Positions 1 to 64,000 of a stretch of DNA of 64,000 bases are shown in pieces. Where the stretch lies: the NCBI GenBank assembly GCA_017626035.1, contig JAGAJR010000016.1, forward strand, positions 41,272 through 105,271. The letters are read 5' to 3'. The notes under the pieces were generated by a model. It had not been told where the DNA came from. It did not search any database and saw nothing but the letters and a program-made list of their open reading frames with translations. How positions within the stretch are numbered: the first letter of the stretch is position 1; the number at the start of each line of letters is the position of its first letter. Both the position numbers and the translations under genes were made by a program. This stretch comes from Alphaproteobacteria bacterium. GTDB lineage: Bacteria; Pseudomonadota; Alphaproteobacteria; RF32; CAG-239.

Positions 1-348
1 CAAATCTTTGTCGGAAATTTTCTTAAGGCGATGATATTTAGGGATATAGAGCCAAGTTCCGTCTGCTTTCAAAACATAAATGTCCAGATCTTGAGAATTC
101 ATAGATGTCGGGATGGTCAGTCCGCCGTTGTCGCGGTTTTGTCCCGAAGCTGCCCATAGCAAATTTCCGAGACTTTGTTCCGTAATGCCGCGGGAACCAT
201 ATTTTTTTGTAGATTTTCTTTTTGCCAGAGCCTGCATAAGCGGAGTTTTTATGGATAAATCCGGTTGAGGCAGATTAACGGAAGTATCTTCCGCCAAAGC
301 CGTAGAGACGGAAAAGAAAGCTAAAAATAAAATCAAAAATTTTGACAT
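1..348 (-). CDS. Nitroreductase-fold (SagB/ThcOx-like) protein with signal peptide; 5' part only, gene runs off the left edge
   Basis: Not in the ORF track because there is no stop in the window. Minus-strand ATG at 346-348 is preceded by AGGAGA. My translation is MSKFLILFLAFFSVSTALAEDTS...RKSTKKYGSRGITEQSLGNLLWAASGQNRDNGGLTIPTSMNSQDLDIYVL. It shows the R.S.R.y...LLWAA.G.N...P(S/T)..N.Q...Y pattern of nitroreductase-fold enzymes. Confidence 0.55.
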   Translation of the reverse strand, partial: MSKFLILFLAFFSVSTALAEDTSVNLPQPDLSIKTPLMQALAKRKSTKKYGSRGITEQSLGNLLWAASGQNRDNGGLTIPTSMNSQDLDIYVLKADGTWLYIPKYHRLKKISDKDL

Positions 349-413
349 ATGGTTTCTCCTAAAATCTTTAAGACCGATAATAGGCAAGAAAGATTACTAT
401 TTCGTTATCTCCA

Positions 414-447
414 TAAAAAAACACCCTGATTTCTCAGGGTGTTTTTC
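414..447. terminator. Bidirectional rho-independent terminator downstream of rpsA
   Basis: Stem ACACCCTGA / TCAGGGTGT (421-442) with a 4-nt loop, flanked by an A-run (414-420) and a T-run (443-446). It lies 17 nt beyond the rpsA stop. Confidence 0.7.
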
Positions 448-463
448 AAAGACAGATTAAATA

Positions 464-2149
464 TTAAGCGTTCTTTTTCAAAGCTTCGCCCAATACATCG
501 CCTAAAGAAGAACCACCGGTAGATGTTGTGGTATATTCCTCTAAAGCTTTCTTTTCTTCTTCGATTTCGAGAGCTTTAACGGAAAGACCGATTTTGTTGT
601 TTTTCTTATCTACGGAAGTAACTTTAGCTTCCAAAACATCACCCTCTTTGTAGTTTTCAGGGTTCTGCTGAGCCTTTTCTTTAGACAAATCGGCTTTTTT
701 AATCATAGCGGCAACGCCGTTAACTTCAACATTAACGCCTTTGTCGTCAATAGAAGTAACGGTAGCTTTTACGACATCACCTTTTTTAACGGCGTCAAGA
801 GCATTAGCCAGAGTGTTTTCTGACAATTGTTTAATGCCGAGGCTGATGCGTTCTTTTTCTACGTCAACGTCAATGATTTTAGCCTGAATGTCTTGACCTT
901 TGGTAAAGTCTTTAACGGCTTCTTCACCGGACTTGTCCCAAGAAATATCGGACAAGTGAATCATACCGTCAATTTCATCAGACAAACCGACAAACAAACC
1001 GAATTCGGTAATGTTTTTGATTTTGCCTTCGATAACGGAACCGACCGGATGTTCTTCAACATAAGCAGCCCAAGGATTCGGGGTGCACTGTTTAATACCC
1101 AGAGAGATACGTCTCTTGTCGGCATCAACTTCCAGAACTTTAACTTCAACTTCCTGAGAAGTAGAAACAATTTTACCCGGATGAACGTTTTTGCGGGTCC
1201 AGCTCATTTCGGAAACGTGAACCAAACCTTCAATACCGTCTTCGAGTTCAACGAATGCACCGTAATCGGTAATGTTGGTTACTTTACCTTTGTAAACTTC
1301 GCCAACTTGGAATTTGTCGGCAACAGCCTGCCAAGGATCGTTTTCGAGTTGTTTCATACCCAAAGAAATGCGTTGGTTGTCTTCATTGAATTTGATAACC
1401 TGAACTTTAACTGTCTGACCGACAGAAAGAACTTCTGCAGGGTGGTTAATTCTCTTCCAAGAAATATCTGTAACGTGCAACAAGCCGTCAACACCGCCCA
1501 AGTCAATGAATGCACCGTAATCGGTAATGTTTTTGACAACACCGTCAAGAATAGAACCTTCTTTAAGAGTGTCAATCAATTCGGCACGAGCTTCAGCTCT
1601 TGTTTCTTCAAGAACAACACGGCGGGAAACAACGATGTTGCCTCTGACCTTGTCCATTTTCAAGATTTGGAACGGCTGAGAGATTCCCATTAACGGAGTG
1701 ATATCGCGAATAGGGCGGATATCAATCTGAGAGCCCGGCAAGAAAGCAATTGCACCGTTGAGGTCAACAGTGAAACCGCCTTTAACGCGGCCGAAGATAA
1801 CGCCGTTAACTCTTTCGCCGGAGTTGAGGCATTTTTCCAGATCCTGCCAAACTTCTTCACGGCGTGCTTTTTCACGGGAAAGAACGATTTGGCCGTCTTT
1901 GTCTTCATAACGATCAACATAAACTTCGATTTGGTCGCCGATTTTCAGTTCGCTGTTTTGACCGAATTCGCGAAGAGGAATACGGCCTTCAGACTTCAAT
2001 CCGACATCAACGATAGCGAAGTCAGGAGTTAAACGGATGATTGTACCTTTAACAACTGAACCGGTAATTCCGTTATCACCGAATTGTTCGTTAAGAAGAG
2101 CTTCAAAACTCTCAGTCATTTCAGGGATTTTAAATTCTGTATTAATCAT
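464..2149 (-). CDS. rpsA: 30S ribosomal protein S1
   Basis: 561-aa ORF with six S1/OB repeats, seen as recurring G.V..G.V..I..(Y/F)GAF(V/I).L..G..GL.H.S motifs. MTESFEALLNEQF matches the usual S1 N-terminus, so the real start may be the internal ATG at 2119. cmk lies directly upstream. Confidence 0.95.
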   Translation of the reverse strand: MINTEFKIPEMTESFEALLNEQFGDNGITGSVVKGTIIRLTPDFAIVDVGLKSEGRIPLREFGQNSELKIGDQIEVYVDRYEDKDGQIVLSREKARREEVWQDLEKCLNSGERVNGVIFGRVKGGFTVDLNGAIAFLPGSQIDIRPIRDITPLMGISQPFQILKMDKVRGNIVVSRRVVLEETRAEARAELIDTLKEGSILDGVVKNITDYGAFIDLGGVDGLLHVTDISWKRINHPAEVLSVGQTVKVQVIKFNEDNQRISLGMKQLENDPWQAVADKFQVGEVYKGKVTNITDYGAFVELEDGIEGLVHVSEMSWTRKNVHPGKIVSTSQEVEVKVLEVDADKRRISLGIKQCTPNPWAAYVEEHPVGSVIEGKIKNITEFGLFVGLSDEIDGMIHLSDISWDKSGEEAVKDFTKGQDIQAKIIDVDVEKERISLGIKQLSENTLANALDAVKKGDVVKATVTSIDDKGVNVEVNGVAAMIKKADLSKEKAQQNPENYKEGDVLEAKVTSVDKKNNKIGLSVKALEIEEEKKALEEYTTTSTGGSSLGDVLGEALKKNA

Positions 2150-2305
2150 AAATTATTGGTATTTCATAAAAAATGCCGGCTTCGGAACAGATTGTCCTTA
2201 AATGAAGCGGACTTGTGCGGGGTTGGTTTCGCTGTAAATCATCGCACCCTGAACTTTACAGTCGGGTATCTTTATACACTTAAATATTTATTTTTCAAGC
2301 AAATT

Positions 2306-2959
2306 CTAATGATTTTCGATGATTTCGCAGGCTTTTTTCAAAACATCGTCAATACTCAGAGAGGAGGTATCAAGAATATAAGCGTCTTCTGCCGGTTTCA
2401 AAGGGGCAGTCGAACGGCTGGAGTCCCTCTCATCTCGGGCAATAATATCCGCCAGAACTTTTTCATAAGGCGTGTCCATGCCTTTTTCCTGCAGTTCTTT
2501 GAAACGGCGTTGAGCCCGTACCTCGGAAGAGGCGGTAATAAAAAATTTAATGTCTGCTTCCGGACAAACGACCGTTCCGGTATCTCTGCCGTCATAGATA
2601 GCTCCGGCAGCAGGTGTTCCGTCGGCAAAAGTCGGTTTTTTTGAGAAATCCTGCTGAACTTTAAGCAATGCGGCCCGAACTTTCGGATGGGCGGAAACGA
2701 TTGAAGCGGCAACTCCACCTTCGGAACTGCGAAATTCCGGATTTTTTGAAAGTTCTGTCATCTTGGCAAAGGTAAGTTGTTTTGCGGCTTCCTCCGCCAA
2801 TGTTTCATCATGGACATCCTGCCCTTTAAGCCGCAAGTCCAATCCGACGGCACGATACACCATTCCCGTATCAAAATAAGCCAAATTATAAATTTTGGCC
2901 AGGGTAGAAGCCAGAGTGCCTTTTCCGGCCGATGCCGGGCCGTCGATTGTGATAATCAT
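2306..2959 (-). CDS. cmk: Cytidylate kinase
   Basis: 217 aa. N-terminal P-loop ITIDGPASAGKGT, then YFDTGMVYRAV and the C-terminal RD..D..R motif region. Classical cmk-rpsA synteny. Confidence 0.93.
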   Translation of the reverse strand: MIITIDGPASAGKGTLASTLAKIYNLAYFDTGMVYRAVGLDLRLKGQDVHDETLAEEAAKQLTFAKMTELSKNPEFRSSEGGVAASIVSAHPKVRAALLKVQQDFSKKPTFADGTPAAGAIYDGRDTGTVVCPEADIKFFITASSEVRAQRRFKELQEKGMDTPYEKVLADIIARDERDSSRSTAPLKPAEDAYILDTSSLSIDDVLKKACEIIENH

Positions 2960-3084
2960 AATATCAATGTCCGTTTCTTAAAACTTAACAAAAATTTTAT
3001 TTATTCCTTAACATATCTAATGTAAACTGTAAAAGTAAGATGATTAATTATACAGAGTTTTTAACATCGGCAAAGGAGAAAATT

Positions 3085-3723
3085 TTGTTTCGAAAATTAA
3101 AAATAATTGCGGCGGCAGGGCTTTTGAGCATATTTTCCCCTTGCAAATCCGAGGCTGTGGTAGTTCAGGATGCAACAGTGGTTTTAAAAAACGGAATGTG
3201 GGAAACCGGGTATCAGGAAAGAAAACAACAGCGAAAAGTTCAGCGAAATAAAAATGAAAATCCTGCTTCAATAACATTTCCGGAACCGGATTATTCCAAC
3301 CCGGTAAAAAATAATAGACTGGAAGGGCCGACAAGACCGGTTATTGCCGTTTCTTCGGAAGATGACGCTCCGGCAATAGATTATAACGACGCCATTGCCA
3401 AGCATTTGTTCGGTACGCCGGATGCCGATGAAGATGAAGGGGCGTATGTTGTCCGGTTTTCGGGGACGGCAGAAAATGCTATTGTAGAACAAGGCCGGCA
3501 GATTGAAATAAAATTAAATGCTCCGGAAGGTGTTTTGTGGCATTATGAAAAATCTTCTCCGTTGTTGAAATATCTGGATCAAAAACAGGAAGACGGAGTG
3601 CTGACGCTGTTTTACCAAGCGGAAAAACCCGGAACGGAAAAATTTTATTTTGACAGTATGGAATATAAAGACGGTTCCGTAAATGTTCTTGAATCCAAAA
3701 TACTGAATGTAAAAGTAAAATGA
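3085..3723 (+). CDS. Hypothetical exported protein or lipoprotein
   Basis: Track ORF is 3040-3723. A TTG at 3085 sits 6 nt after AAGGAG and gives MFRKLKIIAAAGLLSIFSPCKS, a signal peptide with a lipobox-like Cys. No family recognised with confidence. Confidence 0.5.
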   Translation: MFRKLKIIAAAGLLSIFSPCKSEAVVVQDATVVLKNGMWETGYQERKQQRKVQRNKNENPASITFPEPDYSNPVKNNRLEGPTRPVIAVSSEDDAPAIDYNDAIAKHLFGTPDADEDEGAYVVRFSGTAENAIVEQGRQIEIKLNAPEGVLWHYEKSSPLLKYLDQKQEDGVLTLFYQAEKPGTEKFYFDSMEYKDGSVNVLESKILNVKVK

Positions 3724-4463
3724 CGTTGAAAAAAACAGCCAAAATAAGATTGTTTGTTGAAGAGAGCTCTTTATGCCCTGAAGAGCAAATTCTTTTACCT
3801 GAAAAACAAAGCCATTATCTTCAAAATGTTATGAAGCAGAATATCGGCAGCCGTATTCTTTGCTTTGACGGGAAAAGCGGCGAATATGAATGCGAGCTTG
3901 TTGAATGCGGAAAAAAAGCCTGTCGGATAAAGGTTTTGCAAAAAACTAAGGATTTTTATGCCTGTCCCGATATCTGGCTTTTGTTTGCTCCGGTCAAAAA
4001 AGACCAGACGGATTTTATTATCCAAAAAGCGACGGAGCTCGGGGTCGGAAAGATTGTGCCGGTAATAACGGAAAGAACCATCAGTGATAAAGTAAAAAAA
4101 GAACGTTTTATGTTGCAGGCGGTGGAAGCTTGTGAACAGTGCCGACGGGTTGATGTTCCGGAAATTGAAGAGGCCGTTCCTTTGGATAAACTTTTGTCCG
4201 ATTGGAACCCGGAAAGAAAATTGTATTTTATGGATGAAACCGGCAGCGGAAAAAATATCCGGGAGGCGTTTGTCTCAGCTGCTGTTCCTGCCGCGGTTTT
4301 AGTGGGACCGGAAGGCGGATTTTCAGAAAAAGAATTGGAAAAATTAAGAAAACAGCCTTATACTGAAGCTGTTACAATGGGTAAAAGAATTTTAAGAGCC
4401 GAAACGGCTGTTGCTGCGGCCTTGTCCTGTTGGCAGGCGTTGAGCGGGGATTGGACGGATTAA
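3720..4463 (+). CDS. rsmE: 16S rRNA (uracil1498-N3)-methyltransferase RsmE
   Basis: 247 aa. RLFVEE start region, LLFAPVKKDQTDFIIQKATELGV..IVPVITERT and the C-terminal LVGPEGGFSEKE knot motif are typical of RsmE. ATGA overlap with the upstream ORF. Confidence 0.85.
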   Translation: MTLKKTAKIRLFVEESSLCPEEQILLPEKQSHYLQNVMKQNIGSRILCFDGKSGEYECELVECGKKACRIKVLQKTKDFYACPDIWLLFAPVKKDQTDFIIQKATELGVGKIVPVITERTISDKVKKERFMLQAVEACEQCRRVDVPEIEEAVPLDKLLSDWNPERKLYFMDETGSGKNIREAFVSAAVPAAVLVGPEGGFSEKELEKLRKQPYTEAVTMGKRILRAETAVAAALSCWQALSGDWTD

Positions 4464-4475
4464 AGGAGAAACGGA

Positions 4476-5153
4476 TTGAAAATACTGGTTGCCGATGATC
4501 ATGAATTGTTTTTGAAAGGTTTGGAACTTGTTCTGCAAAGTCTTAACAAGGAAATAGAATTGTCTTTTGCCAAGAATTATACCGAAATTTTTGATATTTT
4601 GGAAACAGATAAGTCTTTTGACTTGATTTTAACGGATTTGGCGATGCCGGGAGCAAAATGGATGGATGCAATTGCCAAAATCCACCAGCTGGTTCCCGAT
4701 ACGCCGATTATTATTCTTTCTGCCGTGTTTGATAAGGAAATTGTGCAGAAAACAATTGAAATCGGCGTTTCCGGCTACATCCCGAAAACATCGTCAAACG
4801 CGGTTATTTTAAGTGCGGTCAATTTGGTTATGTCAGGCGGAGTTTATATCCCTGCGGAATTGCTTAATAATAAAGAATTGAGCAATGAATTTGACGCATT
4901 GAAGCAGGTCGAAAACCAAAATGAGGCACATTCGGAGGAAAAGGCCAAGGTTTTAACCCCGAGACAAGTTGATGTTGTCAAATGTATTGCCCGGGGTTGT
5001 TCGAATAAGCAGATAGCTTATGAATTGGGATTAAGCGAAGGAACGGTTAAACTCCATGTAACGGCGATATTAAAACTGTTGAACGTTTATAACCGGACGG
5101 GAGCTGTTATGGAAGCAACACGTTTGGGGTTGATAAAAAAAGATGAGCAGTAA
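4476..5153 (+). CDS. Response regulator, NarL/FixJ (LuxR HTH) family
   Basis: Receiver domain (ILVADDH, DLILTDLAMPG) plus a C-terminal LuxR-type HTH (LTPRQVDVVKCIARGCSNKQIAYELGLSEGTVKLHV). TTG start follows GGAGAA. Confidence 0.9.
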   Translation: MKILVADDHELFLKGLELVLQSLNKEIELSFAKNYTEIFDILETDKSFDLILTDLAMPGAKWMDAIAKIHQLVPDTPIIILSAVFDKEIVQKTIEIGVSGYIPKTSSNAVILSAVNLVMSGGVYIPAELLNNKELSNEFDALKQVENQNEAHSEEKAKVLTPRQVDVVKCIARGCSNKQIAYELGLSEGTVKLHVTAILKLLNVYNRTGAVMEATRLGLIKKDEQ

Positions 5154-5490
5154 AAATTTTAGTTTGGATAATCTCCGTCAGTATGATGAAATTTTCGGCA
5201 GAGAGAAAATGCTGAGATTGTTTTCTGAATATCGGCAAAAAGCCGAAACTGATTTGTCTCGGACGGAAGAACTTCTGAAAAACGAAAAAACGGAAGAACT
5301 TCGCTTGATTTACCATAGTTTGCGTTCTTCCTCCCAAGTTTTCGGAATGATGGGTTTCTCTTTTGCCTGCCAAGATATTGAACAAAGGATTCTTGACGGC
5401 GAAACATCGGAAAAACTGGATAAATTTATCGGACTGAGCCGTCAGATTTATGAACAGGAACTTGTTGATGTTGTAACTTTTCTGAAGTAG
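5143..5490 (+). CDS. Hpt (histidine phosphotransfer) domain protein
   Basis: 115 aa, helical, with an Hpt-like His motif YHSLRSSSQVFGMMGF. Its start overlaps the stop of the response regulator gene. Confidence 0.65.
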   Translation: MSSKNFSLDNLRQYDEIFGREKMLRLFSEYRQKAETDLSRTEELLKNEKTEELRLIYHSLRSSSQVFGMMGFSFACQDIEQRILDGETSEKLDKFIGLSRQIYEQELVDVVTFLK

Positions 5491-5498
5491 GAGCGACA

Positions 5499-6200
5499 AT
5501 GGAAGATAAAGAAGAAAGAAAAACGGTAAAACTCCCGCCGTATGTTAAAGCCGTTTATGGCTGGTTGTATTGCAATTGGCAAATGAGCCGTTTTTTTGAC
5601 AGGGTTTGGTTGTTAAAGCTTTTAACCTTGGGAAATTATGGCAAACTGCAAGCTTCTTTGTTAAAAGAAATTGCTCCTAAAAGCAAAGTTCTTCAAATAG
5701 GGGCGACTTTTGGCGATCAGATTGAAAAAACCGCGGAAAAAATCGGTTTTTCCGGCAAATATGATTTGATTGACGTATGCGGAACACAAATTCGCCGCTG
5801 TGAAGAAAAGTATAAATATTTGTTTCCGAATATGCACTTTCTTCATCAAGACGGAACCAAGGCCCTTGAAGACAAATATGACGTCATTATTTGCTATAAT
5901 CTGTTGCATGAACTTCCAATCTTGTCAAAAATAAAAGTGGTTGATAATGCGTTGAACAGCCTGACAGATAAAGGAAAAGTCGTATTTGTGGATTATCATA
6001 ATCCGTCTTTTTGGCACCCTTTGAGATATGTTGTTCGGATGTTTAACCGGCTGTATCAGCCTTTTGCCGAAAAAATGTGGGATAGGGAAATCCACTCTTA
6101 TGCCACCAAGACAAGAGGTTTTGTTTGGAAGAAAACCACGTTTTTTGGTGGTTTTTACCAAAAAACCGTTGCAATAAAAAAACAAAAATTAGTTGAATAG
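5499..6200 (+). CDS. Class I methyltransferase-fold protein, possibly RquA-like (rhodoquinone biosynthesis)
   Basis: 233 aa. Motif I is degenerate, with Gln in place of the acidic residue (VLQIGATFGDQ). The conserved block KVVFVDYHNPSFWHPL resembles what I recall of RquA rather than UbiE/UbiG. This assignment is tentative. Confidence 0.5.
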   Translation: MEDKEERKTVKLPPYVKAVYGWLYCNWQMSRFFDRVWLLKLLTLGNYGKLQASLLKEIAPKSKVLQIGATFGDQIEKTAEKIGFSGKYDLIDVCGTQIRRCEEKYKYLFPNMHFLHQDGTKALEDKYDVIICYNLLHELPILSKIKVVDNALNSLTDKGKVVFVDYHNPSFWHPLRYVVRMFNRLYQPFAEKMWDREIHSYATKTRGFVWKKTTFFGGFYQKTVAIKKQKLVE

Positions 6201-7169
6201 CTGATTGATAGCTTCTGCAACAAACATTGCCGGATCCAAACGTTTCTGCGGTTTAAAATCCAAAGCGTCGGGAGCGTCGCAGGCAATGGCATATCCGTCA
6301 TCAAACAATGACTGAACAAAACGCAGATGTTTCGGCGTCAGCCATTTTTCTCCGGTAAAAATCAAGACCGGTTTTCCGGAACCGCAGGATTCGCAGCTCA
6401 TGGAAACGGAATCTCCCGTAACCAGAATTCTGTCTCCGCAGGCCCAAAATCCCATAATCGGATTTTCTTTCTTCTCACCCCACAGATATGTATAAGCAGG
6501 AATGCCTTTTAACTCGTTCATAATAAATGTTTCTGCTTTTTCGCCGGTGCGTTTTGAATCTGTAATAAGAATGGAGCCGCCGGTTTGAGCGTGTATTTTC
6601 TTTATTTCGTCAGCCAGCCGTTTGGCGTTTTCCAAAGAGAAAGGCTTCCCTTTGATGGCTCCTCCGATAATAACGGTTGTGAAAGGCCGCGGAAGATGGG
6701 CGAAAGAACTTTCCCATTTAGCTTTTGCTTCGGCCATGGCTTTTTCGGTAACACGATGCGGGCTTCCGGTAATAAACATAAAATTTTCAGGATGCTGCGG
6801 GCGTCTGTCATGTTCCGGAACCACAACCAAATCAAAGTCTTTGGCTTCAAAATTTTGAATTCGCATTAATTGGAGCAATTTTGTTTTGCCGTCTGATTGC
6901 TTTTTTATCCAGCGGGCAACCGGTGCGGTTCTTCGGCTTCCGGATAAAACCAAGTCCGGAAATTGATATGAAATATCCGAGCTTTTAATCTTATTGACAC
7001 CGAGAAGGGAAGCTCCTTTCAAAAAGTTCGGAAGCTTGGCCAAACAAGTATATTCGATTTTTTTTTCAATAATTTCATAGCGTTTTGAATCCAGAGCCTG
7101 GGCAACGCCACGCAGTTGTCCGGCACTTCCGGCACGATTGTCTATTAAAAGCCAAATTGTTTTTTTCAT
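6189..7169 (-). CDS. ELM1/DUF1022-family protein (glycosyltransferase-like fold)
   Basis: 326 aa. N-terminal IWLLIDNRAGSAGQLRGVAQAL, an internal VVPEHD block and a C-terminal TGDSVSM block. The overall pattern matches the alphaproteobacterial 'mitochondrial fission ELM1' family as I remember it. Confidence 0.55.
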   Translation of the reverse strand: MKKTIWLLIDNRAGSAGQLRGVAQALDSKRYEIIEKKIEYTCLAKLPNFLKGASLLGVNKIKSSDISYQFPDLVLSGSRRTAPVARWIKKQSDGKTKLLQLMRIQNFEAKDFDLVVVPEHDRRPQHPENFMFITGSPHRVTEKAMAEAKAKWESSFAHLPRPFTTVIIGGAIKGKPFSLENAKRLADEIKKIHAQTGGSILITDSKRTGEKAETFIMNELKGIPAYTYLWGEKKENPIMGFWACGDRILVTGDSVSMSCESCGSGKPVLIFTGEKWLTPKHLRFVQSLFDDGYAIACDAPDALDFKPQKRLDPAMFVAEAINQLFN

Positions 7170-7266
7170 ATTTGATAACTCTAAAAATTAGATAGTAAAT
7201 CGATTCGAGTATGATAATATCTTATTTAAAGGAATTAACAAATGTTTTTTGCAGAGGAGTAAATAG

Positions 7267-7572
7267 ATGAAATTAACGGGTATCTTAATCGCTGCAGCGG
7301 TTTTTTTCGGAGCAAACTCTGCTGTTGCCCAGTATTCCTCACAAAAGGATGCTCAATATCTGGCAACGCTGAAAGCGGTAGTCAATTTTAAAATCGATGA
7401 TGAAGAACATATTAAAAATGTGGAGGCTTTGCGTCAAAACCAAAGTTTTAACCGAAAACTGCAAAGAATGCTGAACAAACTCAGCAATGCCAGAACCAAA
7501 AATACGACCAATCGTCAGGTTTTGAAAATTTTGGAAAAGGCCGGGGAAGACATCTATAAACTTCTGGATTAA
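7267..7572 (+). CDS. Small secreted hypothetical protein
   Basis: 101 aa. Clear signal peptide MKLTGILIAAAVFFGANSAVAQ. The rest is helical and K/N/L-rich. Confidence 0.55.
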   Translation: MKLTGILIAAAVFFGANSAVAQYSSQKDAQYLATLKAVVNFKIDDEEHIKNVEALRQNQSFNRKLQRMLNKLSNARTKNTTNRQVLKILEKAGEDIYKLLD

Positions 7573-7628
7573 GAATTGCTTAAGGAAAAAGTTATACATT
7601 AAATACAAAGGAATGCAGGATATTTAAG

Positions 7629-7802
7629 ATGGAAGCAGTTCAATCGGATAAAACGGATTTTTCGGGAAGAATTCAGTCTCTGCGGGATAAATTACACCGG
7701 GTGGACGGATTTGTTCCCGTAGAAAATATAACCCCTGTTCAGGAACAAAAGCTTTCAATCCCTGCCGGATGCAATAAAAATACGGATGTAATGGAATTGT
7801 AA
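7629..7802 (+). CDS. Possible small ORF (57 aa) translationally coupled to the downstream lipoprotein gene
   Basis: Below the track cutoff. My translation is MEAVQSDKTDFSGRIQSLRDKLHRVDGFVPVENITPVQEQKLSIPAGCNKNTDVMEL. Its stop overlaps the next start as TAATG at 7800-7804, and AGGA lies about 10 nt upstream. Confidence 0.35.
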   Translation: MEAVQSDKTDFSGRIQSLRDKLHRVDGFVPVENITPVQEQKLSIPAGCNKNTDVMEL

Positions 7803-8104
7803 TGAAAAAATATTTTCTTTTCTTTTTGGCCTTTTTTTGCACGGCGTGTTCTCATTCGACGGATGATGTTTTTGATGTTTATGATTCTGACTATGACCGA
7901 ATTGTCAGCAACGTGCGTGTTAAGGAAGAAACGCCGCATTATGTTACCTATGAATATAAAGACGTCCGTATTGACGAGATTGCTTTTCTGGCTTCCAGAT
8001 ACTGCCATGAGCAGGGCGGAAAGAAGGCTGTGCTTAACAACTCGATTTTATACCGCAATTATTCCAGACGGGCGACTTTTGATTGTGTAGAGTTGCAAAA
8101 CTAA
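7802..8104 (+). CDS. Small lipoprotein, hypothetical
   Basis: 100 aa. Lipobox in MKKYFLFFLAFFCTACSH. Confidence 0.6.
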   Translation: MKKYFLFFLAFFCTACSHSTDDVFDVYDSDYDRIVSNVRVKEETPHYVTYEYKDVRIDEIAFLASRYCHEQGGKKAVLNNSILYRNYSRRATFDCVELQN

Positions 8105-8156
8105 TTTCCTCTTCCTATATAAAAATTAATGGGATTTAGTTAGAAAGCTGCAAAAA

Positions 8157-9098
8157 ATGAATAAAAATTTGTATCATGTATTAGGTGTTTCCAAAGATGC
8201 AAGCGAAGCCGAAATCAAATCGGCATATCGCAAACTTGCACGAAAGTATCATCCTGATTTAAATAAAGATGACAAAGACGCTGCCGAAAAGTTTAAAGAA
8301 GTGTCCGGAGCCTACGATATTTTGGGCGATAAGGAAAAACGGAAAAAGTATGATAATAACGAAATAGATGCTGACGGTAAACCGACCGGTTACGGAGCCG
8401 GTTTTGGCGGGGGTAATCCGTTTGGAAACGGCGGCAATCCTTTCGGCGGCGGAAGAACATATACTTATAGCGGAAACGGTGCTGATTTTGACTTTTCATC
8501 AATTTTCGGTGAGGATATCTTTTCACAATTTGGCGGCGGCGGGAACAGCGGTTTCCAAGGTTTTGGCGGAACATCAAGACGGCCGCGGAAGGGAGAAGAT
8601 ATCGCCTATACCATGAAAGTTGACTTTCTGGACGCAGCTAAAGGAGCGGAGAAAAGCGTTATTATTCAAGGGAAAAATATTAACGTAAAAATTCCTGCCG
8701 GAAGCCAGAATGAGCAAACTCTCCGTTTAAAAGGACTGGGATATCCAAGCCCGAACGGCGGAGAAAACGGCGATGTCCTGATTACCTTAAATGTGGACAA
8801 ACACCCTTATTTTACGGCTGACGGAAATAATATCGAGTTGGAATTGCCGATATCCGTAAAAGAGGCGGTTTTGGGCGGAAAAATTACCATTCCGACAATC
8901 AGCGGCAAAGTGGCGGTAAATGTTCCGGCTTATTCCGGCAGCGGTGATAAGCTGCGGTTGAAGGGAAAAGGAATTAAAAGCCGCAGCGGTCAAGGAGACC
9001 AGATTGTTACGCTGAAAATTATCTCGCCGAAAAATAAAAATGCCGAACTGGAAAAAGTGCTGGCTTCTTTGCCGGATGAAACGATTAGGACCTTTTAA
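8157..9098 (+). CDS. DnaJ-class co-chaperone without zinc finger (CbpA-like)
   Basis: J domain ([34 protein letters not shown]), a G/F-rich linker and C-terminal substrate-binding domains. No CxxCxGxG repeats. Confidence 0.88.
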
Positions 9099-9661
9099 TG
9101 CTTCTGACAAACTTGCGGGATTTTGAATGGTATAATGAACCGGAAGATGTTTCTTTCGAAGAAAGGGGCATGGCTGTTTTAACCAAAAACCAAACAGATT
9201 TCTGGCAGAGCAAACACCATAATTTCAAGAAGGATGACGGACATTTTTTTTTCACGCGTCGAACCGGAAATTTTACTTTGGATGTCAAATGGATTTTTGA
9301 ACCGGAAGGCAGATTTGACCAATGCGGAATTATGGTGCGGATAGATGAGCGTAATTGGTTTAAAGCTTCCGTGATGTATGATAATCCAAGCCGTCCGATG
9401 CTGGGCTCTTGTGTAACCAACAACGGATATTCGGATTGGGCGGCACAAAAAATACCGGAAGGTGTCAGCGAAGTCTGGTATCGAGTTAAACGAAACAATG
9501 GCGATTATTTGATTTTTTACTCTTTGGACGGAGAACATTTTGAACAAATCCGTTTGTTGCATTTAATTAATGATACCCCCGAAGTAAAAGCCGGAGCCTA
9601 TACCTGTTCTCCACAGCGGGGCGGTGTTGAGGCCGTTCTGACGAAGCTGGAATTCTCCTGA
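9098..9661 (+). CDS. DUF1349-family protein (concanavalin-like fold)
   Basis: 187 aa. W.NEP...........L....TDFW and FDQCGIMVRIDE..W.K blocks are typical of DUF1349. ATG overlaps the upstream stop (TAATG). Confidence 0.7.
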   Translation: MLLTNLRDFEWYNEPEDVSFEERGMAVLTKNQTDFWQSKHHNFKKDDGHFFFTRRTGNFTLDVKWIFEPEGRFDQCGIMVRIDERNWFKASVMYDNPSRPMLGSCVTNNGYSDWAAQKIPEGVSEVWYRVKRNNGDYLIFYSLDGEHFEQIRLLHLINDTPEVKAGAYTCSPQRGGVEAVLTKLEFS

Positions 9662-9825
9662 GTTTTGTCTATTTTCTCTATTGCTCCCATATGAAAAATA
9701 TGATACTATAAATGGTATGAGAAATATTATTATGGAAACTTTTATATGGGTGTGATTTATCAGCCGGTTTTCATAATAATATTTTTCTTTTCACGAGAAT
9801 ATAAAATAACTAAACAATAATAATT

Positions 9826-10308
9826 ATGAAAACAAAAAAAAATTTATGGGTGATTTTGGGTATGGTAGCAGGGATCTTGTCTTCTTGCTCTGATGTGCAA
9901 GACTACGAGTATGTTGAAACCGTCAAAATAGAAACTATTCTTTCCCATAATAGTTCAGGTGGTTGTGCTAGTAGTTTCATATTTGTAAACAACACCCCAA
10001 TCTTTATGAATACGGAGCTTCCAGGTGATAACTTTAATGTTTTAGTCTATATGAAAAACAATGAAGTAAAAACAGTGGAACTCGCTTCTACAGAAGATAA
10101 AGCTTTCCGTCTTAAAGAGTTTCATCCGGGAGACGAAGTGCTTTTATATAAAAGAGATGGGAATTATTACATTGCCAGCGAAAAAATAACGTCGGAAAAT
10201 GTAAATAGAGAAAATAGAGAAGACATTGTTTTCCGTCTTTTAATGATGGCTTTAATAATAGCTCTATTTGCACCGATAATAGCAGTGTGTAGGCCATCGT
10301 ATCATTAA
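9826..10308 (+). CDS. Hypothetical lipoprotein with C-terminal TM helix
   Basis: 160 aa. Lipobox GILSSCS and a C-terminal hydrophobic segment LLMMALIIALFAPIIAV. The gene is flanked by AT-rich non-coding DNA next to the tRNA-fragment region. Confidence 0.5.
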   Translation: MKTKKNLWVILGMVAGILSSCSDVQDYEYVETVKIETILSHNSSGGCASSFIFVNNTPIFMNTELPGDNFNVLVYMKNNEVKTVELASTEDKAFRLKEFHPGDEVLLYKRDGNYYIASEKITSENVNRENREDIVFRLLMMALIIALFAPIIAVCRPSYH

Positions 10309-10432
10309 AATAGAAATTCTCCAGTTTACCGGGAGGATTTCAGCGAAGTATGTAAAAAAAATAGCCACTCCTGCCGGGGTGGTTATTTTTTTACAAAAAA
10401 CATAAAGTGATGGTTCTGTTTGAATAATGGAT

Positions 10433-10452
10433 TTTTAATAAAAAGTCTGGCG
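10433..10452. repeat. Duplicate of the tRNA-Arg terminator plus the last 5 nt of the tRNA
   Basis: TTTTAATAAAAAGTCTGGCG at 10433-10452 is identical to 10751-10770, which spans the terminator hairpin and 3' terminus of the intact tRNA. Confidence 0.8.
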
Positions 10453-10570
10453 GTCTTGCTGCGTAAGTTTCGCTTATTTTAAAAGCTCAACAACTTCGCT
10501 TCGGTCAAAGACATCTTAAACTCTCTTCGCGTCGCTGCCGCTGGCTCGTTCGTTAACTATGTCTATTTAC

Positions 10571-10610
10571 GCCATAAAAAAACACCCGTCTTAGGGTGTT
10601 TTTTTATGGC
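10571..10610. terminator. 17-bp perfect inverted repeat (terminator-like hairpin) abutting a tRNA 3' fragment
   Basis: GCCATAAAAAAACACCC (10571-10587) and GGGTGTTTTTTTATGGC (10594-10610) with a 6-nt loop. No ORF lies nearby. Confidence 0.6.
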
Positions 10611-10621
10611 GTCCCCGAGAG
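10607..10621 (-). repeat. Displaced copy of the tRNA-Arg 3' end (att-like fragment)
   Basis: TGGCGTCCCCGAGAG at 10607-10621 is identical to 10766-10780, the 3' acceptor/T-arm end of the intact tRNA. Confidence 0.8.
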
Positions 10622-10765
10622 AACCGCTAAGCAAAAATAATCAGGAGATTATTTTTGTCTGCAAGGTCTTTGAAAATCTTGTTGAGCAAGGGAAAAAATG
10701 ACCGCAGCGAAACTAGATACCAAAGTGATAGTCCGCTCCGGATGACAGACTTTTAATAAAAAGTC

Positions 10766-10842
<77 letters not shown>

Positions 10843-10868
10843 ACGCAAAAAATTGATTAGCACATGAA

Positions 10869-11990
10869 TTATTTTTTTGCAAGCTTTTCCAAAAATTTAA
10901 TTTGGATGTCCGCAATTTTTTTCACGGAATCTATTTCCACATATTCATTTTTTGCGTGCATTCCGTCGCCTGTTCCCGAATGCATGATAACTGTTGAACC
11001 TTTAACGGCAAAAGACCGGGAATCCGTTGCTCCGCCGATTTGTTCAAATTCAATTTCCCGTCCGAGAATATGTTCTGCAAACTTTTTATAATCCTGAATA
11101 TACGGATTGTTTGGGTCCATAACTACCGGCGTGCTGGAGGAAACGATTTTATAAGTAACGCCGTCAACCATACATTTCTGTAAGTTTTTTTCCAGATTTT
11201 CTACCGAGGAATCTTCCGTTAAGCGGAAATCAAGCAAGGCTTCGGCATAATTTGAAATAACATTGGCAACATCTCCGCCGGAGATTTTGGCAAAATGCAC
11301 GGTATCAATCCATGTATTGTCAGGCATCGGCTGTTCTTTTGAAAAGTAAGGATAAATTTTGCGGATATTTACCCAGGTTTGCATGAGTTTTTCGTTGGCG
11401 TCTATGCCGTCCCAAGGGGTTGAACCGTGAGCTTCCTTGCCTTCAGAGATGAGTTTGACAAATACCGGGTTTTTACATTTGTTGACGATTTTCAAAATAT
11501 CGCCGCCGACGTCGTTATCCAAAACGATTTTTGCGGAAATATCCGGATGAGCGTCCATAAAAGCGTGCGTTCCGGCACTGCCTTTTTCTTCATCGGTAGA
11601 AAGGATGATGCCGAATTTTAAATCAAGGTTGTTTTCCAAAACATAAAACATCGAATTAAAAGCAACGGCTGCAAAAGACTTCATATCCAGTGTTCCGCGT
11701 CCGATCATGCGTAAACCTTCGATTTTAGGTTCAAACATATGGTCTTCGGCAGGAACGACATCTAAATGCCCTAAAATGACAACATCGAAATCTTCAACGT
11801 CATGGTTACGGATAAAAAGAACCGGGGCAATGTTGTCTTTTCGGAAAACATCGATTTTAGCGGATGTTCCGGCAAATAAGTTTTTGCAGTATTCCAAGCA
11901 TTGATTGATTTCTTTGGTGTTGCCTGTTTCTGTTCTGAATCTGATGAGGTCGCTTACGGTATTTATTAAATCCATTTTCTTATCTTTCAA
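10869..11990 (-). CDS. M20-family metallopeptidase/deacylase (ArgE/DapE-like)
   Basis: 373 aa. GHLDVVP, STDEEKGS and EAHGS motifs are characteristic of the M20 family. Confidence 0.8.
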   Translation of the reverse strand: MKDKKMDLINTVSDLIRFRTETGNTKEINQCLEYCKNLFAGTSAKIDVFRKDNIAPVLFIRNHDVEDFDVVILGHLDVVPAEDHMFEPKIEGLRMIGRGTLDMKSFAAVAFNSMFYVLENNLDLKFGIILSTDEEKGSAGTHAFMDAHPDISAKIVLDNDVGGDILKIVNKCKNPVFVKLISEGKEAHGSTPWDGIDANEKLMQTWVNIRKIYPYFSKEQPMPDNTWIDTVHFAKISGGDVANVISNYAEALLDFRLTEDSSVENLEKNLQKCMVDGVTYKIVSSSTPVVMDPNNPYIQDYKKFAEHILGREIEFEQIGGATDSRSFAVKGSTVIMHSGTGDGMHAKNEYVEIDSVKKIADIQIKFLEKLAKK

Positions 11991-12075
11991 AATTTTACGT
12001 TTTATTCAGTTTTGTTTATTATATTTAATAATAATATCGCTGAATAAAATAATAAATAATTAAAAGGGAACAAAA

Positions 12076-12582
12076 ATGAAGGCAGTTTTTTGGGGATTTT
12101 TAAGTGCTGTTCTGTTGGTTGGCAATGTATTTGCCCAAGAGGCGGAAGAGGGCGAAGAAACGGGCCTGGCTTTGCCGAGAATGGTTTCTTTGCGTTCCAA
12201 TTTAATCAATGCCCGTTCCGGCCCGGGAGCCCGTTACCCGATAGAATGGGTATATATGCAAAAGACCGCTCCGGTGGAAATTGTTGCCGAATTTGAATTA
12301 TGGCGAAAAATCAAAGATTGGGAAGGTTCTGAATCTTGGGTTCATAAATCTATGCTTTCCGGACGTCGTTCCGTTAAAGTAACCACTCCCGGCGAAAACA
12401 ATATCTATGACAAACCGGAATATAATTCCAAAGTTATTGCCAAAGTTGAAGACGAAGTGGTCGGAGACGTAAAAAAATGCCCGGCCGGAAGTGATTTCTG
12501 TCTGGTTGGCTTTGGAAATATTGAAGGCTGGATATCTAAGAATAATTTATATGGAATTTATCCGAGAGAAGTTATTGAGTAA
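12076..12582 (+). CDS. SH3-like domain protein (DUF1058 family)
   Basis: Signal peptide followed by LPRMVSLRSNLINARSGPGARYPIEWVYMQKTAPVEIVAEFELWRKIKDWEGSESWVHKSML. This is the conserved alphaproteobacterial DUF1058 pattern. Confidence 0.75.
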   Translation: MKAVFWGFLSAVLLVGNVFAQEAEEGEETGLALPRMVSLRSNLINARSGPGARYPIEWVYMQKTAPVEIVAEFELWRKIKDWEGSESWVHKSMLSGRRSVKVTTPGENNIYDKPEYNSKVIAKVEDEVVGDVKKCPAGSDFCLVGFGNIEGWISKNNLYGIYPREVIE

Positions 12583-12583
12583 T

Positions 12584-12614
12584 AAAAAACCCCGTGTTGA
12601 ACGGGGTTTTTTTT
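12584..12614. terminator. Bidirectional rho-independent terminator between convergent genes
   Basis: AAAAACCCCGT - loop - ACGGGGTTTTT, flanked by A and T runs. It sits between the stop at 12582 (+) and the stop at 12619 (-). Confidence 0.8.
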
Positions 12615-12618
12615 AGAA

Positions 12619-14007
12619 TTATTCACCGGATTTGATTTTTTCAATCAATTCCTTAACCGAAGGAATACCGTTGCGATACAAAGGATCTGTTGCAAAACGG
12701 TAAACCTGATGTCCGGCAAACAGCAGATTATCTTTAATGCTGCCGTTATGTCCAACATCATATAAGGTTTTATGAATACAATAAGAACGCGGATCTGGAA
12801 GCCGTCCGGTTGTTCCGTTTGCTTTCGACCAAGTGGAGAATTGGCATTGAGACAAACATCCGACACACTCGGCCCTGTCGATTTTCATTTGTTTCCAATC
12901 TTCAGGAGTCATAAAGACAATAGTGTTGTCCGGCGTTTCTTTAATCTCTGTTAATCCTGCTGAAATCTGCTGTTCGGCTTTTCCGGCATCTTCCGGACGA
13001 ATATAAATCGTTTTGGTTTCACTCATTTCCAACGGATGTGAAAATTCGCTGTTTTGCTCTGTTGAAAAAGCAATTTCCCCATCTTTGCGGGAAATAAGTT
13101 TTTCCAAAAACGTATTTTTAATTGCGGAAGAAAAGAAACCTGTCGGGCTGAATTTCTGCAAAATAACATCACCCTTTTTCAAATTGAGCATCAGTTTTTT
13201 CCAAGCGTCGCTGATAGGGCTTTCTTTGGTAATCATCGGACGAGTGCCGAATTGGAAGGCGATTTTTCCGATATCCGGGTTGTCGATATAATCCTGCCAG
13301 TCTTTTAAAGACCAGACACCACCGGCCAAAATAATCGGAATATTGTCCAAACCGATTTTATTCATAACGGAACGCAGTTCAACCAAACGGCTGTAAGGGC
13401 TCTGCGGTTGGGCAGGGTCTTCAGCATTGGACAGCCCGTTATGTCCGCCGGCCAGCCACGGATCTTCATAAACCACACCGCCGAGAAACTCTTTAAAGTT
13501 GGCATAAGCTCTTTTCCACAAAACCTGAAAAGCACGGGCAGAAGAAACGATAGGGTAATAATAAACCCCGAATTTGGAAGCCAATGCTCCCAAATGATAA
13601 GGCAGCCCGGCACCGCAGGTAACACCATGGATTAAACCTTTGGCACGTTCCAAAACACCGGTCAAAATTCGTTCGGAATCAGCCAGTTCCCATAGCATAT
13701 TCATATGAATACGGCCTTTTCCGTTAGAAACTTCGTGAGCAACCTGAGCTTGGGCAACCCCGCCGCGAATGGCATATTCAACCATTTCTTCATGGCGTTC
13801 TTGACGAAGCTTCTTTGAGAATTTTTCAATAATGACATTTCCCATATTATCATAGAAGTCAGGGCTGACGCCGGAGAAGGTTCCGACGCAGTTTTCTGCC
13901 GCCCAGGCACCGGAGCTGCGTCCGTCGCTGGCGTTAATCCCTTTTCCGCCTTCAATCAGCGGTAAAACTTCCTTTCCGGAAATCATAATTGGATTTAATT
14001 GTTTCAC
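12619..14007 (-). CDS. Nitronate monooxygenase / NAD(P)H-dependent flavin oxidoreductase family protein (long form)
   Basis: 462 aa. TIM-barrel FMN enzyme pattern (GVTCGAGLP, IPIILAGGVW) with a C-terminal extension carrying a CVGC..C Cys cluster. Confidence 0.65.
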   Translation of the reverse strand: MKQLNPIMISGKEVLPLIEGGKGINASDGRSSGAWAAENCVGTFSGVSPDFYDNMGNVIIEKFSKKLRQERHEEMVEYAIRGGVAQAQVAHEVSNGKGRIHMNMLWELADSERILTGVLERAKGLIHGVTCGAGLPYHLGALASKFGVYYYPIVSSARAFQVLWKRAYANFKEFLGGVVYEDPWLAGGHNGLSNAEDPAQPQSPYSRLVELRSVMNKIGLDNIPIILAGGVWSLKDWQDYIDNPDIGKIAFQFGTRPMITKESPISDAWKKLMLNLKKGDVILQKFSPTGFFSSAIKNTFLEKLISRKDGEIAFSTEQNSEFSHPLEMSETKTIYIRPEDAGKAEQQISAGLTEIKETPDNTIVFMTPEDWKQMKIDRAECVGCLSQCQFSTWSKANGTTGRLPDPRSYCIHKTLYDVGHNGSIKDNLLFAGHQVYRFATDPLYRNGIPSVKELIEKIKSGE

Positions 14008-14100
14008 TGTTTTTTTCCTTAATAGCTATTAAACGAAGAAAATGTAACATAAAATATTTTATTTGTAGAGAAAAAAATAACAAATGTTACATTATAAAAT

Positions 14101-15558
14101 TTATCTGGTTAAAGATAACAGATTTTGCGGAATGTCGTTTATTGAGACCAAAGCGATGATAATGCAGATAAGGGCATAAACCTGTAACATTTGCGTCAGG
14201 GCTTTATTTTGCAGCAAAGGCACTTTTTCGGCATAAACCTTAAAAATCTTGTTAATCCCAAGCATAATAAGCGTCGTAATAATTGCCTGAAGCCCGATTC
14301 CCAGATTGATAATGCTTTCTGACATCGGAGACAGCATTTTATATAAAAAGGTAAAGAACAGCATATAAGCTGAAATTGCCGCGAGGGATATATTCTTTAT
14401 TTTATGGTTTTCAAGAGCTTTTTCTTCTTTATTTTTTTGAAGATTTTCAACCGAAAGGGAAGAAATCTCCATTCCCCGGATTTTTTGCGGGGTTTCTTTT
14501 TGTTTTCGAATATCTTTTATTGTGCCGAGAAAACGCTCTTCGGCAATACATTGTCCGCACCCCTTGGAGGTAAAATAAACATGGTTCGGATTCTTTTTAC
14601 AGGTTTTCATATTATGCAGCAGATGCCATAAATGATCCTGCCACTCTTTAGCGGTCGGACGGTTTTGCCCTTTAACAAAAGCCCGTTCAAAAAGTTCGAG
14701 GGTTTTCTTGTCAAAATATTCATGCAGGCTGTAAGGGTGCGGGGCTTGGTAGATGTCCGGCCACAATCCGTAAGCGTAATGATATTGTTCTATACGGTTT
14801 TGAATTGTCAGCATATCGCCGTCATTTTTGCGAGGTACGCCGGAAAAAGGATGAATGCCGTTGTTTAATAATTTGAAGATGATGACGGCCAGAGCAAACT
14901 TATCCTGTTCCTCGCCCATTTCTTCGCAGGAAAGTTCCATTCCCTCGGGATAGATATATTCTTCACTGACAAATTCCGCCGGATAGCGGTTTTTTTCGCC
15001 CTGAATGGAAAAACCGTCGCAGTCAACCATTGCCACCATCATTGTTTCTTTGTAAACGGAAACGTTGGACGGTTTAAGATCGACAATATAGTGCCCGCAT
15101 TTGTGCAATGCCGCTACCATGGATGTAACATTGTAGGCGGCATAAATACGGTAAGCATATTTTTCCGATAATTGCAGCTTTTTACGAATGGCTTTTTGCA
15201 TAAGGTGGTCGAGAGAGACCGCCTCGCTCATATTGATAAGCGGCATGGTATAACCGACACAAAATCCGGCTTCGTCTTCAAGGATGGCTTCCGGCCAGGC
15301 AATCTGAACATATTCCACACCGTCTTTAAGAGCAGGGGGAAAAATCGGACGGTTTAGAAGCATTGCTTCCAGTTTCTGGCGGTTGGAACTGCTTTTGCTG
15401 CGTTTATGAAAAATTTTGATAACGCTGTTGGGATGATTTTGGTTAAGATAAATCTTTCCGGCGGCTCCGCCTTTGTTGATGAGCAGCCCTAATCGGACTT
15501 TTTCAAAATGTCCGTCTCCATAGATAGCGTTATAAAAAACCGGTTCCGTATTTTCCAT
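14101..15558 (-). CDS. Membrane-anchored Ser/Thr protein kinase (TerY-P triad kinase)
   Basis: Hanks-type catalytic loop IVDLKPSNV, DFG-like DCDGF, and an N-terminal GGAAGKIY...VIKIF ATP-site region. There is a Cys ribbon CKKNPNHVYFTSKGCGQC and about three C-terminal TM helices. The track start is 15573, but the internal ATG at 15558 overlaps the PP2C stop as TAATG. Confidence 0.8.
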   Translation of the reverse strand: MENTEPVFYNAIYGDGHFEKVRLGLLINKGGAAGKIYLNQNHPNSVIKIFHKRSKSSSNRQKLEAMLLNRPIFPPALKDGVEYVQIAWPEAILEDEAGFCVGYTMPLINMSEAVSLDHLMQKAIRKKLQLSEKYAYRIYAAYNVTSMVAALHKCGHYIVDLKPSNVSVYKETMMVAMVDCDGFSIQGEKNRYPAEFVSEEYIYPEGMELSCEEMGEEQDKFALAVIIFKLLNNGIHPFSGVPRKNDGDMLTIQNRIEQYHYAYGLWPDIYQAPHPYSLHEYFDKKTLELFERAFVKGQNRPTAKEWQDHLWHLLHNMKTCKKNPNHVYFTSKGCGQCIAEERFLGTIKDIRKQKETPQKIRGMEISSLSVENLQKNKEEKALENHKIKNISLAAISAYMLFFTFLYKMLSPMSESIINLGIGLQAIITTLIMLGINKIFKVYAEKVPLLQNKALTQMLQVYALICIIIALVSINDIPQNLLSLTR

Positions 15559-16307
15559 TACATTTTGACCCATAAAAGCGTTTTGTCGTCAGAATTCAGT
15601 TTTTTTGCTTTCGGCGTATTAAAAGTGTTGTTTAAGGCCCGGACAGCTTTGTTTTTGCAGGGTTCGTTCATCAAAAAATCATTAATCGGGAAAATAAATC
15701 CCTTTTCCAGTTTGGAAAAATCATTTGAAAAGGCAAAATTGGTCAACCCGTCGCTCATCAAAAAAACAGTATCGGGTTTTTCAAAGCTGGTAAAACGTAA
15801 AAAATCTTTCCAATCATCCATGGTATAAAAGAATGTTTCGCAGGCAAACAAGCCGTTATGCGGGCGGGAGACAATAAATTCGTTATTGTTTTCAGTATCA
15901 ATGGCCAATGCGGCACCGTCTCCGATATGGAAAAACAATCCTTGCTTTTTGTCGGAAACATAACCGACGATTGTGGCGGCAAAGTCAGTTATTCCTTCTT
16001 CGTTTTTGGTCTTGTTCAAGCGGTGTCGGAGCAGTTTCCCTCTGGCAATTTCGATTGCCTCAACGATTCGCTCTTTAATATTTTTGAAGGGGATATTTTC
16101 CAGCAAATCAATCATTGTCTCACAAATAATGCGGGCTCCGATTTTTCCGTATTTGGCGGAACCGGCTCCGTCAGAGACGATGGCGACAAAGTTTTTGCCT
16201 TTATCGGAATAGCGGCAATAATCCTGACACGGCATTTTTTTTGTCTCGTGCAGAGGGCCGATAATACTGGTTGCAACGACCTTTATGTTTTTTTTCTTAT
16301 TCTTCAT
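15558..16307 (-). CDS. PP2C-family Ser/Thr phosphatase (TerY-P triad phosphatase)
   Basis: Blocks G.LHETKKMPCQDY, VAIVSDGAGSA, FFHIGDGA and VFLMSDG fit PP2C metal-binding motifs. The likely start MKNKKKNIK at 16307 overlaps the vWA stop by 11 nt; the track start is 16343. Confidence 0.8.
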   Translation of the reverse strand: MKNKKKNIKVVATSIIGPLHETKKMPCQDYCRYSDKGKNFVAIVSDGAGSAKYGKIGARIICETMIDLLENIPFKNIKERIVEAIEIARGKLLRHRLNKTKNEEGITDFAATIVGYVSDKKQGLFFHIGDGAALAIDTENNNEFIVSRPHNGLFACETFFYTMDDWKDFLRFTSFEKPDTVFLMSDGLTNFAFSNDFSKLEKGFIFPINDFLMNEPCKNKAVRALNNTFNTPKAKKLNSDDKTLLWVKM

Positions 16308-16983
16308 CCCAATCGCCTGTATCTTCAAGTAAGTCCGGAACATTCGGAGCGGCTTTGGAAATGCAGGATACGCTTCGGCTGAGCCATAAGAAAAATTCTG
16401 TAAACTTCAGTCCGGTCAACCGTTTTGGCGACATAATGGAAAACTTGGCCAACTTGTCAAGGTTAGCACCCTGAGTACCGACGGCATGAACGACAACCTT
16501 TTTGTTTTGTTGGGCAAGACGGCATTTTTTTGCAATAATTTCCCAGTCATAATCGGTAGGCTCTCCGTCGCTGATTAAGAAAATCCATGGGCGTTTGGAT
16601 GTAATGCCGCAGCTGTCGTAAAGGCATTTTTGCTCTTCAATTTTCTGCAAGGCGAGTTCCATGGCTTTTCCGAGCGGGGTCAAGCCGCCGGCTTCCATGG
16701 TCGGAGCGGTAAAGTTCATGGCGTCAATCCAGTCGGAAGAAATGAGAGCCTCGTCTTTGCCGAAAGCTTTGATAATAAGCAATTGCACTCTTGAACTGGC
16801 GTCAATGTCTTCCTTGAGTTCTTTTTCAAGAGCTTTCAGTCCGGCGTTAAGTTGTTTAATCGGTTCGCCCCGCATGGATCCCGAACAGTCGAGAACCAAA
16901 ACGCACGGAGTTCGTTCGTTTGCGTTGTCGGCAAACTCAACATAAGGAATCATATCTTCTTGAAAATCATCATCAGCAGCCAT
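16297..16983 (-). CDS. vWA-domain protein, TerY-like
   Basis: MIDAS motif LVLDCSGSM, then PWIFLISDGEPTD and the TerY-type C-terminal FTEFFLWLSRSVS. Strong SD (AAGGAG) precedes the ATG at 16983. Confidence 0.85.
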   Translation of the reverse strand: MAADDDFQEDMIPYVEFADNANERTPCVLVLDCSGSMRGEPIKQLNAGLKALEKELKEDIDASSRVQLLIIKAFGKDEALISSDWIDAMNFTAPTMEAGGLTPLGKAMELALQKIEEQKCLYDSCGITSKRPWIFLISDGEPTDYDWEIIAKKCRLAQQNKKVVVHAVGTQGANLDKLAKFSIMSPKRLTGLKFTEFFLWLSRSVSCISKAAPNVPDLLEDTGDWDEE

Positions 16984-17000
16984 AATAAACTCCTTATTTT

Positions 17001-17135
17001 TTAGTGTCTTGGATAATCATGCGGATATCCGGTTCCTTCCAACGGAGACGGATTTGACATTTTTCCGCAGGCCGAAAGATGAATGACAGCTGCAAAAAGC
17101 AGGACAGCGGCAAAAGCTTTTATCAAATATTTCAT
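17001..17135 (-). CDS. Possible 44-aa lipoprotein (unannotated small ORF)
   Basis: Below the track cutoff. My translation is MKYLIKAFAAVLLFAAVIHLSACGKMSNPSPLEGTGYPHDYPRH, with a classical lipobox LSAC. It sits just upstream of the vWA gene on the same strand. Confidence 0.45.
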   Translation of the reverse strand: MKYLIKAFAAVLLFAAVIHLSACGKMSNPSPLEGTGYPHDYPRH

Positions 17136-17231
17136 TTTTCTTAACCTTTTCCTTGTATCAAGTAATATAATACTTATATAGTACGAAAAGCGGGTAAATA
17201 CAAAACTTAAAACTCAGTTATTAATAGGCTT

Positions 17232-17762
17232 ATGAAAAAAAATTTATACATATTTCTGACTTTGCTGTTGTTTTTGTCCGGATATGCGGGAACGGCCGCC
17301 GCAACGCTGAATCTTTACGATTCTCCGCGAGATTTGCCGGGAAAAACGATTTATGATTCTAACAATAAAAAGTTCAAGCTGAGTGATTTCAAAGGCGATT
17401 TTGTTCTGGCAGTTTTCTGGTCCAGATATTGTGCTCCCTGCCTGCGGGAAATGGACGGGTTGAACGAGTTTAGCAATAAAACAAAAGGCGACGGCATCCG
17501 GGTAATAATCATTTCTCCGTCGGGAGAATGGCAAACCACGGAAGAACGCGAACATTTGATAGAAAAATTCCATGGCGGTGATTTGGAAAGCTTTGTCGAT
17601 GTTAAAGGCGACGTGGCCGAAAGTTTGGGAATTTTCACATCTCCGAATACGGTTCTGATAAATAAGGAAGGCAAAGAAATCGGGCGTATTCGCGGAGCCG
17701 TGGAATGGGATGACGAGGATGTCATCGAATATATTTACAAAATCAAATCCCAGTATAACTAA
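17232..17762 (+). CDS. TlpA/ResA-like periplasmic thiol:disulfide oxidoreductase
   Basis: Signal peptide followed by a thioredoxin fold with WSRYCAPC (CxxC) and the downstream P.T.LI...G pattern. Confidence 0.8.
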   Translation: MKKNLYIFLTLLLFLSGYAGTAAATLNLYDSPRDLPGKTIYDSNNKKFKLSDFKGDFVLAVFWSRYCAPCLREMDGLNEFSNKTKGDGIRVIIISPSGEWQTTEEREHLIEKFHGGDLESFVDVKGDVAESLGIFTSPNTVLINKEGKEIGRIRGAVEWDDEDVIEYIYKIKSQYN

Positions 17763-17768
17763 GGAATA

Positions 17769-18200
17769 ATGATGACAAAGAAACTGTATATAAAATGGGA
17801 TGAGTTTCACAACCATGCCAAAGAACTGTGTGAAAAAATCAAACAAAGCGGAGAATATAACAAGATTGTGGCAATCAGCCGCGGCGGCCTGATACCGGCG
17901 GGAATACTGGCGTATGAACTGGATATCCGCAATTCTCAGGCAATTAATATATCCAGCTATGATGAAGACAAGCAGCGGGCTGATGAAGATATTGAAATAT
18001 TCGGAAATGTCGGCGAAGTTGATGAAAAAACGCTGATTGTGGACGACTTGTCAGATACGGGGAAAACCTTTCGTATCCTGCGGAAGATTTATCCTCAGGC
18101 AAAATATGTGGCAGTTTATGCAAAGGAAAAGGGACGCTCCGTGGTTGACATTTATGCCCGTTCAATGCCGGATGAATGGATAGTATTTCCGTGGGATTAG
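17769..18200 (+). CDS. gpt: Xanthine-guanine phosphoribosyltransferase
   Basis: 143 aa and colinear with E. coli Gpt as I recall it. Matching blocks are Y..W......A..L, IVAISRGGLIPAGILAYELDIR, the PRPP loop LIVDDLSDTGKT, and W..FPWD at the C-terminus. Confidence 0.9.
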   Translation: MMTKKLYIKWDEFHNHAKELCEKIKQSGEYNKIVAISRGGLIPAGILAYELDIRNSQAINISSYDEDKQRADEDIEIFGNVGEVDEKTLIVDDLSDTGKTFRILRKIYPQAKYVAVYAKEKGRSVVDIYARSMPDEWIVFPWD

Positions 18201-18232
18201 AGCAGACTTGTTAGCGAACCTCAACGAGACAC

Positions 18233-18262
18233 AAAAAAAGAGCCGTTATTTCGGCTCTTTTT
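18233..18262. terminator. Bidirectional terminator between gpt and the PilT-like gene
   Basis: AGAGCCG - 6 nt loop - CGGCTCT, with a preceding A-run and following T-run. Confidence 0.75.
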
Positions 18263-18275
18263 GTTTGGATGAACG

Positions 18276-19238
18276 TTACAAGTCCGGAAACATATTCATG
18301 CCGCGGAATAAACGGGTCATTTGTGTTTCGATGGATGTGGCCAGATTCAGCTTGCCGCCTTTAATAATGCCTCGAACCTGGTCGCCTTTGGTGCTGATTG
18401 GATTGGCAAACAGAAAACTGCAAGCAGGTGCTTTTCTCTCAAAACCTTGAAGGTTTTGGTGTAAAACGCCCAGCATACCGCGGGAGAACAAGTCATAAGC
18501 CAACTCTTCGCTCATGCTGGTAGAAGAGGCATATTTGACTACGGAGTTAATGGCGTCGGTAATGTTGTTGGCGTGAATGGTGGATAAAACCAGGTGTCCG
18601 GAAGTTGCGGCACGCAAAACTTCGCTGGCGGTTTCCGGAGTGCGGATTTCGCCCACAAGAATATAACGCGGTTTGGAACGCAGAGCCGATTTCAATCCTT
18701 CGCCCCAGTTTCCGTGCGGAGGCTGTGTTTGTTTGCACAATCCCAAACCGCCGGCAACGGAGTGATAAACTCCGTCCAAAGGCATTTCGGTCGGATCTTC
18801 AATCGTATAAGCAAAACCGCCCTGTAAGGTCAGATATTCTTTCAGCAGGCTGGAAATGGACGTGGTCTTACCGGCACCGGTAGGGCCGGACCAAAGAATA
18901 AGGCCGGATGCGGTGGACAATGACAATAAATGTTGAGCCAGTTCCGGCGGAAATCCTAAGGCTCCGAACGGCGGAACTTTTTTCGGCATTTTTCGGGCAC
19001 AATACTGAATTCCGTAAATTGACACGGTTCTTTCCACACGGTAAAACACGTCTTCATAAAGCAGGGAATAGCTTGGATTTTGTTTATCCCACGCATTTTC
19101 CAGAATTTGATAAAAAATTTCAAAATCTTCCGCCGCCAGAACAGCCAACCCGTTGGCGGTTTTGTTGTCGGGAATATAAGCGGTTCTGTCCGGGGTAATA
19201 TAAATATCGGAGAACGGCACGTCATTAATTTTAACCAT
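18276..19238 (-). CDS. PilT/DotB-like secretion-superfamily hexameric ATPase (orphan)
   Basis: 320 aa. Walker A GPTGAGKTT, Asp box YTIEDPTE, Walker B YILVGEIR, His box LVLSTIHANN, and an N-terminal FSDIYI motif like the ASDLHL of PilT. Confidence 0.8.
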   Translation of the reverse strand: MVKINDVPFSDIYITPDRTAYIPDNKTANGLAVLAAEDFEIFYQILENAWDKQNPSYSLLYEDVFYRVERTVSIYGIQYCARKMPKKVPPFGALGFPPELAQHLLSLSTASGLILWSGPTGAGKTTSISSLLKEYLTLQGGFAYTIEDPTEMPLDGVYHSVAGGLGLCKQTQPPHGNWGEGLKSALRSKPRYILVGEIRTPETASEVLRAATSGHLVLSTIHANNITDAINSVVKYASSTSMSEELAYDLFSRGMLGVLHQNLQGFERKAPACSFLFANPISTKGDQVRGIIKGGKLNLATSIETQMTRLFRGMNMFPDL

Positions 19239-19347
19239 AGAAGCCTCGTATGTAAGTATAATCCTGAGTATAACTTACTCCCGATGTCTTAAAAAATACT
19301 AAAGTTTATAGTAACATCAAAGAAAACATTTTGATTTTAGGAAGAAT

Positions 19348-20781
19348 ATGCTTAAAAATTTGGCCTTTTGGGTATTACTGAGTGCGGAACCTGTCTGGTT
19401 TCATCACGCGTTGTTTGCGGATAAAGGATTTTCGCTGCTTTCGGCATTTATTGTATTTTTTCAGGGATTTGTTGTCTTTTCATTGCTGCTGACGTTAAAA
19501 CGGCTTCCGGTTGCCGTATTTCTTAGTTTGGAAAGCTTAATGTTTTTGGCACTGATTGCCTACCATAAATATTATGCCGATCCGTTAACCCTGTCTGCCA
19601 TGTTCGGACAGATAAACGAAGGGGCGGCATTTGCCGTAAAATCCCCGCTAAGTTTATTTAACGGATATAGCATGGCTGTTTTGGCATTATGGTTGTTCAA
19701 GATAGCGTTTGTCAAAAAATATTATCAGCCTTTTTCGGATAAATGGATAATAAGAGGAGGAATAACGGCACTCTTGTTGTTTTTTGTTTTTATGACTCAT
19801 AAGAATTATGGCAGACAATGGTTTTCGATTAATGATTTTAATCGTTATGTGCGAGAATTGGGGTATCCTCAGGGCTGGTGGTATGAGGCGATGATGGATT
19901 GGGATAAAAAAGCTTTGACAAGAAAGGTTTTAAGCAATGCCGCCCGTCCGAAAGAGAAATTAAATAAAGAATTAAGCCAAATTAAACCGGTGCGAAACGT
20001 GTTTATTGTTCAGGTGGAGAGCTTAGACAGAGAGGGGATGTTCAAAACAATAGACGGGAAAGCGGTTATGCCTTTTCTGCGTCAGCTTAGCGAAAAAAGC
20101 TTGTTTTATACAATTCTCCCTCATGATAAGAAAGCATCGGCAAATTCGGATTTCAGTATGTTGACGGGAACCGGCGTATATAACGATTCTTATTCGGGAT
20201 TTTATATGTTGCTGCCGCCTTCCGTTTATGAAAAAATCGGTTCCGTGCCGCAAATGTTAAAAGAAAAAGGCTGGCATACCGCTTTTTATCACGGTTATAA
20301 AGGCTGGTTTTTTAATCGCGAAAAACACATCGGTCAAATGGGATTTGATAAGGTCTTTTTTGAAGACAATCTTCCGTTAACATCTCAGAAAGGGGAATGG
20401 GGCTTTGATGATAAAGACTTGTTTGCGTATGTTTTGAAAACGCAGACGGAAAAAAAGAACTTTAACTTTGTGATTACGGTCAGTTCTCACGAAAGCTTCA
20501 ATATCGGAGAAAGACACAAGAAGCTTGTTGCGGAGCCGCAAAACTTAAAAGACAAATATTTTAATGCGTTAAACTATGTTGACGAGGCACTGCAAATGTT
20601 GGTTGAGCAGGCTCCGGAAGACAGCTTGTTTATCATTTATTCCGACCATCACAGCGGAATAACAGAGGATAAAAGAACGGTTTTTTTGATTTATGGCAAA
20701 AATCAATCCCTCAAATTGAAACAGGATGCGGAATTTAACAATCTTCCGCCGCAGATAAAAACATTGCTGCAAAGCTTTTAG
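19348..20781 (+). CDS. Sulfatase/alkaline-phosphatase-superfamily membrane enzyme (LtaS/phospho-form transferase-like)
   Basis: About five N-terminal TM helices followed by a periplasmic sulfatase-type domain. Domain blocks: VFIVQVESLD, ANSDFSMLTG as the nucleophile region, and SSHESF / YSDHH metal-site motifs. Confidence 0.7.
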   Translation: MLKNLAFWVLLSAEPVWFHHALFADKGFSLLSAFIVFFQGFVVFSLLLTLKRLPVAVFLSLESLMFLALIAYHKYYADPLTLSAMFGQINEGAAFAVKSPLSLFNGYSMAVLALWLFKIAFVKKYYQPFSDKWIIRGGITALLLFFVFMTHKNYGRQWFSINDFNRYVRELGYPQGWWYEAMMDWDKKALTRKVLSNAARPKEKLNKELSQIKPVRNVFIVQVESLDREGMFKTIDGKAVMPFLRQLSEKSLFYTILPHDKKASANSDFSMLTGTGVYNDSYSGFYMLLPPSVYEKIGSVPQMLKEKGWHTAFYHGYKGWFFNREKHIGQMGFDKVFFEDNLPLTSQKGEWGFDDKDLFAYVLKTQTEKKNFNFVITVSSHESFNIGERHKKLVAEPQNLKDKYFNALNYVDEALQMLVEQAPEDSLFIIYSDHHSGITEDKRTVFLIYGKNQSLKLKQDAEFNNLPPQIKTLLQSF

Positions 20782-20800
20782 AACTGAGAATTTTACCGAA

Positions 20801-20884
20801 TTAGGTAGCTCAGTTTGCTTATTAGGTAATATTAGGTAATTTTTTTCTTGCGTTTATTACTTTTATTAGGTAATATTAGGTAAT
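20801..20884 (+). promoter_or_regulatory. Array of ATTAGGTAAT boxes upstream of the Fic gene (candidate operator)
   Basis: The 20-mer ATTAGGTAATATTAGGTAAT occurs identically at 20821-20840 and 20865-20884, and each copy is two tandem 10-mers. A degenerate TTAGGTAGCT lies at 20801-20810. The unit is a near-palindrome (ATTA-GG-TAAT). Confidence 0.5.
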
Positions 20885-20890
20885 AAAAGT

Positions 20891-21982
20891 ATGAAAACAG
20901 GTAATAAGGAATGTTTCATGCCCAATATGAAAGATATTAAAATTACTCCGGAAATGCTTACTAAAATTGCGGAAATTGATCGTTTTAACGGCACTTGGCA
21001 AGGTGGTTTTGCAAGTATTGGCCGGGAACAGCTGAATCTTATGAAAAGAATTGCCACGATTGAATCTGTCGGTTCATCCAATCGTATTGAGGGCAATAAA
21101 ATGACCGATATTGAAATAGAAAAACTTTTTAGCCTGATTGATAAAAAATCTTTTAAATCTCGAGATGAGGAAGAGGTTGCCGGATATGCTGATTTATTGA
21201 ATACAATTTTTGATAATTATAAAGATATCCCGCTTTCTGAAAATTATATTAAACAACTGCACCAAATATTGTTGCGTTATTCGTATAAAGATGAGCGTCA
21301 TCGCGGAGAATATAAAAAGGACACAAACAGAGTAGCCGCATTTGATGCGTCAGGCCGGGAGCTAGGTTCTATTTTTGAAACGGCATCCCCGTTTGATACA
21401 CCTAAGCTGATGAGAGAGTTGGTTGAATGGACCAATGATAATTTTAAAGACGGCTATTTTCATCCGATAATTGTTATTGGTGTTTTTGTTGTACATTTTC
21501 TTGCCATACATCCTTTTACGGATGGGAATGGCCGGATGTCAAGAGCTTTGACGGTAATGCTGATGTTGCAAAGCGGATATGATTATATGCCGTATGCTTC
21601 AATGGAATCGGTTGTTGAAGCGAGTAAAGAAGGATATTACCGAGCTTTGCGAGGAACACAAAAATCCATTTGGACGGATGAGGTAAATTATGAACCATGG
21701 TTGACATTTTTTATTACGTCTCTTCAAAAGCAAAAAAGGCATTTGGAAGAAAAAATCAAACAAGCCCAAAATGAAGGTTGGGATAAGTTGCCGCCGACGG
21801 CTCGGGAGATTTTAAACTTATTTGCAGCTCAGACGGAATGGAGCGTTGCCGATATAGCAAATACTTTGGGTAAAAATCTGGAAACCGTAAAAAAATCGGT
21901 ACAATCTCTTTTGAAAAAAGGCTTTTTGTTTAAACATGGAACGACTAAAGCTGTTTTCTATACACTAAAGAAAAGACCATAA
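20891..21982 (+). CDS. Fic-family protein (class II, N-terminal inhibitory motif) with C-terminal winged-helix domain
   Basis: Intact Fic motif HPFTDGNGRMSRAL, and an N-terminal SNRIEG matching the (S/T)xxxE(G/N) inhibitory helix. The C-terminal part looks HTH-like (WSVADIANTLGKNLETVKKSVQSLLKKGFL). Confidence 0.85.
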   Translation: MKTGNKECFMPNMKDIKITPEMLTKIAEIDRFNGTWQGGFASIGREQLNLMKRIATIESVGSSNRIEGNKMTDIEIEKLFSLIDKKSFKSRDEEEVAGYADLLNTIFDNYKDIPLSENYIKQLHQILLRYSYKDERHRGEYKKDTNRVAAFDASGRELGSIFETASPFDTPKLMRELVEWTNDNFKDGYFHPIIVIGVFVVHFLAIHPFTDGNGRMSRALTVMLMLQSGYDYMPYASMESVVEASKEGYYRALRGTQKSIWTDEVNYEPWLTFFITSLQKQKRHLEEKIKQAQNEGWDKLPPTAREILNLFAAQTEWSVADIANTLGKNLETVKKSVQSLLKKGFLFKHGTTKAVFYTLKKRP

Positions 21983-22010
21983 AAAAAGAGCCTCTTTCCG
22001 AGGCTCTTTT
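21983..22010. terminator. Bidirectional terminator shared by fic (+) and the distal pilin gene (-)
   Basis: AGAGCCTC - ttTCC loop - GAGGCTCT, flanked by an A7 run and a T4 run. Confidence 0.8.
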
Positions 22011-22035
22011 GATTGAAGCAATGTTCCGTTCTAAA

Positions 22036-22656
22036 TTATTGGTATCTCCAAGAGACTGAACATGTAGGGCTTGTCTCGCAACCACAGTTTGTTGCAGCTT
22101 GCGTCAAAGCGATTGGCAAGTCAGTCGTTGCATTACCGGCATTATAAGTTGTATAAGCAGGCTTAACTGTAGAGGCTTGTGTTGCACCGGAAATAGCCAT
22201 ACCGACCAGACCGGAAGCGGCACCGGTACCCCAGTCAGCCGTGGCAATGGAAACACAAGCTTCTCTACTCAGGCCGTTATAGGTAATTTGGAAAGCCTTA
22301 TTGGCATATACTCCTGCTGCATCATTCTTATCTGCGGATGCTGCGGCAATAGTTACTTCGCCGTTGAAGGCATTAACGATTTTAGAGGTAGAAGAATACA
22401 TTTCGTTCGGAATAATACCAAAACCGATAGCTGCCGCATTATTCAAACCGCTGTAGTTTCTTTGTCCGGAGTACAAGGTTCTGATGTTGGCAACCAACAT
22501 GGAAACCTGGTCCATGGTTTTGTTAATTTTGAATTTGGTCATTGCTTTTGAATAACCGGCGATACCACCGACAGACAAGACACCGATAATGGCGAGCACG
22601 CCCAGCATTTCCACCATTGAACGACCGCTCTGGTCATTTTTATATAAATTTGTCAT
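22036..22656 (-). CDS. Type IV pilin (type IVb-like), paralog 2
   Basis: Prepilin leader MTNLYKNDQSG followed by RSMVEMLGVLAIIGVLSVGG, with Gly at -1 and Glu at +5. C-terminal Cys pairs. Strong SD AAGGAGAGGAG. Confidence 0.88.
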   Translation of the reverse strand: MTNLYKNDQSGRSMVEMLGVLAIIGVLSVGGIAGYSKAMTKFKINKTMDQVSMLVANIRTLYSGQRNYSGLNNAAAIGFGIIPNEMYSSTSKIVNAFNGEVTIAAASADKNDAAGVYANKAFQITYNGLSREACVSIATADWGTGAASGLVGMAISGATQASTVKPAYTTYNAGNATTDLPIALTQAATNCGCETSPTCSVSWRYQ

Positions 22657-22908
22657 TGCTCCTCTCCTTATAAATCTGTTTGCTAATTCTTTAGCATTTT
22701 GCTTATACCTTAATCATAAAAGATTTATATTTACTTAACAATTCTGTCTTTAGGCATAATTTTATTTTTTGACTATAACTTTTTGCATAGGGTTATATAT
22801 ATCCAACTTTCGTTCTTATATAATGAGTTTGTTTATTTTGCAACAAATGTTTTACTCTGGGGAAATCTTACGGAAAATCTCCGTTGATGATAATAGAAAT
22901 AACTTTAA

Positions 22909-23523
22909 TTATTGGTAACGCCAAACCACGGAACAGGATGGTGAATTTTCACAGGCACATTTGGTTGCGGCTTGCGTTAAAGCGACAGGCAAGTCAGTTG
23001 CAACGTCTTTATTATATGTTGTGTAATTCGGAACCGTAGTTGAATTGCTTTCCGAGCCGGATAAAAATATTCCTTCCAAACCGGAAGCCGCCCCGCTGCC
23101 CCAATCGGATGTGCCGATGGTAACACAAGCCTCACGGCTTAAGCCGTTATATACGATTTGAAACGCTTTGTTGGCTTTTGTTCCGCTGGTTGCAGTTAAA
23201 CTGTCCGCAGCGGCAATGATAACTTCACCATTGAAGGCATTAACGATTTTAGAGGTGGAAGAATACATTTCATTCGGGATAATGCCAAAACCAACAGCTG
23301 TTGTATTAGTCAGACCGCTGTAGTTTCTCTGTCCGGAATACAAAGTTCTGATGTTGGCAACCAACATGGAAACCTGATCCATGGTCTTGTTGATTTTGAA
23401 TTTGGTCATAGCCTTGGAATAACCGGCAATACCGCCGACAGACAAGACGCCGATAATGGCAAGTACGCCCAGCATTTCCACCATTGAACGACCGTTTTGG
23501 TTATCAGTACATATTCTTTTCAC
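22909..23523 (-). CDS. Type IV pilin (type IVb-like), paralog 1
   Basis: GTG start. Leader MKRICTDNQNG followed by RSMVEMLGVLAIIGVLSVGG. The N-terminal ~60 mature residues and the last ~25 residues are almost identical to the neighbouring pilin, while the centre is divergent. Confidence 0.88.
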   Translation of the reverse strand: MKRICTDNQNGRSMVEMLGVLAIIGVLSVGGIAGYSKAMTKFKINKTMDQVSMLVANIRTLYSGQRNYSGLTNTTAVGFGIIPNEMYSSTSKIVNAFNGEVIIAAADSLTATSGTKANKAFQIVYNGLSREACVTIGTSDWGSGAASGLEGIFLSGSESNSTTVPNYTTYNKDVATDLPVALTQAATKCACENSPSCSVVWRYQ

Positions 23524-23617
23524 GCTTAATCTCCAACACCCAATATAACTTCACACTTACAGAATGAACGATTTTTTATTATTTTTCAATTATGTCTTTA
23601 GTCATAAACACAAAAAA

Positions 23618-24193
23618 CTACTCAAAAGTCCATAACAGCGATGTTTGCTTGCCGCAATATCTGCGAGCGTTTTCTGCCGTAATCGGAAGTTTGTTTTCAC
23701 CGCCCCAGGAGAATTCTGTTTGTTGCCCGTTGTTAATAATTGTAATGCTCAAAAGGCCTAAAGACTGGTTTTCGGTAAATTGAAATTCCGCTAACTGTTC
23801 ACATTCTTTTTTATCTAAATCCGCAAAAACAATATCAAAACTTCTTGCTCCCGGCATGACAAGGTTTCCTTCTGCCCCTTGCCCGATAAGAATATTTTTA
23901 CCTAAAGCGTTAACCGTTTTGCCGTTTTGAATAAAAGAAGCCGGCAGCAGGTTGTTTTTTAAGACGCTTTCCGTATTTAATCCCCAATATCCGGGACGAT
24001 TGCGATAAAATTTTCTGATTTCTTCCGCAACGGACATAACTTCCTTTGCCGCCAAGATAATTTTGGGATTAGGGCGAGATACCCAAACTATTCCTCCGAT
24101 AATGAGAAACAGCAGGCCGGCACATCCGGCCGCAACCTTCAAATTAATCCGTTGTTTCAGTATTTCTATGATTTCTTTCAGTTTTTCGTTCAT
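23618..24193 (-). CDS. Pilin-fold paralog lacking a prepilin cleavage motif (membrane-anchored minor pilin-like protein)
   Basis: 191 aa with one N-terminal TM helix. Residues EEIRKFYRNRPGYWGLNTESVLKNNLLPASF...VNALG align by eye with the pilins' ANIRTLYSGQRNYSGLNNAAAIGFGIIPNEM...VNAFNG. There is no G/xxxxE motif. The start overlaps the platform gene stop (TAATG). Confidence 0.55.
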   Translation of the reverse strand: MNEKLKEIIEILKQRINLKVAAGCAGLLFLIIGGIVWVSRPNPKIILAAKEVMSVAEEIRKFYRNRPGYWGLNTESVLKNNLLPASFIQNGKTVNALGKNILIGQGAEGNLVMPGARSFDIVFADLDKKECEQLAEFQFTENQSLGLLSITIINNGQQTEFSWGGENKLPITAENARRYCGKQTSLLWTFE

Positions 24194-25326
24194 TAACCCG
24201 CTCCCATGGAACTGGTAATCTGGTCTTGCATTTCAAACACGCCCATAACTGCCCAGGCAATAACGCCGCCCACGGAAAGCAGTGCCGCCATGTTCAAAAT
24301 AGAGGCTTTCTGCTCAATCATATAGACTGATTCATCCAGCCAGTCGTTGGCAAGCTTTTCCAAGGCCTCTTCAAAGTTATCCAATTCCGAATAAATCTTC
24401 AAGTCGCTGATAATTTCGGCATCCGGGAAGTCTAAGCCTGTTTTGGCCAAAGCTTGACCCAAGTTATCACCGTTATTGATATGAATGAGTGTTTCATCAA
24501 TGCGTTCCTTCAAATAACTGTTTGAGTCTCTTCTTAACGCTCTTAATGATGTGGAAACAGGCGTTCCGCTCTTGACCAGTGCGGAAAGAGCCAAAAGCCA
24601 GCTGATACCGGAAAAGACTTTGTATAATGACCAAGGCGGAATGCTGTCAAAAAAGGCTCTGATTTTTCCGGTCCAAATACCGATGGTTCCGTAAATAATA
24701 ATCATAACCACCGGCAGAGCCGAGAAGGCAATAAGCCAATATTGGGCAATCCAGTCGGAAATGTCCACCAATGTTTTGGCCGTTCCCCGCCAACGGACGG
24801 TCGGAGCAGCGTCAATCATCGGCGGCACCATGTAAACGCCGATACCGTAAATAATCAAAATTGCCATCATAAACAGGAAGGTCGGATAAGTAATGGCTCC
24901 GACAATCGGACGAACCATTTTGGTGGAACCTTCGGTAACGCGGATAAGGTTCAGCAAAGCACCTTCCAAGTCAGAAACGTCGCCCACGGAAAGCATCAGT
25001 CGTTCACGGTTTGGTGCCCAGCCTTTCAAGGCATCGGAAAAAGTAAGACCGTTTTGCAGGGCTTTACCCCAGCTGGCAATGGCAATAGCTAAAGGTTCAC
25101 TTGGGTTTTTGCCCCCGTTGCTCACACTGTCATGCAACAAATCCAACGCATCCATCAATGAAAAGCGGTTACGCATCAAAGACGCCAGTTTACGATAAAT
25201 TTTCAGTCTGGTGTCGTTTGAAAACTGACAAATCATCTTGGCATAATAAACTTCAATCGTGTTCAGTTGCCGCATTGCTTTGGCTAGGGAAGCTGTTTGA
25301 CGTTTCTTTTGCTCTTCTTCGGCCAT
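24193..25326 (-). CDS. Type IV pilus inner-membrane platform protein (GspF/PilC family; R64 PilR-like)
   Basis: 377 aa with a duplicated GspF-type architecture of cytoplasmic helical domains and three TM segments. Positioned between the ATPase and pilin genes. Confidence 0.85.
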   Translation of the reverse strand: MAEEEQKKRQTASLAKAMRQLNTIEVYYAKMICQFSNDTRLKIYRKLASLMRNRFSLMDALDLLHDSVSNGGKNPSEPLAIAIASWGKALQNGLTFSDALKGWAPNRERLMLSVGDVSDLEGALLNLIRVTEGSTKMVRPIVGAITYPTFLFMMAILIIYGIGVYMVPPMIDAAPTVRWRGTAKTLVDISDWIAQYWLIAFSALPVVMIIIYGTIGIWTGKIRAFFDSIPPWSLYKVFSGISWLLALSALVKSGTPVSTSLRALRRDSNSYLKERIDETLIHINNGDNLGQALAKTGLDFPDAEIISDLKIYSELDNFEEALEKLANDWLDESVYMIEQKASILNMAALLSVGGVIAWAVMGVFEMQDQITSSMGAG

Positions 25327-25350
25327 TTTGATTTTGCTCCTTAAAAATAA

Positions 25351-27000
25351 CTAGTAGGCAGGGCGTTGATCCAACAGGCCGCACCAACGTTCGACCTCGT
25401 CCAAATCAATATATCCCTTTAACATTCGCTCAATGGCGGCTTCTTTTAATGTACGCCCGTTCAAATCGCTTGTCCAGTAGTCAATGGCTTTTCTGGTTTC
25501 GCCTTTAATCATCAGTTCCAGAAACATGGCATCTGGCAAAATAATTTCCGGCACGCTCATACGGCCTTTAACGCCTCTGTTGTCGCAATATTTGCAGCCC
25601 GGACCGCGGACAAAGGTATTTTCAACGCCGAAATCGCCCAAAGCGACGCGAAGCCTTTGAACGGAAGGATCGTTCAGTTTTTCTTTTACGGACATTCGGC
25701 AGTGCGGGCAAAGTTTACGGAACAGGCGTTGTGAAATCAGCCCTTTCATCAGTTCCGGGTCGACCAGTTTAAATGGTTCAACGCCCATGTCGCGAAGACG
25801 CATCAAAATTGCCGGTGCCGAGTTAGCGTGCAGGGTAGACCACATTCCGTGTCCGGATAATGCTCCTTGGAAAGTCAATTGTGCGGCCGCAAGGGCACGA
25901 ATCTCACCCACCATAATAACGTCCGGGTCGGAACGCAGGGCAGCAGACAGTGCTTTGGTAAATTGTTCGGCTTTTTCTTCTTCGGTATTGGCGTTGGTAA
26001 CCGGCATTTGCCTTGCTCCCGGAATCGGATACTCCGGAGGGTCTTCCACGGTCAGAAGGTTAAGCTCATAGTTTTTCTCCTGCAAAAGCTTAATCATATT
26101 TCTTTGCAGGGTGGTTGATTTTCCCGAACCGGTCGGACCGGCAATAATGTTTAAGCCGACCGGAACCGCCCGCAGACGGTAAAACAGGTTTTCTTCATAT
26201 TCTCCGAAACCCAAAGCCGACAAATCGCCGCTTCCGTCCGGGTTGTCATCGGCATATAACAGACGCATAACCAGGTATTGCGAACCGAAGGCGATAGGGT
26301 TGAATTGCAGACGGATAGCCAGCACGTTGTGCGGCAGCATTAACTTTCCTTTAGAACCTCTCAGCGGAGTGGAACCCAATTTTTGGGCACCCTGAAATTC
26401 GTTTTGGGCATAGTTCGCATCTGAAATGTCCGCAGAGGCAAATGCCGCACGAACGAATGATTCTCCCCATTCTTTATTATATTCCATTTCCGTCTGCATC
26501 ATACCGTTGACGCGGAACATAATCTGGGTACTGTCGGCAACCACAATATGAATATCGGACACTTTCTGCGAAGCGGCTCTGGCAACTACGTTGACAAAGT
26601 CTTTCTGCATTTGCAGTTGGTCAAGATCTGAGTCGTTCTCAACAACCGTCTGGTTGCGTTCGCCGTAAGCATAAATGGCGTTAAGTTCGTTTTGGGAAAC
26701 GTATTTTGGCTTGAGAAGGTTTAGTTTTTTCTTGCGGGCAAGAACTTCGAAACTGAGAACGCGTCCGTCAAACTTATGCGTTTCCGAAACCAGATATTGT
26801 CCGTCGGAGAATAATGCAACAAGTCGTCTGGTATCATCATTAATAACCAGAGAAGAACCGGGAAGAGTCAATAAACGATTGCCGTTTCCGAAATATCCTT
26901 CAAACAGGTTTTGCGGCTTTTTTTCTTCTTCGCCGCTTTCTGCTAAATTGGGATTTTTTTCTTCCTCTTCTGCAACATTATTTTCTTCTTCGTCAGCCAT
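25351..27000 (-). CDS. Type IV pilus assembly ATPase (GspE/PilB family; R64 PilQ-like)
   Basis: Walker A GPTGSGKST, Asp box LTVEDPPEY, Walker B DVIMVGEIR, His box GHGMWSTLHAN, and the tetracysteine motif CPHC...CKYC. Confidence 0.92.
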   Translation of the reverse strand: MADEEENNVAEEEEKNPNLAESGEEEKKPQNLFEGYFGNGNRLLTLPGSSLVINDDTRRLVALFSDGQYLVSETHKFDGRVLSFEVLARKKKLNLLKPKYVSQNELNAIYAYGERNQTVVENDSDLDQLQMQKDFVNVVARAASQKVSDIHIVVADSTQIMFRVNGMMQTEMEYNKEWGESFVRAAFASADISDANYAQNEFQGAQKLGSTPLRGSKGKLMLPHNVLAIRLQFNPIAFGSQYLVMRLLYADDNPDGSGDLSALGFGEYEENLFYRLRAVPVGLNIIAGPTGSGKSTTLQRNMIKLLQEKNYELNLLTVEDPPEYPIPGARQMPVTNANTEEEKAEQFTKALSAALRSDPDVIMVGEIRALAAAQLTFQGALSGHGMWSTLHANSAPAILMRLRDMGVEPFKLVDPELMKGLISQRLFRKLCPHCRMSVKEKLNDPSVQRLRVALGDFGVENTFVRGPGCKYCDNRGVKGRMSVPEIILPDAMFLELMIKGETRKAIDYWTSDLNGRTLKEAAIERMLKGYIDLDEVERWCGLLDQRPAY

Positions 27001-27008
27001 TTGCCGAA

Positions 27009-28427
27009 TTACCTAACAAACATGCCCTTTCCGAGACTAGGAATACCGTCTGAAACTTGTAAGTTGCTTCCTTCTTCGTTGGTAGAGCCTTTTTTATCTT
27101 TATCTTTTTTTACAGCAGGTTTCTGGGCCGGTTCTTTTTCAAGAATACCGCCGGCCGCAAAATAAAGATAATCCTTCACTCCTCCTTTTTCAGCCCTGAC
27201 GTATGTTTGTGTAATTTCATCAACGACATGGCCTGTTTGTAAAGACGTTCCTTTACGAACCAGGAAAGAATCCCCGCCTTTGTTAATCAACTTGGCGGCT
27301 AAAGCATCCCCTTTGCCGATAATTTCCATAACGGCATATTCTTCAGGGAGCTTGACAACAACTTCTTCTACGACCGGTTTAGCGGCTTCTTCCGTTGTTG
27401 CTTGAGCAAACGGGTTAGCCTTGCTGTTTTCCTTTTCGGCTCTTTCGGCTTCCAAACGGGCTTTCAAAATAGAAATCTGAGTTTGCAGGTTGGCAATTTC
27501 CCGATTATAGTTTGTCCGAGCCGTTTCGGCGTCTTTACTGGTTTTTGCAGCCAAAGTGGAAAGATAATTTATCTTTTTCTTAAAATCATTAATCTGATTT
27601 TCTTTCTCTTCTTCAATTTTGGACAATTCTTCGTAAATGCCTTCGTTGTTTTTAATCCACTCTTGTGTAGAAGAAAGCATGCTTTCTTTGTAAGCATTCA
27701 GAATTTTTTCCTGGCGAAGTTTTTCCAAAGCCAGAGAAATTTCTTTAAGCTTTTGTTTTTCCTGCAAAAGCTTTCTTTCCTGTTCTTTTTCCCATTCAAG
27801 CTTTTTGCGTTCTTTTTCTTCTTCTTTGGTTTTGACTTCATCAATGGCTTTTTGACGCTGAGCCTTAATGGCCTCAATTTCGTTTCTGATTTTTTCGCGT
27901 CTCAATTCCAATGTCAGCAAAGCGGTCTGTTTTTCCAAATCAGACATTTGGGTAAACAGTTCATTGTCAATTTGGTTTAGCAGAATGTCGCCGGATGTAT
28001 CGATGGCAGATACCGTGCGGGATGATTCCTGAGCACTCCCCATAGAATCTTCATCTTGCTCCGGAGCAGGTAACGAAATAGGAGCGTCATCAGCCGGAGT
28101 TTCCATGCCCGGCATGGCCGGCGTATCAAGAGCATTGGCGTCAAAATCGTTTTGAGGCGTGTCCATCATGCTTCCGGCCGGGTTAATCAATCCGTCGGAA
28201 GGTTCTGCGGCGGAATCCTCATCACTGTTGTTAGTTTCAAACAATGCAATTTCATCCGGAATTGAAGTATCAACACCGAGAAAATTATCGTTGTCGTTAT
28301 CACTGAGTTGTGGGGCTTCATCAGCCAAGGTAACCGTTCCTTGTGCATAAGCGGCTTGTCCGGAGGCAAAACCCCAGATAAGAGCGATAGCTGTTGAGCA
28401 CAAAATCTTTCTTAAATTATAAAACAT
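27009..28427 (-). CDS. PilP-like pilus assembly protein with long acidic and coiled-coil extension
   Basis: Likely start MFYNLRKILCSTAIALIWGFASGQAAYA (ATG at 28427, GAGGGAG SD); the track start is 28466. An acidic region is followed by a K/E-rich coiled coil. The C-terminal beta domain (YAVMEIIGKGDALAAKLINKGGDSFLVRKGTSLQTGHVVDEI) resembles PilP. Confidence 0.6.
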   Translation of the reverse strand: MFYNLRKILCSTAIALIWGFASGQAAYAQGTVTLADEAPQLSDNDNDNFLGVDTSIPDEIALFETNNSDEDSAAEPSDGLINPAGSMMDTPQNDFDANALDTPAMPGMETPADDAPISLPAPEQDEDSMGSAQESSRTVSAIDTSGDILLNQIDNELFTQMSDLEKQTALLTLELRREKIRNEIEAIKAQRQKAIDEVKTKEEEKERKKLEWEKEQERKLLQEKQKLKEISLALEKLRQEKILNAYKESMLSSTQEWIKNNEGIYEELSKIEEEKENQINDFKKKINYLSTLAAKTSKDAETARTNYNREIANLQTQISILKARLEAERAEKENSKANPFAQATTEEAAKPVVEEVVVKLPEEYAVMEIIGKGDALAAKLINKGGDSFLVRKGTSLQTGHVVDEITQTYVRAEKGGVKDYLYFAAGGILEKEPAQKPAVKKDKDKKGSTNEEGSNLQVSDGIPSLGKGMFVR

Positions 28428-29691
28428 AGATTGCTCCCTCATAATCCCACATATCGTTACCGACATTATAATTAATCATATTAATGGTAAGTCCTGAAAA
28501 TTTTGTTAATAAATCCATCCATACAAGCGGATTGTGGTTGGATGAAAACTTAAATTGTACAGAACTGTATACATTATTCTGCGGAGAAACATACGAAAAG
28601 CTGGTTAAAACCACTTTTTGTCCGATAGCCTGGAACAAATCGTTAAGTAATACTTTTAAATCTTCATCACTTTTCATCGGCGGAGAAGAGATGACATCCA
28701 CTTTTCCCAAAGGAACGGATGCAATAATATTTTCGCCGTTGTCAGAAACCGAACGGCTGGAGAAAATCAGTCCGGAATTATCCAACGCCTTGTTAATCCA
28801 AGAAACGCGGCCGATATCTCTTTTCCAAGATGTGGTAATGCCTTCCGGAGTGCAGGTCAAATTATTAATAGTCCATCCCGGAGGCAGAATTTTTCTCAAA
28901 GATTCAACACCGTAATAGCACCATTTCATAACGTCATTCGGACGGTTAATTTGTTCCCACGGTTTAATTTCAGGCGGAACTTCAATTTCTTTGACAACTT
29001 TCGGCGGAATAGGGGCGATAATAGGCCTTTTCGGCGGAGCCAGAAAAATTCCGTTGATAATGCTTGATAACAGCCACAAACCGATAATTGCCGAAATCAC
29101 GACAACAATCAAAAGCTTTGTACCTCTTAAAGCTTTGATTTTTTGCAGTTTGGCTCTCAAGCCTTTATTTAATATCTGCGTAAGATCCGGATATTCCGTT
29201 TCCTCAATGCCCCATTCCGGCGGAGCAATCTTACGTCCCCAGTCCGGTACGGCCAGCATGGACATAAATTGTTCTTTGGCTTCCTGTTCGGACAAGAACA
29301 ACATATCACCGTCAGACAAGATAATATCATTACGAATACAAGTATACCACCACCCGTTGTCAACTTTGAATACGGCAACGAATGAAGAGCGGTCTGAAAG
29401 AGCCGTAGCCAATGTTACGGCAGCAACGTTATCGCCCTTTTTATAACCTTCGCTTGAAACGCAAATACCAAACTGCGGGGCTTTTCCCGGCTTGATACAG
29501 AATAAGTCTGCCCCTTCCAGAATGCCTTCCGAAGCTTCTTCAACTTCGTTAAACGGATCATCCTTGTTTTGCAAAGGCTGCCAGAACAAGCTGGTTGCAT
29601 AAGATACGCCGCCCACGGTAATATTCGTTCCCCAAGAACGCTGTTTACCGTTTTCGTAATCTTCATCCAATAACTTTGCTTCTTCCAGCAC
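28417..29691 (-). CDS. Type IVb pilus assembly protein, R64 PilO/PilO2-like (bitopic)
   Basis: 424 aa with a single central TM helix (LLIVVVISAIIGLWLLSSIINGIF). It sits between the secretin and PilP-like genes, as in R64-type pil operons. Family recognition is by architecture and position only. Confidence 0.55.
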   Translation of the reverse strand: MLEEAKLLDEDYENGKQRSWGTNITVGGVSYATSLFWQPLQNKDDPFNEVEEASEGILEGADLFCIKPGKAPQFGICVSSEGYKKGDNVAAVTLATALSDRSSFVAVFKVDNGWWYTCIRNDIILSDGDMLFLSEQEAKEQFMSMLAVPDWGRKIAPPEWGIEETEYPDLTQILNKGLRAKLQKIKALRGTKLLIVVVISAIIGLWLLSSIINGIFLAPPKRPIIAPIPPKVVKEIEVPPEIKPWEQINRPNDVMKWCYYGVESLRKILPPGWTINNLTCTPEGITTSWKRDIGRVSWINKALDNSGLIFSSRSVSDNGENIIASVPLGKVDVISSPPMKSDEDLKVLLNDLFQAIGQKVVLTSFSYVSPQNNVYSSVQFKFSSNHNPLVWMDLLTKFSGLTINMINYNVGNDMWDYEGAIYVL

Positions 29692-29712
29692 CGTTTTATC
29701 CTTTTCTTAAAG

Positions 29713-31323
29713 CTAGTTTTTCATTCTGGATTCCGGTGTCAACGGTGAATCCAAAACAACCGGAGTTAAGATAATAACCAAAATGCTTCTTGTTTTGTTT
29801 GCCGTTGCCGTTCCTCCGAGCAGGGAGTTTTCAGCCGAACCGACACCTGTTTTATTGGCTTCGTTTTCAACACGTTCATAACCGGTTAAAATCAAAGATT
29901 CTCCTGATTTCAGAGCAACTTCCTGAGTAAAGCCGCGTGATTCGATAACCGGGTTTTGAATGTATTGTCCGTCCGTAGTGTCCGTACCGCCGCCCAAATC
30001 AACTCTTTCAAGCTGAATCAGGTCGGACAATGTCAGGTTAAACATCAACAACATACGGCCGTGTTCCAAAATACGCGGCAGAATATCCATGGTAAAACCG
30101 GTTTCGATTTCTTCGGTTTCCGTTGAAATATCATAGTAGCTGGCATCGCCGCCGCTGTTGGTTTTGGTAATTTCGGAAATGTAGTTTTGCTTTCTGACAA
30201 CCTGAATAGGTGCCGGTTTGTTATTTAATGTGGTAACCGTACCGCTGGTAATCAGGTTTGTTGTTCCCTGAGTAGACAAGGCCTGAATGGCACCGTCAAC
30301 AGTCCAGTCGCCGGATAAAACCTTCATGCTCAAATTGTTGGTTACGTCAGAGCCCAATCCCGGAACACTGGCAATCGTACCCGAAAGTTTGTTCTTGTCG
30401 TCAAAGATAGCGGAAAGGTTCAGGCCGTATTGGTCGCTGTCTTCAATATTAACCTGTAAAACTTTAACGCTGATGGCAACTTGTCTGGACAAGCGGGCAT
30501 TTTGCTCGTTAATGAATTTTGCAACTTTCCGGATGTCGTTAGGCGTTGCCGTTAACGAAATTGTTCCGTTTGCCGGATCCAAAGTCAGTTTGGCATCTTT
30601 GGAAATCATTGAAGTAATGGATTTTTCGATATTACCCCATAATTCAATGGAAATAGAGCTGGACAATCCGATGGTGGAGTTGCCGCCGCTTCCCGAAGAC
30701 GAACCGCCGACATTGACATTTAAAGTAGGTTTTGTCGGCAGAGAATAAAGAACAAATGTTCTGGTAATATATTTATAGAAATAGATTTCTTTCTTTTCAT
30801 AAGACCACCAAATACCGAAACGGGATGAAATTTCATCCAGCAAACCGCTTAACGGACCTTGATAAGAAACCAGCATTTTGCTCGGTTCTGTCCAATCGGC
30901 ATTGATTGTTTCCGGATTAGGCTTGTTAGAAGCTGCCGTCTTTAACGCGTCTTCTTCCAAGTCAGGCGAAAATCTGATTTTCAAAGAGGTGATTTTATTA
31001 ATCATATCTCCGATTTCATATAATGTAATCGGGCGGTTGCTGATTAAAGTAATACCGTCTTTCCCTTCCAGATAAGACGGAAGCGGTTCTCCTTCATATT
31101 CAATTTCACTGGTATCGCCCAGCCAAATATCGTTTTTTACCCGTACAACGTCATCCGTAGCCGGTTTCCCTGGGATTTTTGCAGCTTCTTTCAGTTGAGT
31201 GGTAGCCTCAACTTCCCGTTCGATTGTTGCATCCAAGCTGGTAGAGAGAGAACAAGAGGCGATTAACGCCGCAAAAACTGCTCCTAAACCACATTTTGCC
31301 CAATTATTCATATGCATTCTCAT
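29713..31323 (-). CDS. Secretin lipoprotein (PilN-type, type IVb pilus outer-membrane channel)
   Basis: Lipobox AALIASCS. The C-terminal secretin domain includes TTLNNKPAPIQVV..., ETGFTMDILPRI, IESRGFTQEVALKSGESLILTG and LLGG...KTRSILVIILTPVVL. Confidence 0.85.
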   Translation of the reverse strand: MRMHMNNWAKCGLGAVFAALIASCSLSTSLDATIEREVEATTQLKEAAKIPGKPATDDVVRVKNDIWLGDTSEIEYEGEPLPSYLEGKDGITLISNRPITLYEIGDMINKITSLKIRFSPDLEEDALKTAASNKPNPETINADWTEPSKMLVSYQGPLSGLLDEISSRFGIWWSYEKKEIYFYKYITRTFVLYSLPTKPTLNVNVGGSSSGSGGNSTIGLSSSISIELWGNIEKSITSMISKDAKLTLDPANGTISLTATPNDIRKVAKFINEQNARLSRQVAISVKVLQVNIEDSDQYGLNLSAIFDDKNKLSGTIASVPGLGSDVTNNLSMKVLSGDWTVDGAIQALSTQGTTNLITSGTVTTLNNKPAPIQVVRKQNYISEITKTNSGGDASYYDISTETEEIETGFTMDILPRILEHGRMLLMFNLTLSDLIQLERVDLGGGTDTTDGQYIQNPVIESRGFTQEVALKSGESLILTGYERVENEANKTGVGSAENSLLGGTATANKTRSILVIILTPVVLDSPLTPESRMKN

Positions 31324-31993
31324 CCTCCATTGTCTCTACGACCAAGACGCGGTTTCCTTTATAAAATGTTGCAATCGGAGCCGGCCGTGCCCGAGCAAAG
31401 GCTCTGATAAGTGCGGAGCTTACGTCGGCAAAACGTCCTCTGAACATTGCTCCGGCTGTTAAAGTATAGTTTCTGTTGCTTTTCCAAATCAGTCTCCAGC
31501 CGGCTCTTTCGCTCCATTCGGTCAGCAAAGTTTTCAAAGATTGGCCTTCTTCAGCCAGCCAGTCTTCAACAGGGTCTTCTGCGGAATAGCTGTCTCCGCC
31601 GTTTCCGCTGTTTTCGGTAATTTTGATTTCTTCTTCATAATCGACAACTTCATCTTCAATAGCCGGCGGAATGGAAGATGACATATTGCTTCCGGCTCCC
31701 GCATGAACAATGTTTTGATCACGAGGGGATCTTTCGCCGTATTCCTTATAATCGGCGGCAACTCTTGTGTAGTTTACAAAATCACGGTCAGACGAACCGT
31801 CGGCATCAAAGCTTCCGCCTTGGCAGCTTGCATCGGGACAAGGGACATTATCAGGAAGGTCGTCCATTGGTTCGGCCATGGAACCGGCACAGGCGGCGGC
31901 TAAAAACAATCCGAAAAAACAAGAGGCTAGCCTTATTTTTGAGTCCATATTTATAATCCCTAAGCTGTATTTTGTCATATTTTTACCTATCAT
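31304..31993 (-). CDS. PilL/TcpQ-like pilus lipoprotein
   Basis: Lipobox LAAACAGS. The C-terminal block WLAEEGQSLKTLLTEWSERAGWRLIW...Y.L.AGAMFRG.F..A...L...F resembles the TcpQ/PilL C-terminal domain. It is the first recognisable conserved gene of the pil operon, directly upstream of the secretin. Confidence 0.6.
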   Translation of the reverse strand: MIGKNMTKYSLGIINMDSKIRLASCFFGLFLAAACAGSMAEPMDDLPDNVPCPDASCQGGSFDADGSSDRDFVNYTRVAADYKEYGERSPRDQNIVHAGAGSNMSSSIPPAIEDEVVDYEEEIKITENSGNGGDSYSAEDPVEDWLAEEGQSLKTLLTEWSERAGWRLIWKSNRNYTLTAGAMFRGRFADVSSALIRAFARARPAPIATFYKGNRVLVVETMEDENAYE

Positions 31994-32043
31994 ACATATT
32001 GAAAATTAAATAATCAAGCACGACACTTCAGTTATTACCAAGG

Positions 32044-33789
32044 TTACCATTGTTGGTAATATTGTTGTATGCTGCGGTTATTATCTTCTTTGCTCCTGTT
32101 AAAGTTGTTATTAATCCTTACTGTTCGAATAATAAATGAATTAGGTTCTCTGGTCGTGAATACAGTATTGATTTTGCTGTATTCTACGCCTTTATTGGTT
32201 AATATATTATGTAAAAGATTCAGTCTTTTTTGCTGCAGGGCAAATGAGCTTGTTCCGTCAATGCGGATTTCCAGCCCGATAGATGAATCTTCCAGAGTTT
32301 TGTTGGCAAAAGCTTGTATCCATTTCAGGGTCTGCCCGGATATTTCGGCTCGGTTAGGCTGAAAAGACAAACGAATTTCTGTCGGCAGGATTTTTTGCGA
32401 CGAGCTGAATTTTTTTATTCTTCCGGATATTCTGTTGAAGAAGTTGTCTTCTATTTCGTCATCCTGAACATTGGCATTTTCTTTTGTGCTTTGCTCGGTA
32501 TTTTTATTTTCACTGCCTGAGAAAATGGAGGTTATGCTTTTTAGAAAGCTGCTGGTCTTGGGTGCAGGTGTGGCAGGCGTTTCTTTTCCTTCCACCTTAA
32601 TTTGATTTTGAGGGACAGTTTCGTTTTCCGTAACTTCTTTTTCAAGTTTGGCCTTTTCTTCCGAGCTTGGAGAAACCAGTTGAGGGGTAAGGTTCTCATC
32701 ATTAAGAATATCTTCCGGAATAGGGATAAGGATATTTTTGACCATGCCTGAATCAGCCAGCTGGATTTCATTGTCCTGCTGAGAATATGACGAGGAAACA
32801 CCCATAGCTTTTCGAATATTTTCTTTTTCTCCGTTTTTATAATATTCCTGATCCAGAACATTGCTGTTTTTAGGGTGTTTAGTCCCTTTTGCTACAACCC
32901 ACGGCTCGTCAATATCGTTTTTTTCTGCCATGGTTGTCCAGCGGTTGCCTTGCTTTTCAGTGTTGCCAGCCCCCTCTTTTGCAGAGGATGAAATCATGCT
33001 TTTGATTGGGATATTCTTTTCGGCCATGGCTAATTGGTTTTGATCCGGAGAATTGATGATTTCAATTTTTCCGTTTGATTTTGCCGGTACGCCGTCTTTT
33101 TCAATCGGAATAAGCGGTTCGGAAAAGTCTTCTTGCTTTGCTTGGGCTGAAGATGCTGAAATTTTTGAAATCAGATTGTTCGGACTTTTTGCTTCGGCAA
33201 CAAGAAACGGTTTGATTTCTCCGGCTTGTTCAGGAAGCAAATCAGCCGGAGATTTGTTAACAAATTCCGGTTTTTCGTTTTCCGAAGAAAGAATGTTCAA
33301 GTCGGTTTCGTCTTTGGCAATGATAATTTCCGTTTCATCAACAGGAGGGGAATTGTTGATGATTTTATCAAAATCCTCGACAATTTTTTGAGACTTTGCT
33401 TTTAATCTCGGATCGATTTCCAACGGAATCAATGAAACTTCTTTTGCACTTTGTTTTTTCTGCGTTTGAGGGGTTTGGTCCGCAGATGCAAATAAAGTTT
33501 CTTTTCCGCTCTTGCTTTCGAGTGCCAAAGAAGCGTCTTCCTGTAAAAGAATTTGAGATGAAGAGGTTTTGTCAGGAAGGGTTAAAGCAATTTTTTTTAC
33601 CGGAATAACCTTCGAGGAAACGGTACTTTTTAATTCGTTTTTCAAGAAAAGGGTAATGTTTTTGTTCGAAATCTTAAGTTCTTCCGTGCGAACGAAGCGG
33701 TTACGAAAATACACTCCGTCTACCGTAAAAATTGTAAACAGAGAAAAAACAAAGCTGCAAACAAAAGTTTTTAAACTTGTCTTTTTCAT
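32044..33789 (-). CDS. Large exported hypothetical protein heading the pilus operon
   Basis: Likely start MKKTSLKTFVCSFVFSLFTIFTV at 33789; the track start is 33864. A long S/E/K/P-rich, probably disordered region is followed by a compact C-terminal domain (LSFQPNRAEISGQTLKWIQAFA...GLEIRIDG...KRLNLLHNILTNKGVEYSKI). That domain loosely resembles a degenerate OmpA/MotB-type fold. Confidence 0.5.
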   Translation of the reverse strand: MKKTSLKTFVCSFVFSLFTIFTVDGVYFRNRFVRTEELKISNKNITLFLKNELKSTVSSKVIPVKKIALTLPDKTSSSQILLQEDASLALESKSGKETLFASADQTPQTQKKQSAKEVSLIPLEIDPRLKAKSQKIVEDFDKIINNSPPVDETEIIIAKDETDLNILSSENEKPEFVNKSPADLLPEQAGEIKPFLVAEAKSPNNLISKISASSAQAKQEDFSEPLIPIEKDGVPAKSNGKIEIINSPDQNQLAMAEKNIPIKSMISSSAKEGAGNTEKQGNRWTTMAEKNDIDEPWVVAKGTKHPKNSNVLDQEYYKNGEKENIRKAMGVSSSYSQQDNEIQLADSGMVKNILIPIPEDILNDENLTPQLVSPSSEEKAKLEKEVTENETVPQNQIKVEGKETPATPAPKTSSFLKSITSIFSGSENKNTEQSTKENANVQDDEIEDNFFNRISGRIKKFSSSQKILPTEIRLSFQPNRAEISGQTLKWIQAFANKTLEDSSIGLEIRIDGTSSFALQQKRLNLLHNILTNKGVEYSKINTVFTTREPNSFIIRTVRINNNFNRSKEDNNRSIQQYYQQW

Positions 33790-34112
33790 CAAAATCAAAA
33801 CCCCTCTAAACCCTTGATAATTCAATATGCGACTCTTGGCAAGAAGATATAAAATTATGCACAAAATCTGTGGATTCTTTTTTTGATATGATTCTGATTT
33901 ATTAGAGAAATATTTACCATTAGGGGTGTAAGAATAAGGATGTTTATACTTCTTTAATAACTGTGAATTTTTTGTTACAGGGAAAAATATTATTGTAAAT
34001 CAGCTTGTTATCCGTTTTTTAGGAAGAAGAATATTGCTGGTAAAAAAGTTAAAAATTAGCTATCCTAAAAGAGTATAAGAAGTTTTGCTAAATTAATTTA
34101 AGGAGAAAGATT
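33790..34112. promoter_or_regulatory. Divergent intergenic control region between the pil operon (-) and the virB2 genes (+)
   Basis: About 320 bp of AT-rich non-coding DNA between the two outward-facing operons. The promoters must lie here, but no specific boxes could be assigned confidently. Confidence 0.35.
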
Positions 34113-34457
34113 ATGCAATTTTTAAAGAAAAACATTTGGACACTGAGCTGCATGGTACTCATTTTGGCGATGGCTTTTGTAGGCGATGCATCCGCTGCCG
34201 CAGACGGTAACACTTTGATGGATACTGCCAAAACCAAAGCTAAAAGCGTATTTACCTCAGTCAAAACCATCATCTTCATCGTCGGTGGTTTCGGTTTGGT
34301 AGGTTTGGCTTGGGCTGCTATTTTCGGTAAAGTAAACTGGAAATGGTTTGCATCTTTGGCCGTTGGTTTGGCAATCTTGGCTGCTGCTGGTTCTATCGTT
34401 GAATACGCAACAGGTTCAAGAGATGCTGGTCTTGAAACCACATTCGGTGATATCTAG
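34113..34457 (+). CDS. virB2: VirB2/TrbC-family T4SS pilin, paralog 1
   Basis: 114 aa. Signal peptide ending GDASA, then two hydrophobic helices IIFIVGGFGLVGLAWAAIFGKVNWKWFASLAVGLAILAAAGSIVEY. AAGGAG SD. Lies upstream of virB3-virB4. Confidence 0.8.
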   Translation: MQFLKKNIWTLSCMVLILAMAFVGDASAAADGNTLMDTAKTKAKSVFTSVKTIIFIVGGFGLVGLAWAAIFGKVNWKWFASLAVGLAILAAAGSIVEYATGSRDAGLETTFGDI

Positions 34458-34501
34458 TCTTAGACCGGATATTAGAGCATAGTTTGACAAGGGAGGGAAA
34501 A

Positions 34502-34972
34502 ATGGAAAATTTAATTAAAAATAGACCACAATCTCTCCCTTTTGCTCATCTGCTGAAAAAAGCGGTAAGTATTATAGAAGAAAAGGATGTTGAGATGTTG
34601 TGCGTAAAATTAAAGAACTTCCTGATAATGGCTGTTGTGATGTTCGTGGTTTCTTCAGTTTTATTTGCAACAGATTCATTTGCAGCTGAAAACACGGGGT
34701 TGTTTTCTGATTTGATTGCCAAAGGAGGCAGTATTTTCTCCGGTATGCGTGAAATTATTTACGCTGTTGCCGGTTTTGGTGTGGCTGCCGTTGCAATTGG
34801 TGGTTTCTTTGGAAACCTGAACTGGAAATGGCTCGCAGCGATTGCAATCGGTTTGTTTGTAATTGCTACAACCGGTGCAATCATTAATTATATGGTTGGA
34901 GATAAAACCATAACGGATGATATGATAAGAGATACGTTGATCACTGGAAATCAAGATAATTTGAATAAATAA
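34502..34972 (+). CDS. virB2: VirB2/TrbC-family T4SS pilin, paralog 2
   Basis: The core REIIYAVAGFGVAAVAIGGFFGNLNWKWLAAIAIGLFVIATTGAIINY aligns residue for residue with paralog 1. The start is uncertain: ATG 34502 after GGGAGG, or ATG 34595 giving a classical signal peptide. The track start is 34484. Confidence 0.75.
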   Translation: MENLIKNRPQSLPFAHLLKKAVSIIEEKDVEMLCVKLKNFLIMAVVMFVVSSVLFATDSFAAENTGLFSDLIAKGGSIFSGMREIIYAVAGFGVAAVAIGGFFGNLNWKWLAAIAIGLFVIATTGAIINYMVGDKTITDDMIRDTLITGNQDNLNK

Positions 34973-35010
34973 TGATGTTTTGAATGTCTGGAACTGATTG
35001 GGAGGGTGCT

Positions 35011-43684: not shown

Positions 43685-45574
43685 ATGAAACGTTTATACT
43701 ATTACATATCAGCAATATCTGTTCTGGTTTTGGGAATTTCAGGTTCTGTTTCCGCAATGATTAAATTTGACGTAAGTGCAACTTCGGGTAAAGTAACGGA
43801 AACGGTTTCCGAATGGGGCGGCAAAGCCAAAAAAATGATGGATGAAAATGCTACCCTGCAAACTTTGATTACCTATGGCAAAGCGGCGAAAGAAGCGGCA
43901 GCCAATTTGCAGGAAATGAAAAATGATGCCATGCAAGCGGTTGGGGATGTAACTTCCGCCGCTAATCAGATGAAAGAAGATGTTAATTCGACGGTAGGAG
44001 ATGTGGCCGGAGAAGTGAACGGTGTCGCCGGTACGGCAACGGGTGCTGTCGGAAACGTAACGTCCAAAACGCAAAGTGCCCAAGAGATTTTAAAACTTCA
44101 GAATGAGAAAAAAGAACTGGAAGATACGATTGAACAGGAAATTTTTGCTCAGGTAACGGAAATTACCGGAAAAATAAATGCTTTACAGCAAAACAATGCC
44201 GCACTCAGACAAAAAATACAAGAAGAACCTGACAAGAAATCGGAATATGAGGCAAGCATTGTTGCCAATGAAAGCAAAATAAAGGAACTTAATGAGGAAT
44301 CCCAGCAGATTTCGACAAATGTAAAATCACAGTATAGTTCACAATTAAGTGCTTTGGATGAACAAATCTCCGCGGCAAAATCAAAAGCCTCGGAAGAAGC
44401 AATGGGAGCGTTAAGTGACAATGCCGATAAATTAAAAGGTTTATTAGGCGGAGATGCTGCGGCCGAAGAATTAAATCAAACCGTAGACAATAACTTTATT
44501 CCGGCAGATACTCCGATTACGGTAGAAAGCCGCAAAAAAGTAATGGATTATCGAAAAAAAGTACAGGCTTTGGATACGATAAAAGCGGTTAATGCCGCCC
44601 TGTTCATCAAAAAAGATTTGGATGCCAGTAATGAACAGGGAGATAAAACCAAAGAAAAAGCTGATACCAGCGAAGGATTTTCGACCAAACCGGCAATGGG
44701 TATTCAGCTTAAAATTGACGAAATAAAGGCTTTGCTAAAATACACTAAGCTGTTGATGGCTGATATGAAAATGAAAACAGCGACAGATTTGGCCGGAATG
44801 AGTGAGGTTATGAAACTTAGAAATCCGGATAAGGATATCACATCATTTAATCTGGATGACTATAAATATAGTAAGTCTGATTGTAACAAGAAAGAAGGCG
44901 AAGAGAAAAAATCCCTGTTGGATAAAGCCAAAGATAAATACAAACAGGCTAAAAATATAATGAGTGAGGCTAAGGAGTACGGGGCTTTGGCTAAAGAAGC
45001 CATGAGCGTCGGCAAAGATGTGGCGTCTTCTTTCTCATCAGGTAAACGTTCCGGCGGCAGTTCCGGAGGAAGTTCTTCCGATGCAGGATATTCAGGAAAT
45101 ACGGAATATTATAACGCTGCTCCGTCTTACTCTTATGCCGGAGAAGAATATGAACAGCCGGACGAAGCTCCTGCCGAAGTAACTTACATAACCAGATATG
45201 TTGATGATATTCAATATGATGAGAACGGAAATCCGATTGAGGAAGAAGAAACGGAAGAAAATGAGGTTGCCGAAAAAACGGAAGGCAGTTATGAGAAAGA
45301 AGCCAGAACCCGGGCAGGTGCCGGTGTGGATGCAGATGCCATGACGCAGGATGAATATGAAAAAGCTGCACGGGCAGCCGGAAGTGCCGGTGTTGCTTCG
45401 GATTTCAGAATTGATAAGAAAACATCTGCTGTTGAAAAGAAGGATAGCGGGGAAGAGGGGGAATTATCTGCAAAACCACAGGTAAAAGCTTCTGCAGTTC
45501 CGCAAACAAGCGGCAGAAAGAGTTTTGGAACGGCACAAGTTGCGGTTTCTGCTAAAGCGGGAGAAAAGAAATGA
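43685..45574 (+). CDS. Secreted coiled-coil hypothetical protein (T4SS operon)
   Basis: 629 aa with a signal peptide. It shares the cassette GVD.DAM.QDEYEKAARAAGS.GV..DF..DKK and an SGRK(S/A)F motif with the ORF at 40515. Confidence 0.6.
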   Translation: MKRLYYYISAISVLVLGISGSVSAMIKFDVSATSGKVTETVSEWGGKAKKMMDENATLQTLITYGKAAKEAAANLQEMKNDAMQAVGDVTSAANQMKEDVNSTVGDVAGEVNGVAGTATGAVGNVTSKTQSAQEILKLQNEKKELEDTIEQEIFAQVTEITGKINALQQNNAALRQKIQEEPDKKSEYEASIVANESKIKELNEESQQISTNVKSQYSSQLSALDEQISAAKSKASEEAMGALSDNADKLKGLLGGDAAAEELNQTVDNNFIPADTPITVESRKKVMDYRKKVQALDTIKAVNAALFIKKDLDASNEQGDKTKEKADTSEGFSTKPAMGIQLKIDEIKALLKYTKLLMADMKMKTATDLAGMSEVMKLRNPDKDITSFNLDDYKYSKSDCNKKEGEEKKSLLDKAKDKYKQAKNIMSEAKEYGALAKEAMSVGKDVASSFSSGKRSGGSSGGSSSDAGYSGNTEYYNAAPSYSYAGEEYEQPDEAPAEVTYITRYVDDIQYDENGNPIEEEETEENEVAEKTEGSYEKEARTRAGAGVDADAMTQDEYEKAARAAGSAGVASDFRIDKKTSAVEKKDSGEEGELSAKPQVKASAVPQTSGRKSFGTAQVAVSAKAGEKK

Positions 45575-48500
45575 TGACGAGATTATATAAGATATTTTTT
45601 CTCTTAATTGTTTTTCTCTGTTTGAGCTTTTTTCTAAAACAAAATGCTTGGGCGTTTGGTTTGCTTCCGCCGGGACCTGTTTCTCCGACGGTAGACGGTC
45701 CGACGGATGTTCAATTTTCCTTAAAAGGGGTTGGTTCGGCAGCAACTAATATTCAAGCTCAGGCCAGTACCTATATGCAGGAACAGACAAAACTCATTAA
45801 AGCGGCAAAAAAGAAATATATGGATAAATTTACCGGCTTTATGGGCGGTTTGTTCAAGAAAAAGGAAAAGAAGGCTATTGCCGGAACTAAAGAAATTAAA
45901 GAAACCAAAATTGCCGATATTTATGATCCTGAATCTGTCTACAAGGCAATGTATAAACTGTTTTTGGCTTATCCGAGCAAAAAACAGGATTTAATGACCT
46001 GTTATCGTAATAAATCCGTGGAATTTTATCAGGATACCGTTATTGAGGTTTATACCTCCGTTCGACAGTTAGAAACACAGTTAAAAGAACTTGAGGTGGA
46101 AATAAACGGCCTCTCTGAAAAGTTGGTTGCCGGCAAAGGCGGAGATGGGGCTGAAAGCAATGAAGATGATATCGGAGTTTGGAAAAACTATTACACCGCT
46201 TTTGAAACGATGGACGAGTTGCTCCAGATTACGGAAGAATTGATGGCGATGAAAGCCCAATATGAAGCGGCAAGAACTGTTTCTCAAAGCATTGAACCAG
46301 CGGCTAAAGGAGATAAACAAAGTTCTCTGCTTGACGGTAAAATTGCCGATAATGAAATCGTGCTGGCTGAAAATAAAGCCGTTGTTCGTACCTTTGGCGA
46401 GAAAATTGTTTTAGCTCAGGCTCTGTCTAAAAATACATCGGCGGTTAAACTTCAAACCGCGGCATCTAAGACGCTGAATAGCAGCCGAAAAAGCTTTGGA
46501 ACAGCAAAGCAAAAAGCATCGGCTTCAATTCAGACTGTACAGCAAAAAATTCAGGCAACGAAGAGTGTTGCTCTTCAACCGGCAAACAAGGTTTTAAATA
46601 AAGCAGAAACAGCCGTTTTATCAAAAACGGAAAGCAATTTGACAAAAACAGCAGAATTAAAAACCAAACCGCTTTTGAAACAGTCCGAACAGCCCAAAAA
46701 ATTAGCAACACTGAAAGCTGATGGTGTCGGTTTAGCAACAACATCAGCGTTAGAACAAGCTACTGTTGTTGAACCTTTAAAAGCAGAAAAATTTTCAGCC
46801 GATAAACTTTCTGCTGATGCTGCTCCCATAACAAAATTGTCTGCAGCTTCAAAGAATGTTTCTGCAACGGTTGGCAGCGTAAGTAATATTGCAAAACAGA
46901 CTTCAATACAAATGCCAAGCAGTAAAACAAGTGCAAAAAAGGCAACTGCAGTAAAAACTTCCGGAACATTGAAAACAACATCCTCTCCTGCACTGGGATT
47001 GATTATGAGGACTCCGGCTAGCCGGGCAGAGCAGGAAGCTGATGCTTTGGCACGGCAGAGGATAAATTTTGAAGCGGAAAATAATTTGACCCGGACTGTT
47101 TCTTTAAATACGTCTTCTGCAGAGGAAGAAGAGGATGACGAAGATTATGAATATGATCCGGCAAATAACGGTTTTATGGATTTTGTCGACGCTCCGCCTT
47201 CTAATATGAAGTCCCCGTTTGCCGGCAATGAAGAAAAAATGGCCGAACTTGAAAAATTAAATCCGGTGTATGAAAAAGCTCAGGAAGCAATGGAAGTCCA
47301 TAACCTGATGAAATCTCTTCCGTCTTATCGGGAAATGTTTGAACAATATGAACAGATGAAAAAACTGCATGAACAGTCTTTGAAAGTTTTGAAAGATGCA
47401 GATCAGTGCAGTATCCAATTTTTGGGACGTTATTATAATAATCCGGAAAAAGTCTGGACAGGCAAAACAATTTCAGACGACCAGATTAACGAATATGACT
47501 TAAGAAGCGGAATTTCCGGCTGGGCAATTAAAAGTTTTGAAGTTGCAAAGGCCGAACAAACCTCTCCGGTTTCCATGGATGATTTTGGCGAAACGGAAGT
47601 TGACGTTGATATTGACAATTCGGATTTGGCTTCTGTCGAGAAAAACAAAAGTAAATATGAAAATCAGAGTACCGGAGGACTGGCAAATCCGAGTAAGGAA
47701 GAAGAACTGGAAAAAGTCAATCGCGAAACATCAATGATGAACTGGAAAATCGGTGCAGAGGCCGCTTCTCTGATTGTTCAAGATCAATATGGCGGCAAGC
47801 CGCAATGGGGAACGCCGAGCAAAAAGTTTCCGATTTGGAATGACCAAAAAACATTTTATACCCAATATATTGACGGCAAATATAATAATATTAAAGAATA
47901 TCTGAAAAATGTCGATGTGAATGATGTTGCCATTGAAATTGCTTTTAAGCTGAATGATTTGGTGCAAGATGCCAAAGAACGGGCCTATAATACACAAGAG
48001 TTGAATAAGCTGTCTTCCTTGATAACCCAAAAGAGGAACGGAGAAGAGACTGTTTCTGCTTCAACATTGCAAACGCTTTTGGACAGTAAGGAAAAGTCTT
48101 TGGAGGAAGCCAAACAGTCAAAAGAAACCCGCTTGGCCGGTCTGTTGAATCAAAAAGAGGCGATTAACGCCAAAATTGACAAAGCTTCTCAGTATATCAA
48201 AACATATAACCAGAGAATTAACCAGCTTTCTCAAGAAGCGATGGAGGCTCAAAACGAGCAGGAAACACTCAATGATTTGGTCAAGAGAATGGAAGAAGAG
48301 GAAGCCGAGGACGATAAGGAGCTCTATTATACGGTTAAAGAGGAAGAAGAGTTTGATGTAGAAATCACTCCGGAAACCGAAAAAGAAACGGTTGAATATG
48401 AAACGGAGTTAAAAGTAAATACTCCAAAACTTCCGGCGGCGGCTTCCGTTGCCAAGGCAGCATCGGCTGTTACGGCTCAGAAGGCGGCAAAAGTAACGAC

Positions 48501-51138
48501 CGAGGCCTCTAAAAATTTGAAGCAAATTAAGAAAACGGAAAAAGTTGCCGTAAAATCCATTGATACGGAAAAGCTTCAACGCCGCGAGAATTTGAAAAAT
48601 CAGATGAAAAACGAACTGAACGCGATTGCTAAAGACAATGCTTCTTATTCTGAATTTGATGATTTGGAAGCGAAGGCTCCGGTTCTGGAAAAAGCAGTTG
48701 GCAAAGTAAATAACAGCTTCAGAAAAAGAGCTGTCAGCCCGCTGGAAAAGCAGTCTTTTTATCGTCATTTTGAGACGATTGCTCTGGCGGACGTTCTAAA
48801 ACGGGATCAGGTTAGTGCTTTCAAAATGAATGCTTTGGAGAGCGTTGAGCAAATTAATGAAGAGGCTCAGGCCAGAAATGCGGCTAAAGCAGAGTTGAAA
48901 GACGCCTTGTCAAGCCGCCGTCCGTTTGCCAAAGAGACGGCAACGACAATTTCGTTGCAGACTTCGGATGCCGTTCCGACCAAAACGGAATATAAAACCA
49001 TTACCAAATTGGAAACGGCGGTAGTTGAAGGGAAACCGATAACCAAGATTCAAAAAGCTTTGCCTGAAAATGTTTCCTTAGCCGGTGTAACCGAGGCATC
49101 GCCTGTTCAGGCCTCTGTTCAAAAAATGTATACGCCGATAACCAAAGAGATTACAAAAACGGAAATTCAGGAAGCAGAAATAAAAACCTATACTCGTCAG
49201 GTTGAGAAGAAAGAAAGCTACACTTATGATGAAGACGGCCTGCAAATGAAAACGGCCAAGGAAAGCATAAGCGAGAGTGAAAAAGTTGCGGCAACTGCCG
49301 GTAAAAATAAAGAAAGCCTGCGTAAGGATGTCAAAACCAAAGAAGCCGAAATCGCAAAACTGCAGGAAGAACTGAAGTCTGTTGAAGATAAAATTAAAAG
49401 CGTTGAACAGGCTTATAATGTTCAAGTTCAGTTGATTGAAAGCAATTATGCGACGGATGTGGCTGAAGCTAAAGAGAAAATTGAACAAGGACGTGCCGCT
49501 AAACAGGTTGTGTCTTTGTTGGAACTCTATAACAATGACATTAAAACGACATTTAAAAATGCTTTGGGTTTGGTAGTGCCTTCTCCGGTTCTCAGTATTC
49601 TGAGCGAAACCGATACAATTGTGGAAGATACAAGGAATTATGCGGTTTCCGCTGTTGAAAAAGCCAGAAGCGACATTATGAACCTCGGGGATGAGCTTTA
49701 TACGCCGAAAAGCAATAAATTGGTGGTTAAACGCCATGCCGAATTAATGGATGAACTGAAAAATCTTCCGGTTGAACAATTAAGCAGTATTTCCGGTGCG
49801 GTTAAGGCAATTTCCGGAAAACCGGATATCATCGGGCTGGTAACGGGAGTATACCAACAGGCAATGGTTAATCAGGCGTGTGGCGGAGACAGTTGTAAAT
49901 CTGCGGATGATGAATATTTTGTCGGTATTGTCGGCAAAGAACGCGATTTTAAAGCTCCGAAGGCCATTCCGGAAGAATATCTGCCGCCGTTGAGAGAATT
50001 TACTTTCTTTGATGATACGGATTATGACAATGTTACCAGATTGGCCGATAACTCCATTACCAAAGACGGATTTATTAACAGCGGCAGCAAAATGCCTGAA
50101 ATTTGGAAACTGATGCTTCGTCCGCATGCTTTTGTGGAAAAAGATATTGATTTAAGCACGGCATTGGCTCTCGGCGGAGAAAACCTGACCTTTATGAGAG
50201 GCGGTATTCTGCCTTGCCGCACAGAAGGAAAAATACTCGATATCAATCCGGACGGAATGTATGTCGTTTATAAGGATGACGGAAGCGACATTCCGGAATG
50301 TAAAGAACTTAAGCTTGAAGGCAAGAGCGGCCTTCTCGGAAAAACGTCTTATAACGTGATTGATATTGCGGAAAATGTAAAAGGGCAGGCCATTGCCAAA
50401 GATAAAGCGGTTAATATCGGCACAACCTTGTCTCCGAAATGGATAACGCCGCAGCCGGATTCCGTAAATCCGAGTGAACTTGGTGTTCTCTTGCGGGCCG
50501 GAGACAATAATATATACTTTAATACTTCTGCAGCCAAAGTCTTTGAAAAATTGGCATCCGCTCAGAAGGAAATGAGTACTGCCGGCAATCAATATGAGGC
50601 TAATCTTGAAGATGAAGCGTTCAAACGTTCGCTTCTGAAACAAAACCAAATCGGAAATTTCCTGAACTTCGTGGAACTTGAAAAAGGATACCGTCAGGCA
50701 AAAGAAGAATTGGCCATCAGCATTGAAGAAGCGAAAGCAACTTTGTTTGAAACGCTGAAAAAGGTCGGATTTACACCGAATGAAAACTTGAATCTGGCCA
50801 ATAAAGACGATTATGAGTTGGTTCAAGGGCAATTGGATCGTTTGAAAAACAAACTGGTTGCCGATGGTTATGACGGAATGGAAGAAATTAAAACGACAGA
50901 TAATGCCGTCGTTGAAGAACGTCTTGAAAAATTGCAAAGAATTTTGGGGGCTTTACGAAAAGATAAAGATGAGTTAATCTCCATTTCGGAAATGACGCCG
51001 AGTGATGCCGAACTGGACGAACAAATTAAGTCCGAAGAGGTTAACAAGAAAGTCAATGACGAGTATTCTAACAAGGCGAAAGAAGCTTTCGAAAAACAGT
51101 TGGCGGCTTTCCCTAGACCTTATTGTGCATCCTATTGA
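45571..51138 (+). CDS. Giant (1855 aa) secreted, largely coiled-coil hypothetical protein (T4SS operon)
   Basis: Signal peptide (FFLKQNAWA) and no further hydrophobic helices seen. There are long K/E/A/T-rich helical stretches and a Cys-containing globular region near 49.8-50.5 kb. ATGA overlap with the upstream gene. Confidence 0.65.
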   Translation: MMTRLYKIFFLLIVFLCLSFFLKQNAWAFGLLPPGPVSPTVDGPTDVQFSLKGVGSAATNIQAQASTYMQEQTKLIKAAKKKYMDKFTGFMGGLFKKKEKKAIAGTKEIKETKIADIYDPESVYKAMYKLFLAYPSKKQDLMTCYRNKSVEFYQDTVIEVYTSVRQLETQLKELEVEINGLSEKLVAGKGGDGAESNEDDIGVWKNYYTAFETMDELLQITEELMAMKAQYEAARTVSQSIEPAAKGDKQSSLLDGKIADNEIVLAENKAVVRTFGEKIVLAQALSKNTSAVKLQTAASKTLNSSRKSFGTAKQKASASIQTVQQKIQATKSVALQPANKVLNKAETAVLSKTESNLTKTAELKTKPLLKQSEQPKKLATLKADGVGLATTSALEQATVVEPLKAEKFSADKLSADAAPITKLSAASKNVSATVGSVSNIAKQTSIQMPSSKTSAKKATAVKTSGTLKTTSSPALGLIMRTPASRAEQEADALARQRINFEAENNLTRTVSLNTSSAEEEEDDEDYEYDPANNGFMDFVDAPPSNMKSPFAGNEEKMAELEKLNPVYEKAQEAMEVHNLMKSLPSYREMFEQYEQMKKLHEQSLKVLKDADQCSIQFLGRYYNNPEKVWTGKTISDDQINEYDLRSGISGWAIKSFEVAKAEQTSPVSMDDFGETEVDVDIDNSDLASVEKNKSKYENQSTGGLANPSKEEELEKVNRETSMMNWKIGAEAASLIVQDQYGGKPQWGTPSKKFPIWNDQKTFYTQYIDGKYNNIKEYLKNVDVNDVAIEIAFKLNDLVQDAKERAYNTQELNKLSSLITQKRNGEETVSASTLQTLLDSKEKSLEEAKQSKETRLAGLLNQKEAINAKIDKASQYIKTYNQRINQLSQEAMEAQNEQETLNDLVKRMEEEEAEDDKELYYTVKEEEEFDVEITPETEKETVEYETELKVNTPKLPAAASVAKAASAVTAQKAAKVTTEASKNLKQIKKTEKVAVKSIDTEKLQRRENLKNQMKNELNAIAKDNASYSEFDDLEAKAPVLEKAVGKVNNSFRKRAVSPLEKQSFYRHFETIALADVLKRDQVSAFKMNALESVEQINEEAQARNAAKAELKDALSSRRPFAKETATTISLQTSDAVPTKTEYKTITKLETAVVEGKPITKIQKALPENVSLAGVTEASPVQASVQKMYTPITKEITKTEIQEAEIKTYTRQVEKKESYTYDEDGLQMKTAKESISESEKVAATAGKNKESLRKDVKTKEAEIAKLQEELKSVEDKIKSVEQAYNVQVQLIESNYATDVAEAKEKIEQGRAAKQVVSLLELYNNDIKTTFKNALGLVVPSPVLSILSETDTIVEDTRNYAVSAVEKARSDIMNLGDELYTPKSNKLVVKRHAELMDELKNLPVEQLSSISGAVKAISGKPDIIGLVTGVYQQAMVNQACGGDSCKSADDEYFVGIVGKERDFKAPKAIPEEYLPPLREFTFFDDTDYDNVTRLADNSITKDGFINSGSKMPEIWKLMLRPHAFVEKDIDLSTALALGGENLTFMRGGILPCRTEGKILDINPDGMYVVYKDDGSDIPECKELKLEGKSGLLGKTSYNVIDIAENVKGQAIAKDKAVNIGTTLSPKWITPQPDSVNPSELGVLLRAGDNNIYFNTSAAKVFEKLASAQKEMSTAGNQYEANLEDEAFKRSLLKQNQIGNFLNFVELEKGYRQAKEELAISIEEAKATLFETLKKVGFTPNENLNLANKDDYELVQGQLDRLKNKLVADGYDGMEEIKTTDNAVVEERLEKLQRILGALRKDKDELISISEMTPSDAELDEQIKSEEVNKKVNDEYSNKAKEAFEKQLAAFPRPYCASY

Positions 51139-51151
51139 GAAGAGAGCGTGA

Positions 51152-51910
51152 ATGAACGAACCAAATAACAGATTAGAAGGGACAAGAGTTTTATCCATAA
51201 CCGACGCCAACGGAATTCATAGAGAATTTGCCAGTGAGGTGGAACAGGAAGTATCAGGGTTTAAACTTAAATATTATATGTGGTTATCCCGCTTGTTTGT
51301 ATTATTTGCCGTGGCTTCTCTTCTGTTGTTTATGAGTTCGTCTCTTTCTTTGTTCAAATTGGCACCGTTGGTTACGGTGGAACCTTTTTTAATTATCCAG
51401 CAGGATTCTTCCGACGGAATTGTCCGTAATGAACCTATTGAATATAATATGGCTTCAAAAAATCAGTTAATGGAAACTTTTGTCCGTCAATATGTTTTGC
51501 TCAGAAATACGGTTATTTATGATGAAAAGGAAATGATGACCCGTTGGTATGGCGGCGGAATGCTGAATTTCCTTTCTGCTCCGAGAGTTTTCTCCGATTT
51601 TGAACAATACCGCGACAGCGTCTGGAACAAAATGCGTGAAGATGAACAAGTTCGGGAAGTCGAGATTATTTCTATCGGAAAACTCGGCGGTGAACGAAGC
51701 CCGGTGTGGAAAGTCGATTTCAAAACGTATGATTTGTCTGCGGTAGACAGAGATCAGAAAACTAAAGCACAAATTTTAACGGTGCGTTATTGGACGGCTT
51801 CCGTTACGGCATATTTTGTGCGGGAACGCGTATTTGTCGGTCTTCGGTTAATCAATCCTTTAGGTTTTACAGTTACAAGATATTCACAAACAGAGGTCGA
51901 AATCTTCTAG
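51152..51910 (+). CDS. virB8: VirB8-family T4SS protein, paralog 1
   Basis: N-terminal TM helix (LFVLFAVASLLLFMSSSLSLF), FVRQYVLLRN, and the conserved C-terminal NPLGFTVTRY motif of VirB8. Confidence 0.85.
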   Translation: MNEPNNRLEGTRVLSITDANGIHREFASEVEQEVSGFKLKYYMWLSRLFVLFAVASLLLFMSSSLSLFKLAPLVTVEPFLIIQQDSSDGIVRNEPIEYNMASKNQLMETFVRQYVLLRNTVIYDEKEMMTRWYGGGMLNFLSAPRVFSDFEQYRDSVWNKMREDEQVREVEIISIGKLGGERSPVWKVDFKTYDLSAVDRDQKTKAQILTVRYWTASVTAYFVRERVFVGLRLINPLGFTVTRYSQTEVEIF

Positions 51911-52014
51911 CTTGTTGATAAGTTGGGGATTTTATTGGGATGATGTTAGACTTTTAATTTAAAAGAGTATAACTTCAACATATCTATAGATAGAATTATT
52001 GAAAGGGACCTTTA

Positions 52015-52203
52015 ATGTATAAAAGATTTGTGATGGTTTTCCTCATCCTGCTGTTGACGGCCTGCGGTATTTTCGGTTCGTATTATGAAGCAGAACCTGT
52101 CGGCGTCGGTAAAGGTGTGGATGAGTTGAAGCTGTCTCCTTGTGCTTGTATGCAGCTTGATTTGCCGAAAGATTTGCCGGATTGGTTTGTGGAAACAATC
52201 TAA
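52015..52203 (+). CDS. Small lipoprotein, VirB7-like by position
   Basis: 62 aa. Lipobox LLLTACG. It lies between the virB8 copies and just upstream of virB9, where VirB7-type lipoproteins occur. There is no sequence-level proof. Confidence 0.5.
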   Translation: MYKRFVMVFLILLLTACGIFGSYYEAEPVGVGKGVDELKLSPCACMQLDLPKDLPDWFVETI

Positions 52204-52223
52204 GATAAGGGTTTTTATTCATA

Positions 52224-52958
52224 ATGGCAAATGCTCTCGGCGGAAATAATACGGAACAAAGACTGATTGGAAGCAGGGCTCAAGCGGCTCCGAGAAATAC
52301 ATCCCGTGCCAATGCGGATGTGTTTGTTGCCAATGTGGCCGAAAAAAGATATTTGTGGACGGCTCGTGCTTTCGCAATCATTACGGCCATCAGCTTATGC
52401 TGTAATGTTATTTTAATTTTGGCGATTATGCAGGTTTTGCCTTTATATCGTATTGAACCGTTTTTGCTGACATTCCAAAACAGGCAGGAACAAGTGTATA
52501 ATATCCAGCCGGTCAAAGGAGATTTGGCTGACGAAAAAGCAATTACCGAAGTGTTTGTCCGAGAATATGTTTTGCTCCGCAGCTCGTTCGATTTGGATAT
52601 TCCGGAAATGGAAGCCCGTTGGATGCCGGGCGGGCCGGTTCAGGAAATGTCTTCCGGTGCGGTTTATTCCGAATTCCTTGAAAAAACGGCTAAAAGGGCA
52701 CTGACGATTATTCGAACAAAAAGTATGATAAGAAATGTTCGTATTTTGACCGTAAATGAACTGGGAAAAGGTTTGTGGCAGGTGGAATACGAAACGCAGG
52801 ATATGTATCCGGATTCGTCAACGCCGGAAATCAATTATTGGACGGCATCTCTGCGGGTGGCTTATCGTCGGAAGAGCGTAAAGTATGGCGAAAGATTAAA
52901 AAATCCGGTCGGTTTTACGGTGGTACGTTACTCACTGACATATAATAAAGTAAAATAA
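52224..52958 (+). CDS. virB8: VirB8-family T4SS protein, paralog 2
   Basis: TM helix (AFAIITAISLCCNVILILAIM), FVREYVLLRS, and a C-terminal NPVGFTVVRY motif. It is a clear paralog of 51152-51910. Confidence 0.85.
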   Translation: MANALGGNNTEQRLIGSRAQAAPRNTSRANADVFVANVAEKRYLWTARAFAIITAISLCCNVILILAIMQVLPLYRIEPFLLTFQNRQEQVYNIQPVKGDLADEKAITEVFVREYVLLRSSFDLDIPEMEARWMPGGPVQEMSSGAVYSEFLEKTAKRALTIIRTKSMIRNVRILTVNELGKGLWQVEYETQDMYPDSSTPEINYWTASLRVAYRRKSVKYGERLKNPVGFTVVRYSLTYNKVK

Positions 52959-52972
52959 AGGTGTATTTTGTA

Positions 52973-54664
52973 ATGGTTTTAAGAGCGGTTAAGATATTTT
53001 TTGTTGGGGCGGTAATGCTGTTGGTTGCCGGAAAAAATGCTTATTCTCAGGCAACGATGGGAAGTCTTGATCAAAATGCCGATCAAAGCCAGGGACAGTA
53101 TATGCCGATGAATATGGGATACGCCGGTTTTAACTCTTTGGGTATGGTGCAGAGTGCGTGGCTGGATCCGCTTCAGAACTTGGGTGAAGGACAGTCTAAG
53201 CCTGCTTATTCCAGATATTATTGGTCTCCGGATTTGGTATTGCCGATACGTCTCCGCGAAGGAATGATGACATTGATTAACTTTCCGGAATGGGAAATGG
53301 TTGAGGATATGTTCATCGGTGATAATTCATCTTTTGACGGTCAGATTACCGGTCCTAATACGATCTTGCTCTATCCTCGGAAAGGGGCGAATGTCGGTGT
53401 GGATACAAACATTATCATCTTTGGTCGTTCCGGAAACCGCTATGTGTTCTATGTTAAGAGTGAAGGTGTAAATACCGAAAGGTTGACAAACTCCATTATT
53501 GATATTGATGTCATTGACGGACCCTCGGGGTCGCGGGGTGCCGGAGTAAGCGGAGCCCGCAGCAATGGCGGAAGATCAGGGGTTAATGCCAGTTCTCTCA
53601 AAGGCGGCAGCGGGCTTTCTGTAGATTCTACTTTTACCAAACGCTTTGGTAAAAATGACTGGATTAAAGAAATTCCTTTGGATCCGACAAAGTTTAGATT
53701 TGACATTGAAGTTTATGTTCCAAACCCGGATGATGTGGTAATTGCACCGGAAAGAGTTTGGAGAGATGATATCTTTACTTATATTGATTTGGGCGAAAAG
53801 GCTCTGAATATGACACAGCGTCCGATTGTAACCCTTATTGTCGAAAGAATTGAGGTGCCGGTGGGCTTTAGAACCAAGGGGCCGAATAACCGTTTGATTA
53901 TTGTTGAAGGTATCGGCGATATGGTTATGAGAAACGGAAAGCGTATTATCTGCTTGAAAATGCGTCGTTCTGATGACTATGGAATGGAAATGGCAACTTA
54001 TGCAACTGATTTTGAAGACAGTTCGTGGGATGTTGCTCCGAAATTGCCGGGCGGACGTCAGAGTAACAGCCAGGGCGGAGCCGGATATAACGGCGGTAAC
54101 GGTGGTTTCGGCGGTGCCGGTTCTAATGACGGATTTGATGAAGTCGGCGGTGATTCTCCGGGAGATTACGGAAATTATCCGGGAGCTCCGGGACAATATG
54201 ACATCAAAGTCGGCAATAGTGAAATTATTGCTCGGAACAATGCTCAAGGCGGTGATGTCAGTGTCGGTTACCAAGGTCAGGGACAACCGTCCGGAAACTT
54301 TGATTACTCAAAGATGCAGCGGATTAGCAATAATCATAATTATAACAGCGGTGCTTTGGGCGGTAACGGTCAGTTCAGCTATGGTTCCGGTTTCTCTGAC
54401 GGAGGTTCGAATATTTCAATCGAGCTTGGAACGGATGCTGATGTCGGAAATCTTGAAAAATTATGGAGCGGCCTGACTAAGAAATATCCGGATATTCTCA
54501 ATCGGTATGAGCCGTTCTTCTCTGTAGATGCTCCGGCGGACGGACAGGGAAAAGAGTTGTTCCACCTGCGTGTCGGACCGGTTAATTCTCTTGATGACGG
54601 AGATTCTGTCTGCAGCAAACTGGGTCGAAACGGTGTATTTTGTAGTGTAGTCAGGACGCAATGA
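52973..54664 (+). CDS. virB9: VirB9/CagX-family T4SS protein fused to a C-terminal SPOR domain
   Basis: The VirB9 N-domain contains PIRLREGMMTLINFPEWEMVEDMFIGD...TNIIIFGRSGNRYVFYV. The VirB9 C-domain contains IAPERVWRDDIFTYIDLG...IVTLIVE...GKRIICL. A G/N-rich linker follows. The last ~84 aa (ISIELGTDADVGNLEKLW....FHLRVGPVNSLDDGDSVCSKLGRNGVFCSVV) are SPOR-like. The ATG at 52973 is preferred over the GTG at 52961. Confidence 0.8.
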   Translation: MVLRAVKIFFVGAVMLLVAGKNAYSQATMGSLDQNADQSQGQYMPMNMGYAGFNSLGMVQSAWLDPLQNLGEGQSKPAYSRYYWSPDLVLPIRLREGMMTLINFPEWEMVEDMFIGDNSSFDGQITGPNTILLYPRKGANVGVDTNIIIFGRSGNRYVFYVKSEGVNTERLTNSIIDIDVIDGPSGSRGAGVSGARSNGGRSGVNASSLKGGSGLSVDSTFTKRFGKNDWIKEIPLDPTKFRFDIEVYVPNPDDVVIAPERVWRDDIFTYIDLGEKALNMTQRPIVTLIVERIEVPVGFRTKGPNNRLIIVEGIGDMVMRNGKRIICLKMRRSDDYGMEMATYATDFEDSSWDVAPKLPGGRQSNSQGGAGYNGGNGGFGGAGSNDGFDEVGGDSPGDYGNYPGAPGQYDIKVGNSEIIARNNAQGGDVSVGYQGQGQPSGNFDYSKMQRISNNHNYNSGALGGNGQFSYGSGFSDGGSNISIELGTDADVGNLEKLWSGLTKKYPDILNRYEPFFSVDAPADGQGKELFHLRVGPVNSLDDGDSVCSKLGRNGVFCSVVRTQ

Positions 54665-57600
54665 GCAAAGAAGTATTAACACGTTCCGAAACTTATGTAA
54701 GAAAAACCAACCGCATTATTCTTGCGGTTGGTATTACTTCGTTTGTAATCTTTGTTTTTGGTGTTATGCTTCTTATTCAAAGCAACGAAGTTGTTGATGA
54801 CTATCAGGAACCTGTTTTTACGGATAATGATGATGCCTTAAACATCGGAGAAGTCAAACCTCTGGAGAATAATCTGGAGTTTGGAAATGTTGACGACGGC
54901 GAGATTCCGATTACAACGACGCCAAATCCCGTTAATATGGGGCAAGTGGTTTTGGGAACTGATGCTCGTAATGTATTGACAATCGGAACAAACGGCAAGG
55001 CCTCCATAACGATTAGTTCCGTACAGTTGGCGGAACCTCCGTTTGACGGTTTCAGTTTTCATGATGATTGCAGCGGAAAAACACTGAGAGGTAATGAACA
55101 TTGCGATATTACCATGTCGTGGGTGCCGATTGTCGCCGGAAATGTTCAAAACAATTTTATTGTTTCGTGGCATGAATCAAACTTAAGCGTCAGCAATGCA
55201 AAATCGGAAAAAATTCCGGTTGACGGAAATGCCATCCGTAAAGAAGATTGTAACTTTTGTGAAACGGCTTTGCCGAAAGACGGCGAGGTTGAACAGAAAA
55301 GTGCCTCAAAATTACGGGCAATCATCGGACCGAACGGAGAAATCATCGGCTATGCGGATGAAGACGGCTATGTTCGCGATAAGGACGGCAACATTATCGG
55401 CCGTGTTAATGCCAACGGAATGGCCGTTGATGAAGATGGCAACATTATCGGCGTGGCCGATAACCGCAAACTTGTTTATGATGAATTCGGCAATGTGATT
55501 GGCTATGTTAATCCTGACGGAACGGTTGTAGACAAAGACGGAAACGTTATCGGAAGAATGTTGCCGGACGGGACGGTTGTTGATGCTAACGGCAATGTTA
55601 TCGGTAAAGCTGTCGATGCCGGTTATGTGTATGACAAGGACGGCAATATTATCGGAAGAGTTCTTCCGGACGGAACGGTTGTCGATATGGACGGTAATGT
55701 TATCGGGCGTCTGAATGAAAACGGCGAGGTTGTTGATGCCAACGGCAATGTGATTGGTTATGTCAGCAAGCCGGGACGGGTGGCTGTCGATGAAAACGGT
55801 AATGTTTTGGGTGTGGTTATGCCGAACGGAGCGGTTGTGGATGCCAACGGCAACCTTGTCGGCTATGTTGATGAAAACGGTAATGTCGTTAAAGATAAAA
55901 CTTTGGGAAGCAATCGGCGTTTTGCTTATGATAAAGACGGTAATATTATCGGGTACATTGATGAAAACGGCAATGTAATTGATGCCAACGGCAATATCAT
56001 CGGCAGAATGCTGGAAGACGGCACCGTTGTTGATTTGGACGGCAATGTAATTGGCGAGGCCGGAGATGTTACGGCCGGTCCGATGCGTCGTTTGGCTTAT
56101 GATAAAGACGGCAATGTCATCGGTTATATTGATGAAAACGGTAATGTTGTTGATTTTAACGGCAATATTATCGGAAAAATGCTGGAAGACGGTACTTTAG
56201 TCGATATGGACGGTAATGTTATCGGCAAGGCCGGGGAATATGCAAATCTGGCTTTGGATAAATACGGCAATGTGATTGGTTATGTAAAGCCGGACGGAAC
56301 AATTGTCGATAAAGACGGCAACGTCATCGGTAAGGTCTCCGATATGACGGTAGGGCCGCAACGTCGTCTGGCTTATGATAAAGACGGCAATGTCATCGGT
56401 TATATTGATGAAAACGGTAATGTTGTTGATTTTAACGGCAATATTATCGGAAAAATGTTGGAAGACGGTACTTTAGTGGATGCTGACGGCAATGTCATCG
56501 GTCGTGCCGGAGAATACGTCAATCTGGCTTTGGACAAGAACGGAAAAGTTATTGGTTATGTCAGTGCCGACGGAAAAGTATATGATCTTAACGGTAATGA
56601 AATAGGCTATATTGATGAAAGCGGAAATATTGTCAGCAATGAACGCTATAAAATCGGCGGATTGGTTGAAACTCAGATGATTCCGGTCATGGCTTCCGGA
56701 GAAATTTTGGGAACAGTCAATAATAACGGTACCGTTGAAAATGAAAGACAGCAGATTGTCGGACGAATTCTTTCCAATGGGTTGGTCAAAGATCCTTCCG
56801 GTTCCAAAGTCATTGCCCGGTTGGTGCGAGGCGGCCTGGTAGTCGGTTACGGATGTAAAAACATCGGGTATCTGGAACGGGATGGAAAAATCCGCAAATC
56901 TAATCAGGATACCGGATACAAAGTCGGAAGCGACGGAATTGTAACCGACAGTTCGGGAACTTACATCGGTGAGGTCGTTTCTCCGGGAAAAGTTTTTGAT
57001 AATTCCTGCACACTTTTAGGTGAAGTCGGAACAGACGGAATTGTTCGCGGCGGCTCCAATAATTATGTCGGCTGTGTCAATCCGGACGGAACGGTTTTGG
57101 ATGAAAAGGGAGACATTATCGGTGGTACGGTTAAAAGCGGGATAGCCCTTTCTTATGACGGAGAATATCTGGGCAAAGTTTCACCTGACGGTTTGGTAAT
57201 ATCTCCGGCGTTGCTTCCGGTCGGCTGTGTCGGCACATACGGTGATGTTTTCAGCCGTAACGGCGGATATATCGGAAAAATTCTCGAAAACAAATATGCT
57301 TTTGACTTGGACGGAAACTTTCTGAATATGGTTGGCGAAGACGGCAAGGTTTATGTTGCGGGACAGGCTCCGGCCAGATTATTGGCAAATAATCTTATTG
57401 TGGATGATAATAACACGATTATCGGTATGGCTATGGGCGAAAAAACGGCGATAGTCAGTCCGGACGGCAAAGTTCTCGGACGTTTGTTCCCGGATGGTTA
57501 TGTTTATAGTGATAAAGGTGTGGCCGTAGGAAAAATCAACGGAGACGGCATGAGCTTTTATAACAAACAAATCGGGCGTCCGATGCCGAAAGGCGAAGTG

Positions 57601-58521
57601 GTTGATTTTAACGGAAAGCGTCTCGGTAAAGTCAGCGGAGACGGAACGGTTGTTAACCGTTTCGGCGAAACTCTGGGTAAAATCGATGCCAAAGGAAACC
57701 TGCTTGATTACAAAGGCGAATATAAGGGAGCCGCTTTGCTTCGCGGTGCCGCCATCGGCTATGACGGAGCTTATCTGGGATATAGTCTGGCAGACGGAAG
57801 CATAATCAACCTCGACGGAAAGAACGAAGGAAAAGCCAGTGCCGACGGCAAAGTTCTTGATGCTCAAAATAATGTTATCGGCGAAATTCTTCCGGAAAAC
57901 ATTGTGGTAGACATCTGGGGCAATTATAAAGGGCGTATCAACTCTTTGGGCGATGTGTTTGATTTGAAAAACGACAATATTACCGCCATTTTGCCGGGTG
58001 GTTCTACGGATAAAAACCTCAGCCTTCTGAAAAGAGGAGCCGTGATTGATTTTGGCGGAAACGTCATTGGCACCGTTGCTCCGGACGGAAGGGTAATTGA
58101 CACGGAAAACGTGGCAATCGGCAGAGTGCTGTCTGACGGAAACGTGATTAGCCGAGCCGGAAAATTAATCGGGGAAGTGGTTGAAGGTGATATTGTTATT
58201 GATAACTCGGATAAAGTTGTGGGATATGTTAATTTTGATGGTAAAATCATCGGCAAGGACAAGAGCGTTATCGGCCGGGCTTTGTCGGGAGATTTGGCTA
58301 TTGACAATAATGACAGTATTCTGGGCAGAATTTATAAAATAGGGGCTACTATTTTAGGAAACGACGGAAACTATGTCGGACGATTGTCTCCGGAAGGCGA
58401 AGTTGTCGATGTTAACGGAAAAAATATCGGTTACATCAAAAATAACGGCTCTTTTATAGATTTGGATAAAAAAGTATCGGGGTACGCCCTTCAGGAAGTG
58501 GCTAAAAACCGGAGGAACTGA
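54661..58521 (+). CDS. Giant (1286 aa) bitopic repeat protein built from DG-x-(V/I)IG units
   Basis: N-terminal cytoplasmic tail plus one TM helix (IILAVGITSFVIFVFGVMLLI), a VirB10-like topology. A beta-rich domain follows. From ~55321 to the end there are dozens of short repeats such as VDKDGNVIGRMLPDGTVVDANGNVIGKA. ATGA overlap with virB9. Confidence 0.75.
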   Translation: MSKEVLTRSETYVRKTNRIILAVGITSFVIFVFGVMLLIQSNEVVDDYQEPVFTDNDDALNIGEVKPLENNLEFGNVDDGEIPITTTPNPVNMGQVVLGTDARNVLTIGTNGKASITISSVQLAEPPFDGFSFHDDCSGKTLRGNEHCDITMSWVPIVAGNVQNNFIVSWHESNLSVSNAKSEKIPVDGNAIRKEDCNFCETALPKDGEVEQKSASKLRAIIGPNGEIIGYADEDGYVRDKDGNIIGRVNANGMAVDEDGNIIGVADNRKLVYDEFGNVIGYVNPDGTVVDKDGNVIGRMLPDGTVVDANGNVIGKAVDAGYVYDKDGNIIGRVLPDGTVVDMDGNVIGRLNENGEVVDANGNVIGYVSKPGRVAVDENGNVLGVVMPNGAVVDANGNLVGYVDENGNVVKDKTLGSNRRFAYDKDGNIIGYIDENGNVIDANGNIIGRMLEDGTVVDLDGNVIGEAGDVTAGPMRRLAYDKDGNVIGYIDENGNVVDFNGNIIGKMLEDGTLVDMDGNVIGKAGEYANLALDKYGNVIGYVKPDGTIVDKDGNVIGKVSDMTVGPQRRLAYDKDGNVIGYIDENGNVVDFNGNIIGKMLEDGTLVDADGNVIGRAGEYVNLALDKNGKVIGYVSADGKVYDLNGNEIGYIDESGNIVSNERYKIGGLVETQMIPVMASGEILGTVNNNGTVENERQQIVGRILSNGLVKDPSGSKVIARLVRGGLVVGYGCKNIGYLERDGKIRKSNQDTGYKVGSDGIVTDSSGTYIGEVVSPGKVFDNSCTLLGEVGTDGIVRGGSNNYVGCVNPDGTVLDEKGDIIGGTVKSGIALSYDGEYLGKVSPDGLVISPALLPVGCVGTYGDVFSRNGGYIGKILENKYAFDLDGNFLNMVGEDGKVYVAGQAPARLLANNLIVDDNNTIIGMAMGEKTAIVSPDGKVLGRLFPDGYVYSDKGVAVGKINGDGMSFYNKQIGRPMPKGEVVDFNGKRLGKVSGDGTVVNRFGETLGKIDAKGNLLDYKGEYKGAALLRGAAIGYDGAYLGYSLADGSIINLDGKNEGKASADGKVLDAQNNVIGEILPENIVVDIWGNYKGRINSLGDVFDLKNDNITAILPGGSTDKNLSLLKRGAVIDFGGNVIGTVAPDGRVIDTENVAIGRVLSDGNVISRAGKLIGEVVEGDIVIDNSDKVVGYVNFDGKIIGKDKSVIGRALSGDLAIDNNDSILGRIYKIGATILGNDGNYVGRLSPEGEVVDVNGKNIGYIKNNGSFIDLDKKVSGYALQEVAKNRRN
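55915..56637 (+). repeat. In-frame tandem long repeats (171 + 276 + 276 bp) inside the 1286-aa gene
   Basis: Units start at 55915, 56086 and 56362, and each opens with RR(F/L)AYDKDGN(I/V)IGYIDENGNV. From 56095 and 56371 the DNA is identical for ~87 bp, and ~108 bp with one mismatch. Confidence 0.8.
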
Positions 58522-58523
58522 GT

Positions 58524-61500
58524 TTGAAACGGAATAATTTTTATAGTCTTTTCGGTAAAATTGCCCAAACCTTTACGGTTGCGGCAGTTTGCTTTTTTAT
58601 GTCTGTTTCTCATGCCGAAGCTCAGGAAATTACGGCGATAGATTTTAACGGCGATCTGCTGGGAAAAGTTATTCCGGACGGTAAAGTCGTCAGCTTGGAT
58701 AACCAACTGATTGGTAATGTTACCGCCGACAGCTTGATTGTAAACTTTGACGGAGAATTGATAGGTGGTGTTATTCCTCAGGGAATTGCCATCGGAAATG
58801 ACAATAAACTGCTGGGTAAGGTTAATAACGACGGTTCCGTGCGTATGTCATCCGGAAAAATCATCGGAAAAGTTTTGCCGACAGGTTTGGTAATTGACGA
58901 TTATTTTGACGTTATCGGTGCGGTTTTGTTTCCGGGATTGGTTTATTCCGACGGAGGACGGACAGTCGGCCGTTTGACTGGTGATGGTTTATACACTAAT
59001 TTGCAGGGGCAGGAGATTGGTTTTGTTTCTCCTGACGGTTACGCTTATCGCCGGGTTGGAACGGATTATGTGCTCGACGGCCGTTTGATTTCATCCAAAA
59101 TGGTGGTTTCCGAAAGCGGAGAATTTATCGGCAGTGTTACCCCGGGAGGGAATATTACTGATTTTGACGCCGTAACAATCGGTTTTATTAAGGCAAACGG
59201 GTTTGCTTACAATGAAAACAATACGATTATCGGCCGTATTGTTCGTTCGGGATACGCTTTTGATAATTTTGGCCGCTATATCGGCTTTGTAACCTACAAC
59301 GGAGAAGTCCTTGATAAAGACAAATTAGTCGGACATTTACGTTCTGACGGTAAGATTGCCGGAGAAAAAGGCGAGATTATCGGGTTTAGTGTTGACATTT
59401 CGGCAACGGCGACGGATTCTACCGGAAAATTCTTAGGCCGTGTTATGCCGAACGGAAAAATTTATCGAGCCAGAGAAGAAGCCGGAGTATTAGGGGCTAA
59501 AGGTATTGTTTATAATAAAGACGGAAATGCCGTCGGGCAGATTGTCCGGTCAGGTCCGGTTTTTGACTATAAAGGATCTTTGGTTGCTCATGCTTTGAAA
59601 AACGGTAAGGTTATTTTGCTGGAAGGAACGCCGACGGGATATGTTATCGGCAACAAGGCTTATGACAACAACGGCCGTTTAACCGGTGCGACGCTTGATG
59701 AACTTTTGGTGGTTAACGGAAATAATAAAGCATTGGGAATTGTCGGTATTAACGCTTCTGTTTTTGACGGAGACGATCGCCGTATTGTTTCCCCGTTCGG
59801 ATATGTTTTTAATACAGACGGAGGGATTAACGGTTCCGCTTTGCCTTTGGGGGCAATCTATAACATCAGCGGTATTCCTGTTTCGGAAATTTCCCCGAAC
59901 GGAGAATTGTATAATAAAGGAAGCCTGGCTCTTGGCAAGTTGACGCAAAGCGGCGTTAATATTGATGAGAGAAACCGGATACTCGGTAAAAATGTTTGTC
60001 CGCTGTTTGTTGTAGATGAGAGCGGAAGTTCCTTGGGAAATTTATCGGAAGGAAATTTGGTTTTAAATAAGGGATTAAAAATAACGGCAAAGGTTTTGCC
60101 TGATAATTCCGTTGTTCCTGCCTCTGAAGAGGATTCTGTTGATTTAAGCCCGAAAACGGGAAATGCCTATCAAAATAATATCGTGATAAGTTATACTGGA
60201 AACCTTTTAGGATATACCAATGATGACGGCAGTGTTCGTGATTTTAACGGCAACCGTTTGGGTAAAGTTTCCGGTCGAGGGATGGTTGTTGATAATAACG
60301 GTTCGGTTATCGGCGGACTGATAGGATATGATACGGTTATTGACGATGATTGCACGATGATTGGCGTAATCGACCCGAAAGGCGAAATCAAAAACTTCCG
60401 CAATGTCAGTATGGGACGGATTTTGTTAAACGGTCAGGCTGTTTCTGAAAGCGGAAATTATATCGGTTATGCGGTAAATGCCCAATCCGTAGTCGATTAC
60501 AGCGGAAATGTTCTCGGCGTCGCTTCTGCCGGAGGCCGGGTTTTGAACTATGCGGATGAACAATTAGGTTGTCTGAACAAGAAAAAACTTTTGAAAAATG
60601 CCGATAATACAATCATCGGCGGCAGTGTTGAATATTATCCGGTAATGAATTTTAACGGAACGGTTATCGGCCGCAGTATTTTGGACGGTTCGGTCGTTAA
60701 TGATAAAAGTATGGTTATCGGCTATATGCAGCCGGATGGTAACGTTAATTCCAAAACCGGTGTTCCTGTCGGTGGTTTGTTCAAATATAAAGTCGCTTTT
60801 GACGACAATAACAAATTTATCGGCCGCGTTTTGGAAAACGGCAAAGTTGTCAATGCCGGAAATGAGGAAATCGGACAAGTTGATTTTGTCGGTTACGTTT
60901 CCAATAAAGACGGAGCCAAAATAGGGTATGCTTTGTATGATTTTTATATCTATGACAACAACTTCTCCGTTATGGGATATATTAACAAAGACGGCACAGT
61001 TCTCTCCCTGTTGGGGCAAAAGCTCGGAACCTTGGATCGTGGTTTTCTGATTGACAGGGGCGGACAGGTCATCGGCCGGGGCAATCGTGATTTTTATATC
61101 AGGGATGAAAGCAATTTGGTTTTGGGTGAATTAAGTTTGGACGGCGAGTTGGTTAATGTGTCCGGCGAAGTTCTCGGAACAATCAATAAAGAGGGAAATA
61201 TTTTGGATGCCGAAGGCAAAACCATTGCCACGGCCAAACCGTTGCAGTTTTATAATCTGACGCTTGATCGCCAGAAAGTATATGATGAAAACGGCAATTT
61301 AATCGGCTATGTCAATAAAGACGGCAGCGTTGTTGATGAAAACGGCAAACTCATCGGTTTGGTTAATGATGACGGTATCGTTATTTCCGCCAACGGCAAC
61401 ATTATCGGCGGCACATCTCTGGATTGGTATGAAAAAGCCCCTCAAACTGCTCCGAAAGACAATAAACTGCCGGAAGTCGGAGTTAATGAATATCAGGAAA

Positions 61501-62951
61501 TCAAGGAAAAATACCGTAAGTCTTTAGGAATAGCTTTGACGCCGGATGGAGAATATCTCGGAGAAATTATGGAAGACGGCAATGTGGTCGATAAAAGCGG
61601 CAACGTTTTAGGGCATAAAATGCCGGATGGTTTGGTTATTGATAACGACGGAACATTAATTGGTATTGAAGAAGCCAGTAAGCCGAATACGGACGGAATG
61701 TTTATTCCGGCGGGAACTTTCGGCAGTGGTGGAGCTTACGGCGTAGGAGCCGGTTCGGGAACTAATTTGGGACCGGGCGGCGGTTTCGGACCGGGAGAAC
61801 GTTACGATCCGCAGCGTGCGGCTGCTTTGGATGCTGCTCAAAATCAACGTCGTCAGGGAATGGCTGTCGGCAAAATAAGTACCAATGTCCGTAAAGAAGC
61901 TTTTGACGGTTATCAGAAAAACTGGGATGAACAAGGCGTTTCCAAGGCTATTTCTTCATGGCGGGTTAAGTTAGACGAGATGATTTTTGCGGATAAGCCT
62001 ATTCCGGCCGTATTATCCCGTTCTATCGACAGCAACAATCCTACCCCGATTACCGCTTTTGTGGAGAGAAATATTTATGCGGAAGAGGGGCGAAACATCA
62101 TTATTCCGGCGGGAAGCCGTTTGGTCGGAACTTTGGGCGGCTTGACCGGAACCACGGAAACTACTTCTCAGTCTGCAAAAGTTCAAATCTCCTGGGAACG
62201 CTTGATTCGTCCGGATGGCGTATTGTTTACTTTTGCTGGTATTACGGCCGACGCACAGGGACGAGGCGGTGCTCTGGGTTATTTGGATCAACAGTTGTTT
62301 AAGAAATATACACTGCCGATTATGACAACGGCGTTAACCAGCTATACCTCTTACTTAATGGCTGAAGATGACAAGAGCAGCGGCGAGACGGAAAGCTCCA
62401 GACAGCAGGCGGCTAATGATGCTCGTCAAAACTTCTTAAATGAGATGAACCAAGTGTTTGAACAGATTTTGGCGGATAAAACCAACATTAAGCCTTTGAC
62501 TTATGTTCCTGCCGGAACCAGAATTATTGTCTTCCCGAATGTGGATTTGTGGATGAGAACCGAAGAACGCGATGCTGAGGCAAGCACCGGACAGGGTAGT
62601 AAGAAAGACGTCTTCATTGATGATGAAAAAGTTTCAAATGACAGAAAACTGCAAGAAAACAAACGTGCGGTTAATATCAGTGCAAGCTCTGCTTCTCAGG
62701 CCGGAAATGTTCTGTATGAGGCTGATGATGCCGGTGTTGAGGCTGTGGATGCTCCGCCTAAATTGATTGATGACAGCTCGGTTAAAAATAAAAAGAAGGC
62801 CAAAGGACAGCCTACAAATCCGGGTTTGGTAAGCGGCAGCACGCCGCCTCCGCCGCCGACGTATTCGACAACGCCGGGAGCCAATAATGCTTCCTCGGGA
62901 AGTTCCAACAGTAACCAGAACAGCGACAGCAGTGTCCCGCAATTATTCTGA
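58524..62951 (+). CDS. virB10: Giant VirB10/TrbI-family protein (1475 aa) with ~1000-aa DG-x-x-IG repeat region (CagY-like architecture)
   Basis: N-terminal signal/anchor, degenerate DG..IG repeats (~58630-61670) and a Gly-rich linker. The canonical VirB10 core lies at ~61940-62555 (IPAVLSRSIDSNNPTPITAFVERNIY...IIIPAGSRLVG...ISWERLIRPDG...GALGYLDQQ...VPAGTRIIVFPNVDL). A P/S/N-rich tail follows. TTG start after GGAGGA. Confidence 0.85.
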   Translation: MKRNNFYSLFGKIAQTFTVAAVCFFMSVSHAEAQEITAIDFNGDLLGKVIPDGKVVSLDNQLIGNVTADSLIVNFDGELIGGVIPQGIAIGNDNKLLGKVNNDGSVRMSSGKIIGKVLPTGLVIDDYFDVIGAVLFPGLVYSDGGRTVGRLTGDGLYTNLQGQEIGFVSPDGYAYRRVGTDYVLDGRLISSKMVVSESGEFIGSVTPGGNITDFDAVTIGFIKANGFAYNENNTIIGRIVRSGYAFDNFGRYIGFVTYNGEVLDKDKLVGHLRSDGKIAGEKGEIIGFSVDISATATDSTGKFLGRVMPNGKIYRAREEAGVLGAKGIVYNKDGNAVGQIVRSGPVFDYKGSLVAHALKNGKVILLEGTPTGYVIGNKAYDNNGRLTGATLDELLVVNGNNKALGIVGINASVFDGDDRRIVSPFGYVFNTDGGINGSALPLGAIYNISGIPVSEISPNGELYNKGSLALGKLTQSGVNIDERNRILGKNVCPLFVVDESGSSLGNLSEGNLVLNKGLKITAKVLPDNSVVPASEEDSVDLSPKTGNAYQNNIVISYTGNLLGYTNDDGSVRDFNGNRLGKVSGRGMVVDNNGSVIGGLIGYDTVIDDDCTMIGVIDPKGEIKNFRNVSMGRILLNGQAVSESGNYIGYAVNAQSVVDYSGNVLGVASAGGRVLNYADEQLGCLNKKKLLKNADNTIIGGSVEYYPVMNFNGTVIGRSILDGSVVNDKSMVIGYMQPDGNVNSKTGVPVGGLFKYKVAFDDNNKFIGRVLENGKVVNAGNEEIGQVDFVGYVSNKDGAKIGYALYDFYIYDNNFSVMGYINKDGTVLSLLGQKLGTLDRGFLIDRGGQVIGRGNRDFYIRDESNLVLGELSLDGELVNVSGEVLGTINKEGNILDAEGKTIATAKPLQFYNLTLDRQKVYDENGNLIGYVNKDGSVVDENGKLIGLVNDDGIVISANGNIIGGTSLDWYEKAPQTAPKDNKLPEVGVNEYQEIKEKYRKSLGIALTPDGEYLGEIMEDGNVVDKSGNVLGHKMPDGLVIDNDGTLIGIEEASKPNTDGMFIPAGTFGSGGAYGVGAGSGTNLGPGGGFGPGERYDPQRAAALDAAQNQRRQGMAVGKISTNVRKEAFDGYQKNWDEQGVSKAISSWRVKLDEMIFADKPIPAVLSRSIDSNNPTPITAFVERNIYAEEGRNIIIPAGSRLVGTLGGLTGTTETTSQSAKVQISWERLIRPDGVLFTFAGITADAQGRGGALGYLDQQLFKKYTLPIMTTALTSYTSYLMAEDDKSSGETESSRQQAANDARQNFLNEMNQVFEQILADKTNIKPLTYVPAGTRIIVFPNVDLWMRTEERDAEASTGQGSKKDVFIDDEKVSNDRKLQENKRAVNISASSASQAGNVLYEADDAGVEAVDAPPKLIDDSSVKNKKKAKGQPTNPGLVSGSTPPPPPTYSTTPGANNASSGSSNSNQNSDSSVPQLF

Positions 62952-62965
62952 CAGGAGAATGGGAA

Positions 62966-63934
62966 ATGAGTTTTAAAGTATTGGAATCAGTGTTAAGACC
63001 GTTATCTTATTGGTATAATCAGGATAATATCGAGGAAGTTGCCATCAACCGTTCCGGGCAGATTTGGCTGCGTCTTCGCGGTAAAAGGGCTTATCCGTGG
63101 GTTATGTATAAAGATGAGAAATTAACTAAAGAATATTTGGTGGATTTGCTTTATATTATTGCCAATACGTATGAACTGCCGTTTGATCCGGTTCAGGGAA
63201 CTCCGGTTGTCTATGCGACCATTCCGGGCGAACATCGTTTTTCGGCGATTGCCGGCCGTAACGTTATGTATGACCAAGACGATCTGACCGGCGGTGTGGC
63301 CATAGCCATCCGTCTCCATAGTGAAGATGTTGCCTTTGGTTTACAGGACTATGGTTTGAGCCAGGGTTCCGGATTGCACAAGATTAACCCGTTAAAAGAC
63401 ATTAAAGATCCGGAAGATCCTTATGAACGGCTGTTGTTGAGTTTGAAACGCGGTGATCATATTTTGGTGAGTGGTGCGACTTCAACCGGTAAAACAACCT
63501 TCTTAAACAACTTGCTGAAGATTTTGGACATCAATAAACGTATTGTAACCATTGAAGATACTCGAGAATTATTGGTTCCGCATCCGAACCGCGTCCATTT
63601 GGTCTTGTCCCGTACCGAACAAACCAATACGATGGATTACAGCAAAATCATCGACTTGGTGGTGCGTTTTACACCTGATGCCATTATCGGCGGTGAGATT
63701 TCCACCAGTAACGCCGGAGCCTTGTGGGAGCTGATGGGATCCGGACACGATAACTGTTTGGCAACTATCCATGCCGAGAGCTCCGAAGCGGCTTATAAAG
63801 CGTTTACCGACCGTATTTTGCATACTTATCCGACAATTGACAGGGTAAAAACAATTGAAGAAATGCACAAAAAACTGCGGGTTGTTCAAATTAATCGTGA
63901 TGGCAACTTGCGTGCTATTACCGAAGTAACTTAA
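62966..63934 (+). CDS. virB11: VirB11-family T4SS ATPase
   Basis: 322 aa. Walker A GATSTGKTT, IVTIEDTREL, Walker B-region PDAIIGGEIS and His box GHDNCLATIHAES. Confidence 0.92.
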   Translation: MSFKVLESVLRPLSYWYNQDNIEEVAINRSGQIWLRLRGKRAYPWVMYKDEKLTKEYLVDLLYIIANTYELPFDPVQGTPVVYATIPGEHRFSAIAGRNVMYDQDDLTGGVAIAIRLHSEDVAFGLQDYGLSQGSGLHKINPLKDIKDPEDPYERLLLSLKRGDHILVSGATSTGKTTFLNNLLKILDINKRIVTIEDTRELLVPHPNRVHLVLSRTEQTNTMDYSKIIDLVVRFTPDAIIGGEISTSNAGALWELMGSGHDNCLATIHAESSEAAYKAFTDRILHTYPTIDRVKTIEEMHKKLRVVQINRDGNLRAITEVT

Positions 63935-63937
63935 ATA

Positions 63938-63965
63938 AAAAGCCCCTTGAAACAGGGGCTTTTTA
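63938..63965 (+). terminator. Rho-independent terminator after virB11
   Basis: AGCCCCT (63941-63947) - loop - AGGGGCT (63954-63960), followed by TTTTT. Confidence 0.8.
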
Positions 63966-64000
63966 TTGTTGAATTGTTTGATTTTGGATTATTGCAACTT

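Follow-up and report, generated by a model that had tools for sequence, protein, structure and literature searches.

An expanded VirB-type type IV secretion locus in gut Alphaproteobacteria

What is a VirB-type type IV secretion system (T4SS) for when non-canonical proteins take up well over half of its coding capacity, as had been claimed of this locus and as proved to be the case, and when genes for conjugation are missing around it? The locus covers about 30 kb (positions 34113-63934, plus strand) of a 64,000-nucleotide stretch of DNA, hereafter the window, from an uncultured gut alphaproteobacterium, and the literature that we searched holds no description of it. We take it, with a probability of roughly 60%, to be a VirB-type (MPF-T / type IVA) system that is intact and expanded, fixed in the chromosome and passed on vertically, and that has been domesticated as a non-conjugative contact or adhesion-secretion organelle. 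Its function would most likely be contact-dependent adhesion and/or protein delivery to a host, a protist or a bacterium, and not plasmid conjugation.

Gene order and core components

All 16 ORFs of the locus are intact, lie on one strand and follow the order of the original prediction, from three VirB2 genes through to VirB11 (Table 1). The overlapping or very short junctions described there were found as well (-11, -4, 9, -4, 13, 20, 2, -4, 2 and 14 nt), and so was the terminator after virB11; wider gaps lie 5' of virB3 (161 nt) and of virB7 (104 nt), and the gap between virB4 and X1 is 26 nt, or 77 nt if counted from the likely ATG at 40515. The hairpin in the gap before virB3 is a possible attenuator or terminator, to judge from its sequence. 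The genes 3' of the locus are convergent and unrelated.

Table 1. Features of the T4SS locus and its type IVb pilus neighbour
Feature	Position	Strand	Evidence or remark
R64/PilS-type type IVb pilus operon	22036..33864	-	Pfam
VirB2/TrbC pilin paralog 1, 114 aa	34113..34457	+	Pfam TrbC 3.2e-10, above cutoff
VirB2-like pilin paralog 2, 162-aa ORF	34484..34972	+	Pfam TrbC 7e-5, below cutoff
Giant VirB2 fusion (third VirB2), 856 aa	34984..37554	+	BLASTP to paralog 1: 40% over 57 aa, E 5e-13
Hairpin, 18-bp stem, then T-run	37592..37630	+	Terminator-like scan; in 161-nt gap between pilin genes and virB3
VirB3-like, 99 aa	37716..38015	+	Two membrane helices; 11-nt overlap with virB4
VirB4 ATPase, 810 aa	38005..40437	+	Pfam CagE_TrbE_VirB; TIGR00929 3.8e-108; PDB TrwK 1.3e-42
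Secreted ORF X1, 791 aa from ATG	40515..42890	+	Signal peptide; no family
Secreted ORF X2, 262 aa, helical, hypervariable	42887..43675	+	Signal peptide; no family
Secreted ORF X3, 629 aa	43685..45574	+	Coiled coil and low complexity; no family
Secreted ORF X4, 1855 aa	45571..51138	+	Signal peptide; no family
VirB8 paralog a, 252 aa	51152..51910	+	Pfam VirB8 1.8e-16
VirB7-like lipoprotein, 62 aa	52015..52203	+	LTAC lipobox
VirB8 paralog b, 244 aa	52224..52958	+	Pfam VirB8 9e-25; PDB Bartonella VirB8 9e-9
VirB9, 567 aa	52961..54664	+	Pfam CagX 1.1e-10
Inner-membrane-anchored beta-flower array protein, 1286 aa	54661..58521	+	Pfam Bflower_2 2.9e-87, 13 stretches
VirB10, 1475 aa	58524..62951	+	Pfam Bflower_2 5.8e-63; TrbI 9.2e-34
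VirB11 ATPase, 322 aa	62966..63934	+	TIGR02788 6e-41; PDB Brucella VirB11 1e-17
Intrinsic-terminator-like hairpin and T-run, end of operon	63944..63958	+	Terminator-like scan

The description of the locus as an intact, heavily elaborated VirB-type T4SS agrees with the Pfam, NCBIfam and PDB matches of the core proteins, whose motifs are likewise intact (NPLGFTV and NPVGFTV in the VirB8 copies, Walker boxes visible in the translations). The VirB3-like protein has a weak Pfam VirB3 match (E 0.071, 72 of 84 profile positions), and its identity is 29% (E 1e-9) with the annotated VirB3 of a Microvirga megaplasmid and 68-72% with its counterparts within the clade. Similarly, the VirB7-like lipoprotein shares 42% identity (E 4.5e-9) and an SPCAC motif with a 58-aa Microvirga lipoprotein at the same position, and its identity within the clade is 73-87%. 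VirB9 (33% identical to its Microvirga counterpart, likewise long at 550 aa) carries a long Gly-rich C-terminal extension with a weak SPOR-like end (0.0027, below the Pfam cutoff), and VirB11 is 41% identical to its Microvirga counterpart.

The two VirB8 paralogs are 33% identical to each other. Since each of the outgroups (L013, L014 and Microvirga) has one VirB8, closer to paralog b, paralog a is, as read from these homologs, a clade-specific duplicate. The resulting B8-B7-B8-B9-B10-B11 order is similar to that of Rickettsiales rvh; the second VirB8, however, belongs to this clade alone, and the Rickettsia RvhB8 structures were not matched. The comparison with Cag stands only as an analogy; no Cag-specific family was matched.

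Genomic setting, missing components and descent

VirB1, VirB6, VirD4 and a relaxase are absent from the window, as had been noted, and none of the four was found within 10 kb downstream when the contig was inspected beyond position 64000. About 76 kb of the genome yielded neither a relaxase nor VirD4 nor VirB6, the 34 kb upstream and the 10 kb downstream hold no relaxase or coupling protein (T4CP), and no ORF of at least 150 aa with at least four membrane helices exists in the whole window. To our knowledge VirB6 is essential in every T4SS studied; it should therefore be encoded elsewhere or have been replaced. We also know of no VirB system that recruits canonical substrates without VirD4, and our search identified no substrate, effector or coupling protein for the system (about 76 kb being covered for the last). 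The absence from the locus of three canonical components (VirB6, VirD4 and VirB1) is what one would expect of a relic in decay that no longer has a function, but intact ORFs with coupled junctions, intact catalytic motifs, an architecture kept across hundreds of assemblies and visible constraint on the core proteins make such decay barely credible.

The surroundings of the locus are those of a chromosome. Upstream lie housekeeping genes (ribosomal protein S1, cytidylate kinase, a DnaJ-like protein and others), and G+C shows no step at the T4SS. Between these genes and the T4SS is the type IVb pilus operon, which encodes three pilins, T2SSF, T2SSE, PilO, a secretin, a TcpQ-like protein and a 606-aa protein; it and the T4SS are transcribed in opposite directions from a 248-bp spacer between them. 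The same adjacency is found in L017, L019, L020 and L021, and the pilus operon is a conserved partner, outside the T4SS proper. In the survey of related genomes that had been proposed, the same architecture, among housekeeping genes, occurs in many related gut metagenome-assembled genomes (MAGs). In MAGs of gut Alphaproteobacteria, VirB4 homologs at 82-92% identity fall into more than 120 clusters, on contigs of up to 582 kb. The locus is chromosomal and is conserved throughout a large clade of uncultured Alphaproteobacteria of animal guts; this clade is related to Candidatus Scatocola, which has a relative of the locus. The architecture is common to five loci, with the T4SS beside the pilus operon and core proteins at 53-87% identity (VirB4 83-87%). 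The housekeeping setting and this conservation together speak against a mobile conjugation module of the ordinary kind.

The nearest cultured relative is nevertheless conjugative. It is a collinear MPF-T system on the Microvirga megaplasmid (VirB4 39.5%), in the order B2-B3-B4-[secreted helical proteins]-B7-B8-B9-B10-B11-D4 and with a MobA/MobL relaxase and VirD4. From this collinearity one might suppose that the locus serves mating-pair formation for an ICE or chromid, and that the relaxase, oriT and coupling protein are carried by another part of that element. R64-type thin pili assist conjugation in liquid, and an R64-type pilus operon adjoins the T4SS; in another strain, a strain-specific integrase island lies near tRNA-Arg. 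We consider this improbable, given the lack of relaxase and T4CP genes over the flanks searched, the housekeeping genes there, and a position beside the pilus operon that is kept in five genomes divergent enough for accessory proteins to have fallen to 19-43% identity. Moreover, more distant relatives (VirB4 41-52% identity) have their T4SS genes dispersed between housekeeping genes, and they possess a single VirB8 and no extra ORFs.

For the domesticated organelle that we prefer, synteny and identity levels suggest vertical inheritance, and comparison shows descent from a collinear conjugative sublineage that still exists on the Microvirga megaplasmid, with loss at this locus of the relaxase, the coupling protein and the small polytopic protein. 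The VirB2 set has grown by two paralogs, of which one is the giant fusion, and VirB8 by a further copy; four to six fast-evolving secreted proteins at the VirB5/VirB6 position and beta-flower arrays of about 1000 aa were gained as well.

Pilins and hypervariable secreted proteins

VirB2 paralog 1, with a signal peptide and two membrane helices, is 62-74% identical to its counterparts in clade relatives and 38% identical to the Microvirga TrbC/VirB2. Paralog 2 resembles it at 32% identity (E 2e-17), and its true start is probably internal to the 162-aa ORF. The fusion consists of a signal peptide, a coiled coil of about 330 aa, a two-helix VirB2 core (residues 355-411; membrane helices 360-378 and 392-410) and a Gly/Asn/Thr-rich C-terminal extension of about 440 aa; its counterparts in relatives measure 497, 530 and 1430 aa, and L019 has none.

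X1-X4 match no Pfam or NCBIfam family, have no membrane helices and each carry a signal peptide alone; profile and fold searches against PDB gave no match. Across the five loci they are 19-43% identical or undetectable, whereas core proteins stay at the levels given above. X1 (19-43% or undetectable in relatives) comprises a signal peptide, an AQxPxxD motif, a coiled coil, a variable region and a duplicated Cys-containing C-terminal domain, with a weak DUF4141 match (0.007). Its N-terminal profile aligns with the Microvirga post-VirB4 protein (hhalign probability 54%, E 1.3e-4), and it is a possible VirB5 analog; the VirB5-likeness of the extra ORFs is a tentative reading from position, a short motif and this hhalign probability. 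X1 and X3 have a 38-aa motif in common (76% identity, E 6.5e-12). Identity in relatives is 23-28% or undetectable for X2 and 26-33% for X3. X4 has three conserved blocks (residues ~28-245, ~540-815 and ~1260-1855) separated by variable linkers, and its 41 homolog clusters (30-99% identity), which are confined to this clade and have no Pfam domain, keep Cys and aromatic residues invariant. The model of its C-terminus (pLDDT 71) matched no PDB fold at E<1, and that of its N-terminus reached pLDDT 48.

Could the whole structure be a pilus and nothing more? The Trw system retains VirB6 copies. In Bartonella it is described as making variable pili, for which VirB2 and VirB5 homologs have been duplicated, and as translocating no protein (PMC4676284). 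By this precedent, a genome with no coupling protein anywhere would translocate nothing and would display variable VirB2/VirB5-like proteins that attach to the cells of a host or partner. In keeping with it are the three VirB2 paralogs (one of them a fusion on which large domains could be displayed), the four to six hypervariable secreted ORFs located where VirB5 would be, the absence of VirD4 from about 76 kb and an adhesive type IVb pilus as conserved partner. However, VirB11 and the full ATPase set are kept, the extra ORFs are no more than candidate VirB5 homologs, and the locus, in contrast to Trw, has no VirB6 copy. We therefore judge an adhesion-only pilus to be unlikely, though worth serious attention.

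Beta-flower arrays and the VirB10 pair

The 1286-aa protein has a short cytoplasmic tail, a membrane helix (19-37), an Ig-like domain and beta-flower repeats over about 1080 aa, and a Choice-of-anchor D match (9e-6) falls below the cutoff. From its similarity to VirB10 residues 34-1053 (27-30% identity, E 9e-70), it is read as a paralog of the VirB10 N-terminal region. VirB10 itself comprises a signal peptide, about 1000 aa of beta-flower repeats, a Gly/Pro linker, a TrbI/VirB10 barrel (residues 1154-1343) and a Pro/Ser-rich tail. Its N-terminus appears to be a cleavable signal peptide, with a conserved AxA signal-peptidase site just before "EITAIDF" in every homolog read, and in Microvirga VirB10 a hydrophobic helix near the N-terminus remains at the usual anchor position (residues 13-31). 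Because of this site, of the tail and membrane helix in the paralog and of the Microvirga helix, VirB10 is apparently split, the anchor being on the 1286-aa paralog and the barrel on the 1475-aa protein. The arrays thus lie N-terminal to the barrel and behind the anchor, and by standard VirB10 topology they should therefore be periplasmic, and so do not support the "extracellular superstructure" originally envisaged. As candidates for exposure at the cell surface, the VirB2 fusion and the four hypervariable secreted ORFs take their place.

The barrel finds its best match in H. pylori ComB10 (PDB 2bhv 5e-20; NCBIfam T4SS_ComB10 7e-33), and a ComB-like DNA-uptake or DNA-release system, with no need for a coupling protein, would suit a locus without VirD4. 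ComB, however, is not known to include VirB11, which is present here, and has a VirB6 homolog, which is absent here; the ComB10 model leads the VirB10 models by a small margin (114 vs 105 bits), and no other feature of the locus points to DNA handling, which makes this reading very improbable.

In the contact organelle that we favor, VirB7, VirB9 and the VirB10 barrel would form the outer-membrane core, and VirB3, VirB4, the VirB8 pair and VirB11 the inner-membrane motor. With the inner-membrane anchor of VirB10 relocated to the separate paralog, two homologous beta-flower arrays of strain-variable length would link the inner membrane to the core. A pilus would be built from the VirB2 paralogs, the fusion pilin may decorate its surface, the hypervariable secreted proteins may occupy the pilus tip or base, and cells would be brought into contact by the type IVb pilus, whose operon is transcribed divergently.

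The number of beta-flower repeats varies between near-identical strains, with a 92-aa in-frame repeat indel in the 1286-aa protein. The combination of beta-flower repeats with TrbI/VirB10 recurs in 120 of 120 homologs among the matches listed, and one VirB10 sequence is present on 262 contigs, the longest of 2.03 Mb.

The VirB-type core and its layout

The gene order that the original prediction had read by eye, from virB2 to virB11, agrees almost exactly with the ORF listing and the profile searches, and scans of every ORF against Pfam and NCBIfam recovered the families of a VirB-type core. VirB4, in which the Walker motifs are intact (GPTGQGKT and IDET were read in the sequence), matched CagE_TrbE_VirB in Pfam (3e-10), TIGR00929 (3.8e-108) and TrwK in the PDB (1.3e-42), and since its TIGR00929 score falls under the trusted cutoff it has to be regarded as a divergent VirB4. 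The two VirB8 copies gave family matches at 2e-16 and 9e-25, VirB11 matched TIGR02788 at 6e-41, VirB9 matched "CagX", the Pfam name of the generic VirB9 family, at 1e-10, and the VirB10 barrel matched TrbI at 9e-34 together with ComB10 and TrwE in the PDB. Solved structures were matched by VirB4, both VirB8 proteins, the VirB10 barrel and VirB11; VirB9 is a family match without a structure match, and its C-terminal end shows a weak SPOR-like match below the Pfam cutoff. All of these core matches (VirB4, both VirB8, VirB9, the VirB10 barrel and VirB11) lie well under the NCBI curated cutoffs, which points to a divergent system as a whole. VirB3 gave a weak Pfam match (0.071) and is homologous to the annotated VirB3 of Microvirga sp. 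VF16 (E 1e-9); the 62-aa VirB7-like ORF between the VirB8 genes carries the lipobox LTAC, and its homolog in the Microvirga T4SS is the small lipoprotein found in the corresponding place. Judged by these sequence matches, the locus is, by eight components, a member of the VirB-type (type IVA, MPF-T) family.

As predicted, there are three VirB2 copies, with the correction that the third is a giant fusion. The tight spacing from virB3 onward also held (junctions of -11 to +26 nt, with the sole exception of 104 nt before virB7), and a terminator-like hairpin closes the operon. Another hairpin, with an 18-bp stem and a T-run, occupies part of the 161 nt that separate the giant pilin gene from virB3, where a promoter-like site overlaps it; this hairpin may be an attenuator setting the ratio of pilin to machine transcript.

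Coordinates of features in the window and, where a locus is named, on related sequences
Feature	Position (strand)	Remarks
tRNA-Arg(CCT)	10766-10842 (-)
Ser/Thr kinase, PP2C phosphatase, VWA trio	14101-16983 (-)
Orphan T2SSE-family ATPase	18276-19238 (-)	320 aa
Fic-domain protein	20891-21982 (+)
Type IVb pilus operon	22036-33864 (-)	complete
VirB2/TrbC pilin	34113-34457	TrbC/VirB2 3e-10
Second VirB2	34484-34972	weaker match
VirB2 fusion, 856 aa	34984-37554	residues 355-411 are the two-helix VirB2 core, 40% to first pilin, E 5e-13
Promoter-like site	37586-37613
Hairpin before virB3	37592-37630 (+)
VirB3	37716-38015	99 aa, two membrane helices, 11-nt overlap with virB4
Extra ORFs X1 to X4	40515-51138	X1 at 40515-42890, X3 at 43685-45574
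Motif of 38 aa shared by X1 and X3	41517-41627 (X1); 45323-45436 (X3)
X1 C-terminal Cys domain	~41970-42890
X4 variable low-complexity linker	~46480-46990
92-aa repeat indel	56071-56346	residues 471-562 of the 1286-aa ORF; other loci: L002, L003 1972-5556
Terminator-like hairpin	63944-63958
Convergent family-less genes past the window end	L001 11024-20969
Strain-specific island	L010 11829-20942
Positions noted in outgroup locus	L011 296-1288 and 6129-7094

Missing components, chromosomal setting and distribution

The second part of the original prediction, that the window holds no VirB1, VirB6, VirD4 or relaxase, was confirmed by Pfam, by tblastn and by a scan for hydrophobic segments. With regard to VirB6/TrbL, the 64-kb window contains no Pfam match and no ORF of at least 150 aa with at least four hydrophobic segments, and the three-helix protein that follows VirB4 in Microvirga found no tblastn match in the window or in any fetched locus. 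The sequence past position 64000, where virB6, virD4 or a relaxase gene might have followed, was read for 10 kb from scaffold_341 (127.6 kb) of the ENA assembly ERZ28654807, in which the last 200 window bases are identical and window position 1 falls at about position 41012 of the record; none of the three was present. VirD4 was found neither in the window plus these 10 kb by Pfam nor, with the Microvirga VirD4 as tblastn query, there or in any fetched locus, and no relaxase family occurs in ~76 kb, the Microvirga MobA/MobL query being negative in the window and the fetched loci. The ~76 kb around the locus thus encode no VirB1, VirB6, VirD4 or relaxase, and with VirB6 and VirD4 the locus lacks two components by which the VirB-type family is recognized.

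The G+C content stays at 0.38-0.47 throughout, with no step at the T4SS locus. Upstream, 34 kb are occupied by housekeeping genes, by the genes of a Fic protein and of a trio of kinase, phosphatase and VWA protein, and by a type IVb pilus operon of the R64/PilS type, which is divergent from the T4SS across a 248-bp spacer and encodes three Bundlin/PilS pilins, T2SSF, T2SSE, PAP_PilO, a secretin, a TcpQ-like protein and a 606-aa protein. The adjacency of pilus and T4SS is kept in every clade locus examined (the window and the relatives' loci L017, L019, L020 and L021).

Conservation of the locus in related MAGs was equally borne out, four further loci showing the same layout with VirB4 at 83-87%: a type IVb pilus operon in divergent orientation, a pair of small VirB2 genes, at most one giant VirB2 fusion (497-1430 aa), VirB3, VirB4, 4-6 extra ORFs and then VirB8-VirB7-VirB8, with VirB9 next where the sequence reaches (L019, L021). 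On a wider scale, VirB4 forms more than 120 clusters at 82-92% identity on contigs of up to 582 kb, the named ones being MAGs of Alphaproteobacteria, Pseudomonadota or Proteobacteria. The combination of beta-flower and TrbI domains occurs in VirB10 in 120 of 120 homologs among the matches listed; one VirB10 homolog comes from Candidatus Scatocola faecigallinarum, and another exact VirB10 sequence is found on 262 contigs, the longest of 2.03 Mb. The housekeeping flanks, the same neighbour in five divergent genomes and the occurrence in hundreds of assemblies all speak against a location on a mobile element or a patchy spread.

Outside the clade, the nearest VirB4 among the matches listed is at 52% and the next ones at 42% and below. 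Records of the nearest VirB4 clusters were named "MAG: Alphaproteobacteria bacterium" with hardly an exception, where they had a name; one cluster was labelled Sphingorhabdus sp. In the outgroups, L014 and L015 among them, T4SS genes lie among housekeeping genes, either as an isolated B3-B4 pair or as B3-B4-B7-B8-B9, with one VirB8 only and none of the extra ORFs. In the outgroup locus L011 (VirB4 52%), virB3-virB4 stand alone amid housekeeping genes, with a VirB11 gene (61% identical) 3 kb off and an ankyrin-repeat protein close by, a scattered layout reminiscent of obligate host-associated Alphaproteobacteria.

Beta-flower arrays and the extra secreted proteins

The 1286-aa protein encoded just before VirB10 and the first ~1050 residues of VirB10 itself are paralogous arrays (27-30% over more than 1000 aa, E 9e-70). 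Both match the beta-flower families (clan CL0395; PF21784/PF21785), Bflower_2 at 2.9e-87 in 13 stretches and at 5.8e-63 in 8 stretches, and Bflower at 1e-35 and 3e-21. This fold was first recognized in 2023 from AlphaFold models and has no known function (PMC10584680); in the freely accessible literature we found no papers on beta-flower domains in secretion systems.

At the N-terminus of VirB10 and of four homologs, a short hydrophobic stretch is followed by a conserved AxA site just before "EITAIDF", a pattern that marks a probable cleavable signal peptide and not the membrane anchor customary in VirB10. The features to be expected at a VirB10 N-terminus, a short cytoplasmic tail and one membrane helix, are seen in the 1286-aa protein, and the VirB10 of Microvirga keeps its N-terminal hydrophobic helix at the expected anchor position (residues 13-31). 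We infer a split of VirB10 into two arrays, one anchored in the membrane and one bearing the barrel. If the standard topology of VirB10 applies, both beta-flower arrays would lie in the periplasm, and they lend no support to the "extracellular superstructure" suggested in the original prediction.

The arrays also vary in length. In other strains the 1286-aa protein lacks exactly one 92-aa unit, in frame (1194 vs 1286 aa), the flanking DNA being 97-98% identical to the window, and the VirB10 homologs P0292 (1711 aa) and P0337 (1570 aa) differ by 141 aa, P0292 showing a repeated module. A repeat-bearing VirB10-type region varying in frame between strains is thereby present, as in CagY, with repeats that are not homologous to those of CagY.

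The four ORFs after VirB4, here called X1 to X4, encode proteins with a signal peptide and no further membrane helices, rich in coiled coil and low complexity, which matched no family in the Pfam and NCBIfam scans; for X1, a Pfam scan at E <= 10 returned a weak DUF4141 match alone. X1 and X3 (808-aa and 629-aa ORFs) share a 38-aa motif, DAM.QDEYEKAARAAGS.GV..DF..DKK, at 76% identity. After its signal peptide X1 carries an AQxPxxD motif, and this region aligned at borderline strength (54% probability in hhalign, E 1.3e-4) with the protein that Microvirga encodes first after VirB4, itself a weak Pfam VirB5 match (E 0.17); a PDB profile search with X1 returned coiled-coil noise and no VirB5 structure. 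A Cys domain at the C-terminus of X1, F.G.F......Y/ICxF.AKD....(6-7 residues)....C, is present in two copies in the window protein and in one copy in four aligned relatives.

X4 (1855 aa) has 41 homolog clusters, all within this clade, and three blocks of conserved sequence that contain invariant cysteine and aromatic residues. Structure prediction, which had been proposed for all four ORFs, yielded models of both ends of X4 from which no function came out: the C-terminal model (616 aa, pLDDT 71) had no PDB fold match at E<1, and the N-terminal one (830 aa, pLDDT 48) was too poor for its fold matches to have any meaning. One X4 allele, P0410 (1686 aa), is 98% identical and lacks ~169 residues of an Ala/Lys/Ser/Thr-rich linker; the disordered linkers of X4 are strain-variable and the three structured blocks conserved. 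In the relatives, identity to the window proteins is 53-87% for the core, as against 19-43% or undetectable for X1 to X3 and 28-35% for X4. Such fast divergence beside a conserved core would be expected of exposed proteins under diversifying pressure.

Relation to known systems and proposed working

The nearest cultured relative found is the uncharacterised T4SS of the Microvirga sp. VF16 megaplasmid pMVF16-3, in which a MobA/MobL relaxase is followed by VirB2-B3-B4, three small proteins, a lipoprotein, B8-B9-B10-B11, two small ORFs and VirD4. With the window it shares the order B2-B3-B4-[secreted helical proteins]-small lipoprotein-B8-B9-B10-B11, the VirB7 SPCAC motif and a long VirB9 (550 aa in Microvirga), at identities of 39.5% for VirB4, 41% for VirB11, 38% for VirB2, 33% for VirB9 and 31% for the VirB10 barrel. 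The relaxase, VirD4 and the three-helix membrane protein after VirB4 are found in Microvirga only, which has one VirB2, one VirB8 and a 590-aa VirB10 without a Pfam beta-flower match, whereas only the window has the pilin fusion, another VirB8, the giant extra ORFs and a VirB10 that is split and bears repeats. Because the collinear Microvirga system is conjugative, the gut locus is seen to derive from a conjugative sublineage of MPF-T, now settled on the chromosome; it has lost the DNA-processing genes locally and has undergone a great expansion. For the locus as it stands, an ordinary conjugative plasmid module was rejected on the absence of a relaxase family from ~76 kb and on the housekeeping flanks, its ancestry nevertheless being of that type.

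The R. typhi rvh genes run B8-B7-B8-B9-B10-B11 (PMC4676284), and the window has the same order with the repeat protein placed before B10. Like rvh, it is a VirB system on an alphaproteobacterial chromosome, expanded by paralogs, and in this lineage's relatives T4SS genes are likewise scattered amid housekeeping genes. Unlike rvh, it has no VirB6 paralogs, no rvhD4 after VirB11, and one VirB4 and one VirB9 in the window; in rvh, VirB4 and VirB9 are duplicated and VirB4 is followed by VirB6 in three to five enlarged copies, whereas the four post-VirB4 ORFs of the window have no membrane helices beyond a signal peptide. The RvhB8 structures in the PDB gave no match at E<=1, and the VirB8 structures of Bartonella did match. 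Since the outgroups have no second VirB8, the duplication arose independently of rvh, and membership in the rvh type was rejected on this point, on the lack of VirB6 paralogs and on the lack of sequence affinity to RvhB8.

The locus had also been called Cag-like, and indeed both are expanded VirB-type machines with many non-canonical proteins, in which VirB10 is enlarged by ~1000 aa of repeats and the repeat number changes in frame between close strains, as it does in CagY. The name holds as an analogy only, however: no Cag-specific family, such as CagM, Cag3, CagA or CagL, appeared in the Pfam and NCBIfam scans of every ORF, the repeats of the window are beta-flower domains and not CagY repeats, the matches of VirB4, VirB8 and VirB11 are no nearer to Cag than to other systems, and the locus lies in the core genome whereas Cag lies on a pathogenicity island. 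With the Cag-specific parts absent, the H. pylori Cag system was rejected, leaving a parallel to CagY in the repeat-expanded VirB10.

Bartonella Trw resembles the locus in its several VirB2 genes, the multiplied secreted proteins at the VirB5 position, the lack of a coupling protein at the locus and a plausible role in adhesion. Trw, however, closely reproduces the conjugation system of R388 and retains VirB6 copies, whereas the window VirB4 matches R388 TrwK at E 1e-42 at best and its accessory proteins are unrelated giants. The IncI1 plasmid R64, which combines a T4SS with a thin PilS/PilV type IVb pilus, resembles the locus in another respect: here too a type IVb pilus operon, of the PilS/PilO type (PilS, PAP_PilO, secretin, TcpQ), stands beside the T4SS, a neighbour conserved with it in the clade. 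The R64 transfer system is of type IVB (Dot/Icm-like), plasmid-borne and conjugative, but the window T4SS is VirB-type and chromosomal. The cautious wording of the original prediction, that the locus may represent an undescribed subtype, seems to us reasonable and the finding real; no papers on T4SS in RF32, CAG-239, Rs-D84 or Scatocola bacteria were found in the freely accessible literature.

As to how the apparatus might work, VirB7, VirB9 and the VirB10 barrel would form a core in the outer membrane, to which two interacting beta-flower arrays, one in VirB10 and one in its anchored paralog, would connect the inner membrane, with a motor of VirB3, VirB4, the VirB8 pair and VirB11; the SPOR-like end of VirB9, below cutoff as it is, would fit a contact with peptidoglycan. 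In conjugative pili of solved structure, the two termini of the pilin point to the outside, so the fusion pilin could display hundreds of residues on the pilus. X1 to X4, in the VirB5/VirB6 position, are candidate pilus-tip or stalk proteins, and that an R64/PilS-type pilus always accompanies the T4SS suggests attachment first and T4SS contact second. Translocation of any substrate would hinge on a coupling protein.

The boldest reading, to which we would give roughly one chance in five, is that the clade genomes have neither VirB6 nor VirD4 and that the locus stands for a new architectural class of type IVA system, set apart by three features and serving as an organelle for attachment to, or feeding on, a partner. 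If neither VirB6 nor VirD4 is encoded, the bridge between inner and outer membrane would be a two-protein beta-flower lattice (the split VirB10), with repeat recombination tuning its length, and the stalk and pilus-tip module would give way to rapidly diversifying giant secreted proteins together with a pilin that shows several hundred residues on the pilus surface. As the third feature, such a contact organelle would work together with the dedicated type IVb pilus, and abundant uncultured gut Alphaproteobacteria would use it to attach to, or feed on, host epithelium, a protist or a bacterium.

The host bacteria, uncultured as they are, recur in many public assemblies, where hundreds of clusters hold relatives of their VirB4 and the source names point to chicken, rumen and other gut samples, and the investment of 30 kb of core genome in a putative contact apparatus and a type IVb pilus is a testable clue to their lifestyle. 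The locus may serve as a natural experiment on dispensable or replaceable VirB parts (VirB6, the VirB10 anchor, VirB5). It gives the beta-flower fold the first cellular context found here, adds to CagY a second, independent case of a VirB10 homolog with a repeat number varying between strains, and includes a VirB2 pilin with very large extensions. To judge from the sequences, it would make a well-defined and widespread target, relevant to T4SS and gut-microbiome specialists alike.

Several observations concern the neighbourhood. The genes 3' of virB11 are convergent and of no recognizable family: on L001, the scaffold that reaches past the window end, a 725-aa Cys-rich secreted protein (its gene is absent in locus L006) is followed by four more proteins, of 248 aa (bitopic), 423 aa (a lipoprotein), 186 aa and 988 aa, the last with 13 lysines in a row; beyond them come a regulator with a double HTH and an M23 peptidase of 1285 aa. 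The five convergent genes, for which Pfam and NCBIfam gave nothing usable, were kept off the parts list of the system; their products may be cargo or form another envelope system. On the upstream side, between the housekeeping genes and the pilus operon, lie the orphan ATPase (32% to VirB11 over 138 aa), the Fic protein and the kinase-phosphatase-VWA trio, all of them possible regulators or effectors. On another strain's contig (L010), the stretch behind the DUF1349 gene is a strain-specific island in which the window's genes are replaced by those of an integrase, of a protein with ankyrin repeats and of an autotransporter of 1264 aa.

What the first reader, a model, noticed from the sequence alone, without database searches (positions are those of the whole stretch)
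54661..62951. Two adjacent giant DG-x-x-IG repeat proteins, the second carrying the VirB10 core: a CagY analogue built from a different repeat
Seen: about 6 kb of coding sequence (55321-58490 and 58630-61670) consists of short units, roughly 10-11 residues each, with the theme (V/I)D.(D/N)GN(V/I)IG...DGTVV. The first protein has the VirB10-like N-terminal topology of a cytoplasmic tail plus one TM helix, but no VirB10 barrel. The second has an N-terminal signal/anchor, the repeats, a Gly-rich linker, the canonical TrbI/VirB10 barrel (61940-62555), and an extra PPPPP and S/N-rich tail. Established: VirB10 spans both membranes, and in H. pylori the VirB10 homolog CagY carries a huge repeat region that is surface exposed and modulates function. 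Inference: these repeats could form a long beta-solenoid-like periplasmic or extracellular stalk or sheath. The two genes look like a partial duplication or split of one ancestral giant virB10.
Basis: partly seen in the sequence, partly recalled or inferred. Interest (0 to 1): 0.85.

Follow-up and report, generated by a model that had tools for sequence, protein, structure and literature searches.

The report
Split giant VirB10 with beta-flower repeats
In an uncultured gut alphaproteobacterium, the protein that normally links the two membranes of a type IV secretion machine (VirB10) is enlarged about six-fold by 17-residue beta-hairpin repeats and cut into two separately exported proteins, an arrangement I could not find described in the literature I searched.

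Summary
Window 54661-58521 (p1, 1286 aa) and 58524-62951 (p2, 1475 aa) sit between virB9 and virB11. Each carries about 1,000 aa of repeats. The unit is 17 aa, not 10-11, and it matches Pfam beta-flower/DUF3659 families, not a beta-solenoid.

- **p1:** cytoplasmic tail, one TM helix, an ASH/PapD-like Ig domain, then repeats.
- **p2:** a cleavable-type Sec signal peptide, repeats, a Gly-rich linker, a VirB10 barrel with antenna helices, and a disordered tail ending in VPQLF.

The gene pair is intact in about 70 species-level MAGs of gut and rumen Alphaproteobacteria, so it is not an assembly artefact. Related loci with the same gene order encode one unsplit 2,144-2,350 aa protein with the p1 N-terminus and the VirB10 barrel. 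So p1 and p2 are two halves of one giant VirB10.

The arrays are under strong purifying selection (dN/dS 0.02-0.05), with no repeat-unit indels at dS of about 1. That is unlike CagY. The same repeats also occur in DotG-like and CpaB proteins.

Most likely they form a periplasmic scaffold whose two halves re-associate. That step is inferred, not shown. I rate this a new variant of a known kind, interest about 0.66.

The parts
52961..54664 (+). virB9/CagX-like gene (567 aa). Its stop overlaps the p1 start codon (ATGA). It carries a C-terminal SPOR domain at 54374-54661.
   Evidence: Pfam CagX 1.1e-10. SPOR scores 23.5 bits against a cut-off of 21 when the last 96 aa are scanned alone. Junction sequence.
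54661..58521 (+). p1: the inner-membrane half of the split VirB10 (1286 aa).
   Evidence: ORF. Pfam Bflower_2 2.9e-87 in 13 stretches, and no TrbI. Orthologues are intact in 69-70 species. It is collinear with residues 1-1346 of the unsplit P0368.
54661..54780 (+). p1 aa 1-40: a short, positively charged cytoplasmic tail (R8, R14, K15, R18) and a single TM helix.
   Evidence: AF2 helix 8-40. The motif S-x-x-Y-x-(K/R)-(K/R)-(T/S)-N-R is shared with the unsplit giants.
54910..55236 (+). p1 aa 84-192: an ASH/PapD-like (HYDIN/VesB-type) Ig-like beta-sandwich domain.
   Evidence: AF2 pLDDT 82-90. Foldseek hits HYDIN and CEP192 ASH domains at E 3e-6 to 1e-5, TM-target 0.62-0.67. Pfam ASH 22.5 bits, below the cut-off of 27. 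NCBIfam choice-of-anchor D 8.9e-6, below cut-off.
55315..58440 (+). p1 repeat array, aa 219-1260: about 60 units of 17 aa (beta-hairpins).
   Evidence: dN/dS 0.019-0.025.
55861..56340 (+). p1 aa ~401-560: a repeat block present in only about 22-25% of species. It overlaps the 276-nt (92-aa, five-unit) duplicated super-repeat at 56017-56568, whose copies are 82% identical.
   Evidence: Column occupancy 0.22-0.55 across 70 orthologues. Family D4. TRF. Lag-92 similarity z = 14.4.
58511..58515 (+). GGAGG Shine-Dalgarno for p2, 8 nt upstream of its TTG start. It lies inside the last p1 codons, which encode ...K-N-R-R-N.
   Evidence: Sequence. The p1 C-terminus EVAKNRRN is found in 61 of 70 species. 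The p1-stop to p2-start spacing is 1-4 nt in most species.
58524..62951 (+). p2: the outer-membrane half of the split VirB10 (1475 aa).
   Evidence: ORF. Pfam Bflower_2 5.8e-63 plus TrbI 9.2e-34. Orthologues are 1420-2325 aa in 70 species.
58524..62622 (+). NOTE: the intended feature is 58524-58622. p2 aa 1-33 is a Sec-type signal peptide: n-region K2/R3, a 13-residue h-region, then A-E-A | Q-E-I-T-A.
   Evidence: All 70 orthologues have a variable signal peptide ending in small residues at -3 and -1, followed by the near-invariant EITA(I/V)(D/N)F. dN/dS is 0.335 in this segment, against 0.02-0.05 downstream.
58635..61670 (+). p2 repeat array, aa 38-1049: about 60 units of 17 aa. The units are more degenerate in the middle.
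   Evidence: Conservation is highest at aa 35-194 and 995-1154.
61680..61805 (+). p2 aa 1053-1094: a Gly-rich disordered linker.
   Evidence: AF2 pLDDT below 50 at model residues 274-315. No Pfam match.
61983..62552 (+). p2 aa 1154-1343: the TrbI/VirB10 beta-barrel domain. The two-helix antenna is at aa 1257-1279 and 1292-1321 (nt 62292-62486).
   Evidence: Pfam TrbI. NCBIfam ComB10 and VirB10 match below cut-off. Foldseek hits VirB10 of X. citri (6gyb_C, 1.9e-12), TrwE (7o3j_A), CagY (6x6k), ComB10 (2bhv), TraF (3jqo) and DotG (9ngw). Helices.
62679..62948 (+). p2 aa 1386-1475: a disordered Pro/Ser/Asn-rich tail ending in the conserved VPQLF.
   Evidence: AF2 pLDDT 33-40. The end motif [SG][VI]P[QA]LF is found in 78 of 80 loci.
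62966..63934 (+). virB11 ATPase gene, immediately downstream.
   Evidence: Pfam T2SSE 2e-21. Conserved position in all loci.

Best explanation
p1 and p2 are the two halves of a single, greatly enlarged VirB10, the envelope-spanning scaffold of a chromosomal VirB-type type IV secretion system in an uncultured gut alphaproteobacterium.

**Shown**
- In related bacteria, one 2,144-2,350 aa polypeptide carries, in order: a short cytoplasmic tail, one TM helix, an ASH-like Ig domain, about 1,600 aa of 17-residue beta-hairpin repeats of the beta-flower/DUF3659 family, and the VirB10 barrel.
- In this lineage the gene is cut within the array. p1 keeps the inner-membrane anchor, the Ig domain and about 60 hairpins. 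p2 has gained its own Sec signal peptide and carries about 60 hairpins, a Gly-rich linker, the outer-membrane barrel with antenna helices, and a disordered tail.
- The genes are packed for translational coupling. The Shine-Dalgarno sequence for p2 lies inside the last codons of p1.

**Inferred**
- Both arrays are periplasmic and replace the Pro-rich linker of canonical VirB10.
- The two halves re-associate non-covalently, probably through the highly conserved p1 C-terminal and p2 N-terminal hairpins, to rebuild the bridge between inner and outer membrane.
- Multiplied by the roughly 14-fold symmetry of VirB10 rings, the arrays would form a large periplasmic ring or cage. This would be analogous to the enlarged core complexes of the Cag and Dot/Icm systems. 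It would not be a surface-exposed variable antigen.
For: **Architecture**
- Pfam, AF2 and Foldseek results.

**Split**
- P0368, P0370, P0399 and P0413 have the p1 N-terminus at residues 1-205 and the VirB10 barrel at about 1800-2225 in one chain.
- They lie in the same gene order, VirB8-lipoprotein-VirB8-VirB9-X-VirB11. P0370 occurs in two independent assemblies.
- p1 aligns to residues 1-1346 of P0368 and p2 to residues 780-2156.

**Not an artefact or pseudogene**
- Both genes are intact in about 70 species-level MAGs from many studies.
- dN/dS is 0.023 for p1 and 0.033 for p2, with dS of about 1.

**p2 is exported without an anchor**
- A conserved signal-peptide architecture with a relaxed sequence, followed by an invariant mature N-terminus.

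**Coupling**
- ATGA overlap with virB9, GGAGG 8 nt before the p2 TTG start, and 1-4 nt spacing in most species.

**Periplasmic scaffold role**
- The same arrays are inserted between the TM anchor and the C-terminal domain of DotG/IcmE-like proteins, next to DotH.
- They also occur in CpaB/RcpC of Tad pili. Both are periplasm-spanning parts of trans-envelope machines.
- The most conserved array segments are those next to the membrane-proximal Ig domain, next to the barrel, and at the p1-end / p2-start junction.
Against: - No experiment and no complex prediction shows that p1 binds p2.
- p1 and p2 array lengths do not co-vary across species (Spearman 0.04).
- Stretched out, about 120 hairpins (roughly 24 five-hairpin modules) would far exceed the width of a periplasm. 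The geometry is therefore unknown.
- Whether the hairpins close into discrete beta-flowers was not verified. AF2 pTM was only 0.29-0.31, coordinates could not be inspected, and no PDB structure matches the repeats.
- The direction of the change (split versus fusion) rests on parsimony with canonical VirB10, not on a rooted tree.
- Canonical VirB10 transmits energy-dependent conformational changes through one chain. It is unclear how a two-piece version would do so.
Confidence: 0.6

Rival explanations
1. CagY-like reading. The repeat arrays are exposed to the host or environment. They vary rapidly by recombination between repeats, to tune T4SS function or evade immunity.
For: - The organism lives in the gut (record titles).
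- Array length differs between species: p1 1071-1579 aa, p2 1420-2325 aa.
- One 276-nt block is duplicated at 82% identity.
- CagY and DotG repeat regions are reported to be variable (PMC6761968).
Against: - Window and L004 differ at 14% of nucleotides (dS of about 1), yet show only 8 gap positions over 8291 nt and no repeat-unit indel.
- dN/dS of the arrays is 0.018-0.055, as low as VirB9.
- Most DNA repeat copies are only 60-80% identical, which makes them poor recombination substrates.
- In the unsplit forms, topology places the array between an inner-membrane anchor and an outer-membrane barrel.
- The same arrays occur in the periplasmic CpaB.
Confidence: 0.1
2. p1 is an independent accessory protein of the T4SS or the envelope. 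It could be a DotF-like inner-membrane partner or a peptidoglycan-binding spacer that shares a repeat type with VirB10. It need not pair end-to-end with p2, and the unsplit proteins would then be secondary fusions.
For: - p1 and p2 lengths are uncorrelated.
- Dot/Icm has a separate inner-membrane partner, DotF, that interacts with DotG (PMC6761968).
- The adjacent VirB9 carries a SPOR domain. This suggests the machine is tied to peptidoglycan.
Against: - The canonical VirB10 layout (TM anchor plus barrel in one chain) is reproduced exactly by the unsplit giants, which carry the same N-terminal motif and Ig domain.
- p2 has no anchor of its own.
- The junction is tightly coupled and conserved.
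Confidence: 0.2
3. The repeats are YD/RHS-type repeats that form an encapsulating shell or toxin-delivery module, not beta-flower domains.
For: - Pfam RHS_repeat 1.9e-19 and TIGR01643 YD_repeat 1.1e-18 on p1.
- The best PDB sequence hits are Rhs proteins at E of about 5e-5.
- Some sources name homologues 'YD repeat-containing protein'.
Against: - Bflower_2 scores far higher (288 bits, 13 stretches).
- RHS_core scores 15 bits against a cut-off of 2000.
- There is no Rhs core, no aspartyl-protease plug and no C-terminal toxin domain.
- Foldseek finds no Rhs shell for the AF2 models.
Confidence: 0.05
4. The split is an assembly artefact or a recent pseudogenisation of one gene.
For: - Repeat regions are hard to assemble.
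- L001, L002 and L083 show frameshifts or an N-gap in this region.
Against: - The same stop, signal peptide and mature N-terminus are found in 70 independently assembled species.
- Both halves are under strong purifying selection.
- DNA repeats are mostly 60-80% identical.
Confidence: 0.02

Closest known systems
CagY (Helicobacter pylori Cag T4SS VirB10 homologue)
   Same: A VirB10 C-terminal barrel preceded by a very large repeat region. It is part of an enlarged core complex. Foldseek matches the p2 barrel to CagY chains (6x6k_AY at 2.3e-11, 6odi_b at 1.1e-09).
   Different: - CagY is one polypeptide. Its repeats are unrelated in sequence.
- CagY repeats are reported to rearrange by recombination and to be host-exposed (PMC6761968).
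- Here the repeats are 17-aa beta-hairpins under strong purifying selection, with no indels at dS of about 1.
- Here the protein is split in two.
DotG/IcmE (Legionella Dot/Icm T4BSS VirB10 homologue)
   Same: The layout is TM anchor, long central repeat region, then TrbI domain. Environmental DotG-like proteins (P0163, P0173, P0177, P0185, P0207 and others) carry the same beta-flower arrays as this window, and lie next to DotH.
   Different: - L. pneumophila DotG uses pentapeptide repeats, variable in number (PMC6761968).
- DotG is a single chain.
- The window's system has a VirB8/9/10/11 gene order, not Dot/Icm.
Beta-flower proteins (Pfam PF21784/PF21785, clan CL0395; Durairaj et al. 2023, PMC10584680) and DUF3659 (PF12396)
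   Same: Strong HMM matches. The semiconserved [DNEQ]xxG hairpin-tip motif is present. The repeat unit is a beta-hairpin.
   Different: - The described beta-flowers are small single domains of about 96 residues, some of them lipoproteins, with unknown function.
- Here, arrays of about 60 hairpins are embedded in a secretion-system scaffold.
- Closure into discrete flowers was not verified here.
Canonical VirB10/TrbI (A. tumefaciens VirB10, pKM101 TraF, R388 TrwE, X. citri VirB10)
   Same: - C-terminal barrel with a two-helix antenna.
- Gene sits between virB9 and virB11.
- Together, p1 and p2 reproduce the sequence of N-terminal tail, TM helix, periplasmic linker and barrel.
   Different: - About 400 aa in one chain with a Pro-rich linker, against 2,761 aa in two chains with beta-flower arrays and an Ig domain.
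- The barrel-bearing chain has a signal peptide instead of a TM anchor.
CpaB/RcpC of Tad/Flp pili carrying beta-flower arrays (Gilvimarinus spp.)
   Same: The same repeat family is inserted in another periplasm-spanning assembly protein: SAF plus beta-flower plus RcpC domains, 776-833 aa.
   Different: It belongs to a different machine and has different terminal domains. I did not examine it further.

Membership tests
VirB10/TrbI family | C-terminal TrbI beta-barrel domain | tested here: met
   p2 aa 1154-1343: Pfam PF03743 at 117.4 bits against a cut-off of 35. Foldseek hits solved VirB10, TrwE, CagY, ComB10, TraF and DotG at E 2e-12 to 5e-5, TM-target about 0.6-0.67.
VirB10/TrbI family | Two-helix antenna projection within the barrel (the outer-membrane-spanning element) | tested here: met
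   AF2 predicts helices at p2 1257-1279 and 1292-1321, inside the barrel. This is a prediction only.
VirB10/TrbI family | N-terminal cytoplasmic tail and a single inner-membrane TM helix on the same polypeptide as the barrel | tested here: not met
   p2 starts with a Sec signal peptide ending A-E-A|QEITA, conserved in 70 species. The tail and TM helix are on p1. The feature is met in the unsplit relatives P0368, P0370, P0399 and P0413.
VirB10/TrbI family | Pro-rich periplasmic linker | tested here: not met
   It is replaced by about 2,000 aa of 17-aa hairpin repeats plus a Gly-rich linker.
VirB10/TrbI family | Gene located between virB9 and virB11 in a virB-type operon | tested here: met
Beta-flower (PF21785/PF21784) | HMM match above the gathering threshold | tested here: met
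   - p1: Bflower_2 288 bits (cut-off 38), Bflower 123 bits (cut-off 25).
- p2: 210 and 76 bits.
Beta-flower (PF21785/PF21784) | Semiconserved [DNEQ]xxG motif at the hairpin tips (PMC10584680) | tested here: met
   Each unit contains D/N-G-x-V and D-x-(D/N)-G-N.
Beta-flower (PF21785/PF21784) | Hairpins close into a shallow 8-, 10- or 12-stranded barrel with 4-, 5- or 6-fold symmetry | tested here: inconclusive
   AF2 gives regular hairpins with pLDDT 70-90 but pTM 0.29-0.31. Coordinates could not be inspected and there was no PDB match. A 92-aa (five-unit) super-repeat is seen only in p1 aa 231-650.
CagY-type variable repeat VirB10 | Near-identical DNA repeats that drive in-frame recombination and strain-level length variation | tested here: not met
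   Repeat copies are mostly 60-80% identical. Window and L004 show 8 gap positions over 8291 nt at 85.6% identity. dN/dS is 0.02-0.05.
CagY-type variable repeat VirB10 | Surface exposure of the repeat region | not testable with these tools
   This needs localisation experiments.
RHS/YD-repeat proteins | Rhs core, shell and C-terminal toxin | tested here: not met
   RHS_core scores 15 bits against a cut-off of 2000. Only repeat-level similarity is seen.
Rickettsiales vir homologue (rvh) T4SS | Duplication of VirB8, VirB9 and VirB4, multicopy VirB6, and no VirB5 (hallmarks as listed in PMC11077975) | tested here: inconclusive
   - VirB8 is duplicated, with a 62-aa lipoprotein ORF between the copies.
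- Only one VirB9 and one VirB4-like gene were recognised in the window. The 856-aa ORF is not a VirB4 paralogue.
- The large upstream ORFs were not identified.

The most novel reading that the evidence does not exclude
Beta-flower hairpin arrays are a general, previously unrecognised periplasmic scaffold module. They have been recruited repeatedly into the envelope-spanning component of at least three machines: VirB10 of VirB-type T4SSs, DotG of Dot/Icm-type T4SSs, and CpaB of Tad pili.

In the gut alphaproteobacterial lineage, this has allowed VirB10 to be divided into an inner-membrane piece and an outer-membrane piece. The two snap together through complementary hairpins at the junction. 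This would be a natural two-piece VirB10, and it would give the first functional context for the beta-flower fold.
Probability: 0.4. Interest if true: 0.8.

Novelty: new variant of a known kind. Interest (0 to 1): 0.66.

Why it matters
- VirB10 is the only T4SS component that contacts both membranes, and it is thought to transmit ATP-dependent signals from the inner membrane to the outer-membrane pore. A natural version cut into two proteins, conserved under strong purifying selection across about 70 species, tests whether covalent continuity is needed for that role.
- It also gives a concrete cellular context, the periplasmic part of trans-envelope machines, for the beta-flower fold. That fold was described in 2023 from structure predictions with no known function.
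- The carriers are widespread, uncultured gut and rumen Alphaproteobacteria. Their conserved chromosomal T4SS hints at a contact-dependent lifestyle that has not been studied.

Tried and rejected
1. **Word-indexed homologue search with the p1 N-terminus.** It returned only short contig-end fragments and no architectures. The exhaustive representative search was needed to find the unsplit forms.
2. **Partial duplication test.**
   - p1 and p2 align to overlapping parts of the unsplit P0368 (1-1346 and 780-2156). Their summed length exceeds it by about 560 aa.
   - However, the best p1-p2 diagonal is array-start to array-start at 27% identity. That is what any two such arrays give, so the result is inconclusive.
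3. **Length co-variation of p1 and p2 across species.** Spearman 0.04. The Pearson value of 0.43 is driven by one clade. This gives no support for side-by-side pairing.
4. **PDB searches for the repeats.** The sequence search found only weak Rhs/YD similarity. The Foldseek searches found no match for the arrays. Only the Ig domain and the barrel matched.
5. **Higher-order period of 85 aa as evidence for five-fold flowers.** It was not consistent across segments.
6. **rvh membership.** Only the VirB8 duplication is seen. The 856-aa ORF is not a second VirB4. No VirD4 follows virB11 in L004.
7. **Literature.** I found no paper linking beta-flower or DUF3659 to T4SS, and none on T4SS in RF32-type gut Alphaproteobacteria.
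8. **L083.** This locus looked like an unsplit form, but it has a 100-N scaffold gap inside the array. I did not rely on it.

Full report
**What is there**

Window 34.4-64 kb is a + strand type IV secretion operon. In order it holds:
- a VirB2-like pilin and a VirB4-like ATPase;
- several large unassigned ORFs;
- two VirB8 paralogues;
- a VirB9/CagX homologue (52961-54664);
- the two ORFs of the finding;
- VirB11 (62966-63934).

p1 is 54661-58521 (1286 aa). Its ATG overlaps the virB9 stop as ATGA. p2 is 58524-62951 (1475 aa). It starts at a TTG 2 nt after the p1 stop, and a GGAGG lies 8 nt upstream, inside the last p1 codons.

**The repeats**

The unit is 17 aa (51 nt), with consensus x4-DG-x-VV-D-x-DGN-VIG. 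Each unit contains two 8-9-residue half-motifs, which probably explains that estimate.
- Gly autocorrelation at lag 17 has z = 5-12 against shuffles in p1 231-650, p1 651-1260, p2 40-500, p2 501-900 and p2 901-1120. There is no signal in p2 1121-1475.
- At the DNA level most copies are 60-80% identical. One 276-nt (92-aa, five-unit) block at 56017-56568 is duplicated at 82% identity.

**Family assignment**

| Pfam family | p1 | p2 |
|---|---|---|
| PF21785 Bflower_2 | 2.9e-87, 13 stretches | 5.8e-63, 8 stretches |
| PF21784 Bflower | match | match |
| PF12396 DUF3659 | match | match |
| RHS_repeat | 1.9e-19 | not reported |

NCBIfam YD_repeat_2x hits p1 at 1.1e-18 and p2 only weakly (0.0045).

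The beta-flower fold was defined from AlphaFold models by Durairaj et al. 2023 (PMC10584680). It is a shallow barrel of 8, 10 or 12 short strands built from hairpin 'petals' with a [DNEQ]xxG tip motif. No PDB relative was known apart from a resemblance to the Tubby C-terminal domain, and its function is unknown.

Consistent with that, the PDB sequence search gave only weak Rhs hits at E of about 5e-5. Foldseek found nothing for the arrays. AF2 predicts regular hairpins with pLDDT 70-90. The pTM is only about 0.3 and I could not inspect coordinates. Whether the hairpins close into discrete flowers is therefore not settled here. A beta-solenoid is not what is predicted.

**Non-repeat parts of p1**
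- Helix 8-40, preceded by R8, R14, K15 and R18. This gives an N-in bitopic topology.
- A disordered linker.
- A beta-sandwich at aa 84-192 with pLDDT 82-90. It matches ASH/PapD-like domains of HYDIN and CEP192 (Foldseek 3e-6 to 1e-5, TM-target 0.62-0.67). Sub-threshold Pfam ASH/HYDIN-VesB Ig and NCBIfam choice-of-anchor-D hits agree.

**Non-repeat parts of p2**
- A signal peptide (aa 1-33, ...SHAEA|QEITA).
- After the array, a Gly-rich disordered linker (aa 1053-1094).
- A TrbI/VirB10 domain at aa 1154-1343 (117 bits against a cut-off of 35).
- The model of that domain matches solved VirB10-family structures: X. citri VirB10 6gyb_C at 1.9e-12, TrwE, CagY, ComB10, TraF and DotG.
- The model contains the two antenna helices (aa 1257-1279 and 1292-1321).
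- The last 90 residues are disordered and end in VPQLF.

**It is not an artefact**

A scan of species-representative genomes with the barrel found more than 80 loci. Almost all are MAGs labelled uncultured Alphaproteobacteria, 'Azospirillum sp.', Candidatus Scatocola or Proteobacteria bacterium CAG:495. They come from human, chicken, mouse and ruminant gut.
- In 70 of these loci both genes are intact, in the order VirB8-VirB8-VirB9-p1-p2-VirB11.
- p1 is 1071-1579 aa (median 1143).
- p2 is 1420-2325 aa (median 1512).
- Every p2 begins with a variable, signal-peptide-like segment ending in small residues at -3 and -1, followed by the near-invariant EITA(I/V)(D/N)FNG.
- p1 ends in EVAKNRRN in 61 of 70 loci. 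p2 ends in [SG][VI]P[QA]LF in 78 of 80.

**The two genes are halves of one VirB10**

An exhaustive HMMER search with the p1 N-terminal 215 aa found four cluster representatives in which that N-terminus lies at residues 1-205 of a much longer protein. These are P0368 (2201 aa), P0370 (2350 aa), P0399 (2144 aa) and P0413 (2152 aa).
- Local phmmer and Pfam show that the same chains carry the VirB10 barrel at about 1800-2225, with beta-flower arrays in between.
- Their loci have the same gene order: VirB8, a 58-65-aa ORF, VirB8, VirB9, the giant, VirB11.
- P0370 occurs identically in a JGI assembly and an ENA assembly.
- p1 aligns collinearly with P0368 1-1346, and p2 with 780-2156.

Canonical VirB10 has the anchor and the barrel on one chain. 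The simplest history is therefore a giant unsplit VirB10 that was later split in the gut lineage, with p2 acquiring a signal peptide. Whether a partial duplication accompanied the split is unresolved.

**Selection**

The window and L004 (same or sister species) are 85.6% identical over all 8291 nt, with only 8 gap positions. No repeat unit has been gained or lost. Nei-Gojobori estimates are:

| Segment | dN/dS |
|---|---|
| p1 (whole) | 0.023 |
| p2 (whole) | 0.033 |
| Array segments | 0.018-0.055 |
| p2 signal peptide | 0.335 |
| VirB9 | 0.046 |
| VirB11 | 0.009 |

dS is about 0.9-1.0 for p1 and p2.

Across about 70 species, the best conserved array segments are p1 241-400, p1 1081-1286, p2 35-194 and p2 995-1154. 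The p2 35-194 segment is almost as conserved as the barrel. p1 401-560 is an insertion found in about a quarter of species.

This is the signature of a constrained structural element. It is not that of a hypervariable, host-exposed repeat of the kind reported for CagY or DotG (PMC6761968).

**Wider distribution**

The array search shows the same repeats in three contexts:
- p2-type VirB10 proteins of other Alphaproteobacteria.
- DotG/IcmE-like proteins of 750-970 aa. Their N-terminal tail, TM helix and 'GGFD..PEYAKLQEQQN' segment precede the arrays and a DotG-type C-terminal domain. They are encoded next to DotH/IcmK.
- CpaB/RcpC Tad-pilus proteins of Gilvimarinus (SAF plus beta-flower plus RcpC domains).

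All three are periplasm-spanning components of trans-envelope machines. This is the main reason to place the arrays in the periplasm.

**Mechanism**

*Shown:* the architecture, the split, export of p2 without an anchor, tight coupling of the genes, and strong constraint.

*Inferred:*
- The arrays replace the Pro-rich linker of VirB10.
- p1 and p2 re-associate, plausibly through the conserved junction hairpins.
- With the multimeric VirB10 ring, they build an enlarged periplasmic scaffold.

*Open problems:*
- There is no direct evidence that p1 and p2 interact.
- Their lengths do not co-vary.
- About 120 hairpins per p1-p2 pair are far more than is needed to cross a periplasm.
- It is unclear how energy sensing would pass through a non-covalent joint.

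**Novelty**

VirB10 homologues with giant repeat inserts are known (CagY, DotG). This one differs in three ways: a different repeat family of unknown function, an added Ig domain, and a conserved division into two polypeptides. Databases already label individual members 'DUF3659 domain-containing', '5-fold beta-flower protein' or 'TrbI/VirB10 family protein'. Seven literature searches found no description of the combination. I rate it a new variant of a known kind.

Noticed in passing
window 54374-54661 (C-terminus of the virB9 gene, 52961-54664): At 567 aa, VirB9 is about twice the usual length. It ends in a SPOR (peptidoglycan-binding) domain scoring 23.5 bits against a cut-off of 21. A Gly/Asn/Ser-rich low-complexity region precedes it. 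The same C-terminal sequence is present in the VirB9 of L083. A SPOR-tagged VirB9 would tie the core complex to the cell wall.
   Followed up: partly
window 52015-52203 (+), between the two virB8 paralogues (51152-51910 and 52224-52958): A 62-aa ORF has a lipoprotein-type signal (MYKRFVMVFLILLLTAC...), so it is probably a VirB7-like lipoprotein. ORFs of 58-65 aa sit at the same place in L083, L086 and L087. As far as I recall, the order virB8-virB7-virB8-virB9-virB10-virB11 resembles the Rickettsiales rvh system. That system is regarded as a signature of Rickettsiales (PMC11077975). I did not find a second VirB4 or a second VirB9 in the window.
   Followed up: partly
window 45571-51138 (+): A 1855-aa ORF sits inside the T4SS operon. 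It has an N-terminal signal-like segment, long Ala/Lys/Glu-rich and coiled-coil-like regions, and no Pfam or NCBIfam match. ORFs 34984-37554, 40464-42890, 42887-43675 and 43685-45574 are equally unassigned.
   Followed up: partly
window 62934-62948 (last five codons of p2): The extreme C-terminus [SG][VI]P[QA]LF is conserved in 78 of 80 loci, at the end of an otherwise poorly conserved, disordered tail. Related endings (PELF, GGLF, GQIF) occur in the unsplit giants. It could be a docking or sorting motif.
   Followed up: partly
window 58497-58523: The near-invariant p1 C-terminus EVAKNRRN is encoded by ...AACCGGAGGAAC TGA. This sequence contains the GGAGG ribosome-binding site for p2. Part of the protein-level conservation may therefore reflect the translation signal.
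   Followed up: partly
window 24193-33864 (- strand): A second envelope machine lies upstream on the opposite strand. It includes a secretin (29713-31323; Pfam Secretin 1.8e-15) and a T2SSE-type ATPase (25351-27000; 9.6e-66), with further unassigned ORFs.
   Followed up: no
L084 10001-12553, L085 8450-11002, and proteins P0167, P0180, P0182, P0188, P0200: Beta-flower arrays also sit in the central region of DotG/IcmE-like proteins, next to DotH. In L. pneumophila DotG that position holds pentapeptide repeats. They also occur in CpaB/RcpC Tad-pilus proteins of Gilvimarinus species.
   Followed up: partly
L001 (GCA_018263635.1, contig VZQY01000132.1, 1.79 Mb): A 1.79-Mb contig carries the same locus, but p1, p2, virB8 and virB11 are broken into many short ORFs. 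This looks like uncorrected long-read indel errors rather than decay. I did not identify the assembly's nominal organism.
   Followed up: no
L004 12112-21125 (downstream of virB11): No VirD4-type coupling protein follows virB11. The next genes are on the opposite strand and have no Pfam match, apart from an HTH regulator. No coupling protein or relaxase was recognised among the window ORFs I scanned. The substrate of this T4SS is unknown.
   Followed up: partly
L083 9881-9980: A 100-N scaffold gap lies inside the repeat array of an apparently unsplit giant virB10. It shows that these arrays do break some short-read assemblies. Gene callers there and in L002 called spurious minus-strand genes or truncated starts across the arrays.
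   Followed up: yes
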